This document shows positions 1-64,000 of a stretch of DNA of 64,000 nucleotides, piece after piece. Each line of letters starts with the position of its first letter. Within the stretch, counting starts at the first letter, position 1. The notes beneath the pieces are model-generated. The model worked only from the letters and a program-made list of their open reading frames with translations, searched no databases and had not been told where the DNA came from. The stretch spans positions 14,632,001 through 14,696,000 of the forward strand of contig NC_086097.1 in NCBI RefSeq assembly GCF_963921235.1, given 5' to 3'. This DNA comes from Mobula hypostoma. Taxonomy: Eukaryota. Position numbers and translations under genes: made by a program.

Positions 1-414
1 CTTAACATTATAGTCAGCAGGGTCAATACCTCCCAGACACTTTCTGGAGCAACAGTGTGGAATCATAACTAAAACAGTAATGCTTATAATAAAAGCACAC
101 AAAGGTATCGGGAGGGCAGGTTGCCCAATTTGTGGAGAAAATGCGTGCGTGTGCGCGCAAGCTAGGATGTGTACGTAGAGGTGTCGTGTGCTACACACAG
201 TAACGATGGGAGAGTCCCAGAGCAGTTTGTGCACAGGTGCTTTTTAACCTCTACCACCCCTCCATGTTATATCGAGAGTGGATCACTCACAAGGTGGTAG
301 TTTGAAGAAAACCTTAGGGAAACTTTTAACCAAACTCTGACTTGATCTCTCAACAGTGACGTGGTATTGTTGTGGCTGCACTCACATCACAGAGTACAAC
401 AGCACGCATGCGCG

Positions 415-420
415 CACACA

Positions 421-460
<40 letters not shown>

Positions 461-484
461 CACACGCACGCTCACACACACACA
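415..484. repeat. (CA)n microsatellite in intron 2
   Basis: Seen directly. Confidence 0.95.
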
Positions 485-534
485 TAAGGAAAGAGGCCAA
501 TTATCAGCTCACTGAGGGGTATTTGACACACTAC

Positions 535-873
535 CTCCTGCAAGGTTTTCCTGCTTGGGGCAAATTCCTTTCGTGGGCGTTAGCAGCCGGTCATCTTCCT
601 CTGGGGTGACTTGGATGCCAATCTCGACGGGTTCAGACACCCTCCTGGGCTCCGGGTGAGGAGGCGAGGGACTGCGTTTATCCACTGCCTTGTCAAAGCA
701 GCCGGCCGCCGCGCTGCACTGCTTCCTCTTGTGCTCGATGAAGATGAGGATGTCGGCCAGCGGGAAGTGAGCCTGGCACTGGCCGCAGGTCAGCAGGTCG
801 TGGTCTCCGCCAGCGGGGCCTGCCATGGACGCATCCTCCTCGTCTGTGCTTGCTGCCTCCACATGGTTAGCCT
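535..873 (-). CDS. bcl11b: BCL11-family transcription factor, coding exon 2 (C2HC zinc finger ZnF0)
   Basis: Translation ANHVEAA...[31 protein letters not shown]...[36 protein letters not shown] matches BCL11 exon 2. Acceptor cag at 876-874 and donor G|gtagtg at 534; 339 nt, phase 1-1. Family is certain; paralogue (B rather than A) is about 0.7. Confidence 0.93.
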
Positions 874-3800
874 CTGTTTCGTGTGGGACCAGACAGAGAG
901 AATGGGGAAGAAAGGAGAGCCATCTTTTAGATAAAGTCACCTCACAACTCGGCCCATTAACATAATAGGAAAACATAAAACCCAATGATATAACCCATAA
1001 TTATTATAAATAATTATAATATTCACACATGTTGCATACTATACTGTTAATGTAGTTTGTGTATCTCTCTTCATTTATGAAAGAATGCAATTCTATTAAA
1101 CAATAAATTTATTTGAATGTCACAAGCAGATTATATTTCTGCCTGTGCAGATGAGGCATAGCAATTTTGAATCTATGTGGGGAAAACTATTCTAATGTAA
1201 CATATGTTTATATAGATATAACCCAGACTTAATAAAGAATTTTTACTAGTGTGTATCACTATGAATGTGTAATATAAAGAAAATATGCTTTATGCATTTG
1301 CATAGATAAATTATTTTCGATTACGCCAAAAAATTGGCACAACCACCACATCAGCTGCTGATACATCCCAGCCAAACAGAAGATTTAAAAATATATGTAT
1401 TTTATTTGAAATCCTGCGGGACTGCTAGGCTGGGAGAGGCACAAGGCAGGAGGCGTCCCCTTTTCCTTGCCTTTATCTGCACTTTACAGTCGGCAATCTG
1501 AGTGAAGGGTTGTGCAGATATTTTTCTTATTGCTGGATGATCTATGCTTCAGCGGAAATCCGCCACAAACAAAGCCTGAAGTGCAAAGGCCTGATCTCGA
1601 ACAATGTCGCTGAATAATCATAAATCTGGATAATATGCCGCCCCAGCTTCCTGCCTAATTCAGTGTCATTTTATGCCCCAATTTGGGTTCACTCCTCTTG
1701 TTTGTTAATTTACACAGCCCGTGATGATTGGCTGGGCAATTATTCTTTGGGAGGGGAAGCAGGTAGGAGGGGGAGGTCAGGCATGTACATCACTACCCTC
1801 CCCAATTTGCTTCAGGACTATGTGTAGATTCACAGACAGCCAACAGGCTGTAACTCCTCAAGTGCAGAGGAGGGGACGGCTGCCGAAATATCGATCCAGT
1901 CTAAGATTCTCTCAATTCCACATAAGAGGGCAAAGGATGCCATTTTTAACAGGGAAAGCGTCACAAGTGCTGGCGTGCAAGACCCTTTCGTGGAACTGCT
2001 TCTACTTCCTAACCATCAGCAGGTTTTAATAATAAATAATTTTATTAGGTTGTGTTTGTGACAAAATATGTACAAGCACGTTCCTACATGAACAGGGTAC
2101 AACAGGGGTGTGGGGGGGGGGATGGGAGGAGCAGAAAAGAGAGAGTGAGAACGATAGGGAGAAATGGAGGAAAAGCGCGAGATTGGGAAACAAAAGCATG
2201 ACGAGGAATATTCTGATTCATCTGCCTCCCCAGCCACTGTAGCGACAAGAGTATAACGTTGTACTGCTCTGCACAGACACTCCCTCAAAGTTCAACAACT
2301 TGCGCTGTCACCGAATTACAGGAAGCCTCATTATTTTACGGGTACAATTTCGTTTCTCCGTCACTTGAAAGGACTTAAACAGATCTTTCAAGGCTTATTA
2401 ATCGGCACCAAAAGCCTCCAACAGAACGGCAGCTACAAACAGATTTGTGAGACCCGAGAAGTCGTATTTATTTTCTGCTAAATAACACGTCTGTGTGTGT
2501 GTGGGGGGGGGAAGCCTTTGTATAAATCTAGGCCAGTGACATATATTTTACATATGCACACTACAACGCACAGTAGTGACACCAGCTCAATAAAAATATT
2601 CTGCATTTCATACGCAAAATAAAATCTATGATATTTAATATCAGAAGACTCAAAAAAATGGCAAATATACTCTTGGTGGCTGTTCCATCATTAATCAATT
2701 CCCACATCTGCTGTCACTTTTGGAAGAAAATGATGATATTCATCTAACCTACTCATTGACGTGTATACAACTGCTGAAGTGTATCCTCTCTGCATTAATT
2801 TATTTCTAAATAACTTGCTTAAGGCACTTTTTGTTATATTCTGGGTTTTATAAGCACGAAAACCAGTGACGGAAGGCTGAGATGTGGAAGGGCACCCTGA
2901 TTGCTCCCTACTCATCGCTGGCCTGGGATCTGATCCTCTCTGGAGCCAGCCAAACAAGAACACAATCCCTTCCTGCCTTAATTCCTCACCAGCGCTGAAG
3001 AGAAATTCACATTTTTACCACCGTCAAAAGATTTCTCCCTCGCACAGATAATGTACAATTAAAAACAAAACCACATCAGTGAAGCAACACAAAGTATCTC
3101 TGTAAATACGACAAATATTTCTCTGCCCACCACACACAGAGATCTTTTTTTCAAACAGAATGACAGTTACACTCTTCCATATTCATTATCAGGTGCTGAA
3201 AACCTTTGAAATTAATTCAAATAAGAATAAAAACAATACCAACATATTTCTTGGGAACGTTTCAATCCATTATTTTAATTATAACCTCTGTCTGGAATGA
3301 GCCAAGTTCCTCTGAAGAGAGTGTTTTGGTTTAACAGAACTAGCATTATGTTTCAGAGGTTGCTGCTGTATGCTAACAGCAGGCAAAATGCAAAAACAGG
3401 TAGTCTTTTTCTGAATAAAAATATGAAAAGAGTATGTTGCATTGAAAATAAATCCAACGACGGAGTGTAGTATAGATGTAGAGGGTGCATTATTTATGTC
3501 TGATGGTAAGACAGGTAACAGCCCTGGTCAATGGATCAGAAGGAGCTTTAACACAGTGATGAGTTGACTTGGAGCGCCCCTTAGCGGTAGCCGCGCATCG
3601 CTGCCGATCCCCAGCGCGGGACACGCGCTTTAAGTTAGAGCCCTGGACAAAGTTTAATAGATAGAATTGCAACTGTCTAAAACCCGACCTAAGATCGAAA
3701 ATCTTGATCATCCTGTTCTGTTTAGGATTTGTTTCGGCAAAAAAAAGGGATGCATCATAAATTGTGGGCGAAGGCCCCCGATTGTTGTTATTTTTAAAAA

Positions 3801-5909
3801 TGGAAATTTTAGACTTGCTAACGCGCACACTCTGTGCCCCAACCCCCCAGCTCTTTATGCAAAAACAAAGACAGGCAGGAGTCCAGCTCAGACCTGGTGC
3901 AAGCCCAAGTTCAATGTCTAATGCTCCATCTCCGCAGCCGTTCAGTAACCTTCCCCGCCAGACCGCGCGCAGGATGCTTTCACGTTGTATTCATTAAAAA
4001 AAACGTTTCTATTGCAAAGTATAAACTCGTGCAAAAAACGCACACCTTGCACACTGGAACCCGTATTTAAAATATTTCCAATTCTTCAACACCCCCCCCC
4101 AACCCCACCCTCCCCGAAGCACACACACTGCACTCAGAGTCTCCGACAAAGCGGCAGGGTGAAAAGGGAAAGATTCAATCGGTAAAGCACCCTTTGCACT
4201 GCACTCCGCACGAATCACAGTGCTCGGGGTCCGCGGTGCTCAGAAGCACCGATGCAAGTTGCAGGTCGCGAATACACTAAGCAAATGGGCTCAAACTACA
4301 GCGGCGGGGTACTGCAAATCTCTGTCACGGGCGAAAGGTATTGGAAAAGGAGGGAGAGCGCCAGATTCCTTCTGGTATTCCCGAGCTCGGCATTGACAAC
4401 GAGGGAAGAGCAAGTTTGGGCGGGGGGGGGGGAGGGGGGTAGAGAAATAGCTAATCCCACAAATGTGCATTTAAATAAATGAAACTTAGAGCGGGGAAAA
4501 CGTGGCTTCCGATTTCCAAATCGTTTATTTATCGCTGAAATGCATTCGCTGAATAGGGCCGGAATCGTTTTCGAGGGACAAATTCCTAATTTTCCTCTCT
4601 ATCTCCCCCTCCCCAGCAAAACATCGCGCTGTCAAAAGAAAATTAAGAATTGCAAAGCCTCAGACTCGTCTACCTTTACAGCGAGTTACTGAGCTCTCAA
4701 ATAAGAAGTCTGCGCTTTATAACAGCATAAAGACGGAAGCGTACAGCAAGAGCGACTATTCTATATTCTTTTAGTGAAAAATGCACACAATAAATAGCAG
4801 AACGTCTTGGATTTATCCCCTATTTAAACAGTGCTTCCATTCAAGCATTTTTAATATCTACAAACAAGAAACATTCTCCAATCGTATCTAAATACATTTA
4901 CCTTTATCCAGTTTGCAAAAAAAATGCAACCGATCCTCAACAAAAAAATAAATGAGATTCCAACCTCAGCACGGAGACGCATACAACCAGCAGCAAAAAT
5001 AAGAAACATTTTTGGTTGGAAAGAAGAAATGCAATCGCAATTATTTTTGGGAGAGGAAAATCATAATCTCCAGAATTTCAGGCTAACAATAAGAAACAGA
5101 TCGCTTGTTTGGAGGGGTTACCTCGCCGGCTGCCTCCGCAGCGAAGTGGATTTATGCTATTTCTTTTTCGGGGAGGGAGAAGAATATATTTATTTAAATT
5201 TTAGCAGAATAAAAATCATAAATATTCCGACTTTCTCCTTATTTGGCCACGTTTCGAACGTTGCGATCGCCGCGTTCCATCCACTGTCTCGCGCTGGGCA
5301 GCCCCGCTCACGCGCCACTTGCAAGTTTTCAAACATTTTCTTTTTTTTTAAAACACCCTCCCAAAAAAAAAGCTACAAAAATAAACAGTACAACGGAAAA
5401 GCGGGCACCCGCACAACGATCCATGCAAAAAGGATAGCTCCAACTCTCAATTGCACAAACTTTTTTTTTGGAGGGGGTTGTTTTCAGCAAAATTACAAAT
5501 TATAAAAACACGGGGGAGAAGGAAAAATTGTAACTAAAAACAAAAATTGCAAAGCGACATCCAGTTGCTACACACAAAGATCCGCATACAAAGCTCCGAA
5601 GGCATAAAAAGATTACATATTTCTAAAAAATCTTTCTGAAATATATTAAAGCGCAATTAATTTCCTTCAAATCGATTTAAAAACTAACTCTGCAGAATTA
5701 AAACTCTGAATGTTTTGTTGTCATCCTGACTATTAGAGGCAAAGTGTGCAACTGCACCTTAAATTTCCCTTTAAAAGAAAAGCAACCCCAAATAACAATA
5801 TCTACAGGCTGAAATATTATTTAAATATATGCATATTATTAAAATAAATCTATTTTATTTTGCAATGAGGTAGATTTCTTTCGTCTATGTGGGGTTTTTT
5901 GTTACTTAC
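874..5909 (-). other. Intron 1 of BCL11 gene (5036 nt, GT-AG, phase 1)
   Basis: Donor C|gtaagt at 5909, acceptor acag| at 874. Joining gives in-frame ...REFS-Q-ANHV... Confidence 0.88.
3572..3588 (-). promoter_or_regulatory. Candidate CTCF site in intron 1
   Basis: Minus strand ACCGCTAAGGGGCGCTC is close to the CTCF consensus CCGCNAGGGGGCGCT. Confidence 0.35.
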
Positions 5910-5964
5910 GCGAAAATTCCCTTTTACTTAAATGCTGAGGGTTGCCTTGCTTGCGGCGAGACAT
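5910..5964 (-). CDS. bcl11b: BCL11-family coding exon 1 (MSRRKQGNPQHLSKREFS; NuRD/RBBP4-binding N-terminal motif)
   Basis: Minus strand reads ATG TCT CGC CGC AAG CAA GGC AAC CCT CAG CAT TTA AGT AAA AGG GAA TTT TCG C|gtaagt; 55 nt. Too short for the ORF track. Confidence 0.95.
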
Positions 5965-5970
5965 AGTCGG

Positions 5971-6018
5971 TCACATCTGGAGCGGAAAGACGGCGACTCC
6001 AGAGAAAAATATCTTCAT
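5971..6018 (-). other. Upstream ORF MKIFFSGVAVFPLQM* ending in an ATG-TGA start-stop
   Basis: Read directly. In frame with the main ATG, stop 6 nt before it. Confidence 0.65.
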
Positions 6019-6055
6019 CACAGCCCCTGACAGAAAATAAATTGGAAATAATGCA

Positions 6056-6065
6056 AAGATGGCGG
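6056..6065 (+). promoter_or_regulatory. YY1 consensus site (AAGATGGCGG) in 5'UTR
   Basis: Exact match to the YY1 core within a conserved-looking UTR block. Confidence 0.5.
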
Positions 6066-6092
6066 ATGGAGATGGATTGTGGGATAGCCGTC

Positions 6093-6096
<4 letters not shown>

Positions 6097-6147
<51 letters not shown>

Positions 6148-6237
6148 GAGAGAGTGAGAGAGAGAGTGAGAGAGAGGGAGAGAGGGAGGGAGGGAGCTGC
6201 TACCACACACACATTACACACACATACACATTACAGC

Positions 6238-6297
<60 letters not shown>
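6097..6297. repeat. (GA)n and (CA)n microsatellites inside the 5'UTR
   Basis: (GA)n at ~6097-6190, (CA)n at ~6243-6297. Confidence 0.95.
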
Positions 6298-6298
<1 letters not shown>

Positions 6299-6451
6299 TC
6301 AAGTTCAAGTGCGGACGTGACGCGCCCGCGAACTTGAACGTCAAGGCGGTGAATTGGCCGCCAGCTCAATGAGGGCTACTACTGGCAGAGGCATCACACT
6401 GTAGACAGCGAGCCTCTCATTCACTCACTCACTCAATCGTCTCTCTCTCCA

Positions 6452-6489
<38 letters not shown>

Positions 6490-6663
6490 TCCATCTCTCT
6501 CTCCCACACACACACACAGACACTCTCTCTCTTTCTCACACACACACAAAATCTTTCTCCTTCTCACATACAATCTCCCACACACATTAACACACAGTCT
6601 CTCTCTTTCTCTCTCTCTCTCTCACGCACACACGCTCTCCCTCTCTCTCTCACTCACACTCAC

Positions 6664-6735
<72 letters not shown>

Positions 6736-6960
6736 TCGCTCACTCGCTCTCGCACAACAAACACAGGCGGGACCTGATGCAAAGATATGTTTGCATCAAC
6801 ACTCTTTGTATTTCAAAACATTCATTTTTGGAAAGGGAGGGGGAGATGTGGAATAAATGCCTTATTTTTATTTTGCGTTTACTGGAAACTTTGTTGCAAG
6901 CTCCATTAAGAAAATGGGTTTCGGGTCTGACCACAAACACCGCTTTCAATTGACTGCTAA
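6298..6960 (-). promoter_or_regulatory. Core/proximal promoter region of BCL11 gene
   Basis: CpG-rich block with CRE-like TGACGT half-sites, a CCAAT on the minus strand at 6353-6357, long (CT)n tracts and an inverted repeat at 6775-6798. Confidence 0.6.
6440..6745. repeat. Compound (CT)n/(CA)n microsatellite upstream of TSS
   Basis: Seen directly. Confidence 0.95.
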
Positions 6961-8412
6961 CTTTACATTAATCGCCGTTGTATTCTGAAAGTTAAGGTGG
7001 ACTCTCTCGCCCCAGCGGCGTGCGAGGCGAATGCCGTCTAATAATTCTTCCTGTGTTTTATTTTTTTTAATAGTCTATTTCTATTAGGTGTGACTACTTA
7101 AAGAGCGGCGGGGGTGGGGGAATGCTGGAAGGTATTCATCCATCTGCTATTCTGAACACACGCACACACGGGTTAACCTGAGAAGCTACTTATTGCGATG
7201 TTCCCAGTCTCTTAAGGAGACGCAATTGCACCGTTTACTACTGGCGACGGAGCGTATTGTACTGACACTGACTCACGCGTTATGAATGCATTCGGGCTGA
7301 TCTGAGTATTGTAGAGTTGGCAGCAACTGCTTATTTCAATGTTTGACGTATCTTGTTATTACCCGTCTTAAGAAATAAGCCACATATAACATGGGGGCAC
7401 TTCGACATCTTCCTGCCCCTGTGACATTGAATCCCTGTTCATCCCTTTGGAATGGGCACAGATGAAATATCAACCACTTACTGAAATCTCTGTTTTTTTT
7501 AAGTGCAATCCACCCCCCCCCCCAGCGAAATGTTATTCTTAAGGAGCATAAGGCAAGTAGTGAGAGCATTCGTTCAGCCGCGATCAAGCCTTGCGCATAA
7601 TTCCGCCCCAAAGCGGCGCGGGAACTGTGATCAGATTCCAATGTATTTATTTTTCTGTGAAAGAGTTTTATTTTTTCAGTTCACAGAAATGACAGCAAGA
7701 GATGATCTGCCTTTGGTTCAGACAGTCTTTATGAATTAACACGAACCATATCCAGGCGTGTATTCAGCAGAGAGGAGGAGAGGGGAAAAAAAACACCGCA
7801 CACGTTATCAATTATGGTGGGGAGGGGAAATGATGTTTAGGCAGAAGATGGAAGGTCTCATCGCCTCTTCCTCGCCGGGCACCGCCGTGATAAGTAGCAA
7901 AAGAAAACACAACCCCCTGACTGACAATTGACACAATATACTTTCGGTATGCAAAGCCCCACACTCGTCAGTATTGATCAGTATTATCTATAGATAACCC
8001 CCACTCGCATTTTGGATCTCAACTTCCCTTTGAAATAAAATCGCGAACCTTTCATTATTTTTTAAAAATAAAATAATATTTAACTCGCTTCTATTTACAG
8101 GAGGAGGGCACCCTGCAAAACTTAATGATTTTATTTCGGAAGAAGTTCGAGTTTTTTTTAAAGACCAGTAAATATTTTAATAGCGAGGGACTCACCGGCA
8201 CGCATCGTACGCTGCGTTGCCGGTGAAGTGTATTTCGTTAGCAGAGGTGAGAATGATTAACACCAGAACATATTTGTTAGATTATTACATAAGTATAATC
8301 TCTCTCACACAAATCAATCCCCAATCAGGAGCTGCTGATCTGCTCATACCTGGCATAGCAACGTTCTGCATTCATCTGCCGGACTAAATGATTTTAAATG
8401 AAAGAGTTCCGT

Positions 8413-8422
8413 CACACACACA

Positions 8423-8475
<53 letters not shown>

Positions 8476-8489
8476 GTGTGTGTGTGTGT
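8413..8489. repeat. (CA)n-CG-(TG)n microsatellite
   Basis: cacacacacacacgtgtgtgtg...; self-complementary at the junction. Confidence 0.9.
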
Positions 8490-9420
8490 AATGATATCAT
8501 TTAACTTTACTACGTTTCATGTGTAGCCGTTGACAGCATTATTTAGAGGAACCAAAAAAAGCGGAAGCAATTTAATTGTAAGGTATTTAAATGGCACATA
8601 AATATAAGTAATAGCTGTCTCCTCACTTCCAGCCAATATATTTGTTGTTATCAGTCCCTCACTCCTTCAAGCCAATTGCAAATTATAGAAAGTAGCTTGC
8701 TTAAGGTAAGGTCACTGCTTCTCCCCCACCCCACCCCCCATAACACTGGTACCACACAGCATCCCCTGTGTAAGCTTCTGCAGGAGCAGGGATTGAAGCC
8801 GAGCTCGACGAGGGAGTTGGGATGGACGAGGTAAGGTATTCCTCACCACCAGCCCTGCGTGCTGACTGACCCACCGGACAACTGGTGTCTGAGTTTTTGC
8901 CCAAATGCAAGAGCTGGACTCCTTGTTCGGCTGGTTAAGGGAAAGTGTCCAAGTCAAGTGTTCTTGTTTGTTAAGAAGAAGTTCATGGAGGGGAATCTCA
9001 CCCCCACTCCCTTCCTAGTTAGCCAGACTGCATCTCCTCTTCAGCAGAAGCCGGGGGGACCGATGCTGCTGAAGACGGAGTGGGATATAGCAGAATATGA
9101 CTAGCAGCTCTCCCACTGAAGGTATGATCCCCTGACCTGAGACAGTCAACGCCCTTTCCAAACAAGTGACCACCCCATCACCATTGTTTTCTTACGAAAC
9201 ATTCAAAGATGTTAAAACGGGCACAGGGTTTAATTTTTGACGTCCCCCCAACACAGCGGGGGTTTCGAATTAGACTATAAAATTGGCCCAAGTTAGTTCC
9301 GACCAAAACTGCCTGCTGTTTATAACACTATTTCTCTGTCGGCCGCTCTCTTCCACGTTGTTTCAACTCTGCACTCGACCGTTCCAACACTTCGCTCCGC
9401 ACCCTCCTTACCCATCCACG

Positions 9421-9486
9421 GGGACCATCGCGCACTATGCCGAGCTCACACCTGGGACTATCCCAAGCTATGCCGAGCTCACACCT
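9421..9486. repeat. 33-bp tandem duplication
   Basis: gggaccatcgcgcactatgccgagctcacacct followed by gggactatcccaagctatgccgagctcacacct. Confidence 0.85.
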
Positions 9487-10519
9487 GAGGAGGGAACTTA
9501 AAGAAGAGCGGTAAATAAATAACAGCTTAATCAGACCCGCTAGACAGGAGTCCTGGGATTTTTGAATTAGTTACCAGGCTCCTCTCTTTTCAATAATATT
9601 TTCAAATACGTTCGTGTCTATGTGTGTGTGTGTTTAATATGTTTTTGTTTATTATAACTCTTATTTTGCCAATGACAGCGAATTTTATTTGCAATAAATT
9701 CTATCATACATTAAATTCAAAGCAGCACAGATCTGTGTTCTGCCTTAGCAGCAGCAAGTGAATCTGTTAAAATGGGAGTTGTAGCATAAATTAGTTGCAT
9801 TGTACTAAATGTGCGTTCCTTTTCCCACCTGCAATCAGAAAGGCGAAGAGGCTGGGGGCTGGGGGGGGGGGGAGCTGCGATTCCACACGCAGAAGCCGGT
9901 TACATGTAGCTCGGATGAGCTCTGATTCATCACATCTGCATTTTGTTGCAGTTGATTCTTTTCTTTTTTTCTGAGTAGGAAATATTCTCCTCGCTCCCCG
10001 CCCCCCCCATCCTATCCTATCTTTCCAACAATTAAATAGACTACTAAACCTGACAGGGAGACACACTGCGAGATGCCATGCATCTAACTTGTGCCCTGCA
10101 GAATTGGCAACAGCTGTTTAAGTTAGCATTGGGCTTGTCAGGTTTTAGAGCTGCGGCGTTTAACATATGCTGCGACTTCAGTGTTTGTTTCTTATTTTCT
10201 CTCTCTCTCTAGTTAAAGCAGGTTACCTCTAGCAGCGGAGTCCATTTTCGGTAATCCAGTTCAGATTAAAGGACGATGGACCAATGCGTGCCTTGCAAAT
10301 TGGCACATTAGCTATCGTCAGGTTTTCCTGCTATTTATTGCACGATTTCTCTGTCCGGCAGTCTCATCCGTACTTCTGACACCTCTGGACATGTCTGTTC
10401 TTTACCCTCACTATTTCTGTCCCCCCCCCACCCCATCCCCGTTGATCTGCAATAAAAGCGCGCTAACCCTCTCTCTTCCCTGTCATGCGTTTGCTAATTT
10501 GCATTGGGCAGTGTTAAGT

Positions 10520-10880
10520 CATGACAGAAGGTTCAGTTCCTATCCTTGTTCTCCACCATCCCCTTCAAATTACTTATAGAATATCAACAATTCCAGCTCT
10601 CTGACCCGATTTGCACTCCTTTAATTCTGGACTTCTCTCCGTCTCCAAATGTAGTCAATCCAACTTTAGCGACCGCATCTTCGGTGGCCAAGCGTCTAAT
10701 CACCGCAGATACCCTCCCGGACCCCATCCACCTCAGCTAAGGCACACTTAACAATTTTGACGAAGTTTTTGGCCACTTGGCTTCACATCTACTGACATGG
10801 TTCAGTGAAAAGAAGGATGGGTTGTAAGCGTCCCTGTAAAATAACTTACAGGCGTTGTACTTGTTACACTAAGGGCGCCA
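10520..10880 (+). mobile_element. Ancient, highly diverged L2-like LINE 3' end
   Basis: Colinear remnants tgcactcctttaattctggac..., ttttgacgaagtttttggccac and ccctgtaaaataac...ttacactaagggcgc resemble the elasmobranch L2 3' terminus as recalled. Confidence 0.5.
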
Positions 10881-11946
10881 GGCCGTGTAAGTGGGATTCA
10901 GCGGGATTTCGGTAACACACTCACACTAGTCGGGCGAGTTTCTCTGCAATCAACCATAAACAAATTTCCCCGGGAAACAATGTGAGAATTGTTTAGAAAT
11001 ATCCATCTATCAATGACATTTCGCCACGGAAACCCACAAAGGTATTTTTAACGCTAATATATATCCACTAAGAAAAATCTTCCTGATTGGGGTTTGCACT
11101 GTGATTTCATTCAGCCCCCCGCTGACACAGTATCTAATCTCTCGTTTCCAAATACATTCCAACCACAAACGTATAAAAACTTGGAAAGTTTAAGCAGCTT
11201 TAAACTTGATCGCTGCGTTTGAACTTCCATCGCCACCGCAACAAGACGGGTTCAGCAAAAGATGCGACTCCGAAACTCGCCTGAAACAAAAATGTAAGAG
11301 ATTGATTGGTGGGCGAGGGGGGGGGTCCTTTTGGCTGTTAAAACCTGCCTGGGGCAAGGACACCGGGGGAGTTGAGGGGGGAAGGTTTGATATCACTCCA
11401 CGAGGAGTAACAAATGCAATGCAGCAACTAGCGAGTGGCCGCTGCCCATACTCGCTCTACGAAACTTCCTGCGACACTAGTGCGAAAAAGTGAAGAAAGC
11501 CGTCACCTTGATGAAGCGAGAGGCCCCTACACTATCCGTGGCAACATTGCAGTTGACTCGAGAGATAGGGGGAAGTTTGGAGATTTTAAAAAAATGGTGG
11601 ACGCACACTGGATTTCTTCGTTAGTTTGCGGAACCCTTTCTGATTTAGAGTGTATTGACTTTTATTATGGGTTTTACTGGAAAAGGAACGGGTCCGTGGG
11701 TACGGGAGCAATTACAGCACTTGATGCCGAATCGAGAAGCCCCAAATCCAAAATAGGAATTGGGGAAATTGACTGGAATTGGTTTCTGCTATACTAATCA
11801 ATGAACTGCCACCCCCCCCCCCGGAAGGAAGGGAGGGTTTAACAGCAGAATGGCGTTCCTCACCTTGTCCAGATTATTTTCTGTGGCGTCCAATCTCGTT
11901 GTGTGATTGATTTGGGGATTTTGGGGATTCTGTATACCGGCAAACA

Positions 11947-11949
<3 letters not shown>

Positions 11950-11983
<34 letters not shown>
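11950..11983. repeat. (CA)n microsatellite
   Basis: Seen directly. Confidence 0.95.
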
Positions 11984-11985
<2 letters not shown>

Positions 11986-14900
11986 CTCATGTTGTGAGGT
12001 ATTCATACAGAGACAATAGACACAGGCGAACCGACGCAGTGAAAAATAGCTACACGCTACAACAACATTGTGACCAACGTTCTAACTAAATGCAATTAGC
12101 TGTCTTCTTCTGGGAAACTAAATGGGGGGGGGGCTTTGGCTTGCAAATGCTCATCTTAATACGTTCATTCACTTCGCTACGAGGCAGTGCAACATTCTCC
12201 GTTCAAACCCAGCACTGCACATTTGCCAATTTATTAGAGGAATAATCGTTTTAAATGTTTATTTTTCGCAGACACGGTTCGCATCAGTTTGTATTCTATG
12301 ATTTCGAGAACTTGCTCAGGGCATTTTTTTGGAGGGCGGGATTACGTGAGGGCAATGTGGCTATTTTGTAAACTTCATCCGTTTTTTTAAAAAGTTCCCA
12401 AAGCAGAGTATATTGGCAGTAAAAAGATAATTACGTAAAAACAATGGCTCCCTAAATCAGAGTATGCACCATCAAAATAGACCAAAGACCTGAAGTGAAG
12501 TTTCAAACAATTTGCCAGGAAGGAATTGTCTCTCTCAGTGAAGGGCTACTTCTAATTTCCATTCTGTTTTGCGCGTGTTTTGTGAGTGAGTGTGCATTGA
12601 TTTGAAAGTGCGAGTCGAAGGCTGCTGATTCCACGAGAACGAGCTTGTCTCCTCGCCATATGGGTCGTGGAGTTTCAGATGGTTTGATAACTAATAACAA
12701 AAAGGGTAACCTCGTCCCAACCGACAGACACCCTCCCCTCCAAAAAAAACACATATCCTGAAGTATATATTTAATTAGAATGACAGAAACCTTTTGCAAA
12801 CCTTTGAGAGGGACTTCATTTTCTACGCTCTATCCTGGTCTCAGGTGCCCAGGTTCTGTGGTGCAATGTGGCAAGGCTGTAGCTTAATACAAAAACCATT
12901 CTCCGTTTAAATCGGTGAATTTAGAACATAAATTAGAGGTCCCTCTCAGATTAAATGGGAACGGCTGCACTCTGGTAGCCGCTTCCTTGTTTAAAAATCT
13001 TTCCTTCCAACATAAACGAACACATAAACCAAGGCTCACGTGTCTGACATAAAGTCAGCCACTAAGGATAAATCTAAACAAAAAAGAAAATTCGTCTGGG
13101 GGATGCTCTCTTTTTTTCCAGCGTTTCGGCCCAGTTTCAGCAACAAAGAGAAATAAACGCCGGCAAGCGGCTCAGATCGTAAACAGTCACCCAGTCAATC
13201 ACAACCCATTGTAGACGCATCAACACAAGCTAATTTGCGGCGGCATTGAAGCTGATACCAGGAGCCCAATTTGATTGTCATGGGTAATGTTTTAAAGCTG
13301 TAAATACATTGAAGAAGTATTCATTCTGAAGTTTTGGCGCAATGCATTGGAATTTTCTCCTCCGCTTTCTACTTGGTTATTTTTGTAACAGTTTGGAAAT
13401 TTGTATTGGCACCAACACTCGCCACGCAGATTCACTCACTAAACACTGTTTACACACAGGCTGGTCTTTCCGATTCATCGTGGCTACCGTGATTGTGCCG
13501 TCAGGATTTCAAAAACTATAGGAATCGTTTTTTTAAAACCATTGACACATCGTTTCTGCTAATTCACGCTAACCTCAAGCGGGCTGAGTCATGTGAAGTT
13601 ACTGCTGGTTAGATCCTACATAACTGCGTGATAAAAGTACAACAGGCTCGGACAAACTTCTCATTGAATCGAGTGTTAATGCTTGTGCTGAGATTTTAAA
13701 AAAAAAATCCGATTAACAAAGTTTTTCCCGTTCACTCGCCGCCATCCTCTTCAATGAGAGGACTATATTGTTGAAGAAAATGTGAACCTGAAAGGGAAAG
13801 AAGCGAAGGAGAGAGAGACAGACAGAGAGGGAGACAGAGAGGACAGACAGACAGATAGAGAGAGACAGACCGACGGGGGGGGGGGGGTGCGGCGGGAGGA
13901 GTTGACAAGCGGACATCGTCCTATCCTGAAGGAGCGTGCATATCAATCAGCCTTGACAGTGGGCGGTATGAGAGCTTAGATCTGTGACACGAGAATGGAG
14001 TGAAGTGAGTTTGTTTACAGAACAAACTGTTCCAGGGGCTGGTCACCATTCGTCCCATCTGCATCGCACGCTTAGCGGGCTGAAAACTTGACTATTTACT
14101 CAATAACTAGCTTTCCCCTCTCTAGCCTCTTCCGTTTTCACTTTAAAAACCTTTCAGGCAGATTTCACTTTTTGAAAATAGCTTCCCGTTAATAGTTAAA
14201 TTACCGCAACCGCGTGTGTCGGTGACAGGAACCCCCGCGGAGACTAACCATCCTCTTGAGAACGATGTCACTCCAAGTGCAGCGCTTTCCCTTGGAAAAT
14301 TCTACTTCCTTGGAGGGATTACCTGGATTTGTCCTTCCCCGGGGGTCGCTCAGTTTCATCACACGCCAGGGGTGTTACCTGTGATTTTACACCGTGTTTG
14401 GACACTTACTTCGCCAAAACATTTACACACTAACGTCTCCAGCATCAACATTTTAAAACCAAAAGAAAGTTCTCTGAAACTCGGGGCAAAAGAGCCAATA
14501 AAGATATTTCAGGCCGTCCTCGACTGCAAAAAGGGTTCTCAGTGGACGCAGGGTGGAGCGACGCGTGGTGGCAAGAGCGATGCCTCCCAGATGAGAAAAT
14601 CGTTCTAACACTTGCGAATAACTCATCCGCCAGCCCCATGCATCACTATCGCTATTTATCCTGGTAAATCTCTACAACAGATAGACCATTAGAGAAATAA
14701 GCAGAAACCAAACAGCCTTCTCAATTCATTCTGCTATTCCAACGCAGCAGAAGAATAAAGCAATTATGATACCACCTCTGTAACAAATAAAATTACAACC
14801 TATTTTAAATGGGAAACCTTGTAATACCCTTCCGTCAGTCACATGTAGATGTAATTACATCATAAGGAGTTGGTAATATTATTCGAAGAGTCACATGAGC

Positions 14901-15396
14901 TCATTAATGTCCAACAGTACACACTGAAGCACACTGCCAGCCCTTAGCAACTCAGTTGACAGCACACCTACAATGTATATATTTTCTAAATAAATTAAAA
15001 GAAAAATCTTTAAAAGGCTGTAACCTGATCTCAGGCTTCCGAATCTGTTTACCAATTGCTCAGGTTTCATTGTAATGATTTATGATGTCATCCAAGCCCC
15101 TTAATTGGGTTACAGCCTGGTAACTCACCCCCAGGTACCTATTATTCTCTGTATAATTACAATATGTTTTGGTGCCGTTCTCTTGCAGTGTCCTTGTACA
15201 ATTAATAGGCCCTCATGCATTAAAACTATTGCTTCCCACTCAGAAGTTCTCTTCAGTTTACAGTAGCAGCAGCAGGTTATGTAGCAGGAGAGCAGTGCAG
15301 AAGAGAGAAAACCGTTTGAAGTATGAACAGGAAAATTACCTTAGGAGGCGATGATACAAAATGTTATTCTCCTCGTCTAGCCATTACCTCTTCCTT

Positions 15397-15421
15397 CAGA
15401 ATCAGAATCAGGTCTATTATT

Positions 15422-15473
<52 letters not shown>

Positions 15474-15745
15474 ACACACACACACACACACACACACAAA
15501 TACATATATAATTATAAAATTATATATATATACATATATATAATAATGTATACAAACGTTTGTATTTGTGTAGATTCTTATCTATTCTTTTATATATTAA
15601 ATGGAATATATATATAGTGCAAGAGAAGAGAGCAAAAAATAGTTTATGGGTTAATGGACCGTTCAAAAATCTGATGGTGGAAGGGAAGAAGCTGCTCCTA
15701 AAATGTTGAGCGTGTGCATCTTCAGGCTCCTGTACCTCCTCCTTG
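15397..15745 (-). mobile_element. Rex1/Babar-type LINE 3' end with embedded (CT)n(CA)n(TA)n
   Basis: cagaatcagaatcagg tail and ctgatgg..gggaagaagctg...ggctcctgtacctcctcc block shared with other copies in the window. Confidence 0.65.
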
Positions 15746-16571
15746 CCGACTTAACACCCACTAGGTTAAGTGCTATCAACCAACCACCATTATTCATTGG
15801 TTCACAGGGTGTGGACATTGTTGCAATGATAACTTATTGTCCAAGGCTAATTGTCCCTTGAGTCAAGGAAACTATTTCAGAGGGCAGCCATGACTCAGTC
15901 ACACTGTGGGTCTGGATACATAGCAAAATATAAATTTTTTTAAATCACCTGTATTGGGTGAGAACATGTAAAATGCTAAGGACATCATTTTCTGTAACCA
16001 AACAGCTTTGCTCTGAAGTGTCGTGATTTGTGGAGACGCAAGAGACTGCAGATGCTGGAATCTGGAGCAACACACGCTCTGCTGGGGGAGCTCAGCAGGT
16101 CAACAGCCTGTGTGTGTGGGGGGGGAGGGGGCAAGGGAACTGCCAATACCTTCCCAAAGGAACAATTCCTCTCCTCCCCCCCTCCCCCATAGAGGCTGGA
16201 ATTACCTGTACTGGATTCCTCTTCATTCCAATACAACCAGCTCACAGTGGAAGCTTTCCACAGTAGCAGCCAATGTCCCCAAGAAAAGCCACACCACCTT
16301 TGTCGGATGAGGAATAGGTTTAACTGCTGTCCTCTTCTTCCCTATTCTCCATTTGTCCTGTCTTCATATGGTTTGCTTGTAAATCACTCCAATTGACAGA
16401 CTGTTGCTTATATCATTGAACATGACCAACTCTACACTGTTGTCTGGTGAACCACTGACAAATACAAAAACATTTATTCTCACACAGAAATATAAACAGA
16501 ATTTGCCTCACAGCTACAACTACCCAGGTATGAGAAACCACACATCACTCAGTAACATACTATTATTTATT

Positions 16572-16775
16572 CGTGAACACAGCAGGCCAGGCAGCATCTC
16601 TAGGAAGAGGTACAGTCGACGTTTCAGGCCGAAACCCTTCGTCAGGACTGAAGGGTCTCGGCCCGAAACGTCGACTGTACCTCTTCCTAGAGATGCCGCC
16701 TGGCCTGCTGCGTTCACCAGCAACTTTGATGTGTGTTGCTTGAATTTCCAGCATCTGCAGAATTCCTGTTGTTTG
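16572..16775. mobile_element. Fold-back (palindromic) Penelope terminal-repeat insertion, young subfamily
   Basis: Inverted arms of about 68 bp around a centre at ~16641-16649; 12-bp TSD ctattatttatt at 16560-16571 and 16776-16787; sequence matches the 3' end of the Penelope at 46719. Confidence 0.85.
16613..16650 (-). ncRNA. Minimal type I hammerhead ribozyme motif (Penelope-associated)
   Basis: CAGTC CTGACGA A GGGT-TTCG-GCCT GAAA C GTC^ GACTG: 5-bp stem I, intact core, palindromic ACGT in place of stem III. Confidence 0.75.
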
Positions 16776-16830
16776 CTATTATTTATTACAAGTTTTGTAT
16801 GTGCCCTGATTGATATTTTGGACAAATATT

Positions 16831-17105
16831 GTTGGCAGCTCATCTTGGAGAAGGAAAACTCTAATCTCAAACCTCCACTGCCCTGCGGCTATACCCACTC
16901 ATGGGGAAAACTTCGAGAGTAAACCCTGAGGAAAAGTCTGGAGCTGGAATCTCTAAGGCAGTCCTACGTTGAGTTCAATGTTGACTGGCAACTCCTGCGA
17001 CGCCGCTGGTGCCAAGCTGTATCGGTCTCTGCCGTTCCATTGGATTCATCAGCTGCACGAGGAGGGGAAGCCTGCTGCATGGGCAATAGCTTGTTCTGTC
17101 CTGGT
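16831..17105 (+). mobile_element. RTE-5'UTR-like non-autonomous element, family A (partial)
   Basis: ggcagctcatcttggagaaggaaaactctaatctcaaacc motif; homologous to 24403-24988 and 33037-33598. Confidence 0.6.
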
Positions 17106-17984
17106 TTGAATATTCCATGCCGGATCTCTAAATAAATAAATAAATATCCTGGGTTTGAGAAACTTGTTATATAAATACAGCCTTTCCTTGTCAGAATAAG
17201 TGATGCAGGAGTTATGTATGGGACTATATTGAACCTCCTCTGATAACCATAGGGTATTTGGGGTTTCAGGATCTTACAGCCCAGAAGGACTCTAATATTG
17301 AATATCTTCCACTATTCCTTCAATAGATTGGGCACAATTATGTCTGTCATGATGAAGCTTTTGGTTTTTGTCCATTGCCCAGCACTGCAACGTAGTAAAC
17401 ATGGTTAAGGACAAACTCAGTTGTTATTTCTTAGTTTGATTGGACAGCCAGCCAGCAGTTGGTTCAGTAAATAACGTTTCGCCATTTTTCTTTCAATGAA
17501 GCATTGGAATTCTGTACAATATAACCCAGAGGAAGTTGCCATCTGGAGGAAATGTGTTTTCTTTAAAACAGAGAAATCTGTGAACATATTAGAATTCGTT
17601 GTCCTTTCTGACTTTGTGCTATGGCACATTACGGCAGTCCCTGACACTTCACGTTAAAGTGTTTGAGTCTTTGTGTCACAGCACCTGATTTCCTACTTGT
17701 GCCTGACCTGCTTTCTCTCATCAGCAAAGCAGCTTAGAATGTTCCATCATGGTAAGGGTTACCATGCAAATCCCAGTGCTTTGGTGTCTGTACGGTGGCT
17801 TTGTAAAGGCTGCTAAGGTAGAGACTGAAAAGGGCATCGGGAAAAAGATTGCCCAAGATGAAATCTCTCCTTGAGACCGTGTGTAAGGTAGAATGTGGTG
17901 CAGGGGTCAGTGTGGGAGGTCAAAAGGTTTGGGATGGGTTTCTGCTGCACAGGAAGAGAGAGGCAGATTTAGTGGTTCAAAACT

Positions 17985-18230
17985 AAGGTCTTTTGAGGAT
18001 AGGCTGAGCAAGCATTGGCGTGATGGAGGATGAGAAGTGACTTGATAGAGGTGTATAAGATGATAAGAGGTATAGATAGAGTGGACAGTCAGAGACATTT
18101 TTCCTAAGGTGTAAATGGAGGGGAACAATTTTAAGGTGAGAGTTAGAGATGTCAGAGGTATTTTTTTTTACACAGAGAGTGGTGGGTGTGTGGAACACAC
18201 TGCCAGGGGCGGTGGTGGAGGCAGATACAT
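17985..18230 (+). mobile_element. CR1/HER1-like LINE fragment
   Basis: ggaggatgagaagtgacttgatagaggtgtataagatgataagagg...cacagagagtggtgggtgtgtggaac encodes the CR1 ORF2 C-terminus (RxDLIEVYKM). Confidence 0.75.
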
Positions 18231-19059
18231 TGCCACGAAGAATGCCAGAGATGTAAATGATGGACTGATGTAAGTGTGGGCTTCAGGTTCATTAGGACAG
18301 CCTGTGTAGCGTAGTACAGTGGTTACGCTACAGAACTGGCGGTCAGAGCTCTGTAGACACACGAGTTCAAAAAACCCGTAATGGCAGCTGGGGAATTAAA
18401 CTTCAAACAATTAAATAAAGCTAGAATTAAAAAAAGAAGTTAATCTCACTAAGTATGGATTGCTGTAAAAATTCCAGCAGGTTTATTCTTATCCTTCAGA
18501 GAATGAATGAAGTCATCCTTTACTGGTCCGATGTGTGTGATTCCAGATGCAACTCTAGCCTCCTTCATTCTGGGGCAATCAGGGATAGGCAATATCTGGT
18601 GGGCGTTGCTCCTTTTATTTAAACAAACGGGGGAATGTGGGAAGAGGTAGCAAGGCTGCAGAGATGGAAGGAAGTGGAATGCACAGGGGGCTTAGGACTT
18701 TTGCAGCTCAGCTCAGGATCAGAAGGACAACCAGGTTACAAGTCAGTGATAAATGATAGGGATGACAAATAACCTGCTTTACATGTCTCCTCCCCACTTC
18801 CCCAGCTCACTGGAGACAGTACTTTTAACAAAAAAATACTGAGAGCTATTTTTAGTAAAACACGGTACTCAACGGCTCTGTAAAAGATTCTTCCTTCACA
18901 ACAGGGCTGCAACCTATTGAGGAGATCAATCCTTCGCGTCCCGTGATCTTCACATATAAAATGGTCTAGCAGTGACATCTGAAAAAGCTGTATTGGAAAT
19001 CTTTTTTTTCCTTATTTTTTTAATCCCTTGCAATATTACATTCCAATTTGCATAAACCC

Positions 19060-19885
19060 TTCAGAAGAGACTACAAAGGGCTGTAGACTCAGCCAGATTT
19101 GTCATGGGCAAAATCCTCCCCATTATCAAGGACATCTTCAAAAGGCGATGTCTCAGGAAAGCAGCATCCATCGTTATGGACCCTCACCAATCAAGGCGTG
19201 CCCTCTTCTCATTACTACCACCAGGGAGGAGGGACAGGAGCATGAAAAAGCACACTTGATGTTTCAGGAACAGCTTCTCCCCTCTGCCTTCAGATTTCTG
19301 AAAGGTCCATGAACCCAGGAAAACTACCTCATTATTCCTCTTTGCACTATTTAATTATATGTTTACGGTGACTTATTACTTACTTACTGCCTGTAATGCC
19401 TCTGGCATTTAAGGGCAGCAATGAAAGCCCTCCATCTCTAGCAGGGTTCAGGCCTTTCTTCATTATGTCAGTAGCTTCCTCTCGGTTTTCACCTCTGTCA
19501 GTCACGCAATTCCTGGGTGAAACTCAGGAATATCATCACACGCAGATGTAGAAGGATTCTTCATCGCCGTTTCCATAGCAATTTTCTTTTACCAATCAGC
19601 GTTGTTAGCCCTGAGCGGAACCCCCAAACCTGGAGGACTGGTGGACCACTCTTATTCAGGCCTCTACCCTTTGACCTTTTAGGCATGGGTGACCCCTACC
19701 AAGACAAAAGCATAAAGCTCTCACTCCAACTGACATAGCTCATTGAGACACACATGCCTCCAAACCTTGGCAAGGATGTGGTCCTCTTGGAGGACTCTTA
19801 GCAACTTTTAATTGTCGTGCACTAAACCGCTGCCACAAAGTAGAAAACTTATGTCAGTGCTAATAAACTTGATCTGAATTTGATA
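19060..19885 (+). mobile_element. Rex1/Babar LINE 3' fragment interrupted by an RTE-derived element
   Basis: gcagcatccatc...accctcacca...ttctcattactaccaccagggaggagg..caggaacagcttc block; 3' tail resumes at ~19798. Confidence 0.7.
19372..19797 (-). mobile_element. Bipartite RTE (Expander/Rex3-like)-derived non-autonomous element, family B
   Basis: Reverse complement of 57911-58330; RTE-type 5'UTR motif ggtaggggtcacccatgcc and a 3' tail ending (taag)n. Confidence 0.6.
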
Positions 19886-20644
19886 TTTTGCCAGGTAACT
19901 TTCAGAAGCTCCTCAGTTTGAGTGCTTGTCGTGAAAGACACTTGTCAGAGGATGCCATATCATGAAATCATCTCACTTGGATAGGGATGTGCAGAGAGTT
20001 TAGGTAGTTATGAATCCTACTATATTTGGCTGATTCCCTTAAGTTAAGAATGACCACAGGTGGACGAGTAGGGATAAGGAGGTGGGGGGAAGGGCGATTT
20101 CAAGTAAACTCAATGCCAAGGTTGGTTTTGAATAGTGATTTGATTCTAATAAGTTTACAACTGAACTTAAGGCAAGAGGACACATCTGGACATTCGATGA
20201 ACACAGGATCCAGTTTGAATAGAACTTAAACCCCCCCCCCCAACCCGACTTTACTGAATGATCTCAATAACACGCTAACTCTCACACCTATCTAGTCTTA
20301 GGCATGAAGCAAACAAAAGTGGCAGGGCCGGTGTAAACGACGGTCCAGTCTGACCAGGTTTAGAATTCCTCTCCTGCCAGTTCTGTCCCGTGAACACACA
20401 GTGAGACCTCGGCGTCTCCAGACTAGGGTGAATGGGACTGAACTGTTGGTTCGCAGCTCCCCCTCTTGGCCGATCTTTGCATTTTCACCAGACATCCAGC
20501 TCCTGGTCCCAACTTCCCTCTGCACGCCTTCTCCAACTCAGGCTCTCCCGGTCAAGTTAGCGTGCTTTCCGTAGCTGCCGAGCACTACCAGCTACCACCT
20601 GCATTTTTTTTTACAGTCTTTAAGAGAGGGATCTCTATAGTAAG

Positions 20645-20905
20645 ACGAGTGGACTTTACTCAAAAGGCAATGCCTCAGAAAGCCGGTATCCGTCATTAAG
20701 GACCCCCATCACCCAGGACATGCCTTCTTCTCATTGCTACCATCAAGGAGGAGGTACAGGTCTCTGAAGACACACACTCAGTGTTTCAGAAGCAGTTTCT
20801 TCCCCACCACCATCAGAATTTTGAATGGAAAATGAATCCATTTATATTACCTTGCTTTTTAAAAAAGTTTTACTCTCTTTGCACAACTTCTTGAATATAA
20901 TTTTA
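20645..20905 (+). mobile_element. Rex1/Babar LINE 3' fragment (host of the R4/Dong insertion)
   Basis: ggacccccatcacccaggacatgcc... block; tail resumes at ~22108 (gccagtgatatcaaacctgattctg). Confidence 0.65.
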
Positions 20906-22090
20906 TAAGAGTGAAACAGGTCCTAAAAATCCAGCTGAATGGGAAGAAAAAGATCAGAGCCATCAAAGCATTCACCCTACCAGTCATCAGATACCCAGCC
21001 ACAATAGTGTGCTGCCCAAGGAACGAACTGGAAGCCACTGACATCAAGATCTGGAAATACAAATAATACATGGAGGATTCTGCCCAAAGTTCAACGTTGA
21101 GCAACTGTAGAATAAAGAAGGATGGGGACTTGGAACTGTCAAGATCACAGTCCTGGAAGAAATGCAAAACACCATGAGTATGTCAGGAAGATGATCTGCT
21201 AGGAGAATACCTCAGACAGCAGTCAGGGGACATGGAAATGGAAGTGGGTGAAGCAGAGCCAGAGGACCAGAGGCCATGACAGGACAAGCCACTGCATAGG
21301 ATGTATCAACACCAGATGTCAGAGGTGGCTGACATGGGGAAGTCCTACCAATGACTGGAAATGGCAGGGCTGAGGGTCAGTACAGAGGGCTGTTCATGGC
21401 TGCACAAGGACAGGTGCTGAGCACAAGATCAATAGAAGCAGAGGTCTATCACACCAGACAAGACCCAAGATGCAGACTGTGCAAGGAATCCACTGAACCC
21501 ATCCAGCACACAATAACAGGGTGCAAGATGCAGGCAGGGACAGCAGACACTGAACAGCACAACCAAGTTGCAGAAACTGTGTGCAGGAACATCTGCACTG
21601 AGTATGGAATGGACTATCCCAATTCCAAATGGGAAACACCCGATAAGGTAGTGGACAATGACAGAGCTAAGACCCTGTGGCACTTCCAAATACAGACTGA
21701 TAGGCAGATACTGGCCAACCAACCAGACATAGTAATACTGGACAAGAAACAGAAGAAAGCGATAGTAAGAGATGTGGCAATCCCAAATGACAGTAACATC
21801 AGGAGGAAAGAATATGGAAGCTGGAGAAATACCAGGGCTTGAAAGAGCAGATAATAAGGTCGTGGAAGGTTAAAGGCAGAGTTATTCCAGTGGTGATAGG
21901 AAAACTTGGAGCTGTGACTGGGAGAGTGGCTCCAACAAGTCTTGGGAAAAACATCTGAGATCTTGGTCCAGAAGAGCGCACTGCTAAGAACAAGGAAACT
22001 GCACTGAACACTCAAGTTCTCAGACCTCTGGTAGAGGACCTGAGATTGAGGGAAAAAATACACAAACACACCACCCTTAACGGGTAAGAA
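20906..22090 (+). mobile_element. R4/Dong (Rex6-like) non-LTR retrotransposon, 5'-truncated and degenerate
   Basis: ORF 21351-21842 has a CCHC knuckle (CRLC..IQHTITGC) and a restriction-like endonuclease motif (HNQV..PDIV..D.AIP); stops and frameshifts flank it. Confidence 0.85.
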
Positions 22091-22474
22091 ATATATATAT
22101 ATATATATGCCAGTGATATCAAACCTGATTCTGTGAAACATGTCACTGGGCACTTAATTCTTTTGGATATAACAGGGCAACAAAACAGATGTACCGAACA
22201 ACCACATCAATAGTTTTGCTGTTAAAATGGGAGTGACCGTCTGAGTGAGGAAGTTTCCCCTCATGCTCCCTTTAAACAATTCACCTTTCACCCTTAACCA
22301 ATGAATGACCTCTGGTTGTCATCCCACCCAACCTCAGTTGAAAAAAAATGCCTGCTTGCATTTACTCTATCTATACCCTCATATGTGACAGTAATTAAGC
22401 CCCGATTATCAATTACCCATGATTCCTTCAGCATCTCAAAGTCTCAGATTTGAAAACAATCATTCAACATTTCA

Positions 22475-23078
22475 TCGTCGTGGCTACCCCTCGAGGTCGA
22501 GGATGATGGTCTTCGTTCTGTTGATCTACTTATGGGCTCTCAAGTGGCTTATGAGTCTACATTCAGGACAGGTAGTTCCAGGTGGCAGATCGGACTTTCG
22601 TTGTTGCTGCCTCTCTTTCCATTTTCTTCTCTTTTCTTCTAATTCTGCACATCTGTTGGCTTTGAAAGTTGCTGTTCCTTCTCGGATGATGGCTTGCCAG
22701 AGTTTCCTGTCCTTGGCATTGGTTTCCCAATTGTTGATGTCGATGTTACATTTCTTCATGTCGGCGTTTAAGACGTCTTTGAATCTCTTCTGTTGTCCGC
22801 CTCTTTTATGTTTGCCTTCTTTAAGCTGGGAGTAGAAGATTTGTTTTGGCAGACGTTCGTCTTTCATCCGAACAACATGACCGCTCCATCTTAGTTGGTT
22901 CTTGATGACGTAGGTTTCAATGCTTGTTGTTTTTATTTCATTTAGCACACTGACATTGGTTCTTCTATCTTCCCAGCTGATATTTAAAATCTTTCGAAGA
23001 CAGCGTCGATAGAACTTTTCAAGTGCCTTCAGATGTCATCGGTATGTTGTCCAGGTTTCTGATGCATACAGGAGCGTT
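22475..23078 (-). mobile_element. RTE-clade LINE 3' fragment
   Basis: ORF 22526-22948: QLRWSGHVVRMKDERLPKQIFYSQL..GGQQKRFKD..CPEC..LISH. Confidence 0.9.
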
Positions 23079-23744
23079 TAAGAATTCTAAAGGTTCACTG
23101 CCCCCTGAGTGAAGAAATTGCTCCCCCTCGGACACAGTAGCCGGTTTTTTGTTATTCTGAGGAGAATATTTGATTCCTGAGGCCCTTCCAGGGACACTAT
23201 CCTCCCAGCACCTATTTATGTCAACTCCCTCAGCCATAGATTACATCCTCATCTTAATCTAAAATTAGTTGTAGGATTCATGTTTGTATTCTACTTTCTG
23301 TTTGTATTGTATTTTGTGGTGCATTTATTATGGTAATTCATCACGCGGTTCGGGGTGTGGTAGAAGCAAATGAGTATTGTTGTGTATTCTCACTTTATCT
23401 TAGTTAGTTCAGTTTAGTCTAGCTGAGAGTTAGAGGCAACCGGGGAATGATACTTTTATGTTGACTGTTTAGTATCACTTATTACTTTAAATACATATAG
23501 AACGTTAATTCTGATATTGTTTAAGTACGCTAACTTCACTAATTGGAATGTCACTTAGTTTTTTTAGTTTTTATTGTTATAAGATGGTTCACCTTTGCTG
23601 GTTTCGCAATGAAGGAGTGAATGTAGCTATTTTTTTGATTTGGACACTTGCTATTTGGAATGCTGTCATACAGTGTCAATTACCCTGGCCTAGTCTCTCA
23701 GCGGTTTTGGCTTGTTTTCAAGTAACTGGCACATTAGTGGACAT

Positions 23745-24270
23745 TGGTTTAAGGTGACAGGGGTAAGATTTGAAAAGGACGCTGACGGGCAACTTATTTC
23801 ACACAGGAGGGTGGTGAGTATATAGGAGGAGCTGCTGGAGGAAGCTGTAGAGGCAGGCACAATCAAAGGCATGCGGACAGGTATGTGGATAGGAAAGGGC
23901 TAGCGGATATGGGTCAAACACAGGAAAATTGGGCTGGTTCAGGTCAGCAACTTGCTTGGCAAGAACAAGGGATCTGTTTTCGTGCAGTGTAACTCCACAA
24001 CTCTGTTACCCTCCCCACAAACTCATTTTCACAAGACAAGATCATTGCATTCACAATCTAACAACTCAATGATCGTGTAGCAAGACTTAGAGTCAAAGAG
24101 TTGTAGAGCATTAGAGCATGAAACCAGGCTGTTCAGCCCAATGAATCCGTGCTGACCATGATGATCTCTCAGCTAGTCCCGATTTCCTGTGTCGGCCCAT
24201 GTCCCTCTAAGCCCCGCCTCTCCATGGACCTGTCCAAATGCTTCTTAATTGATACTATTATACCTGCCTC
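23745..24270. mobile_element. Two CR1-like 3' fragments (plus ~23745-24005, minus ~24090-24270)
   Basis: cacacaggagggtggtgagtatatagg and gttcagcccaat...ccatgtccctctaagccc CR1 tail motifs. Confidence 0.6.
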
Positions 24271-24402
24271 AGCCCGTGCAATAAACCACAAAAGTATTCT
24301 TGTTTCAAGGATTGAACAATTGCACAAAGAAAAAGTGCAAAGTGCAATTGCACAAAGAGCTAAAGCAAAAAGCAACACAGCAAAGCGACTTGTCAATATG
24401 TA

Positions 24403-24988
24403 GGTCCTCCACTAATCAGGGTCGACCATAAATGTTGCATCTGAGCTGTCTACGTTGATACTCAAGCCATTATGCAAGGCAGGGGAGTACGATGTGCAGA
24501 GCAAGCTGCTGTCCGTGCAGCAAGCTCCCCCTCTTTACACAGCTGATGAATCCAAAGGAACGGCAGAGACCAATACAGTTTGGCACCAGCAGCATCGCAG
24601 GAGTCGCCAGTTAGTGTTGAACTCAGCATCAGTCTGCCTTAGGGACTCTAGCTTCAGATTTTTCCCTCGATGTTTGCTCCTGAAACCTTCCCCATGAGCA
24701 GGTATAGGCGCAAGGCAGCAGAGGTTTGCGATCAGAGTTTTTCTTCTCCTAGATGAGCTGCCAGCTAGAGCTGACGAATCCCATCTGCCCAAAGCAACTG
24801 ATTTTGAGGGACCAGTGACCCACCTTTTCCCCTTCTCTTTTCAGTAGAAACAGTTCCATCAGGCTTAGTAGCTAAGCCACACATGAACGGATTTGATTGT
24901 CATGGGCTATTTGCGGTGCACAACATTGGGAGCATTTAATAGGAGCTTATCCCCACTACTCCCTCGGCTATGATAACCTTAAGGAACC
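24403..24988 (-). mobile_element. RTE-5'UTR-like non-autonomous element, family A (near full-length)
   Basis: Shares both ends (ggttcctta... and ...ggtcgaccctga) with 33037-33598; no ORF. Confidence 0.65.
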
Positions 24989-25764
24989 GAGCTTGCCAAC
25001 GCACCATACAATTTAAGCAAGAGTCACTGATTTTAAGCGCAGTGCCCCACTGTGTATCGTGTAGCATCCACTAAGTGACTACAGAACCGGAATTGAATCT
25101 AGATCATTTTCAGTTTGCTTGTCTCAATGAAACATTGGATAAACTTGCCAAGCCTCAGAAGTTTCTTTCATTCTGCTTGAAGATATTCCATTTTTAAAAA
25201 ATGTATTTGTTCGTCAGTTTTCCATGGCATAATTTAAAAGCAATAAGGGTTAATTCAAAAAAAACTTTATGAACAAAATTAGTTTGCCACAGAAATGTCA
25301 TCTACTGATGTAATACACAGATATTCAGCTGGCAGAAACTTTTATTATATAGCTGGTTTCTATAGCAATATTGCTATAAATGTTTAAATGCAATGTAAGG
25401 ACTTATTTGACATTTGATTTGATTGATTCTCATTATAACACACTTTGATATTACAAAGCTCTTATATTAATAATTTTCTTGACTGTTTCCAATAAACCTG
25501 TGAGTCCAATGAACTCATCATAAGAACTAATCCTGTAGTCTGTAGTGGTTTATATTCAACACGTATATTGATCGTTTGTTTCCAGTTTCTCCATGTCCTC
25601 ACCCTTGTCTATTTCCAGCCTACTCAAACCCAGTGAGCCACTGAGGTTCCAGTGTTTGTCTAGTCCTGACTCTCATGTTCTGTCAGCTAGTGCTGAGCCA
25701 TTAGTTAACCAACCACTCAGCTTTGGAGTTCGTCCAGTTCCTTTGCGTCCTTTTACGTCACACT

Positions 25765-26620
25765 TTAAAGTTCAAAGTTCAAAGGAAATCTATTATCAAA
25801 GTACATATATGTCACCATATTCAACCCTGAGATTAATTTTCTACCAGGCATACTCAATAAATCCATAATAGAATAATAACCATAATAGAATCAATGAAAG
25901 ACCGCACCAACTTGAGAACTCAACCAGTGTACAAAAGACAACAAATTATGCAAATAAAAAAGAAGGAAATAATAATAATAATTAAAAAATAAATAAATAA
26001 GCAATAAATATTGAGAACATGAGATGAAGAGTCCTTTAAAGTAAGTCCATATGTTATGGGAAAATTTCAATGATGGGCAAGTGAAGTTGAGTGAAGTTAT
26101 CCCCTTTGGTTCAAAAGCCTGATGGTTGAGGGGTAATGACTGTTCCTGAACCTGGTGGTGTGAGGCCAGAGGCTCCTGTATCTTCTTCTTGATGGCAGCA
26201 AGGAGAAGAGAGCCTGTCCTGGGGGTGGTGGGGGTCCCTGATGATGGATGCAGTATAATGCATCTGTAGAGGGAGAAACAAGATCAACAGCATTTCATGT
26301 AGATGTGCTTAATGATGGGGTGGGCTTTACTCATGATGGATTGGGCTGTATCCAGTCCTTTTAGTAGGATTTTCCATTAAAGGGTACCGGTGTTTCCACA
26401 CCTGGCTGTGACGCAGCCAGTCAATATAATCTCCACCACACATCTATCGAAGATTGTCAAAGTTTTAGATGTCATGACGAAACTTCACAAACTCTGGAGG
26501 AAGTAGAGGCATTGCTGTAGTTTCTTCATAATTACACTCATGGGCTGGGGCCAGAACAGGTCCTCTGAAATAATAACAAAAGGACGTTAAAGTTGTTGAC
26601 CCTCCCCATCTCCGTGACCC
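25765..26620 (-). mobile_element. Rex1/Babar LINE 3' fragment
   Basis: aaagttcaaagttcaaag tail; ORF remnant ASIIRDPHHP. Confidence 0.8.
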
Positions 26621-26789
26621 ATTCATTAGCATCAGCTTGAACCCTTCCTTAAATCTCTCAGGAGTAAATTTTGTTCAATGCCTTCATATCTTTTTTTTTA
26701 TGTTAAAGGTTAAGGTTTGTTGAAGACACCACCGTTGTTGGCCAAACCAAGTGACGAGAGAGATTGAAAATCGGGTTAAATGGGGTGCT

Positions 26790-27520
26790 ACAACAACCAA
26801 AGCAAAACCAAAGAGCTGATTATGGATTGCAGGAGGATGACGCCAGAGGTCTGTGAGTCAGTCCTCATTAGGGGATTGGAGGTTGACAGGGTCAGCAACA
26901 TTAAATTCCTTGGTGTCATCATATCAGAGGACCAACACATAAATACCATTACAAGAAGGCACAGCAATGCCTCTAATTGCTTAGAAGTTTGTGTAGATTC
27001 AGCATGTCACAAAAAAATCTTGACAAACTTCCATGGACGTTCGGTGGAGAGTATCTTAACTGGTTGCATCACTTACATGGAGCACTGCCACAAGAAAGTA
27101 GCATCCATCATCAAAGTCCCCCACCATCCAGGCCATGCTCTCTTCTCGCTACTACCATCGAGCAGGAGGTACAGGAGCCTTATGTCCCACACGACCCAGT
27201 TTAGGGACAATAGTAACCCTATATCTATCTGGCTCCTGAACCGGGGTGGATAACGCCACTCATCACAACTGATTCTACAATCTACAGACTCACTTTCGGG
27301 ACTCTTTCCAGCTCATGTTCTCAGTCATTTTTATTGCACAGCTTGTCTTCTCTCGCACGTCGGTTGTCTGTCAGTTTTTGTTTATGTATCATTTTTTTGT
27401 AAATTCTATTGCAATTCTTTGCTGTAAGTACTTGCAGGAAAATGAATCTCAAGGTACCATGGTATGTGGCACCATACAGTATACGTATTTTGATGATAAA
27501 TTTTATTTTGACTTTGAATT
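26790..27520 (+). mobile_element. Rex1/Babar LINE 3' fragment
   Basis: ORF 26780-27253: KTKELIMD..KFLGVIISED..ESILTGCIT..HHPGHALFSLLPSSRRYRS. Confidence 0.85.
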
Positions 27521-28344
27521 TGTCTATACTGATTACTGACACTCATCGTCACATGCATCATCCTCTGACCTCTCCATGGCACTGATCATTAAGATACAAA
27601 ATACAAGAAATTATCGCAATCTATGTGTGGGTGGGATGTACAGAATCAAACAGAATGAAGGTGTTTCCATTGCAATGTTGTATCCAAATCCAGCCTTCTA
27701 ATTTCCTTCCACATGAAGCCCTGTCTTCCCTGTGCTCACTTTCTCCCTAAAGATTCATTCACTGATTTCATCTTGTCCAAACGATCAACAGCCTTTTGTC
27801 TGTACCCTATTGACCAAGCCAAAGTTTGATGTGGACACTGGTTTGTAATGATCTTTGGACATAGGCAGCAACTCTTCCAAAGAAATCCTTTCTATCTACA
27901 GTAAATACTGCATAAAATTACAGCACAGGAGAAGATCACCTAGCATATTAAGTTTGTGTTTGTTTGATTTTTACAGAACAGTTCATCCCATACCTATTTG
28001 TCTTCCTATTCAATTCTTTTCTGAGATCCATGAATGACAGTTTCCATGGCCCTTTCAGACATGGAGGTCGAGATCATAGTCCCATTCTTTCCAGCGTTCA
28101 ATATCTTTCCAAAGTCCTGCTGAATGTGTTGTTAAGACTCTTAATGAAGCCTGATTTAGGATAAGAATGGTACTAGCTTTGGTTCTATTCTCAAAAATAA
28201 CAGCATATATCTTCTTGCACACACTTGAACTACACCATTCTAGGTCAGTGATGGCAAATTCCATGTAAGCCCTGTCAATAAGAAATAACAATATTAAAAA
28301 AAGGTCCTATAATCCCTCTAACCTGCTGTGCTCTTCAGAAGATA

Positions 28345-29365
28345 ATGCTTCCCTTGTCCACTCGTCCATCCCCACTGATCTCCCTTCCGTAACTTACCCC
28401 TGTAAGTGGGACAGGTGCTACATCTGCCCCTACACCTCCTCCCTCATCATTATTTGGGGCCCAAAATGGTCCTTCTAGCAATACTTCACCTGTGAGTCTG
28501 TCAGTTATTTACTCTATTCAATGCTTCCAGGGCGGCATCCTCTACGTCAGTGAGACCCGACATAGATTAGGGGACCGCTTCGTCGAGCACCTTCCACCTT
28601 CTGAAGGTCTAACACAAAAGGTAAGGTATCCCATTGGCCACCCATTTCGATTCTACTTCCCATTCCTATCCCAACATGTCAGTCCGTAGCCTCTTCTACC
28701 GTCACCATGAAGCCATTCTCAGGTTGGAGAAGTAACACCTCATATTCTGTTTGGGTAGTCTCCAATTTGATGGCATGAATATTGATTTCTCTAACACTTA
28801 GTATTTCCCCCTTCCCCTTTCTCCCTTTTTCCATTTTCCTCTTTCATCCCTTCCCTTTTCCTCACCTGCCCATCAACTCCCCCGGTGCCCCTCTTCCTTC
28901 CTTTTCTCCCATGGTCCACTCTCTTCGTCTATATCAGATTCTTCCTTCTTCAACCCTTTACCTCTTCCACCTATTACCTCCCAGATTCTCACTTCAACCC
29001 CCTCCTCCCACCCACCTAACTTCACCCTCACCTGGTCTCATCTAACTAACACCTGCCAACATGTACTCCTTCTCCTCCACCCACCTAACTTCACCCTCAA
29101 CTGGTCTCACCTAACTAACACCTGCCAACATGTACTCCTTCTCCTCCACCCACCTAACTTCACCCTCACCTGGTCTCACCTATCACCTGCTGCTCCTTCT
29201 CCTCCCACCACCTTCTTACTCTGGCTTCTTCCTCCTCCTTTTCCAGTCCTGATGAAAGGTCTCGGCCCAAACCATCGGCTGTTCATTCCTCTCCATAGAT
29301 GCTGTCTGAACTGTTAAGTTCCTCCAGAATTTTGTGTGTTTCCAGTACCTGCAAAATCTCTTGTG
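28345..29365 (+). mobile_element. Penelope-like element (GIY-YIG remnant plus terminal repeat), older subfamily
   Basis: LYVSETRHRLGDRFVEHL; pyrimidine-rich 3' region; decayed hammerhead at ~29244-29281. Confidence 0.85.
29011..29183. repeat. 69-bp tandem repeat (~2.5 copies) within the Penelope 3' region
   Basis: Units start at 29011, 29080 and 29149. Confidence 0.85.
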
Positions 29366-29641
29366 CTGGTTGAGTTGGGTCCACTTTGCTCCCAATTTTT
29401 ATATCCTCTGATCCTATCATATCTAAATACCTACCAGACACAACCTTCAGTGAAGCCAATGTTGGAATGTCTGGGGTGGAGAATTCAAAATGCTCACAGC
29501 TCACTGCAGGAAGATATTTCTCTTCCACGAGCTGACCCCTTATCCTATCACCATGACTCCTAGAAGTAGTCTTTCCAGCCGGAGGATGTGCTCTCTTAAG
29601 ATCTCAAACGTTGATATATTAAAAATTGATAAAGACTGGGT

Positions 29642-30747
29642 TTCTTCGTTCAAACAATTGTCAACTAAATATAGTTTACCAAAAACCCATTTTTTTTTGG
29701 TACTTACAAATTAGAGATTTTCTGCGATCTCAGGTATATACATTTCCTAATAGTCCTGATAAGAACGTATTAGATGAAATTCTTAATATTAAATCATTTT
29801 ATAATGGTTCAATATCCAATATTTATGATATGTTGTTGGGAATGAGAAATGATTCTTTAGACAAAATCAAAAATCTTTGGGAACAAGATTTACAGACTTC
29901 AATTTCTGAAGAAACTTGGAATGAAATTTTTAAATTGGTTAATACTTCATCGTTATGCTGCTCATCATTCCCTCCTACAATTTAAAGTGGTTCATAGGGC
30001 TTATATGACCAAGGATAAGTTATCTAGTTTTTATAAGGATATATCTCCCTACTGTATAGGTGTAACAATGGAGAAGCTTCAATTATTCATATGTTTTGGA
30101 CATGTCCAAGTCTTGGAAAATACTGGAAGGAAGTATTCCAAACTTATCCTGTATTCTTTAAAGTAAATTTTAAGCCTAATCCTTTGACTGCCCTATCTGG
30201 TATTGTTGGAAGGAAAGATATCATTTTGAAGACATCTGATCTGCACATTCGGGCTTTTATCTCTCTTACGGCTAGGAGGGTGCTTTTGTTTAAATGGAAG
30301 GATGATATTCCGCCTAATCATGCTCAGTGGTTACGGGATGTTATGGCACGCCTAAATTTAGAAAAGATTCGTTGTTCAATTTCTGAATCTAACCAAAATA
30401 CTCAAAATTTGTGGGGGCCGTTTTTAAATTGTTTTCATAATCTTTGACTTCTCATTAAAGTACAGAAGTTGGTTAATAGCATATTTTATTGTCTGAGAAG
30501 GGTTTTTTTTCTTTTTTTTTCCCAAACAGCTTCGACTTTGGTAGTGGGTATAGACCTTTTATTTTATAAAATTGTTTATATTCTAATATAAGAATTAATG
30601 TAATCTATATGAATATAGAGTAAGGAGTTCGTTAATGTGATTCAATACACTGAAAAATACATATTTTCTCTTTTGTTTTATAATATGTATTCTCTTGGAC
30701 TCTGTATTCTTCTAAATAGAAATCAATAAAAATATTGAAAAAGAAAG
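29642..30747 (+). mobile_element. L1-clade LINE, 5'-truncated
   Basis: ORF2 C-terminus (QFKVVHRAY..HMFWTCPSL..YW..RLNLEKIR..WGPF), aataaa, A-rich tail; TSD aaagactgggt at 29631-29641 and 30748-30758. Confidence 0.9.
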
Positions 30748-30824
30748 AAAGACTGGGTGACCAACACTACAGGAGGTCAAATGTCCTTCTGCTGTGTAGT
30801 CTGTGGGATTGAAGATGATTTACT

Positions 30825-31420
30825 TCCAGAGTAACAGACACAAATTGCTGGAGGAACTCAACAGGGCAGGCAGCAGCTGTGGAAATAAATAAACAGTCAA
30901 CATTTTGGGCCGAGACCTTTCATTAGGACTGGAAGACACCAGGGCAAGAAGGTGGGGAGGGGGGGGAGGGGGAGGGGAATGAGTACAAGCTAAAAAGTGA
31001 TAGGTGAAGCCAGGTGTGGGAGGGGGTGGTGAAGCAAGAAGCTGGGAGGTGATAGGTGGTAGAGGCAAAGGACAGAATCTGATGGGAGAGGAGAGTGGAA
31101 TGAGGAGCAACACCAAGGGTGGATGATAGGCTGGTGGGGAGAAGAGGAGAAATAAGAGGGGAACAGACTGTGGAATAGAAGCGAGAATGGGGATGGGGGG
31201 TGCAATTACCAGAATTTAGAGAAATTAATGTTCGTGCCGTCAGGCTGGGGGCTACCCATATGGAATGTGAAGTGTTGCTCCTCCAACATGACAGTGGTCT
31301 CATCGAGGCCATGGACTGACATGTCAGAGTGGGAATGGGGACTGGAATTTAAATGGTTAGCCATCAGGGTATCCAGTTTGTTGCGGATGGAGTGAAGGTG
31401 CCTGACTTACTTCCATGCCA
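30825..31420 (-). mobile_element. Penelope-like element fragment, older subfamily
   Basis: Homologous to 46719-47650; decayed hammerhead at ~30893-30932. Confidence 0.8.
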
Positions 31421-32399
31421 GGTCTGTCAGCTCTGGAATGGCTAACAATGCCATTGTGGGAACTGCAGAGACAGATACGACAGGAGGTATCTAATGGTTT
31501 GTCAGGCTGTCCTCTACTTGCCATTGTCTCTGTGTCCCCCCGATGCACATTCTCAGGGTTCTAGAGTGCCTTCTACGCAGCCTTACAGAAAGAGCCCAGT
31601 GCACCGACTGAGTTTTTCTGCACTAAGTTGGCTTCATTGCAAATTGAGAGAGAGTTGAGGAATTGTGCTGACAGCAGGCAAGCAGGAAATGATGTTGCTC
31701 AGGTGTCAGAATGGACTGCAACCAGCGGGAACTGACTAATCTGGAAAATAATGTCTTCTGTAAGCAGAAGGAAAGATGAAATATTCAGCCGACAGGTGGG
31801 AATTTGATTTCTCAGTACATTCAGAGACAGCAGCAAGGTTTAAGCCTGGGATTCGGAAGAAAGCTTTCATGTTTGGTGAAGGTATAGAAGGAAAATGCCC
31901 AGAGTCTTGCATCTGATTACCAAAGTCGGTGAGTGTGAACATCAGAGGACTGAGTCAGCTGTCCATGGGCGTTGACATTCATACGATGTCACTTGCATGT
32001 ACCTGCCAACGTTTGCTGGTGTGAACATCAGCATCATGCCTACTGTAACGAAGAGTTATGGAGTTAACCATGGTCCCTGGGAGACGTTCAGACTCTGCGC
32101 AGACAGCATCTAAGGTCAGGATTGAATACCGGAGCCATACCGTAGAGGCTCTATTACACCATGCGGCAGATTGTGCACAAGTGTGAACAGAGAAAGGGAG
32201 TTCGTTGTACATAGGTGTGAACAGAAAAAAATGGTAGTTGTGCAGTAGTGAGAGATGAGTAAGCTTCTGAATATTGGTGCCGAGTGATTCCCCCAATCCA
32301 CATCATTACCTACTATGTAATTAGCAAGAACTTGTACAACACTACCCCCCTCCCCTCCCCTACACAACAGCAAGCTGTATCCTCTCTTCTCCTGAGCAG

Positions 32400-32716
32400 C
32401 ATATGCAAAATGCCAGGGGAACTCAGCAGGCCAGGCAGCATCTATGGAAAAAAAGGAAACAGTTGACATTTTGGGCCAAGACCCTTCTTCAGGACTGGAA
32501 AGGAAGGAGAGAAGTCAGAGTAAGTGGGGGGAGGGGAGGAAAAGTTCAATGTGCCAGTTGACAGGTGAAAGAGGGAGAGGGGGAGGGGTGAGGTAAAGAG
32601 CTGACAGGTTGATTGGTGAAAGAGATACAGGGCCGGAGAGGGGGGAATCTGATAGGAAAGGGTAGAAGACCATGGAAGAAAGGGAAGGGAGAGGATCACC
32701 AGAGGGATGTGATAGG
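32400..32716 (-). mobile_element. Penelope terminal-repeat fragment
   Basis: gaactcagcaggccaggcagcatctatgg...acccttcttcaggactgg. Confidence 0.75.
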
Positions 32717-33036
32717 CACCTCTCCTCCTGTCCTCTCCTGGCCTGAGGACTATCACAGCAACGAAATTATTGTCAAACTCAGTGCACCAGACTCATCAGA
32801 ATGGAGACCCAGTGCTGAGGGAACAATGCCTGTAAAATAATATCTCAGTTCAGCATTCTCATGGACAATGGAAAGAAAACTAGAATGAACAGTTTGTTTT
32901 AGAAAAGGAGTCCATTGGAAAAGAAAATCCAAAACAGCACACGGTGGAATTCTGAAAAAGAACAAGAACTGGAAATGCTGGAAACACTCATCAGATCAAC
33001 CTGTTTCTCTTTCTAAAGAATGCTTCCATATTGCCT

Positions 33037-33598
33037 CTGAGGTCTCCTTTGGTCAGGGTCGACCATGAATATTGCATCCTCGCTATCTAGCTACGCAAGT
33101 ACGATATGGAGGGCCAACTGTCGCCCATGTAGCCGGCTCCCCCTTCCACACAGCTGATGAATCCAAAGGAACGACAGGGACCGAAACAGTTTGGCACCAG
33201 CAGCATTGCAGGTGTCGTCAGTCAGCGTTGAACTTGACAGAGGACTGCCTTAGGAGCTCCGGCTTCAGATTTTTCCCTCGAGGTTTTACTCCCGAAGCCT
33301 TCCCCGTGAGTTGGTACAGCTGCAAGGCAGGGAGGCTTGAGATCTCGCTTTCTTTCTCCCAGATGAGCTGCCAACCCCAGCTGATGAGCCCCTTCTGCCC
33401 AAAGCAACTGGTTTTAAGGAGCCAGTAGCCCAACTTTGCCCCCTCTCCTGTCAGTAGAAAGGGTTCCGCTGGCATGGTAGCGAAGCCACACGTGAAGGTC
33501 AGGAGCTGGACTTGGGTGTCAGAGGTATTTGAGATGCACACCATTGGGAGCTTTTAAGAGGCCGTGGGAGCTTATCCCCACTACCACCCCTAAGGAAC
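33037..33598 (-). mobile_element. RTE-5'UTR-like non-autonomous element, family A
   Basis: Colinear with 24403-24988. Confidence 0.65.
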
Positions 33599-34440
33599 CA
33601 TATTGTGACTTTAAAGGAACATAGTAAAGTGCTGATGAACAGGATTAGTATATGTGGATGCCTGAGCATCACCATGGAGACGATGGGCTGAAGGGCCTGT
33701 TTTCAGCATTGTATGACTCTAGAAACCGGTGTCCAATAATATGATGCTTGGAATTACCATGAGACCCTTCAGCAGTGTAAGTGGATACACAGCTCACCTA
33801 GGAAGGAACTTCAGGGGGTAACTCACCCAATAAATTGACTGGCTGTACTGGAAAAGGACTTTGCTTCAGTACCTGCTTATTTGCATGCCTTGTTACCAAA
33901 TTAAAACTCACGTCGAAATTGAAGATGAAGCCACCTGTTCAACTTCCAGCTGAAAAATCATTGCAAAGGCCAAAAGCTGGAAATGGTGGAAAAATTGACA
34001 AATTGTGAAGGCTGTAACTGTTGAGTAAAACAGAATCCTGGAAATACTCAGCAGATCAGGCAGTGTCCATGGGAGGGAGAAACAGAATAGTCATTTCAAT
34101 GAATGGGCCATTGACCAATTCAATCTATTCCAAAGGCTGTTGATTTGAAACATGTCTCTCTCTACATACTGTATGTTGCCTGGCTAGTAGAGTGTTCACA
34201 CCATCTTCCAGGTTTAACTAAGATTTACTGAGGCTTCTCATCTTGAGCTCTGACCTATGTGGGTGAGAGGAGAGGGGCTTATGTTTGCTGTTGCTTTTTG
34301 CTGCTTGTTCTGTCTTGTTACATTCTGTATTGTTCTGCTGAATATACTGTCCACGGTACTGTATGTTGGCACCAGAATGTGCAGCCCCCAGCACATCCTT
34401 AGGTTGTGTTGGCTATTAACGCAAATGATGCACTTTCACT

Positions 34441-34658
34441 AACAAGAGAAAATCTGCAGACGCTGGAAATCCGAGCAATGCACACAAAAGGCTGGAGGAA
34501 CTCAGCAGGCCAGGCAGCACCTAGGAAAAGAGTACAGTCGACATTTCGGGCCGAAACCCTTCGGCAGGACATGGGTTTTGGCCCGAAATGTCGACAGTAC
34601 TCTTTTCATAGATGCTGCCTGGCCTGCTGAGTTCCTTAAGCAGTTTGTATGTGTCGTG
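34441..34658. mobile_element. Fold-back Penelope terminal-repeat insertion
   Basis: Inverted arms around ~34565-34572; degenerate TSD gcactttcact / gcatttttact. Confidence 0.8.
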
Positions 34659-36044
34659 CGCATTTTTACTGTAAGTTTTGATCTACACATGATCATTAAA
34701 TGAATCTGAATTGATGTATCTTGTTTTCTTCCATTACTTTGAATATCCCTCTTTTAAATTAAATTTGTGGTGATATTTCTCAGTGAAGCCTCTGCAGGAC
34801 TTTTGTTGCATGAACAGACTGTGCCGATGAGAGGCAGTCTGCAACACCCTTCAGAACCCCCAGCAAGTATTTTTTTAAATGCACGATGCAGAAAAATAAC
34901 AACAACAGTAACATCTCTTCTGTTTTCCACATGTCTCCCGAGGCTCCAGGCACGTGCCAACTCTCTCGGTGCGCCGTCCGGTTCAGAGCCGTGTCCCGTG
35001 AGGCAACTCATGAGCCAGCTCCCCCTGCCACCGCGTACACTAAGTGGCTGCCACACACCCTAATTTCTCCACTGAGCTGAGATGCTTGGAGCCAGCTAAT
35101 CCGAAGTGTGGAGGGATTGGAGACTCAGCCAAGATACGATGGACGGTGCTCCTTGCATGTTTCACGAGAGGGGGCACCTCTTGCTTTAAGACCATAAGAC
35201 GTAGGAGCAGAATTATGCCATTCGGTCCATGGAGACTGATCTGCTGATTCATCATCCGTAACAAGATAAGAAATAGGAGCAGGAGTAGGCCATCTGGCCC
35301 GTCAAGCCTGTTCCGCCGTTCAATAAGATCATGGCTGATCTTGCCTGCCTTTTCCCTATAACCCTTAATTCCCCTACTATGCAAAAATCTAGCCAACCTT
35401 GTCTTAGATATACTTACTGAGGTAGCCTCCACTGCTTCATTGGGCACAGAATTCCACAGATTCACCACTCTTTGGGAAAAGCAGTTCCACCTCATCTCCG
35501 TCCGAAATCTACTCCCCCGAATCTTGAGGCTATGTTCCCTAGTTCTAGTCTCACCTATCAGTGGAAACAACTTTCCTGCCTTTATCTTATCTGTCCTTTT
35601 CATAATTTTATATGTTTCTATAAGATCTCCCCTCATTTTTCTGAATTCCAGCGAGTACAGTCCCAGATGACTCAATCACTCCTCATAGTCTAACCCCCTC
35701 ATCACTGGAATCAACCTGGTGAACCTCCCCTGCACTACCTCCAAAGCCAGTATATCCTTCCTCAAGTAAGGAGACCAGAACTGCATGCAGTACTCTAGCA
35801 ATGAAGGCCAGCATTCCATTTGCCTTCTTGATAGCCTGCTGCACCTGCAAACCAACCTTTTGTGATTCATGCACAAGCACTCCCAAGTCCCTCTGCAAAG
35901 TAGCATGCAGCAAATTTTTACCACATAGTTGATAATCTGCTCTTTCATTTTTCTTTCCAAAGTTGATGACCTCACATTTACCAACATTGTACTCCATCTG
36001 CCAGACCCTTGTCCACTCACTTAACCTATCTATATCTCTCTGCA

Positions 36045-36275
36045 TAAACGTGAGGAATTCTGCAGATGCTGGAAATTCAAGCAACACACATCAAAGTTGC
36101 TAGTGAACGCAGCAGGCCACGCAGCATCTCTAGGAAGAGGTACAGTCGACGTTTCGGGCCGAAACCCTGTTAGTTAGTCCTGACGAAGAGTCTCGGCCCG
36201 AAATGTCAACTGTACCTCTTCCTAGAGATGTTGCCTGGCCTGCTGCGTTCACCAGCAACTTTGATGTGTGTTGCT
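36045..36275. mobile_element. Fold-back Penelope terminal-repeat insertion, young subfamily, nested in CR1
   Basis: Inverted arms of about 90 bp; 14-bp TSD tata(t/c)ctctctgca at 36031-36044 and 36276-36289; mutated hammerhead at 36176-36211 (+). Confidence 0.85.
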
Positions 36276-36621
36276 TATACCTCTCTGCAGACTCTCCATA
36301 TCTTCTGCACAATTTGCTTTTCCATTCAATTTAGTGTCATCAGCAAACTTAGATACACAATACTCAGTCCCCTTTCTGGATCATTAATGTATATCATGAA
36401 TATTTGTGGGCCCAGCACCAACCCCTGATTGCCAACCAGAGCAACACATATGTATCCTAACTCTCTGCTTTCTATTAGCTAACCAATCTTCTATCGATGC
36501 TAATACATCACCTCCAACTCAATGCATCCTTATCTAATGGGTAAGTTATCCCTCTCAACCCCATTCTCCTGCCTTCTCCCCATATCCTTTGGGAATCTAT
36601 CAACTTCCACCTTAAATATAC

Positions 36622-36903
36622 AGTACCCTATGACATAGTGGCATAGTGGCATCAGCGCTGGACTTTGGGGCGAGAGGTCCCGAGTTCGAATACGGCGGGC
36701 TCCCTCGCATGCTGTCCATCCATGCCTGGGTTGAGTGTTGAGTTAACAACCTGCCAGGTTTCAGATGCCCAAGATGCGCTGTATGATGAGCATACCAAAT
36801 AAAGGTTGTCATGACGGCGCCCCGACGACCCCACCAGGAGTTAAGGTTGCGCGCGTGCGCGCACACACACACACACACACACACGCACGCACGCACGCAC
36901 ACA

Positions 36904-36990
<87 letters not shown>
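36622..36990 (+). mobile_element. tRNA-Pro-derived SINE with (CA)n tail
   Basis: A box tggcatagtgg; ctttggggcgagaggtcccgagttcgaat resembles the tRNA-Pro(TGG) anticodon-to-T arm; non-tRNA body follows. Confidence 0.7.
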
Positions 36991-37769
36991 CACTTGGCCT
37001 CTACAGTTGTCTATGGCAATGAATTCCACAGATTCATCACCCTCTGGCTAAGAAGAGAAGGACATCTCTTTAAAACAGAGATGAGAAGGTATTTCCTTTG
37101 GCTAAAGAAATTCCTCCTCATTTTTGTTCTCAAGGGACATCCTTCTATTCTGAGGCTGTGCCCTCTGGTCTTAGACTCCCCACTATATGAAACAGCCTCT
37201 CCATATCCACTCTATCCAGGCTTTTCAATATTCGATAGGTTTCAATAAGAACCCCCTTCATTCTTATAAACTCCGGTGAGTAAAGGCCCAGAGCCATCAA
37301 ACGTTCCCCCTTTCATTCCGAGGATCATCACCTTGAGTCTCCTCTGGACCCTTTGCAATGCCAGCACAGCCTCACCTAGGCAAATGGCCCAAAACTGTTC
37401 ATACTGTTCCAAAAGGACATTCACACTGCAGTATCATACACTAAATGACTGGAAGATTGATAGGTGCACTAAGGTAAGATTAGGACACTGACATGTGATC
37501 ATGTTCTTCCAAGACAGAGAAATTTCACAGTCTGAATTCCTTTCTACACTGGATTAATGGATTCCAAGGTGCTGGTAGAGGAAGTGGGGGGAGAGGGTTG
37601 CTCAGTTCGGCCCCAACCACTTGGGTTGAAGGCGTGGTGTGGAGTTTCAGAACAGTGAGAAAATTATGAGAAAATTAGGAAAGATGTATATCCACAGTCA
37701 CCCTACTTTCTACCTTGATCTTTGGCCTTGTGGTTCTAAGCTATTGTGTCTACTCCTGATGTTGAGTTC

Positions 37770-38170
37770 ATAGATTCGTAGAGTTATAGAGCATGGAAAC
37801 AGGCCATTTGGCCCAACAGATCAATGCCAGCCCAGTTGCTTGCTTAAGTGAGTCCCATAAGACATAGGAGCAGAGTTGGGCTATTTGGTCCATTAACTCT
37901 GCTCCACTATTCAAGCATGGCTGATTTTTTTCAACCCCATTCTCCTGCCTTTCCCCTGTAACCCTTAACTCCCTTACTAGTCAAGAACCTATAGATCGCT
38001 GCCTTAAATACATTCAATGACTTGGCCTCCTCAGCCCTCTGTGGCAACGAGTTCCACAAATTCCTCTTCGTCTCAGTTTTAAAGGCAGTTAACCCTTTTT
38101 CTGAGGCTGTATCTGCTGATGTACTTGTCCACATTTGGCCTATGTCCCTCAAGACATTTCCTATCCAGGT
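37770..38170 (-). mobile_element. CR1-like 3' fragments
   Basis: ORF remnant RNLWNSLPQRAEEAKSLNVFKAAI. Confidence 0.7.
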
Positions 38171-38429
38171 ACCTAGTTTCAGAGGTGAGTGATGAGTCTG
38201 TTCTGCCCAGTTCTGCTTGACACTTACTCGGCTCTGCACTGAACTGAGGCTGCGGCCTGCTCTGGCTACAGTGATGCCTGGCTTCGCGTCTGCGATCCCA
38301 CGATGTTTGCCCAGCTCTGCGATGAACTAAAGCTCCAGCTGCAGTGATGCCTTGCTTTGTGTCTTTCGTAAAAGTTCAGCTCTGAATTCTATTTGCCTAC
38401 TTTTATTGTTTGCACAACTTGTGTTTTGT

Positions 38430-38625
38430 TCCCCCTCCCTCCCCAACCCACCTGGTTCACCTATCTTCTTCTAGCTTGTCCTCCTCCTCCTCTCCCCATC
38501 TTCCTATTCTTGTATCTTCCCCTTTCCTTTCCAGTCCTGAAGAAGGTTCTCGGCCCAAAGGTCGAGTGTTTATTCATTTCCATAGGTGCTGTATGACCTG
38601 CTGATTTCCTCTAGCATTTTGCAGG
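38430..38625 (+). mobile_element. Penelope terminal-repeat fragment
   Basis: ttccagtcctgaagaaggttctcggcccaaagg (decayed hammerhead). Confidence 0.7.
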
Positions 38626-38994
38626 AGGTATGTGTCCTCGTAGAATTGTAACCCAGCAGGACATAGAACAGAGACTGCTGATTGGCTGAAGGATGCATTA
38701 AGCTAATATCCCATTGGATCAGCACATAGGACAGGAAATAAACCCAATGACCATTGGAGGGCAGGCAAGAGAGGTATGTGGAAACTTGGTCAAGACGTCC
38801 TGGGAAGGCATTAAAACAGTAAAGAAGCAGTGAATGATGGTATCTGCAACAGAAACACTCAGTAGGTCAGGCAGTATCTGTGGATAGAGAAACAGAGGAG
38901 ATGTTTCGGTTCAATGAACTTCCATCAGAACTGTCCACCATCTCTCTAAGATAGTTCTGTTGATCTTGTTTCTCCCTCTGCAGATGCATCACAC

Positions 38995-39432
38995 AAGCAT
39001 CCATCATCAGGGACCCCCACCACCCAAGACATGCTCTCTTCTTGCTGCTGCCATCAGGAAGAAGGTACAGGAGCCTCAGGACTCACACCACCAGGTTCAG
39101 GAACAGACATTACCCCTCAACCATCAGACTCTTGAATGAAAGGGGATAGCTTCACTCAACTTCACTTGCCCCATCATTGCCCACAACCTATAGACTTACT
39201 TTCAAGGACTCTTCATTTCATGTTCTTGATGCTTATTGCTTATTATTTATTATTATTATTTCTTTTTGTATTTGCACTGTTTGTTGTCTTTTGCGCACTT
39301 GTTGACTGCCCAAGTTGTGCGGTCTTTCATTGATTCTGTTATGGTTATTATTCTATAGATTTACTTGAGTATGCCTGGTAGAAAGTGAATCTCAGGGTGG
39401 TATATGATGACATACCGAACTTTGAACTTTGA
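38995..39432 (+). mobile_element. Rex1/Babar LINE 3' end
   Basis: gcatccatcatcagggacccccaccaccc... ending aactttgaactttga. Confidence 0.8.
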
Positions 39433-39764
39433 TCTGTTGAGTACTTCTGGCATTCTGTGTTTCATTCCAGCTACTAGAACAGTTCTGTATCCATGGAGAG
39501 GGCAATGAGTGAATACCTGCTTCTACTCACTGACCGTTTAAGGATCGGGTGACATAGATTAATAATTTGGTGTACAAGTTGCCGGGCAGATTTGAGGAAA
39601 ATCTTCTTAAAAATTTTTTTAGTGTTAGTTATCATTCAGAACTATTGTGAAGGAGTTGAAAACAGCCAGAACACTCAAGAGAGACTGGCCCTGGAGGGTA
39701 AACATTTTGCCGGGTTGGTAGAATAGAGCAGGACCATGAGATTTATGTGAATGCCACATCCATT

Positions 39765-40005
39765 TATTTATTTACTTAGAGTATCAGCACAGTAACAGGC
39801 TATTCCAGCCCATTGAACCCGTGCCTTCCACTACTCCTACTAATTTGCATGTCTTTGGAATGTGGGAGGAGAATGGAGCCCCTGACGAAACCTACACGGT
39901 CACGAGGAGAATGTACCAATTCCCTACAGACAGCGGTGGGATCTGAACAGAGGCCGTTGGTGTTGTAATAAGTTACCCTAATCACTATGCTGCCAGGCCA
40001 CCCCA
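39765..40005 (-). mobile_element. V-SINE (HE1-like)
   Basis: Reverse complement of the V-domain ttctcctcgtgaccgtgtaggtttc...ctcccacattccaaagacatgc. Confidence 0.7.
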
Positions 40006-40419
40006 TAGCCTGCTGCATTGCGAAACAGCATGGGGCTAATGTTGAAAGTTCAAAGTAAATTTATTATCAAAATACGTATGTGCTACCAAATACCACCCTG
40101 GGATTCATTTACTTGCAAGTATTCCAAGTTCAAAGTAAGTTTTATTATCTTTCAGTTATATTTTCTTTTCTTCTTCCAGTGGTAGCATAGGACATTGGGT
40201 GACCTCCTATCTTCATCTTCCCCTGTCCATCTCACAAAGTCGATAGTATGGTTGGAGTTCATCAATGTTTCTGAATCCTTTGTATCCGCTGCGCAGGGGA
40301 TTGGCCTCTTCAGCTTCACCGGAGCCCTAAGCAACAGACACAGAGCCCTGTTTGCCAGCCTTACCCGTTTCCACCTCTCACGACCGGGGTGTAGGACTGG
40401 ACTTTGAGAGGCAAAGCAC

Positions 40420-41112
40420 ATATATGACACCATATACAATTTTCTGAGATTCACTTTCTTGTGGGCAGACTCATCAAATCTACAGAAATAGTAACTATAA
40501 CAGGATCAATGGAAGATCAACCAGAGTGCAGAAGACAACAAACCGTGCAACTGCAGATGTAAATAAATAGCAATAAATGCCGAGAACGTGAGTTAATCAG
40601 GTAAGGAGACCTTAAAATTGGGATAATTGGTTGTGGATATATTTTGATGATGAGTGTGATTATCTCCTTTCATTCAAAGCCTGATGGTTGAGGGATAGTC
40701 ACTGTTCCTGAACCTGGTGCTGCAAGTCCTGAAGCTCCTGTACCTTCCACCCGATGGCAGCAGTGAGAAGAGAGCATGACCTGGGAGGTGGGGGTCTCTG
40801 ATACTGGATGCCACTTTCCTATGACAGCATTTCATGTAGATGTGCTCAATGGTTGGGAGGGCTTTACCCGTGATGTACTGGGCCGTATCCAATGCTTCTT
40901 GTAGGATTTTCCATTCAAGGGCATTGGTGTTTCCATCCAGACTGTGATGCAGCCAGTCAATGCGCTCTTCACTACACATCTATAGAAGCTTGTCAACGTT
41001 TTAGATGTCATGCCGCATCTTCGCAAAATCCTAGGGAAGTAGAGGTGCTGCCGTGTTTTCTTTACAATTGCATTTATGTGCTGCACAGATCCTCTAACAT
41101 GGTAACACCCAG
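40420..41112 (-). mobile_element. Rex1/Babar LINE 3' fragment
   Basis: ORF remnants FYRCVVKSALTGCITVW and DPHLPGHALFSLLPSGGRYRS. Confidence 0.85.
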
Positions 41113-41489
41113 TTGAACTATGAAATAAAAAGGGATCAGTGAAAAACTAGACACCAAGATCGATGAGCCTCAAGGTGCAAGATACAATCAATCAATCAAT
41201 CAATAAATAAATCAATAAATACTGAGAACATGAGCTACAGAGTCCTTGAAAGAGGGCCCTGTAACAATCTTTGTTCTTATTGAGTGTAGATACCAGATGG
41301 AGATATACTTCATATTCAGAAAGTGCCAATATTTCAAATGTGGGATTGGCTGCCCAGCTTGCAAGGGGAAACTAGAAGAACTGAGGTAGGAGGAAGGAAT
41401 CAAATGTGATAGACTGAGGTAAAAAGGGACAGAGAAGGATTGCATTGGGATGAATAGCATGGTTGGGGGAATGGTACATCCCATGCATG

Positions 41490-41945
41490 GAACATAGAAC
41501 ATAGAAATTTACAGCCCATTACAGGCCTTTCGACCCACAATGTTGTGTTGATCAAGTAACCTTCTCTAGAGACGGCCTAGAATTTCCCTAGCACATAGCC
41601 CTCTATTTTTCTAAGCTCCATGTACCTATCTAAGAGGCTCTTAAAAGATCCTATTGTATCCGCTAATTCCACGTAATTCTGTTTCTCTCCGAGTTAATCT
41701 TCCATAATATAGTCTAGTTCAGGGTGAATATCTGTGGAATTCATTGCTACATGCAGCTGTGGAGGCCAAGTCATCTGGGTATATTTAAAGTGGAGGTTGA
41801 TAGGTACTTGATTGGTCAGGCAAGTGACGTTAGGGGGAGAAGGCAGAGGAATGGTGTTGAGAGGGATAATAAATCGGTCATGATTGGATAGCAGAGTAGA
41901 TTTGATGGGCTGAATGGTCCAATTCTGCTCTGAAGTCGTATGGTC
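41490..41945. mobile_element. CR1-like 3' ends (minus ~41490-41660, plus ~41720-41945)
   Basis: aacatagaacatagaa tail; gggctgaatggtccaattctgctc tail. Confidence 0.65.
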
Positions 41946-42649
41946 TGTATTTACTGTAAATAGCAAACTTCCCAAGCAGCTGATGCAGTGTCCTACAGGA
42001 AGACTGAGCATGGTTCACAATGCGGCAGTAAATGTCATTGGAGCCCAGGGAATTGCAGCTTCATAATTTTCACTTGTTTTATATAATTTTGAGTAATTTG
42101 TACATATAATAACGTAGTTATGAAAAGATATAACAGTGCGTCTTTCTATTTCCCAGCGAATTCTCTCAATGAAAATATAAACTAATACACTGTGTAAAAC
42201 GTTCTTCCCCAAAATGAAAAATAAATTGAGTTTAAAGGACCAGAGGTTGGTGGTTTCTGCAGTCATTCGATTGTGTGTTTTATTTATTTACTCAGGTTCG
42301 GTATTGTACAAGGAATTGTGGTCACTGACACTGCAGTCGACGTACAGGGCAGCACCTGAGATTCATAATAACCGAGAGGAGCGCAGATACTCCCCCCAGT
42401 TGAAAGGGAGTGAAACTCTGGCAGAAACTGGAAAGGGTGTAAGAGATGAAGGCAGCCGTGGGGGAAGAAACATGCAGTTCCTCGGCTGAGAGACCAGGCC
42501 AGGGGAACAGAAAGCTGCCGAAAATCAGAAATTGCAGGAAATACCCAGGGGGTCAGGCAGCACCCGTTGGGGGAGAAATAAAATAACATTTTGGACGAGA
42601 GAATTTTTGTCAACACTGGGAAAGGTTGGAACCCACATCCTAGTATAGT

Positions 42650-43375
42650 CATGAGCACTACAGCACCAATACAGGACCTTCGGCCCATCTGGTCTGTGTT
42701 GGACTATTGTTCTGCAGAGTCTCGTCAACCTGCACCCAGTCTATAGCCCTCCATACCCTTCTCATCCATGTACCTATCCAAAATTTCTCTTCAATGTTGA
42801 AATTGTTACCGCATCCACCACTTCCACTGGCAGTTCATTCAATACTCTCACCATCCTCTGAGTGAAGAAGTTCCCCCCACGTTCCTCTTAAACATTTCAC
42901 CTTTCACTTTTAACCCATCACCTCTAGCTGTAGTCTCACCAAACCTCACTAGAAAATGCCTGCTTATATTTACCTTATCAAAGCCCCTCAAAATTTTCTC
43001 AGCACCTTTTACTTGAAACATTAATTCTGCTTCCCTCTCCAGTGCCATCCCTGACTTAGGCGGTAAAGATAAATTCACACTCTGACACTCTTGTACAGAC
43101 ACAATCCTGAATTATCTAAGCAACACACGCAAAATGCTGGAGGAACTCAGTAGGCCAGACAGCATCTATGGAAAAGAGTAAACAGTCGATGTTTCAGGCT
43201 GAGACCCTTCATCAGGAACCATTAAATTTCATTGAAGAGAAACCTGGATAGGTACATGGATAGGAAGGGTACAGAGGGCAATGGTCTGGGTGCAGGTCGA
43301 TTGATGAGACGCTGCAGAATAATAGTTCAACACAGACCAGATGGGCCAAAAGGCCTGTTTCTGTGCTGTAGTTCT
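42650..43375. mobile_element. CR1 fragments flanking a Penelope terminal-repeat piece (~43120-43218)
   Basis: Minus strand of 43183-43218 reads CTGATGAAGGGTCTCAGCCTGAAACATCGACTG. Confidence 0.65.
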
Positions 43376-43524
43376 CACTCATCATGATTATCTAACTTGC
43401 TGTGTGTGTTCCCTCCTGACATTTGGAATCTACCAATGGCCCTGGGATCTTCCGAAGGTATTGTGAGAACATCTGAGATACTTGCATTGGCTTAGGCATG
43501 TAGACTCAAAATTCAAATCACTAG

Positions 43525-43797
43525 CACCTTGGCGTAGTGGTTAGCACAATGCTGTACAGTACCAGCGACCCTTTCCCACCACTGCCTGTAAGGAGTTTGT
43601 ATGTTGTCCCAGTGACTGTGTGGGTTTCCTCCGTGTGCTCTGGATTCCTCCCTCAGTCCAAAGACATGCTGGTTGGTGGGTTAATTGGACATTGTAAATT
43701 GTCCCGTGATTAGGCTGGGTTAAATGGGGGAATTGCTGGGCAGTGTGGCTCAAAGGGGTGGTAGGGCCTACTTCATGCTGTATGTCAATAAATAAAT
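43525..43797 (+). mobile_element. V-SINE (HE1-like), full length
   Basis: A box tggcgtagtggttagc, V-domain ggagtttgtatgtt..gggtttcctcc..tccaaagacatg, CR1-like tail and aataaataaat. Confidence 0.8.
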
Positions 43798-43914
43798 CAA
43801 CCTCAATGGTTCTCTACACAACTTCTGATAAACGGGACATTTTAAAATACTCACTGTGACTAGGTTGAACACTCCGGCACGAATCCACTTCAAAGAGATG
43901 GAACGGAGGTTGAT

Positions 43915-44555
43915 TCCTGTCATTAGGAAGGAGGTTCAGGAGCCTCAGGACCCACACCATGAGGTTCAGAAATAGTTATTACCCCTTAACCATCTTGAAC
44001 AAGAGAGATAACTTCACTCAATTTAACTCATGCCAACGCTGAATTGTTTCTACAGCCAATGGACTCACTTTCAAGCAATACATACAAAGTGCTGGAGGAA
44101 CTCGGCAGGCCAGGCAGCATCTATGGAAAAGAGTAAACAGTCGACATTTCAGGCTGAGAACCTTCACCAGGTTCTGGTGAAAGGTCTCATCCCAAAGCAT
44201 CCACTCCATAGCTGCTGCCTGGCCTGCTGAGTTCCTCCAGCACTTTGTGTGGTTTACTTTGATTTCCAGAGTCTGCAGATTTTCTCTTGTGCGTGGCTCA
44301 CTTTCAAGGACTTCTTCATCTCATGTTCTCGATATGTATTGATTATTTGTTTATTATTATTATTTCTGTCTTTCTGTATTTGCGCAGTTTGATGTATTTT
44401 GCATATTGGTTGTTTGTCCGTCACTGTCATGTGCGGTTTTTCACTGATTCTATTGTGTTTCTTTGGATTTACTGTGAATGCCGACAAGAAAATGAATCTC
44501 CGGGTAGTATATGGTGGTGTATATGTACTTTGATAATAAATTTACTTTGAACTTT
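43915..44555 (+). mobile_element. Rex1/Babar 3' end carrying a fold-back Penelope insertion at 44076-44296
   Basis: 12-bp TSD ctcactttcaag at 44064-44075 and 44297-44308; palindrome centre ccttcaccag-gtt-ctggtgaaagg. Confidence 0.8.
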
Positions 44556-44609
44556 GGTTTCAGCGGCAAGCATTGAAACACTGTACAAACCCACTCCTAC
44601 TGTTCAAAC

Positions 44610-45200
44610 AGACTAGATGAGGGCATTGAGTACAGGAGTTGGAATGCTTTGTTGAAATCATACGAGATATTTGTGAGTGAACTTGGAGTATTGTGTGCAA
44701 TTCTGGCCACCTATCTACATGGAAGATATATATAAGGTTGAATGAATGCAGAGAAATTTTACAAGGATGTTGCTGGGAATTGAGGACTTGAGTTATAGGT
44801 AAAAGTTGAATTGGTTGGGACTTCATTCCCTGGAGTGCAGGAGAGTAAAGGGAGATCTTATAGAGGTGCACAAAATCAGATGCTGTATGGATAGGGTGAA
44901 TGCATGAGGGCTTTCTCCCTTCAGGCTGGGAGAGACTAGAACTAGAGACCATAGGTCTAGAGCGAAAGGTGAAACATTTAAGGGGGATTTGAGGGGAAAC
45001 TTCTACACTCGGATTTGTGCATGTGTGGAACGAGCTGCCATCAGAAGTAGTAGATGTGGACTTCACTGTAACATTTAAGGGAGGTTTGGATAAGTACATG
45101 GATGGGCGGGGTATGCTTCAGGTGCAGGTTGATGGGACTAGGCAGAGTGATAGTTCACTATAGTCTAGGTGGGTCGAAGGCGCTATTTCTGTGAAGTACT
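44610..45200 (+). mobile_element. CR1/HER1-like LINE 3' fragment
   Basis: ggagtattgtgtgcaattctgg (EYCVQFW) and gggagatcttatagagg. Confidence 0.8.
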
Positions 45201-45620
45201 CTCTGACTAACAACTGACTCCAAGCATAGGTTGAAGCATTAAGATGGTGACTAAGGTCTCAGTCAAAGATGGTTTTAAGGATCAATATAAAGGAGCAGAG
45301 CGGGAAAAGGAAAGCCTGTGTGGGAGGGATTTCAGAGCTTTGCCCCTTACCTGGTGAGGAACTTGTTCCTGTACATGATACAATGGCCCTGGGATGTCAG
45401 AGATAGGTTAGTCTCTGCCGGATACCCAGCCTCTGCTCTGGTAGCCATTGCGCTCATGTGTATGGTTTAGTTGAGCTTCTGTTGTTGGTGACTCCCAGGA
45501 TGCTGGTGGTGGGGTACTTGGCAATGATGATGTCGTTGAATGCTCTGGACTTGCACTTTGTCAATGAATGGAAAGGCTTGGAGGATCTGGAGGTGAGCCA
45601 TGCGATATAGATGATATGTC

Positions 45621-46280
45621 TTTCTTTTCAAATCTTTTTATTGTTATATTATACAGAAAAAATAACATGAGTACATTGAAGTAACAACACTTACAATGTC
45701 TCAAAAAAGACTATCTTAAAGATCGAAAAAAAATTTTGTGATAACAAAAAAAACCTACTAAGCAGAAAAGTGAGGAAAAAAACCCATTGGGTGTACAACC
45801 CCGGAGTCATGCGTCATACAAAAAGCTTCTAAAAATAAACATCAAACCGCCAGCAAGAAAAAAAAATATACTAGAAAATTTACAATTAGATCGTGGAAAA
45901 ATTATATCAATTAACTCAAATGATAATAACGAGCAAATGAGCCCCATCTTTTCTCAAAATCAAATAAAGGTTCAAAGGGTCGACTTCTAATTTTCTCCAA
46001 ACTAAGACATAGCAACACTTGAGAGAACCATTGTGACAAAGCGGGAGCTGATGTGTCCTTCCACTTCAACAAAATGGCCTTCCTGGCTATCAATGTAACA
46101 AATGCAATAACATGTTGGTCAGACACAGAAATACCATGAATATTTTGAGGAATTATTCCAAAAAGCACAGTTAATTTATTAGGTTGTAGATTAATTTTAA
46201 GTGCTTTAGAAATTGTTGAAAAAACCGACTTCCAGAACTGTTCCAATATAGAACAAGACCAAAACATGTGTGTCATTGTA
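45621..46280 (-). mobile_element. L1-clade LINE, 5'-truncated
   Basis: ORF THMFWSCSILEQFW..ARKAILLKWK..LSLEKIR..WGSF; 14-bp TSD atagatgatatgtc at 45607-45620 and 46281-46294. Confidence 0.9.
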
Positions 46281-46718
46281 ATAGATGATATGTCATGAGT
46301 GGGTTACTTGTTCTTGGTGTCATTTGATTTAAACAGTTGCTGCAGTTAAACCACTGGTCAATGATATTGATGATGTGGGATCCAGCTACAGCACTGGCAT
46401 TGACTGCCAACGATCAAAGTTCAGAGTAAATTTATTATCAAAGTATGTATATATCACCTTAGTACCCTGAGATCCACTTTTTTCAGGCACTTACAGTAGA
46501 ACAAAGACATTCAACAGAGTCAAAGAAAACTACACATAAAAACTAACAAACAACTGATGCTCAAAGAAAACAATTTGAGCAATTAGAAAAAAAGCAACAA
46601 ATAATAACAGGTGAATAAGTAATAAATAATATTGAGAACATGAGTTGTAGAGTCCTTGAGGGTGAGCCCATTGGTTGAGGAATCAGTGCAGTGTTGAGGT
46701 CAGTGTTGTTATCCATGC

Positions 46719-47650
46719 AACACACATCAAAGTTGCTGGTGAACGCAGCAGGCCAAGCAGCATCTATAGGAAGAGGCGCAGTCGACGTTTCAGGCCGAGA
46801 CCCTTCGTCAGGACTAACTGAAGGAAGAGTGAGTAAGGGATTTGAAAGCTGGAGGGGGAGGGGGAGATGCAAAATGATAGGAGAAGACAGGAGGGGGAGG
46901 GATAGAGCCGAGAGCTGGACAGGTGATAGGCAAAAGGGGATACGAGAGGATCATGGGACAGGAGGTCCGGGAAGAAAGACGGGGGGGGGGTGACCCAGAG
47001 GATGGGCAAGAGGTATATTCAGAGGGACAGAGGGAGAAAAAGGAGAGTGAGAGAAAGAATGTGTGCATAAAAATGAGTAACAGATGGGGTACGAGGGGGA
47101 GGTGGGGCCTAGCGGAAGTTAGAGAAGTCAATGTTCATGCCATCAGGTTGGAGGCTACCCAGACGGAATATAAGGTGTTGTTCCTCCAACCTGAGTGTGG
47201 CTTCATCTTTACAGTAGAGGAGGCCGTGGATAGACATGTCAGAATGGGAATGGGATGTGGAATTAAAATGTGTGGCCACTGGGAGATCCTGCTTTCTCTG
47301 GCGGACAGAGCGTAGATGTTCAGCAAAGCTGTCTCCCAGTCTGCGTCGGGTCTCGCCAATATATAAAAGGCCACATCGGGAGCACCGGACGCAGTATATC
47401 ACCCCAGCCGACTCACAGGTGAAGTGATGCCTCACCTGGAAGGACTGTTTGGGGCCCTGAATGGTGGTAAGGGAGGAAGTGTAAGGGCATGTGTAGCACT
47501 TGTTCCGCTTACACGGATAAGTGCCAGGAGGGAGATCAGTGGGGAGGGATGGGGGGGACGAATGGACAAGGGAGTTGTGTAGGGAGCGATCCCTGCGGAA
47601 TGCAGAGAGAGGGGGGGAGGGAAAGATGTGCTTAGTGGAGGTGATCCCAT
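46719..47650 (-). mobile_element. Penelope-like element, young, 5'-truncated, with uninterrupted GIY-YIG domain ORF
   Basis: ORF 47109-47663: CYTCPY..FTCESAGVIYCVRCSRCGLLYIGETRRRLGDSFAEHL..EEQHLIFRLGSLQPDGMN; 15-bp TSD tgttgttatccatgc at 46704-46718 and 47651-47665. Confidence 0.93.
46780..46815 (-). ncRNA. Minimal type I hammerhead ribozyme motif
   Basis: AGTC CTGACGA A GGGT-CTCG-GCCT GAAA C GTC^ GACT, in the same sense as the Penelope ORF and ~300 nt after its stop. Confidence 0.78.
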
Positions 47651-48619
47651 TGTTGTTATCCATGCTGGTTCAGGAGCCTGAAGGTTGAATGGTACTAACT
47701 TAACATGGTGGTGTGGGACCTAAGGCTCCTGTACGTCCTTCTCAATGGTAGCCATTGCATTCATAGAGCATAGCCTGGGTGGTGCTGGTCCTTCGTGATG
47801 TAGATTCTCTTTCCTTGTGGCAGCACTCCCGTAGATGTGCTCAATGGTGGGGAGGGCATTTCCTGTAATAGACTGGGCTGCCAAGGATATATGCTATCGT
47901 TTTTTAAAAGCAGAACAACCAATTAGTAAGGTTTCACAGGTAATTCGGTAAATCAGTTTATTATTTTCGCCTGTACTGAGGTACAGTTAAAAACCCATCT
48001 TACATACTGTTCATACCGATCAAATGATGACACAGTGCATTGAGGTGTAACAATAACAGAGTGCAGAAGAAAGTGTTACAGTTATGGAAAAAGTGCAGGT
48101 AGACAGTAAAGTGCGAGCTAATACATGTAAAACGAAGTATATTATGAGGTTAAAGGAACTGGGCATGAAATGGGCTCGTAACTCGTGTAAATAGGGTTAT
48201 TAAGCACGATTGCTCTCAGCGCTGTCATTGTGGTCTGACTCCAGAGGTGATTGTCGTTCACATTCTGGCCAGTGTTAGTGCACTTTCACGGCACTGAGGA
48301 GTGGGCCGACACAAAAGCGGTCCTCCGGGCTGCTGATAATTTGCTGTTCTATCCAATTACCGAATGCCCTAAAAACAGTAATGATGTCCGAGTATGTGTA
48401 CAATGTGTATCTGATTAAAGATCCCTTCAACAGCAGTCAAATTTAAATTCCTATTCGTGCAATAGGGCGAATAATTAGAATTCACTCTGAACGCTGAGAT
48501 GTACACATTCGGATAAGATTTTTGAATACATTTAATTATTGTCTCCCTGTACTTTGATGCATCTAACACCCACCTGAACCTTGCCTACACCTCTTCAGAC
48601 CTGCTTGCCACTGAACAAG

Positions 48620-49142
48620 GTCTACCACCCTGCTTTGGGTAATATTTGTTTTTTTGTCTTTGTTGTGTGCAGTTTTTCATTGATCCTATTATGGTTCTTT
48701 GTATTTACTGTGTATGCCCTCAAGTAAATGAATCTCAGGGTAGTATATGGTGACATGTATGTACTTTGATAATAAACTTACTTTGAGCTCTGAACTTTGA
48801 GCTTTGATCCTCACCTGCTCTTGCTCCAGTGAAACCTTTCCCTGACGTGCTTTCCAGGTACAGTCACATAGACTTGCACTGCCCAGTTCAAGGTGCCTCC
48901 CCTTCTCGTTACTATCATCAAGGAGGAGATACAGGAGCCTGGAGACGTAGACTTAGCGATTCAGAAACAGCTTCTTCCCCTCTGCCAACAGACTTTTGAA
49001 CAGTCCATGAACACACGAGTGCCCCTTTCTTGCATTATTTTTTCAATTTTATAATTTTATGTCTTTGGAATGCCATACTGCCACAAAACAACAAATTTCA
49101 CGTCATGTACATCAGTGATGATAAATCTGGTTCATATTCTGA
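48620..49142 (+). mobile_element. Two Rex1/Babar 3' ends
   Basis: gaatctcagggtagtatatggtgac..tgaactttga and caaggaggagatacaggagcctgg..aacagcttcttcccctctgcc. Confidence 0.7.
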
Positions 49143-49242
49143 ACTTGCCTCCTCTGCAGTGAGCCTAGCCTGCCTAAGACAGGGAGACCAGACCACAATA
49201 ATCTGGGAGCAGTCACACCGGAACCCCATAGAGTTCCAGTGT

Positions 49243-49748
49243 GGGTGGCATGCTAGTGGTTAGCATAACGCTACTACAACGCCAGCGATCCACTTTCAAT
49301 TCCCGATTCTGGGACTGTACGTTCCCCCCGTGACTACCAGGGTTTCGTCTGGGTGCTCCCGTTTCCTCACACAGTCCATACAGTTCAAAGTTCAAAAGTT
49401 CAAAGTATATTATCGAAGTATGTATACACTATGCAACCTTTAATTCATCTCCTTACAGGCAGATACAAGACAAAGAAACGCAAAATAACCCATTAAAAGG
49501 AAGACGACTGTCAAAGAGAGAAGACGAACCGTGCAAACAATGAAAGTAAGCGAATAGCACTCAGAAACGAAGTTTTACAACAGACACGAAGCCAGGCGTC
49601 TCTGCAACCGGAGCAGACCGCAGCCTCAGTTCCGCACAGAGCCGAGTAGACGACTAGTCGGGTAATTGGTCACGTGCGTGTAATTGGGCAGTGTGGGCTT
49701 GTGGGCTGAATTACCGTGCTGCATCTCTAAATAAATAATAAATAAATT
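49243..49748 (+). mobile_element. V-SINE interrupted by a Rex1-tail-type insertion (~49381-49650)
   Basis: Head gctagtggttagc, V-domain, resumption ggtaattggtcac and (aata)n tail. Confidence 0.65.
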
Positions 49749-50319
49749 GCAGAAAGATACAGATGGGGATACAGGTTTAGAAGCAGATCAGGGATTTAAG
49801 AAGCTGCTTACAGAACAATATAACTTGGCGACAGGCTGGCAACAGCCTGATGACCTGAACAGAGCTTTCCTGTGTTACAGCTCACCGGCTGGAACCATGG
49901 TATCATGACCTTGGACCAACCCAGTTCTACCAATTCCCTTATCAGTATCATAGCAAGGATTGTAAAGCTTAAACAGGGAAGGAAATCAAATAATCTTAGA
50001 GAACACCAATAAAATTTACAGAGTGCATTGACCTTTGGGTTTATGATGCCAATTTATTCCTCCACAACAGGACCATCTTTTAATTCTCCCTTTTGCCCTC
50101 TCCCTACACAGTGTGGTAACTATTTGACGGTGCATTTTTCCTCAATGCAGTAGCCCCTATTGACTCCTATTGTTAAAAAAAGGCACCCATCAAAGGTGGA
50201 CAGAGCAGCAGTAGGGGGTAGCCATAGTTTTACTGCTGTCTTTGTCTGTGTGTTATTGCCCAGAAGTTTAATTAAAGTTTCCATTGTTGTACATTTACCA
50301 CAGTTACCTCAATCCCAAC

Positions 50320-51430
50320 ACATCACCACCATCAATACCAGCCTACCCGCTGTCAAGGATATACATACAGAAAGGTACCAGAAAAGAGTCAGTAACATCG
50401 TGAAGAATCCCACCCGCCCTGCTCATGGACTGTTTATCCCACTTGTATCAGAAGGCGGTTACGTAGCATCCATGCCAGGACCACCAGACTCAAAAACAAT
50501 TACTTTCCCCAAGCAGATTGGCTCATCCAAACCTCCACCCACAACCCCACCCCTCCACACCCCCACCACCACTACTTTATCATTTCTTGTTGAAGTAAGA
50601 AGTCATACAGTGCTTCGGCCTTCAACAACCGTGGGATTGAGTTCAAGAGCCAGGAGGCAATGTTACAGCTATCTAGGACCCTGGTGAGACGCCACTTGGA
50701 GTACTGTGCTCAGTTCTGGTCACCTCACTACAGGAAGGATGAGGAAACTACAGAAAGGGTGTTGAAGAGATTTACAAGGATGTTGCCTGGATTGGGGAGT
50801 ATGCCTTATGAGAATAGGTTGAGTGAACTTGACCTTTACTCCTTGGAGTGATGGAGGATGAGAGGTGACCTGATAGAGGTGTATAAGATGATGAGAGGCA
50901 TTGATTGTGTGGATAGTCAGAGGCTTTTTCCCAGGGCTGAAATGGCTAACACAAGAGGACACAGTTTTTAGGTGCTTGGAAGTAGGTACAGAGGAGATGT
51001 CAGGGGTAAGTTTTTTACGCAGAGAGTGGTGACTGCATGGAATGGGCTACCGGTGATAGTGGTGGAGGCGGATACGATAGGGTCTCTTAAGTGACTCCTG
51101 GATAGGTACATGGAGCTTAGAAAAATAGAGGGCTATGGGTAACCCTAGGTAATTTCTAAAGTAAGTACATGTTCAGCACAGCGTTGTGGGCTGAAGAGGC
51201 TGTATTGTGTTGTAGGTTTTCTATTATTCACCTCACATATGGATGATCCAGTGCCTAGCGTCATGTTATAGACATACAACCAATCTGTGTATATAAGCTA
51301 TCTTACGGATTTCTATTTAGCATGATTTTTTTATTATTGTGTTCTTATCTCTTTTTGAGCTGCATTGGACCTGGAGTAACAATTATTTTGTTCTCCTTTA
51401 CACTGGAAATAACATTAAACAATCTTGAAT
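50320..51430 (+). mobile_element. Rex1/Babar 3' fragment with nested CR1 (~50628-51226)
   Basis: CR1 ORF LVRRHLEYCAQFWSPHYRKD..ERVLKRFTRMLPGL. Confidence 0.8.
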
Positions 51431-51692
51431 CACTGTCGCTCAGCTGATGACACATTTTACGCTGAGGCAACAGGTCTGTGTCTTGCCCCAGAGGTTTACA
51501 ATGAGGCGTTTATAATCCGGTGCCAAGAGAGTGCCACATTGTGAAAGGTGCTGCCTTTCAGGTAAGTGTGAGAAATCCCAGGTAAAAGAACATACAGTCA
51601 TATAGCACAGGAGCAGGCACTTAGGCCTAACTGGTCCACGCCAAAAAAGATTCCCAACTGAGCCTGACCCATTTGTCTGGATACCTTTAGGT

Positions 51693-51769
51693 CAGGGGTC
51701 CCAACTTTTTTATGCCATTGACCAATGTCATTAACAAGGGGTCCGTGGTCTCCAGGTTGGAAACCCCTG
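51693..51769. mobile_element. 77-bp hAT (Charlie-like) MITE
   Basis: TIRs caggggtcccaac / gttggaaacccctg; perfect 8-bp TSD ctttaggt at 51685-51692 and 51770-51777. Confidence 0.85.
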
Positions 51770-51904
51770 CTTTAGGTAAAAGAAACAACATCATGAAGTG
51801 GCTGTTATTTCATTAGCGCTTATGGGAGCTTGCTATGTCCAAGTTGGCAGCCACGTTTCCCTCAACTTTGTCAAGGGTTTAAATAGACACAGCATACTCA
51901 GAAT

Positions 51905-51985
51905 CTGGCTGACCTGTTGAGTTCCTCCAGCATTTTGTGTGTGTTGCTTGGATTTCCAGCATCTGCAGATTTTCTTGTGTTTGTG
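51905..51985 (+). mobile_element. Penelope terminal 3' fragment
   Basis: gagttcctccagcattttgtgtgtgttgcttggatttccagcatctgcagatttt. Confidence 0.7.
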
Positions 51986-52714
51986 ATATTCAGTAAAGTG
52001 CTTCGGGAAGGCCAGAGGTCATGTGATTTAAATGTAAGTCCTCGCTTCTTATTAGAATTGGCTTTGGATTGTAAATGTGCATTCCGCACATTGACCTGAA
52101 ACATGAACTCTTCCTGCCAAACCAACTATCGACTTTCAGACCTTGCTGCCTTTATTCCAGATTGGCGCTTGGGTTTTGGATTGTAACTCGGAGTGAAATA
52201 GTTTCTCTGCTCCAGGATCTCTTCGCTGCGGAGAGTGATTCTTTGTTCCTGTTCATTGTGTCAGCATGACCCAGACTGACTGTGGTATCTCACCTACAGT
52301 TACTGCCTTTGTATTGCCACCTGTGTAGATGAGAGTCACCTCAACCAAATAAATTTATCAGCAGTAGCTTGGCAGAGCTTTCACCTTATATTTCACAAGG
52401 GAAAGCTGAGCAGAGATAAACAAATAAAGCTGGTTAGTCACAAGCAGTTGTTCAAAGAACAGTGGAAAATATATTTGCAATTATACCTGCCTGGGATCCT
52501 TCATGCAATGGGACTTAAAAGGCTCAATGCTTGAAAACTATATGTAAATTATTGAGACAGCTGTATGTTCCAGTATTGTGGAAGTCAAACCAACTGCTTC
52601 AATAACTTAGTGCCTTTAATGTGGAGGAACTATCTCAAGCGGCTTCATATAAATATAATTGAGATAAGATACAATCCCCAGCATCATCAGAAAGTTCTCT
52701 CTGTAGTACCCTAT

Positions 52715-52988
52715 ACACAAGACATTCTGCAGATGCTGGAAATCTAGAGTAACACACACAAAGTGCTGGTGGAACTCAATAGATCAGGCAGCGTCTATGG
52801 AATCAACAGTTGACGCTTTGGGCCAAGACCCTTCATCAGGACTGGAAAGGAAGAGGGAAGAAGCCAGAATAAGAAGGTGATAGATGTGTACTCCTTCCCT
52901 TCCCTCCACTTTATTCTGGATTCTTCCCCCTCCTTTCTAGACGCGATGAAGGGTCTCGGTCCAAAATGCCATCTATTTATTCCTCTGT
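52715..52988. mobile_element. Fold-back Penelope terminal-repeat element, older subfamily
   Basis: Inverted arms with two decayed hammerheads (~52807-52845 minus, ~52940-52975 plus). Confidence 0.7.
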
Positions 52989-53314
52989 GATATCACCTAA
53001 CTCTACAGAGTGCCTGCTGCCAAAGCCCTCACTTGAGCCCTACTTGCAATACACTTGGTTGACCCCTATTTTCTACTCCCTTGCTGCCCATGTCCTAGCT
53101 TACATTAAGTCCAGTTTAACGACCACCTCATTGGGATCCAGGTTAAGCAGCAATTTTGCATGGACCATCCTTGTTTTCGAGTCTGATCATGGCTTCTCCA
53201 CTCTGTATCTCATCCAGCACTGCAATATCAGAACTCCTCCAAATATGGATTCACGATATTCCCTGAAGGTCGTGATTGCGTTACTGGATACTGTACCTTT
53301 TGCTACCAAGGCTA

Positions 53315-54123
53315 ATGACTTAGATTTAGATTTATTTATCACAAGGACATCAAAATATACAATACAATGCACCAATTGCGTTAACAACCACCACACCCAA
53401 GGATGCGATGTGGGCAGCCTACAAGTATTGTCTCACATTCCAGTGCCAACAATGTTTTGTAGAACAGCACAGAACAAAACTGAACACAACAAGGGACAAA
53501 GCAGCAACAGCAAACCAAGCCCCGTTCCTCACTCCCACCCACCCACACTCATACACAGACTCCTAACCCCAGGACAGATCACCTTCAGCTCAGTGGAAGG
53601 AGTGAGACATTTTAAGTCAATATCTCTGAGGATGTCACCTGGACCCAGCCCACCGATGCAGCTACAAAGAAGGTATGATGGCAGGTACATTTCATTAGTT
53701 GTTTGAGAAGATCTGGTGTGTCACCTAGCACACTCACAAATTTCTACAGATGCCCCGTGGAGAGAATTCTAACTGGCTACTGCACAGGACAAAGTAACCT
53801 GCAGAGAGTTGTCAGCTCCATCTTGGGCACTAGCCTCCGTAGTATCCAGGACATCTTCAAGGAGTGATGCCTCAAAAAGACCCCATCATGCCTTGTTCTC
53901 ATTGTTATCATCAGGGAGGAGGTACAGAAGCTCGAAGGCACACACTCAGTGATTCAGGAACAGCTTCTTCCCCTCTGCCACTCGATCTCTGAATGGACAT
54001 TGAACCCTTGGACACAACCTCACTACTCTCTTACCTTTTTTTTGTCTCTACTTATTTAATTTAACTGCCACAAAGACAACAAATTTCACAACATATGCCG
54101 GCGATATTAAACCTGATTCTGAT
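53315..54123. mobile_element. Repeat remnants including a Rex1/Babar 3' fragment (+, ~53600-54123)
   Basis: ttctacagatgccccgtggagagaattctaactggct (FYRCPVERILTG); tail attaaacctgattctgat. Confidence 0.7.
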
Positions 54124-54449
54124 TAATCACCATAGGTCTCCCTGCCCCTGAACTTTCCTCTAGATTCTCCTACATACATCCTGTCTGACTAAGCTTTTAT
54201 CCCAAAACATGGCTCAGAGTCAGGTTTTCATTGCTAACATCCTTGTAGTCTGTCCATGACTGCTCAAGGTGGAGAAGATGATCCATGATAAGAAACATGT
54301 TGAAGCCCTGGGTAGGCAGCAAGAGTACACTAAACTTCAACCTACAAAAGGCACCTCCTGAAAATTTAGCACACTGGCCTTGTCAGCCATCGCAGGACCC
54401 AGAAAAATATTTTTGGAAGCAAATCACCCTTGACTCCAAAGAACTGCTT

Positions 54450-54897
54450 AGATTAGATCATGAAGACACGTAGTCCTCTTTCATTGTCATTTAGTAACGC
54501 ATGTATTCAGAAATGATATATTATTTCCTCTGGTGTGATATCACAAAACACAGGACAGACCAAGACTGAAAAAACTGACAAAACCAAATAATTATAACAT
54601 ATAGTTACAAACAGTGTAACAGTACCATAACTTGATGAAGAAGTCCGTGAGCACAGTAAAGTTCAAAATTTCTCAAATGTCCCACCTCTCATGCAGACGG
54701 GAGAAGGAAGAAAAACTCTTCCTGGCATGCCGACCACAGTCCAACTCTGAGTCATCCGAAAACTTCGAGTTCTGATCAGCTCTCCAACACCGAGTACTGA
54801 GCGCCATCTCTGTCTGAACGATTCAACCTCCTTCTCAGTCACCAAAAGCAGGCAAGGCCGGGGATTTTGAGGCCTACCCTCCGAAAGATTCCCGACT
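54450..54897 (-). mobile_element. Unclassified non-coding retroposon with LINE-type tail
   Basis: ttagattaga..ctttcattgtcatt tail, AT-rich 3' half and CpG-rich 5' half; family not identified. Confidence 0.4.
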
Positions 54898-55407
54898 TAA
54901 GAGAAGTATCTTGCGGCATTTATTGTTCATCAATCGTTAATCGGCATTGTAATCAGGCTTTCTTAGCTTCCTAGCTTTGTGTCAGTGGATCCAATTTCTG
55001 ACTGGTTTAACTCCTCAGAATCCCTTGCAGAAACCTGTAGGTGTTGGAAACATGAATTGGCAGCACTACTATTCCTGGCACTATTTGAACATTGAGGACA
55101 TCTTCAAAAGGCGGTGCCTCAGGAAGGTATCGTCCATTATTAAGAACCATCACCATCCCGGACACGCTGTCTTCTCATTACTACCCTCAGAGGTATAATG
55201 GTCCAAGTGACCTTCTTCTGAGGTATACCGTACCTATCAATGATTGTTTGAAGGTGACTGTTGTCCAACAGGCATTGGTTGGTAGGGTTAGAGTTGCTTC
55301 AGAGGTCTGCCCACCATCACTGCTACAGAATCTACATCATCCAGTGCAAGCTGAACAACAATGAACTTTCCTGAGGAGCTCTTTTCCTACGAAGCTAATT
55401 ATGGTGG

Positions 55408-55786
55408 TTGGGTGGCAGCGTAGAGATGCGTCTCTACTAAAGGAAATGTTCCTTCTCCTCCACTAACCTGCAGGTCACCTTTGGACAAGGTGTAGCACCT
55501 GCTTAGTCCCCCAGTCAGGGTCACGTGAAGCCAGGGGAGCAGGTGGTTGATGGCCGTATGAACAACTGGTGCATATCACAAGTCCTGGTTACCTGACAAC
55601 TGACGCCAAGCAGACAACTTCTGAAGAGCATTGATAATGGCTGGGGTCCCCAATCTTGTAAAGGCACTGCCCAAAAGAAGGCAATGGTAACCCACTTCTG
55701 TAGAAAAACCTGCCAAGAACAATCATGGTCTTGGAAAGAGCATGATCGTCCAAGTCATAGAACACAGCACATACGGAACAAATGAA
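55408..55786 (+). mobile_element. RTE-derived (Bov-A/Sauria-like motif) non-autonomous element, family C
   Basis: agaaggcaatggtaacccacttctgtag..tgccaagaacaatcatgg; second copy at 61000-61380. Confidence 0.65.
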
Positions 55787-55864
55787 TTACAGTGGAGCAG
55801 GTGTTCAGGAAGAAGCAGCTGGCTGAAGGGCCTTTGAAAGTCACGAGGGGAGCAGAACTCAAGA

Positions 55865-56195
55865 GTGGCACAGCAGGGAGGCTCGTTGGGCTGCTGCCTC
55901 CGAGCTCCAGAGACCCGTGTTCAAACCTGGCACCTGGTGCCGTCCAGGTGGAGTTTACATCTTCTCCCCGCGACCATGTGGGTTTCCCCTGGGTGAACGA
56001 GTTTTCCCTGGGTGCTCCTCATCCCGAAGACATGTGGGCTGGTAGGATAACTGGATATAATGAGCTACCTCTCGTGTATGGAGTGGGGCAGGTGAGTAGG
56101 TTGTGAGAAGAATGAAAAATTGTATTAGTATTAATGGGTGCTCAATGGCTAGTATAAACTCAGTTGGCCGAATGGCCTGCATCAATGCTACATGA
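55865..56195 (+). mobile_element. V-SINE (HE1-like)
   Basis: B-box-like gtgttcaaacctg; V-domain gtggagtttacatcttctccccgcgaccatgtgggtttcc; CR1-like tail ggccgaatggcctg. Confidence 0.7.
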
Positions 56196-56417
56196 ATGTA
56201 TAACCCTAAGTTAACCTACATTGTAAAAAGACTGGAATATGTTGGGTAAATGTTGATCAGTATTAGCTTTTATAAAGAAACCCAGATGAAGTAGCTGATC
56301 CACATTGTATTCTAGCAATTATTTGATAGTGGTGTCCAAATTTAAAAATTTCTATGTTCTGACACTTGAGGAACTTGTTTGGAGAATTAGGAGATAGTCG
56401 AATAGGAAAGAAAGGAA

Positions 56418-56435
56418 CTGCTGCCATCTAGTGTC
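56418..56435 (-). promoter_or_regulatory. Candidate CTCF site
   Basis: Minus strand GACACTAGATGGCAGCAG versus consensus CCACTAGATGGCAGCA, in non-repeat sequence. Confidence 0.55.
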
Positions 56436-56469
56436 AGAAGTGTGGTAATTTTGCTGATTACCGAATTAA

Positions 56470-57780
56470 TCAGAGTCAAAATCAGGTTTATAATCACTGA
56501 TAATCATTCAAGAAATGTATTGCTTGTGGCTGCAGTATCGTGAAAGACATCAATATTACTATAAGGTACAAATAAATCAATAGCGCAAAAGAGGAATAGT
56601 GAGGTGGTGGTCATGACTTCAAGGACCATTCAGATTTCTGATGGTGGAGGGAAGGAAGCTGTTTCTAAAACGTTGAGAGTATGTCTTCCTCTCTGATGGT
56701 AGTAATGAGAAGAGGGCTTGTTCAGGATGGTGAGGGTCTTTAATGATGGGTCATGCCTTCCTGAGGCATTGCCTTTGGACAATGTCCTCAATGTTGGGAG
56801 GGCTGGAGCTGGCTCAGCCTATAACCCTCCTGCAACCTCTTTCAATTCTACCCATTGGGGCCTCCACACTAGGCAGAGATGCAACCAGTTAGAAAGCTCT
56901 TCATGTTAAATCTAGAAATCTTCTGGAGTCTTTGGTGCGTACCAAATCTGCTCAACCTCCTAACATACAAACGTAGTCGTAGTCACAGTCATAGTCATAC
57001 GTTACTGATCCCGAGGGAAATTGGTTTGCTTTACAGTTGCACCATAAATAATTAAATAGTAATAAACCCATAAATAATTAAATAGTAATATATAAATTAT
57101 GCCAGGAAATAAGTCCAGGACCAACCTATTGGCTCAGGGTGTCTGACCCTTCAAGGGAAGAGTTGTAAAGTTTGATGGCCACAGGCAGGAATGACTTCCT
57201 ATGACGCTCTGTGTTGCATCTCGGTGGAATGAGTCTCTGGCTGAATGTACTCCTGTGCCCACCCAGTACATTATGTAGTGGATGGGAGACATTGTCCAAG
57301 ATGGCATGCAACTTGGACAGCATCCTCTTTTCAGACACCACCGTCAGGGAGTCCAGTTCCATCCCCACAACATCACTGGCCTTACCAATGAGTTTGTTGA
57401 TTCTGTTGGTGTCTGCTACCCTCAGCCTGCTGCCCCAGCACACAACAGCAAACATGATCGCACTGGCCACCACAGACTCGTAGAACATCCTCAGTATCGT
57501 CCAGCAGATGTTAACAAAGTAGAGCTGCTGGCATGCCTTCTTCATGATTGTGCCAATGTGCTGGGTCCAGGATAAATCCTCAGAGATGTTGACACCCAGG
57601 AATTTGAAGCTGTTCACTCTTTCCACCACTGCCCCTCAATGAGGACTGGTATGTGCCCTTCTGACTTCCCCTTCATGATGTCTACAGTCAGTTCCTTGGT
57701 CTTTTTGAGTGCAAGGTTGTTGTGATATCATTCAACCAGCTGATCTATCTCACTCCTGTACACTTCCTCATTACCATTTC
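56470..57780 (-). mobile_element. Rex1/Babar LINE with a second, younger Rex1 family nested at ~56966-57511
   Basis: Chimeric ORF 57126-57629; the insert has its own (gactat)n-type tail. Confidence 0.85.
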
Positions 57781-57910
57781 TAAAAACATAAATTCACTTT
57801 CAATAAGGGTGGTAACTCACCCTCTGGATATTTATGGAGGTTAGCTTTAGTTAGATTTCACTACGGGTAAGTAAGCAGTTCAGGACCGATTAGTTTCAAA
57901 TACCATCTTC

Positions 57911-58330
57911 AGTCCTCCAAGAGGACCCCAACTTTGTCATTGAGTTTAGAGGCTTGCATGCCTCCATGACCCGGAGAGCTATGTTGGCTGGAGTCAGGGC
58001 TTCGTGCTTTGGCTCTTGATAGGGTCACCCATGCCAAACAGGTCAAAGAGTAGAGGCCAGGCTAAGGGAGATCCACCGGTCCTCCAGGTTTGGGGGTTCA
58101 GCTCAGGTCTAACAACCCTGAACGGTCAAACAAAACCACTACAGGAGCAGCAGTGAAGCATCCTTCTACATTTGAGTGCGACGGTATTCCTGACACTCCA
58201 CCTGGAACTTGCATGACTGCAGTAGTGAAAACCAAGCTACTGACACAATGAAGGAAGCCCTGAATCCCTCCTGACATGGAGGATTTGCATTGCTGCCCTA
58301 AGCACCAGCAGCGTAATGGGCAGAAAGTAC
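57911..58330 (+). mobile_element. Bipartite RTE-derived non-autonomous element, family B
   Basis: atgacccggagagctatgttggc..agggtcacccatgccaaacaggtc (RTE 5'UTR) joined to ttgctgccctaagcaccagcagcgtaatgggcag (RTE 3' end). Confidence 0.65.
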
Positions 58331-59024
58331 TACCTTCAGTATCTCCCCCCAGGTTTAAAAACCCTTCATTTCCAGTTGTGACATCTATATAGAGTAATAC
58401 AGCACAGAAGCAGGTCCTTCAGCCTTACCCATCCATGATGCCCAGCTTAGCTCGTCTCATTTGCCTGCACTTCGCCCATTTCCTCCTAAACCTTTCCTAC
58501 ATGCTTTATCACTTGGAGAACACCTAGGCTTGGGCTGGAAAGCAGATAGCAAGCTTCATGTCAGATGCTGACTATCTTCAAAAAACAAACAAGAGACACA
58601 AATTCCATCCAGGCACTTATCTACAATATTATCACCAGATATGTCCTGAGGGTTGCCATTGACCAGAGGAGGAGCTGGGCCAGATAGCTGAATACAGCTG
58701 AAATTGCTGCCTCAGCAGAGCAGCATATTCTGTAGTTAAATGAGGCTCCAAAATTTCTCAACCACCAACAAGGCACTAATCTGGAGGCTGATGGCATAAT
58801 CTTCACTCACTGTGTTGGGAGCAGCTGTAACTACACACAAGAGTCTACTATCTAGGATAACAGAATCTGTTGAATTGGCTGTTCGCCACTCTTCCTCTTA
58901 AACATGAAGCCTTTGTGTTGCTGGCATATCATGGCTGCAGATCTACTGTACCTCAGGCATGGCGACAAGAGCCCAGTGCTACCTCAACAGCATATCCCAA
59001 CCTTTCAGCTTATTTATTCATTCA

Positions 59025-60020
59025 TAAAGCTGAGGGTTTATAAGGCATTGGTCAGACTGCACTCAGAGTATTGTGAGCAGTCTTGGATCCCATATCCAAG
59101 AAAGCATGTGCTACCATTGGAGAAGGTCCAGAGGAGGTTCATGAGAATGATCCTGGGAATGAAAGGGTTAACATATGAAGAGTGTTTAATGGCTCTGGGT
59201 CTGTACTTTGCTGGAGTTTAGAAGAACATGGGGGAGGGAGAGGGGATCACATTGAAATCTATTGAATATTGAAAGGCCGAGACACCCAAACCCTGAAAAG
59301 TTGCAGCATAACCTCCCTGCTCTTAAATTCAGTCCCTCTAGCAATGAAGGCCTACATTCTGTTTGCCTTCTTGATAGCCTGCTGCACCTGCAAACCACCT
59401 TTTCCCAAAGAGTGGTGAATCTGTGGATTTTTCTGCACAATGAAGCAATAGAGGCTACCTCAGTAATTATGTTTAAGACAAGGTCGGGTAGATTTTTGCA
59501 TAGTAGGGGAATTAAGGGTTATGGGGAAAAGGCAGGTGGGTGGAGGTGAGTCCATGGTCAGATTACCCATAATCTTATTGAATAGTGGAGAGCATTTGGC
59601 AGGCCAGATGGCCTACTCCTGCTCCTATTGCTTATGTTCTTATATTCTTATGTTCTTAAGAGATAGAGTGGATGAGGAGATGTTGTATCCTACAGTGGGG
59701 AAAACTAGGACCAGAGGGCACAGCCTCAGAATAGAAGGATATCCCTTTAGTGCAGAGATGAAGAGGAATTTCTTTAGCCAGAAGATAGTGAACTTGTGGC
59801 ATTGATCACCACAGACGACTGTGGAAGCCAAGTCACTGGGTATGTTTAAAGCGGAGGTTGATAGGTTCTTGACTTAGCAAGGGCATCAAAGGTTAAAGGG
59901 AAAAGGCTACAGGACGATTGGGCTTGAGAGGGATAATAAACCATCCATGATGGAATGATGGAAATGACCAAATGGGCCGAATGGCCTAATTCTGCTCCGA
60001 TGTCTCAGGCCTTATGGTCT
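59025..60020 (+). mobile_element. CR1 LINE with nested, 5'-inverted CR1 of another family (~59285-59657)
   Basis: ORF YKALVRLHSEYCEQSWIPYPRKHVLPLEKVQRRFMRMI; the nested copy ends tatgttcttatattcttatgttctta. Confidence 0.8.
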
Positions 60021-60294
60021 TATTCACAGGACATGCATATCACCGAGAAGGGTTGCATTGATTATGCTATGCCATTTCAGGGGCAATTCGGAGCCAGTTC
60101 TCGCACTTACTATAATAGGCGAGCACTCATACATAGACAGACCAGACCAGGTAAAGACGTCAAACTTCCTTCTCTTGCACGCATTAAATGAACCAGACAG
60201 GTTTTCACAACAGTGACAGTTTGGTGGTCATCATAACAAGTAGTAGCTTTTAATTACCAGATTTGTATTTCATGAGCTGGATTGAAGTTGTGGA

Positions 60295-60590
60295 TGGACG
60301 GTATGGTAGTGTAGCGACCAGCGCAATCGTTTTGCGTTGCTGGCTGTCATGAGTCAGGGTTCGATTCCCGTTACCACCTGTAAGGCATTGGTACGTTCTC
60401 CCTATGACTGCATCGGTCTGCTATGGTTACCTGCCGCATTCCAAAGGTGTACTGTACTATTAGGGTTAGTGAGTTGTGAGCATGCTCTGTTGGCGGCAGA
60501 AGTGTGGCAATACTTGCAGACTGCCCACAGCAGTTTGCTGTATGTTTTGATGTGTATGTGAGAAATAATGCTGATCTCTTTAAATCTTTA
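60295..60590 (+). mobile_element. Degenerate tRNA-derived SINE (V-SINE-like head)
   Basis: tggtagtgtagcg A box, gggttcgattcc B box, degenerate V-domain. Confidence 0.55.
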
Positions 60591-60716
60591 AGTTTCCAGC
60601 TGCTGTGGTGTGATTTAAACAACTCCAGGTATTTAGTTCAGATCTCTAGATTACCTGTAACATCGACACTTTATGGCACCCACAATAGCACTTAAAAGGA
60701 ACAGATGCATTAAGTG

Positions 60717-60902
60717 CGCAAACACGAGGAAATCTGCAGATGCTGGAATTTCAAGCAACACACATAAAAGTTGCTGGTGAACGCAACAGGCCAGGCAGCA
60801 TCTCTAGGAAGAGGTACAGTCGACGTTTCGAGCCGAGACCCTTCGTCAGGACTAACTGAAAGAAGAGCTAGCAAGAGATTTGATAGTGGGAGGGGGAGGA
60901 GG
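60717..60902 (-). mobile_element. Short Penelope terminal-repeat insertion, young subfamily
   Basis: 14-bp TSD agatgcattaagtg at 60703-60716 and 60903-60916. Confidence 0.88.
60818..60853 (-). ncRNA. Minimal type I hammerhead ribozyme motif
   Basis: AGTC CTGACGA A GGGT-CTCG-GCTC GAAA C GTC^ GACT. Confidence 0.75.
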
Positions 60903-60999
60903 AGATGCATTAAGTGGCTATGTTTCTTCTTTAAAAATTATCCATGTTTCAACGATGAAGTAAAGTAATGTAAATTTATTATCAAAGTACATATAGGTC

Positions 61000-61380
61000 A
61001 GGGTGACGGAGTGGAGATACATGTCTCTACCAAAGGAGGTGTAAGGCCCTCTTTCCATCCACTAGCCTGCAGGTCACCCTTGAGCAAGGTGTAGCTGCTT
61101 CTCCCCCCCACCCCCCCCCGTCTCCCACTCAGGGTCACGTGAAGCCATGGGAGGATGGTGGCTGGTCGTATGAGCAGCTGGTGCATATCTCAAATCCTGG
61201 TTATGCCACCACTGATGCCAGGCAATCTCTGATGAGTATTGATAATGTCTGGAGTCACCCGTCTGGTAAAGACACTGCCCAGAAGAAAGCAGTGGGAAGC
61301 CACTTCTGTAGAGAACAATCATGGTCAAAGACCGTGACCGTCACGTCATCCAGCACTGCACAGAATGGTGATAACGATGG
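61000..61380 (+). mobile_element. RTE-derived non-autonomous element, family C
   Basis: Colinear with 55408-55786. Confidence 0.65.
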
Positions 61381-61687
61381 TGCATTGGAACTCTGTCATC
61401 TCCACTCTGACTCTGATGTGATACTTAAGTGCTCTTTCAACAAAGTTTTGGGAAAATATCATTGGAGGGGTCACACCACACGCAGAAGCACACAGTCTCC
61501 TATAGCAAAGAACAATAAAATGGAGCCTCGCCCTCAAGGCCTACATCTCAGAAATGACAATAAAAGATGGATCAGCAAGGAAGAAGCTCGCCCTGCTCTT
61601 CCAGAGCTTTTGTTTTTCCACATGCTGATGGCAAGGGAGCCAATTGCCGGTTTAATTTGAGGATAACAATTTCAACTTCCTTGAAAC

Positions 61688-61885
61688 GAGCTTCCAGCAG
61701 AAGTGGTTGAGGCAGGTTCGATGTTGTCATTTAAAGTTAATTTGGACAGCTATATGGACAGGAAAGGAATGGAGGGTTATGGGCTGACTGCAGGTCGGTG
61801 GGACTAGGTGAGAGTAAGAGTTCAGCACGGACTAGAAGGGCCGAGATGGCCTGTTTCTGTGCTGTAATTGTTATATGGTTATATG
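61688..61885 (+). mobile_element. CR1 3' end
   Basis: gggccgagatggcctgtttctgtgctgtaattgttatatggttatatgg tail. Confidence 0.75.
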
Positions 61886-61961
61886 GAAACATTCTGGGAA
61901 TACTTCTCAGTAGTGTCAGTATTGGGAAAATTAACTAAAATTGCCGATAAACACTCCTGTC

Positions 61962-63535
61962 AGATCAGAATCAGAATCAGAATCAGATTTATTATCAATA
62001 ACTTATTTCATGTGAAATTGGTTCGTGTCAGCAGTACATGGAAAGATATAAAGTTACTATAAATACAGAAATAAACTAGTAGTCAACCAAACTGAATAAT
62101 ACAGTTCAAAGTACATTTATTATCAAAGTATTTATACGTTATACAACCTGGAGACTGGTCTCCTAAGCAGATGCTGGAAATCCAGGGCAACACACTCAAG
62201 ATGGTGGAGGAACACAGTAGGTCAGGCAGCAGCTATGGAAAGGAATAAACAGTTGAAGTTTCAGGCTGAGACCCTGCGTCAGGACTGTAAAGGAAGGGCT
62301 AAGAAGACAGAAGTCGTATTGTATATGCAGGCTGGCTTTTGGTGATCAGTCTTCTCTGTGAAGGAGTGTGATAATTTCAGCAGAGGAAATCCACTGAGGG
62401 TGTGGGCGAGATCTATTGGCTGCAGTGTTGGCAAGAGAAACAATATCAAAAGTGTGCAGGATGGCTAAAGGTTAAAAACCAGTGTATAATCTCAGGGCTT
62501 CGAAATGAGTCATTACAGTCAATTCCCAGCCAGAGAACATAAAACAGAAGATGAAAGTAAGCTTAGAAGATAAGCTTTATTTGTCATATGTATATCAAAA
62601 CACACAGGAAATGCGCTATTTGCATCAATGACCAAAACAGTCTGAGCTGTAGTGGGGGCAGCCCGCAAGTGTCTACATTTCTTGCACCGACACAGCATGC
62701 ACACAACCTACTAACCCAACCCAACCCAACTCATGCGGTCACAAGGAGAATGTACAGACGCTTTATAGGCAGCAATGGGAATTGAAACCAAATTTTACAG
62801 CTGGCACCAGAGAGAGAACCAACAGAAAATGCTGGAAACACTCAGCAAGTCAGGCAGTATCTGTGGGAGCAGAAACATAATTTTGGAATTGGTTTATTAT
62901 TGCCATTTTTACCAAACACAGTGAAAAGTTTGTCTTGCATATTGTTCATATGGATTAAATTATCGAGATAGAATAAACTAAAACAATAACATTGCAGAAT
63001 GAAGTGTAACAGCCACAGGGAAAGTGCAGGACACATAGACAGTGAGGTGCAAGATCATAACCAGGTAGACTGAGGTCAGGAGTACATACCATATATGTAC
63101 TGTAAATACATTTCTTATTGTAACTGCTAGTTTTTTTCAATGTATTGCATCAGGACATGTTTTCTTCTCATTGTCACCATCAGGAAGGAGGTGGAGAAGC
63201 CTAAAAACACTCGAAGATTTAGAAAATAGCCTCTTCCCCTCTGCCATCAAATTTCTGAATGGACATTAAATCCATGAACACTGCCTCACTATTATTTCTG
63301 TTTTTACATGAATTATTTAATCTAACTTTCATATATATACACACACATACACTTACTGTAATTCACAGTTTTTTTTATGTTATCATATATTACAATGTAC
63401 TACTGCTGCAAAGTTAACAAATTTCACAACATATACCGGTGGTATTAAACCTGATTCTGGTTCAGCTCTGCTGCTGCAAAACAACAAATTTCATGACATA
63501 TGCCAGAGATATTAAAGCTGATTCTGATTGTGATT
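61962..63535. mobile_element. Mosaic of Rex1/Babar tails, Penelope terminal pieces (~62168-62310, ~62825-62878) and SINE remnants
   Basis: (atcaga)n tails, agatgctggaaatcc..gtcaggactg and caggaaggagg..cttcccctctgccatc blocks. Confidence 0.6.
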
Positions 63536-64000
63536 CATTGTAGAGAGGCGGCGGTGAGCAAGCAGGCATAGTTCACCTTTGTACCAGGGTTCATTGGCTA
63601 GCAGGCACTCTGGATGCAATCCAATAAATAGTGTATTGTTACACCAGGGGCAGACTCGCATGTCCTTTCACAGTTTATCACTTCTGAGGTATGATACCTT
63701 GGTGAAGCAAAATGAGAATTTAAATATCAGCATCGGCCTGTTGGAGCAAGAGCTTGGCAACCTTGTTGGACCTGAGAATATGTGTTCTGTTCAGATGATT
63801 TGGTTATTGTTCTCTTAACGTGTTCATTGTTTGCAATCAACAACAATGCCTGTGAATCACAGCAAGTCTTCTTTTCATTCTATTGAAAATTCAGGTTGAA
63901 TTGGGTCGTAGATGGAAATATATCTTGACTTTATAGTGTATATCCTCTGGAATTCCACCAAAGATTTTTCATAGAACATAAAACACTACAGCACAGTACA

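What the first reader, a model, noticed from the sequence alone, without database searches (positions are those of the whole stretch)
16572..52988. Fold-back Penelope insertions whose inversion centre falls in the ribozyme
Seen: five ~200-270 bp palindromic insertions (16572, 34441, 36045, 44076, 52715), at least three with clear 12-14 bp TSDs. In four, the centre lies at the 5' half of the hammerhead (stem I, CUGANGA or the start of stem II), yet each junction differs (gtcaggact, ggacatggg, ccctgttagttag, ccaggttctgg), implying independent events in two subfamilies. Inference: reverse transcription stalls or switches template at the ribozyme, repeatedly producing MITE-like, ORF-less hairpin elements. 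These would form dsRNA when transcribed from either strand.
Basis: partly seen in the sequence, partly recalled or inferred. Interest (0 to 1): 0.7.

Follow-up and report, generated by a model that had tools for sequence, protein, structure and literature searches.

The report
Short two-armed Penelope retroelement insertions
These five small hairpin-shaped insertions are severely shortened, dead copies of a Penelope-type jumping gene laid down in its known two-armed pattern, and their turning points do cluster at the front edge of its ribozyme motif, most likely because of a short self-complementary sequence there and not because of ribozyme action.

Summary
All five fold-backs are real: 204-270 bp, clear 12-14 bp TSDs in 3 of 5, five different junctions. 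They are 5'-truncated ends of a very high-copy GIY-YIG Penelope-like element, in the published layout of inverted copy, one-sided ~35-nt tail and TSD. They are not MITEs.

Four centres lie within about 5 nt of the first C of CUGANGA (post hoc p 0.0001-0.04). A decayed sixth candidate also centres there; the fifth and a seventh candidate do not.

The stall reading is weak. The centres sit 25-30 nt 5' of the cleavage site, beyond the helices that reverse transcriptase meets first. Seven of 10 simple copies run straight through the motif, and only 1 of 10 stops there.

A better fit is a native 5-bp inverted match where a long pyrimidine tract meets the purine-rich core. This agrees with Arkhipova's palindrome-at-junction self-priming idea, but no junction is an exact product of that match.

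The genome-wide histogram could not be obtained. No transcription is shown; the elements lie upstream of a BCL11 gene. This scan reported the same pattern before, in this genome and two others.

The parts
16572..16775 (.). E1 fold-back, subfamily A: short arm 16573-16649 (element sense on minus, -4 to +70), long tailed arm 16650-16775 (+6 to +133)
16560..16571 (+). E1 left TSD copy (12 bp exact; partner 16776-16787)
16776..16787 (+). E1 right TSD copy
16621..16645 (-). Only intact minimal hammerhead core among the 10 arms
   Evidence: anatomy by inspection against Cervera and De la Pena 2014
34441..34655 (.). E2 fold-back, B-like: tailed arm 34441-34570 (minus, starts -3), short arm ~34571-34655 (starts +7 to +9); no clear TSD
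36045..36275 (.). E3 fold-back, subfamily A: tailed arm 36046-36168 (minus, starts +8), 3-nt filler, short arm from 36172 (plus, starts -8)
36031..36044 (+). E3 left TSD copy (14 bp, one mismatch; partner 36276-36289)
44076..44296 (.). E4 fold-back, subfamily B: short arm 44076-44171 (minus, starts -1), tailed arm 44172-44296 (starts -2); both arms share a private change in the core
44064..44075 (+). E4 left TSD copy (12 bp exact; partner 44297-44308)
52715..52985 (.). E5 older fold-back, subfamily B; centre in the pyrimidine tract about 50-70 nt upstream of the core, not in the ribozyme
34010..34197 (.).
   Evidence: partner arm scores 108 against the 38845-38945 copy, 0 of 1000 shuffles; against its own partner 98 of 1000
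32938..33050 (.). E7, candidate seventh decayed fold-back; centre about +42, downstream of the ribozyme
   Evidence: score 94, 1 of 1000 shuffles against one copy, 145 of 1000 against another
46719..47650 (-). Simple 5'-truncated copy with 15-bp TSD; links the repeat to a GIY-YIG ORF end; reference for subfamily A
47109..47669 (-). Open frame holding the GIY-YIG endonuclease end of the element
   Evidence: Atlas 0.96 to eukaryotic clusters with GIY-YIG on 13-56% of members; no Pfam hit at E<=0.01, no NCBIfam hit
60717..60902 (-). Simple tailed copy with 14-bp TSD, 5' end at -53 (reads through the hammerhead)
43114..43217 (-). The one simple A/B copy whose 5' end is at the ribozyme edge (-2); no TSD

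Best explanation
Each hairpin is one dead-on-arrival insertion of an endonuclease-positive Penelope-like element. Shown: TSDs, head-to-head arms, a tail on one arm, the same 3' repeat joined to a GIY-YIG ORF in longer copies, and different junctions. Inferred: (1) the element's protein cut both target strands 12-15 bp apart and started reverse transcription at its two internal start sites, giving a tailed and a tail-less arm. (2) cDNA synthesis stopped early. (3) The cDNA end was rescued by pairing through a short inverted match, either on itself or with a second cDNA. Upstream of the hammerhead the sense strand is about 80% pyrimidine for 250 nt, so purine-rich cDNA ends there have almost nothing to pair with until the purine-rich start of the core and stem II. 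A native 4-5 bp inverted match centred at -0.5 to -3 therefore collects many turns. The ribozyme marks the place only through its sequence; its cleavage or fold is not needed.
For: The layout matches published Penelope insertions: inverted 5'-truncated copy, 30-40 bp one-sided tail, TSD (PMC8557442), and 'palindromes at the inverted junction' read as self-priming (PMC3846280). An Anolis element nicks and extends both strands, starts at two sites and does not need ribozyme cleavage in vitro (PMC11167929). A native inverted match centred at -0.5 to -3 is found in 5 of 8 reference copies, and at -7.5 to -9 in two more. Pyrimidine fraction is 0.76-0.81 upstream. In a toy model needing 5 bp, 25-100% of turns fall in -10..+5 against 6-9% for uniform. 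Arm starts spread on both sides of a fixed centre (-8/+8, -4/+6, -3/+8, -1/-2), as pairing would give; a stall would give one shared position. E1 and E3 each lie one small indel (E3 also one substitution) from the junction predicted from the 46.7-kb copy (by eye). Fold-backs 4 of 5 against simple copies 1 of 10 within +-10, Fisher p 0.017.
Against: No junction is an exact microhomology product of any reference copy in the window; E2 and E4 show no convincing match. With a 4-bp requirement the toy model gives only 4-35%, and little or no enrichment in the three B references. Equal or stronger inverted matches at +63 to +85 have no fold-back. The native hairpin is weak (-0.1 to -1.7 kcal/mol). 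n is 5-7, and the cluster was chosen after seeing it; under the narrowest null, p is 0.04 (4 of 5) or 0.10 (5 of 7). In E1 and E3 neither arm contains the other, so a plain single-cDNA snap-back needs later trimming or a second template. The genome-wide test failed to give usable data.
Confidence: 0.55

Rival explanations
1. The cluster is small-sample chance plus selection of short palindromes; genome-wide the turns are spread out.
For: Only 5-7 cases. E5 and candidate E7 lie elsewhere. p rises to 0.04-0.10 under the narrowest null with a wider span.
Against: 4 of 5 within 5 nt gives p 0.00007-0.006 under five nulls. A profile search of the whole window found no longer fold-back that was missed. 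The blind candidate E6 also centres there.
Confidence: 0.2
2. One reading: reverse transcriptase stalls at the folded, dimerised or protein-bound ribozyme, and the stalled cDNA ends are joined.
For: The centres coincide with stem I 5' strand, core and stem II start. Minimal hammerheads are thought to act as dimers (PMC4209133), and the Anolis ribozyme cleaves only with the protein present (PMC11167929). E1 and E3 each carry two different loop-II alleles, in opposite phase, which suggests two templates.
Against: RT comes from the 3' side and would meet stem I 3' strand (+33) and stem II (+20) first; none of the eight ends is there, nor at the cleavage site (+28/+29). Seven of 10 simple copies pass the motif and 1 of 10 ends there. 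The loop allele enrichment is not significant (4 of 10 vs 0 of 7, p 0.10).
Confidence: 0.12
3. The RNA template begins, or is spliced, just 5' of the hammerhead (transcription start or 3' splice site), so cDNAs run off there.
For: A pyrimidine tract (16-20 of 20) followed by AG directly precedes the core. In D. virilis the intron end maps to the 5' end of helix I (PMC4209133). E4's arms and the copy at 43217 start at -1/-2.
Against: E1 and E3 keep bases upstream of the putative acceptor. Three arms start at +6 to +9. All seven A/B simple copies that reach upstream carry the unspliced tract. The tract is pyrimidine-rich for 250 nt, so the acceptor look is unspecific.
Confidence: 0.1
4. A self-amplifying MITE-like or non-autonomous hairpin family with a fixed centre.
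For: Tightly shared centre and similar sizes; E1 and E3 share polarity.
Against: 5 of 5 junctions and outer ends differ. Subfamilies and ages differ (arm divergence 7-34%). TSDs are 12-14 bp and the ends are asymmetric. No strand-change joint is among the 15 shown of 2457 (weak, the table was cut).
Confidence: 0.03

Closest known systems
Inverted-pLTR insertion units of EN+ Penelope-like elements (Arkhipova et al. 2013, PMC3846280, passages seen; Craig et al. 2021, PMC8557442, passages seen)
   Same: Head-to-head inverted 5'-truncated copy, optional 30-40 bp tail on one arm, TSD, palindrome at the inverted junction.
   Different: Here both arms are cut down to ~75-165 nt with no ORF. The passages I saw do not place the junction at the hammerhead.
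Minimal hammerheads of metazoan PLEs (Cervera and De la Pena 2014, PMC4209133, parts 1-2 of 4 read)
   Same: Type I core with no stem III loop, an unpaired base before stem II and a short stem I. The paper reports dual motifs 100-700 bp apart on opposite strands.
   Different: Here the two motifs abut or overlap at the turn, and 9 of 10 arms have lost or mutated the core.
Poseidon element of Anolis carolinensis in vitro (Frangieh et al. 2024, PMC11167929, parts 1-2 of 4 read)
   Same: Two internal RT starts define the tail; the motif lies about 100-150 nt upstream of them; both strands are cut and extended; AT-rich targets (E1).
   Different: That paper does not analyse inverted junctions in the text I read. 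Clade membership of this element was not tested.
L1 twin priming (recalled; only a search listing of PMC2837659 seen)
   Same: Two primed strands, an inverted 5' part, TSD, junction microhomology.
   Different: L1 inversions do not duplicate sequence; here both arms cover the same 3' region.
MITEs (definition recalled)
   Same: Short, non-coding, hairpin-forming.
   Different: No matched terminal inverted repeats, long variable TSDs, retroelement origin, no repeated copy.

Membership tests
EN+ Penelope-like element insertion | 3' repeat linked to a C-terminal GIY-YIG endonuclease | tested here: met
   The same repeat follows the 47109-47669 frame within one TSD. Atlas 0.96 to GIY-YIG clusters; Pfam and NCBIfam gave no hit.
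EN+ Penelope-like element insertion | PLE-type reverse transcriptase in the parent element | not tested
   No copy in the window was seen to reach the RT; no genome is held.
EN+ Penelope-like element insertion | Minimal hammerhead in the pseudo-LTR | tested here: met
   7 pattern matches against 1.35 expected, 4 of them in this family; alignment. Rfam found no hammerhead at E<=1.
EN+ Penelope-like element insertion | Adjacent inverted 5'-truncated copy, head-to-head | tested here: met
   5 of 21 loci clearly, 2 more candidates.
EN+ Penelope-like element insertion | 30-40 bp tail on one end only | tested here: met
   Long arms end at +130 to +133. Short arms end near +94 to +97 (E2, E3, E4), +70 (E1) and about +42 (decayed E5).
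EN+ Penelope-like element insertion | Target-site duplication | tested here: met
   3 of 5 fold-backs, and the simple copies at 46.7 and 60.7 kb, 12-15 bp.
Penelope/Poseidon versus Neptune clade | RT phylogeny and linker motif | not tested
   Only the C-terminal 186 residues are available.
MITE | Matched terminal inverted repeats at both ends | tested here: not met
   Outer ends differ by 35-90 nt.
MITE | Short fixed TSD of a DNA transposase | tested here: not met
   12-14 bp with unrelated sequences.
MITE | Many near-identical copies of one unit | tested here: inconclusive
   5 of 5 differ in the window; the genome-wide joint table was cut.
Non-LTR retrozyme | Tandem head-to-tail units, each with a type I hammerhead | tested here: not met
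   The units are inverted, not tandem; definition from bioRxiv 10.64898/2026.07.22.740005, part 1 of 5.
Active hammerhead ribozyme | Self-cleavage of the RNA | not testable with these tools
   In E1, enforcing stem I with an open core costs 48 kcal/mol against the hairpin, so folding is unlikely in the full insert.

The most novel reading that the evidence does not exclude
The fixed turn is the footprint of the unknown second half of Penelope integration. A dimeric protein primes both target strands on two RNAs held together through their dimer-forming hammerheads. The two cDNAs meet and anneal at the ribozyme's 5' edge, where a conserved inverted match has been kept as a built-in joining signal. 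This would explain the one-sided tail, arms that do not contain each other (E1, E3), different alleles in the two arms, and a non-catalytic role for the hammerhead region.
Probability: 0.15. Interest if true: 0.65.

Novelty: new member of a known kind. Interest (0 to 1): 0.3.

Why it matters
The pattern itself is ordinary for Penelope-like elements. What is left of interest is positional. How Penelope elements make their inverted 5' copy, and what the hammerhead is for, are open questions in the papers read. A genome with a very large number of copies (254,741 contigs of one run lay on 1.1 kb) would let a junction histogram separate stall, run-off and microhomology models at little cost. Such hairpins could also be misannotated as MITEs or microRNA precursors: Rfam gave sub-threshold miRNA-type hits on E3 and E5.

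Tried and rejected
Whole genome: none held. The generic inverted-repeat scan was swamped by microsatellites. Rfam: 12 hits at E<=1, none at gathering score, no hammerhead.

Related DNA elsewhere: pattern scans of the metagenome, genome and viral collections gave 0 hits. The GIY-YIG protein found no confirmed relative in metagenome or genome contigs (121 and 90 candidates, 0 confirmed). A sequence look-up in earlier findings gave 0, as did one word look-up.

Public runs: only Logan contigs were offered. Laying 4 runs on 46640-47720 showed 15 of 2457 joints, none labelled as a strand change, and the tool warned that some were not counted. Two unlabelled joints near the motif (46811 to 46725, 46826 to 46787) could be tandem or inverted, so I did not use them. 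The depth drop upstream of the motif is confounded by subfamily divergence.

Four old C-like simple copies (38.9, 39.4, 42.5, 62.8 kb) were left out of the 1-of-10 count because their native upstream sequence is not in my model. Two of them appear to end at -9 and -13; counting them would weaken the contrast. The second Fisher table (5/7 vs 1/12) is therefore not used.

Literature: nine searches ran. None listed a paper placing inversion junctions at the hammerhead. Most subscription papers are not covered, and I did not read the supplements of PMC11167929, PMC4209133 or PMC3846280, which may show junction positions.
Full report
Observation. Self-BLAST and self-alignment confirm five inverted-arm insertions at the stated places: E1 16572-16775, E2 about 34441-34655, E3 36045-36275, E4 44076-44296, E5 about 52715-52985. 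E1, E3 and E4 have TSDs of 12-14 bp. E2 and E5 have none at one mismatch and only weak two-mismatch candidates. The four junction strings are as quoted. E1 folds at -143 kcal/mol with z -18, and all five fold at -114 to -176 on either strand. Arm identities are 64/69, 71/83, 83/90, 68/84 and 40/61, so the events differ in age. E1 and E3 belong to one subfamily (A, 91-96% to each other and to the copies at 46.7 and 60.7 kb); E2, E4 and E5 belong to another (B-like).

What the arms are. A profile built from 12 simple copies and one fold-back arm finds 26 hits at E<0.05, which make 21 loci; the reversed window gives only one hit, at E 6.8. The copy at 46719-47650 carries the same repeat behind an open frame, inside a 15-bp TSD. 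The frame scores 0.96 to eukaryotic Atlas clusters where 13-56% of members carry GIY-YIG; Pfam and NCBIfam give no hit. The repeat holds a minimal type I hammerhead, of the kind described by Cervera and De la Pena (PMC4209133, parts 1-2 read), who also saw pairs on opposite strands 100-700 bp apart. One arm of each fold-back ends at +130 to +133 (C of CUGANGA = +1). The other ends about 35 nt earlier in E2, E3 and E4, and earlier still in E1 and E5. This is the published Penelope layout: inverted 5'-truncated copy, one-sided 30-40 bp tail, TSD (PMC8557442, passages; PMC3846280, passages). The tail reflects two internal RT starts in the Anolis element (PMC11167929, parts 1-2). The family is very abundant: 254,741, 164,463, 109,107 and 90,727 contigs of four runs lay on 1.1 kb.

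Context. A BCL11-type gene lies on the minus strand: a Pfam PF25491 exon at 509-1000 and a first exon near 5961 (found with a recalled motif). The fold-backs are thus 10-47 kb upstream of the gene, not in an intron. dsRNA would need transcription that I did not test. Only 1 of 10 arms keeps an intact core, and there the ribozyme fold costs 48 kcal/mol against the hairpin.

Is the cluster real? Arm starts read from alignments are -4/+6 (E1), -3/+8 (E2), -8/+8 (E3) and -1/-2 (E4), each uncertain by 1-3 nt. The centres are +1, +2.5, 0 and -1.5; E5 is at about -50 to -70. Four of five within 5 nt has p 0.00007-0.006 under five nulls, and within 10 nt up to 0.04; the test is post hoc. I found two more decayed candidates in 12 shuffle comparisons. 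E6 (34010-34197) centres at about -3; it scored 0 of 1000 against one relative but 98 of 1000 against its own arm. E7 (32938-33050) centres at about +42; it scored 1 of 1000 and 145 of 1000. Five of seven gives p 0.00004-0.10. Among the 10 simple A/B copies, 7 run through the motif, 2 end downstream and 1 ends at -2 (Fisher against 4 of 5, p 0.017). Only two of these have a verified TSD. Four old copies were left out, two of which seem to end near -9 and -13. So the cluster is probably real in this window; genome-wide it is untested, because no genome is held and the joint table showed 15 of 2457 rows.

Why there? Reverse transcriptase comes from the 3' side. A block by structure should appear at +33 or +20, and run-off from a cleaved RNA at +29. 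None of the eight ends is there, and the simple copies show no clear pile-up. The sequence offers another reason. The 250 nt upstream are 76-81% pyrimidine, so cDNA ends there are purine-rich and can hardly pair with one another. Where the tract meets the purine-rich core there is a 4-5 bp inverted match centred at -0.5 to -3 in 5 of 8 reference copies. A toy model that trims a cDNA end back to the first 5-bp match puts 25-100% of turns in -10..+5, against 6-9% by uniform chance; with 4 bp it puts 4-35% there, with little gain in B references. E1 and E3 are each one small indel from the junction this match predicts (E3 also has a substitution). E2 and E4 show no convincing match, and similar matches at +63 to +85 are unused. 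Arkhipova et al. already noted palindromes at inverted junctions and proposed self-priming. I put this reading at 0.55.

One or two templates? In E1 and E3 the arm that reaches further upstream is the tail-less one, so neither arm contains the other. They also differ at +13, in opposite phase, at a site where both alleles occur in the window. Both points suit two cDNAs primed from the two target strands, in line with two-strand extension and a predicted dimer in the Anolis protein. E4's arms share a private core change, and E2's arms share rare features, which suits self-copying or a single source. The data cannot choose between these. The novel case, two RNAs paired at their hammerheads with a conserved joining signal, stays at 0.15.

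Other rivals. A splice acceptor or start site at the motif's 5' edge has a precedent in D. virilis, but E1 and E3 keep upstream bases and all longer copies are unspliced (0.10). A MITE-like family fails on ends, TSDs and junction identity (0.03). Chance stays at 0.2.

Prior notes and print. Earlier reports of this scan describe the same short two-armed insertions in two other genomes and in this one. One of them also ties the turn to short inverted matches; I saw it after forming that idea, and it is not independent support. Nine literature searches listed no paper placing the turn at the hammerhead; supplements and subscription papers were not seen. PMC9977147 (four passages) only adds that very short 5'-truncated PLE insertions are common. 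The MITE and L1 twin-priming definitions are recalled. The host being a cartilaginous fish comes from earlier notes and was not tested.

Verdict. This is a new member of a known kind, with a modest, testable positional bias. Interest 0.3.

Noticed in passing
window 33154-33187 (+); family copies at about 33097-33419, 24486-24809, 16831-17084: A second, unrelated repeat family (three copies, about 79% alike). The 33.1-kb copy has a CTGANGA...GAAAC motif, but the hammerhead fold is not the predicted minimum (z 0.47). One copy lies 55 bp from E1.
   Followed up: partly
window 509-1000 and about 5910-5970 (-): Exons of a BCL11-type gene (PF25491, E 1.5e-14; first exon). The rest of the window is its upstream region.
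   Followed up: partly
E1, E2, E3 arms, position +13: A loop-II allele that makes a near-perfect 15-nt local palindrome occurs in 4 of 10 fold-back arms and 0 of 7 simple copies (p 0.10).
   Followed up: partly
window 46811 to 46725 (table 5c): A multi-copy joint (depth about 210 in run X1) joining the first base of the core to the 3' end of the repeat. It may be a retrozyme-like tandem of the 90-nt end unit; the kind of joint was not labelled.
   Followed up: no
window 46812-46820 and 60850-60858 (-): Subfamily A has two AG dinucleotides four bases apart just upstream of the core, where subfamily B has one; the ribozyme's stem I 5' strand overlaps this acceptor-like site.
   Followed up: partly
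window 29002-29213: An internal duplication of about 85 nt (82% alike) and further ~54-nt repeats in the pyrimidine tract of the old plus-strand copy; similar ~30-nt go-back joints appear.
   Followed up: no
window 21333-23035, 26780-27253, 35040-35675, 57126-57635: Open frames that look like fragments of other non-LTR retrotransposons (by eye; not searched).
   Followed up: no
window 6090-6750: Opposed microsatellite tracts give long inverted repeats close to the gene's first exon.
   Followed up: no

What the first reader, a model, noticed from the sequence alone, without database searches (positions are those of the whole stretch)
16613..60853. Hammerhead-ribozyme-bearing Penelope family dispersed through the window
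Seen: the consensus (C)AGTC-CTGA(C/T)GA-A-GGGT(C/T)TCGGCCC-GAAA-C-GTC-GACT(G) is intact at 16613-16650, 46780-46815 and 60818-60853 (all minus). It is decayed at ~29244, 30893, 32460, 34536, 36176, 38532, 43183, 52807 and 62250. It has stem I, the CUGANGA and GAAA cores with one extra A, a 4-bp stem II and a GUC triplet, with a palindromic ACGU replacing stem III. Established: Penelope-like elements carry minimal type I hammerheads, thought to cleave as dimers. Inference: at this density the genome would hold a very large number of copies, including near a key regulator. I cannot say whether this family is already catalogued.
Basis: partly seen in the sequence, partly recalled or inferred. Interest (0 to 1): 0.75.

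Follow-up and report, generated by a model that had tools for sequence, protein, structure and literature searches.

The report
Ray Penelope retrotransposon with minimal hammerheads
The repeats are truncated, mostly decayed 3' ends of a Penelope-type retrotransposon, likely from a ray, each carrying a minimal hammerhead-ribozyme motif of an already described kind that is predicted to cut RNA only weakly and in pairs; the notable extras are their density and a tendency of inverted copies to join inside the ribozyme.

Summary
Observation confirmed. All 12 listed sites are real, and a hammerhead descriptor finds exactly the three named copies (0 in 200 shuffles). None equals the stated consensus; each has one C>T change in stem II. 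The Penelope link is now shown: three copies continue upstream into a GIY-YIG endonuclease end (93% identical to a Mobula hypostoma protein), 5 of 15 insertions have 12-15 bp target duplications, and palindromic copies and optional tails match published Penelope-like element (PLE) anatomy. The motif fits the published minimal-hammerhead consensus. Stems I and II covary across distant relatives (7 of 9 pairs). Window copies decay mainly at CpG sites with no detectable core protection and lie 10-56 kb upstream of a BCL11B-like start codon, so nothing supports a regulatory role. Cleavage is untested, and folding disfavours the active form. New details: 4 of 5 inversion junctions fall in the ribozyme's 5' half, and extrapolated copy number is about 10^5 intact-looking motifs per genome. 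Verdict: new member of a known kind.

The parts
47109..47650 (-). C-terminal end of the PLE ORF: CX4CxxC linker and GIY-YIG endonuclease with CCHH residues, ending in a stop codon (5'-truncated copy)
   Evidence: (93% to P0001 of Mobula hypostoma); Pfam GIY-YIG E 0.014, below cut-off
46817..47108 (-). pyrimidine-rich 3' UTR / pseudo-LTR between the stop codon and the hammerhead
46779..46816 (-). minimal type I hammerhead motif, all 11 core nucleotides present, G10.1-U11.1 wobble
46704..46718 (.). 15-bp target duplication, partner at 47651-47665
60817..60854 (-). minimal hammerhead motif, core complete, G-U at stem II pair 2
60717..60902 (-). short insertion (about 50 nt UTR, hammerhead, full tail); 14-bp duplication at 60703-60716 and 60903-60916
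16613..16650 (-). minimal hammerhead motif, core complete, G10.1-U11.1 wobble
16572..16775 (.). palindromic insertion: short loop-bearing minus arm (16573-16649) and long tailed plus arm (16650-16775) starting at G8; 12-bp duplication at 16560-16571 and 16776-16787
36045..36275 (.). palindromic insertion: short loop-bearing plus arm, long tailed minus arm; 14-bp duplication with 1 mismatch at 36031-36044 and 36276-36289
34441..34668 (.). palindromic insertion, junction in the 5' half of the motif, decayed (A6 lost); no duplication found
52715..52990 (.). decayed minus copy (motif 52807-52844) with an inverted partner arm; junction about 45 nt upstream of the motif
28338..29375 (+). older 5'-truncated copy: frameshifted GIY-YIG end (28338-28795), UTR, decayed motif at 29244-29281, tail
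30810..31544 (-). older 5'-truncated copy: GIY-YIG relic (31544-31191), UTR, decayed motif at 30893-30931
32388..32720 (-). older copy, UTR and decayed motif at 32460-32497 (G12>A)
38449..38630 (+). older copy, decayed motif at 38532-38569
43111..43219 (-). copy 5'-truncated inside stem I; core letters kept, stems broken
62167..62311 (-). older copy, decayed motif at 62250-62287
51900..51983 (+). tail-only fragment
16046..16107 (-). tail-only fragment
533..5964 (-). context, not part of the element: coding exons 1 (5964-5914) and 2 (874-533) of a BCL11B-like gene

Best explanation
These are 5'-truncated and inverted 3' ends of an endonuclease-bearing Penelope-like retrotransposon (likely Neptune clade, likely from a myliobatiform ray) whose pseudo-LTR carries a minimal type I hammerhead motif, predicted to cut after GUC only as a pair and likely only with protein help in the source element, while the scattered copies are likely inert and decaying. 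Steps: (1) Shown: ORF end, UTR, motif and tail form one unit flanked by 12-15 bp target duplications. (2) Inferred from the Anolis Poseidon work: the element's endonuclease nicks the target and reverse transcription starts inside the RNA at one of two preferred sites, which gives short and tailed 3' ends (here near +95-105 and +132-143 from stem I). (3) Inferred: the template was uncut RNA, since copies run through the cleavage site (+32) and none of 20 arms begins there. (4) Inferred: cDNA stops early, often at a short inverted repeat between the pyrimidine run just upstream of stem I and the catalytic core; when both target strands are primed, the two cDNAs anneal there and give a palindromic insertion. 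(5) Supported by covariation and by the bounds of conservation: selection keeps the motif in the source lineage, not at each site; after insertion its four CpG sites decay.
For: GIY-YIG end directly upstream in 3 copies. Relatives carry RT motifs and weak RVT_1 hits upstream of the same domain. Target duplications at 5 of 15 insertions tested. Match to the published consensus CUGANGAH-G..C-GAAAN-palindrome-NUH. Among 25 metagenome loci found by protein alone (40-49% identity in most), 6 hold a minimal motif: 4 on the same strand 85-105 nt after the estimated ORF end, 1 at +1039, 1 inverted; background 1 minimal hit in 1.9 Mb of randomised sequence against 95 kb real. 7 of 9 stem pairs change on both sides; 92.6% of cells paired against 15-41% when slid. 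In 3 of 4 laid runs contigs diverge at 46779 and 46815, the ends of stem I (402/406, 348/300 and 15/10 contigs; table 7), so flanks change between subfamilies while the motif stays. CpG positions changed 34 of 135 against 19 of 287 others.
Against: No RT domain, full ORF or upstream direct pseudo-LTR lies in the window, so the clade rests on the linker motif, not on an RT tree. 19 of 25 metagenome loci gave no motif (4 of them lack downstream sequence). The covariation set was picked by a descriptor that demands pairing, and holds only 9 rows, 3 of them near-identical ray copies. Within the window no compensatory change is seen. Nearest-neighbour folding prefers an inactive rod (monomer -9.9 to -12.6 against -5.9 to -8.6 kcal/mol) and an extended duplex (dimer -28 to -30 against -11 to -15 for the double hammerhead). 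Rfam finds no hammerhead. No duplication found at 10 of 15 insertions.
Confidence: 0.85

Rival explanations
1. The motif is kept in the source element as a structural or protein-binding signal (or a vestige) and never cleaves in vivo.
For: Folding disfavours the active form. No copy begins or ends at the cleavage site (0 of 20 arms). In Anolis Poseidon, catalytic mutants did not affect insertion in vitro and no RNA-seq reads ended at the site (PMC11167929). Naiads spread without the motif (PMC8557442).
Against: The catalytic core letters are invariant across distant relatives while both stems covary. The Anolis motif cleaved when protein was added, and schistosome dimers showed low cleavage.
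Confidence: 0.25
2. The short copies are an independent non-autonomous family (retrozyme-, SINE- or MITE-like) amplified from their own short or palindromic master.
For: Most insertions are under 350 bp, and 5 of 15 are palindromic. A 2026 preprint reports tandem hammerhead retrozymes in its one chondrichthyan genome.
Against: 5' ends vary from about -900 to +60 and the inversion junctions all differ in sequence, as expected from independent truncation. No head-to-tail tandem. Duplications are 12-15 bp and ends are staggered, unlike a MITE.
Confidence: 0.1
3. The palindromic copies arise by self-priming fold-back of a single strand at the hairpin rather than by twin priming.
For: A hairpin forms at the junction site (cDNA sense -1.2 to -3.6 kcal/mol, weak). 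Both arms at 44.17k share A6>G. Self-priming was proposed for rotifer PLEs from palindromes at inverted junctions (PMC3846280).
Against: At 16.6k and 36.1k the loop-bearing arm is shorter than its partner and both ends abut the target duplication; a fold-back copy of the loop-bearing cDNA cannot be longer than its template.
Confidence: 0.3
4. Some copies were co-opted to regulate the neighbouring BCL11B-like gene, for example by cutting an upstream RNA.
For: Three copies keep all core letters and lie on the gene's strand, upstream of it.
Against: They belong to the least diverged subfamily, which explains the intact core (4 of 48 CpG and 4 of 102 other sites changed). In older copies core changes (9 of 100) do not differ from tail changes (57 of 440; p 0.31; small sample). 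None of 15 insertions lies in the first 16 kb, the CpG-rich gene and promoter region.
Confidence: 0.03

Closest known systems
Minimal hammerheads (min-HHR) of metazoan Penelope-like elements, Cervera and de la Pena 2014 (PMC4209133)
   Same: CUGANGA core, one extra nucleotide between 9 and 10.1, G10.1-C11.1, no stem III with palindromic 15.2-16.2, place in the pseudo-LTR, mostly solo copies and some close opposite-strand pairs.
   Different: Stem II is 4 bp, at the short end of the listed range. No cartilaginous fish appears in the supplement part read or by term search (file 1 not searched). Extrapolated load here is about 10^5 against about 4,000 (coelacanth) and 9,000 (Xenopus) reported, with different descriptors.
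Neptune-clade EN+ PLEs (described in PMC8557442)
   Same: C-terminal GIY-YIG with CCHH residues, CX2-5CxxC linker, 5' truncation, inverted 5' copy, optional 30-40 bp tail on one end.
   Different: RT is not in the window, so clade was not placed by tree; Nematis shares the linker. Inverted copies here are reduced to 200-230 bp palindromes.
Poseidon of Anolis carolinensis (PAc), Frangieh et al. 2024 (PMC11167929)
   Same: Two preferred 3' ends, copies made from uncut RNA, motif that folds poorly alone.
   Different: Poseidon clade. Its ORF starts inside stem II; whether this family's ORF starts in the motif was not tested.
Non-LTR retrozymes (bioRxiv 10.64898/2026.07.22.740005)
   Same: Type I hammerhead derived from PLE pseudo-LTRs; reported in one chondrichthyan genome.
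   Different: Defined by tandem units; the copies here are dispersed, variably truncated and three are joined to ORF ends.

Membership tests
EN+ Penelope-like element | C-terminal GIY-YIG endonuclease with CCHH residues | tested here: met
   ORF 47109-47650 ends in the domain and a stop; invariant C89, C92, Y96, G98, E99 and near-invariant H127, H133 in 15 sequences; Pfam hit weak, E 0.014, above cut-off in relatives P0006 and P0014
EN+ Penelope-like element | telomerase-related RT upstream in the same ORF | tested here: inconclusive
   not in the window (tblastn); relatives carry RT motifs with RVT_1 E about 1e-4, below cut-off
EN+ Penelope-like element | pseudo-LTR with inverted 5' copy and optional 30-40 bp tail | tested here: met
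   5 inverted insertions; two classes of 3' end about 35 nt apart. An upstream direct pseudo-LTR was not seen
EN+ Penelope-like element | short target-site duplication | tested here: met
   12-15 bp at 5 of 15 insertions
Neptune clade | CX2-5CxxC linker before the endonuclease | tested here: met
   C46-x4-C51-x2-C54; also found in Nematis and Naiad, the latter excluded by domain order
Neptune clade | RT phylogeny | not tested
Minimal type I hammerhead | CUGANGA, extra nucleotide, GAAA, NUH | tested here: met
   all 11 core letters in 5 of 17 arms, with both stems in 3
Minimal type I hammerhead | palindromic 15.2-16.2 replacing stem III | tested here: met
   ACGU in the three complete copies and in all 6 metagenome motifs
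Minimal type I hammerhead | covarying stems I and II | tested here: met
   7 of 9 pairs across 9 sequences, set chosen by a pairing descriptor; no compensatory change among window copies
Minimal type I hammerhead | self-cleavage after NUH as a dimer | not testable with these tools
   no raw RNA reads were offered; folding energies disfavour the active form
Rfam hammerhead families | covariance-model score | tested here: not met
   no hammerhead family among 16 matches at E up to 5; likely because stem III is absent (inference)
Non-LTR retrozyme | at least two consecutive tandem units with complete motifs | tested here: not met
   no head-to-tail copies among the hits

The most novel reading that the evidence does not exclude
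Ray genomes hold the largest hammerhead load known in a vertebrate (order 10^5 complete-looking motifs), and the short inverted repeat that pairs the upstream pyrimidine run with the catalytic core does double duty: it holds the ribozyme off in the RNA and is the site where two target-primed cDNAs from a dimeric Penelope protein anneal. The palindromic insertions would then be a large natural record that Penelope's inverted pseudo-LTRs form by twin priming, not self-priming.
Probability: 0.25. Interest if true: 0.55.

Novelty: new member of a known kind. Interest (0 to 1): 0.3.

Why it matters
The kind is established, so the motif itself is no surprise. The family matters in two modest ways. 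It extends minimal PLE hammerheads to a cartilaginous fish at a density (3 complete and 10 decayed motif-bearing insertions in 64 kb) that, if typical, exceeds reported vertebrate counts about tenfold or more, and Rfam misses it. And its many young, duplication-bounded palindromic insertions allow a purely computational test of how PLE inverted pseudo-LTRs arise and whether cut RNA is ever the template, both open points in the papers read.

Tried and rejected
Whole genome: none held, so no census. Rfam: no hammerhead; the 16 matches were below their gathering scores, several over the palindromic insertions. Inverted-repeat finder: the 25 pairs shown were microsatellites and other repeats. Viral contigs: no protein relative among 43 candidate stretches and no motif match. 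Alignment A1 was too divergent for two scans; prokaryote genomes were not scanned again. Expression: no RNA holder on record, contigs only, which says nothing for or against transcription or cleavage; one X22 contig joins 46815 to 46785 but the kind of joint was not shown. Earlier scan findings: nothing by place, words or sequence. Lunse et al. 2016 is not held and is known here only through a review passage. Rejected: chance match; MITE or retrozyme as the main identity; selection on individual copies; a role for the neighbouring gene.
Full report
Observation. The three named copies are in the sequence. A descriptor for a type I hammerhead without stem III finds these three and nothing else in the window, against 0 hits in 200 dinucleotide shuffles. 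All nine decayed sites are family members. A profile search adds partner arms, a palindromic insertion at 44.07-44.30 kb, two tail-only fragments and four older relics. In all: 13 motif-bearing insertions, 2 tail-only, 4 relics, about 5.2 kb.

What the element is. The 46.7-47.65 kb copy reads, on the minus strand: the end of an ORF, a stop, about 290 nt of pyrimidine-rich UTR, the motif, and about 65 nt more, all between 15-bp direct repeats. The ORF end is a GIY-YIG endonuclease with CCHH residues preceded by a CX4CxxC linker. Of 25 longer relatives found, the best are from Mobula hypostoma (93%), Hypanus sabinus (83%) and sharks (55-66%); several carry RT motifs upstream (weak Pfam support). 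The 29.2k and 30.9k copies also continue into broken GIY-YIG ends. Domain order and linker fit the Neptune clade as described in PMC8557442 (passages); Nematis shares the linker and no RT tree was built. The host is therefore likely a myliobatiform ray (inference from identity). The predicted zebra-shark protein P0008 reads through its 3' region and ends in residues like those that the motif gives in translation here, indirect evidence that sharks carry the same motif at the same place.

Insertion anatomy. Target duplications of 12-15 bp were found at 5 of 15 insertions tested. 3' ends group near +95-105 and +132-143 counted from stem I, with some shorter, matching the optional 30-40 bp tail and the two internal priming sites shown for Anolis Poseidon (PMC11167929, parts 1-2 of 4 read). 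Copies run through the predicted cleavage site at +32 and none of 20 arms begins there, so the template was likely uncut RNA, as in that paper. Five insertions are palindromic. In four the junction lies in the 5' half of the motif (about -5 to +13), against 1 of 10 plain insertions that start there (Fisher p 0.017, window chosen after seeing the data); the fifth, at 52.8k, joins about 45 nt upstream. The junctions differ from each other in sequence. At this spot the pyrimidine run before stem I is complementary to the core, and in the young subfamily this hairpin is the preferred RNA fold and buries CUGA; in the older subfamily it forms in 2 of 4 copies folded. At 16.6k and 36.1k the loop-bearing arm is the shorter one and both ends abut the duplication, which a fold-back of that arm cannot give; twin priming from both target strands can, and the Anolis protein extended both strands and was predicted to be a dimer. 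Against this, both arms at 44.17k share A6>G, and self-priming has been proposed for rotifer PLEs (PMC3846280, passages). The sample is five insertions.

Is it a hammerhead? It matches the published consensus for metazoan PLE minimal hammerheads point by point (PMC4209133, parts 1-2 of 4 and supplement file 2 part 2 of 3 read). Of 25 metagenome loci fetched by protein alone, 21 have at least 150 nt after the estimated ORF end; 4 hold a same-strand minimal motif at +85 to +105, 1 at +1039, 1 holds an inverted one, and 15 hold none; background was 1 minimal hit in 1.9 Mb of randomised sequence. With the three ray copies, 7 of 9 stem pairs change on both sides and the core is invariant; the set is small and was chosen by a pairing descriptor. 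In three of four public runs laid on the 46.7k copy, the listed loose ends include 46779 and 46815, the outer ends of stem I (table 7; only the best supported rows are shown), so related subfamilies keep the 37-nt motif while its flanks change. Catalysis is untested. Nearest-neighbour energies favour an inactive rod as monomer and an extended duplex as dimer; such energies omit the tertiary core. Published behaviour is no monomer cleavage and low dimer cleavage (review PMC6765202, passages) and protein-assisted cleavage that was dispensable for insertion in vitro. Rfam does not detect the motif.

Are the scattered copies functional? Probably not. Four CpG sites lie in the motif, one spanning C11.1-G12. 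Over 17 arms, CpG positions changed in 34 of 135 cells (32 of them C>T or G>A) against 19 of 287 elsewhere; G12 is lost in 6 arms; in 10 older arms non-CpG core changes (9 of 100) did not differ from tail changes (57 of 440, p 0.31, low power). The three complete copies belong to the least diverged subfamily. Palindromic copies would fold as long hairpins (inference), and the partner arm lacks the CUGA core in 3 of 4. The nearest same-strand complete pair is 14 kb apart.

The neighbouring gene. Exons at 5964-5914 and 874-533 (minus) encode a BCL11 protein; the named rows among the 120 hits listed are BCL11B or unnamed, none BCL11A. The insertions lie 10-56 kb upstream, and none of 15 falls in the first 16 kb, where CpG observed/expected is 0.58-0.80 against 0.20-0.40 beyond. 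Nothing points to a regulatory role.

Copy number. Three descriptor-passing motifs in 64 kb, scaled to batoid genome sizes of 2.2-4.0 Gb (bioRxiv 10.64898/2026.10.27.761883, passages), give 1-2 x 10^5, with a Poisson range of roughly 2 x 10^4 to 5 x 10^5; this assumes the window is typical. Reported counts are about 4,000 in coelacanth and 9,000 in Xenopus, by another descriptor. 17,306, 86,236 and 76,792 contigs lay on the 961-bp copy in three runs and 307 in a fourth: a large family, not a count.

Novelty. The kind is known. Seven literature searches listed no paper on cartilaginous-fish PLE hammerheads; the 2014 supplement file searched has no shark or skate term (its file 1 was not searched). 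A 2026 preprint found tandem hammerhead retrozymes in one chondrichthyan genome (bioRxiv 10.64898/2026.07.22.740005, part 1 of 5 and passages; supplements closed and may name this family). Penelope-like elements were reported in all vertebrates surveyed in PMC4350176 (passages). Two ray-genome preprints have no 'PLE' or 'ribozyme' term in the main text (supplements not seen). Dfam and Repbase could not be searched; that they hold chondrichthyan Penelope families is likely but recalled, not tested. Verdict: new member of a known kind, interest 0.3.

Noticed in passing
window 38857-38934 (-), 34030-34096 (-), 42529-42620 (-), 62813-62877 (-): Much older relics with the same tail core; the 38.9k one shows a different possible stem II (a perfect 4-bp hairpin with a 3-nt loop), hinting at an older subfamily with its own compensated stem.
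   Followed up: partly
window 44076-44296: Both arms of this palindrome carry the same A6>G core change, unexplained by independent decay: one template, later conversion, or a dead source element.
   Followed up: partly
window 46600-47760 and 44297 onward: The 46.7k copy appears to have inserted into another interspersed repeat; similar host sequence follows the 44.17k palindrome.
   Followed up: no
P0003, P0004, P0011, P0024: Ray gene models named as host proteins (divergent protein kinase domain 1C, mucin-2, chitinase domain-containing 1, NYAP1-like) include pieces of this PLE ORF: annotation artefacts or exonisation.
   Followed up: no
L024:2926-2963 (-): Inverted minimal hammerhead just upstream of a truncated GIY-YIG match in a metagenome contig, the same inverted layout as in the window.
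   Followed up: partly
window 21333-23035, 26780-27253, 29283-30447, 35040-36090, 40674-41146, 45911-46303, 57126-57635: Many ORF fragments resembling other non-LTR retrotransposons (labels recalled; only a weak zf-RVT hit).
   Followed up: no
window 6090-6750: Opposed (GA)n and (TC)n microsatellite tracts just upstream of the BCL11B-like start codon dominate the inverted-repeat list.
   Followed up: no
P0019: A PLE-like protein labelled as from a bacterial metagenome-assembled genome, likely animal DNA contamination.
   Followed up: no
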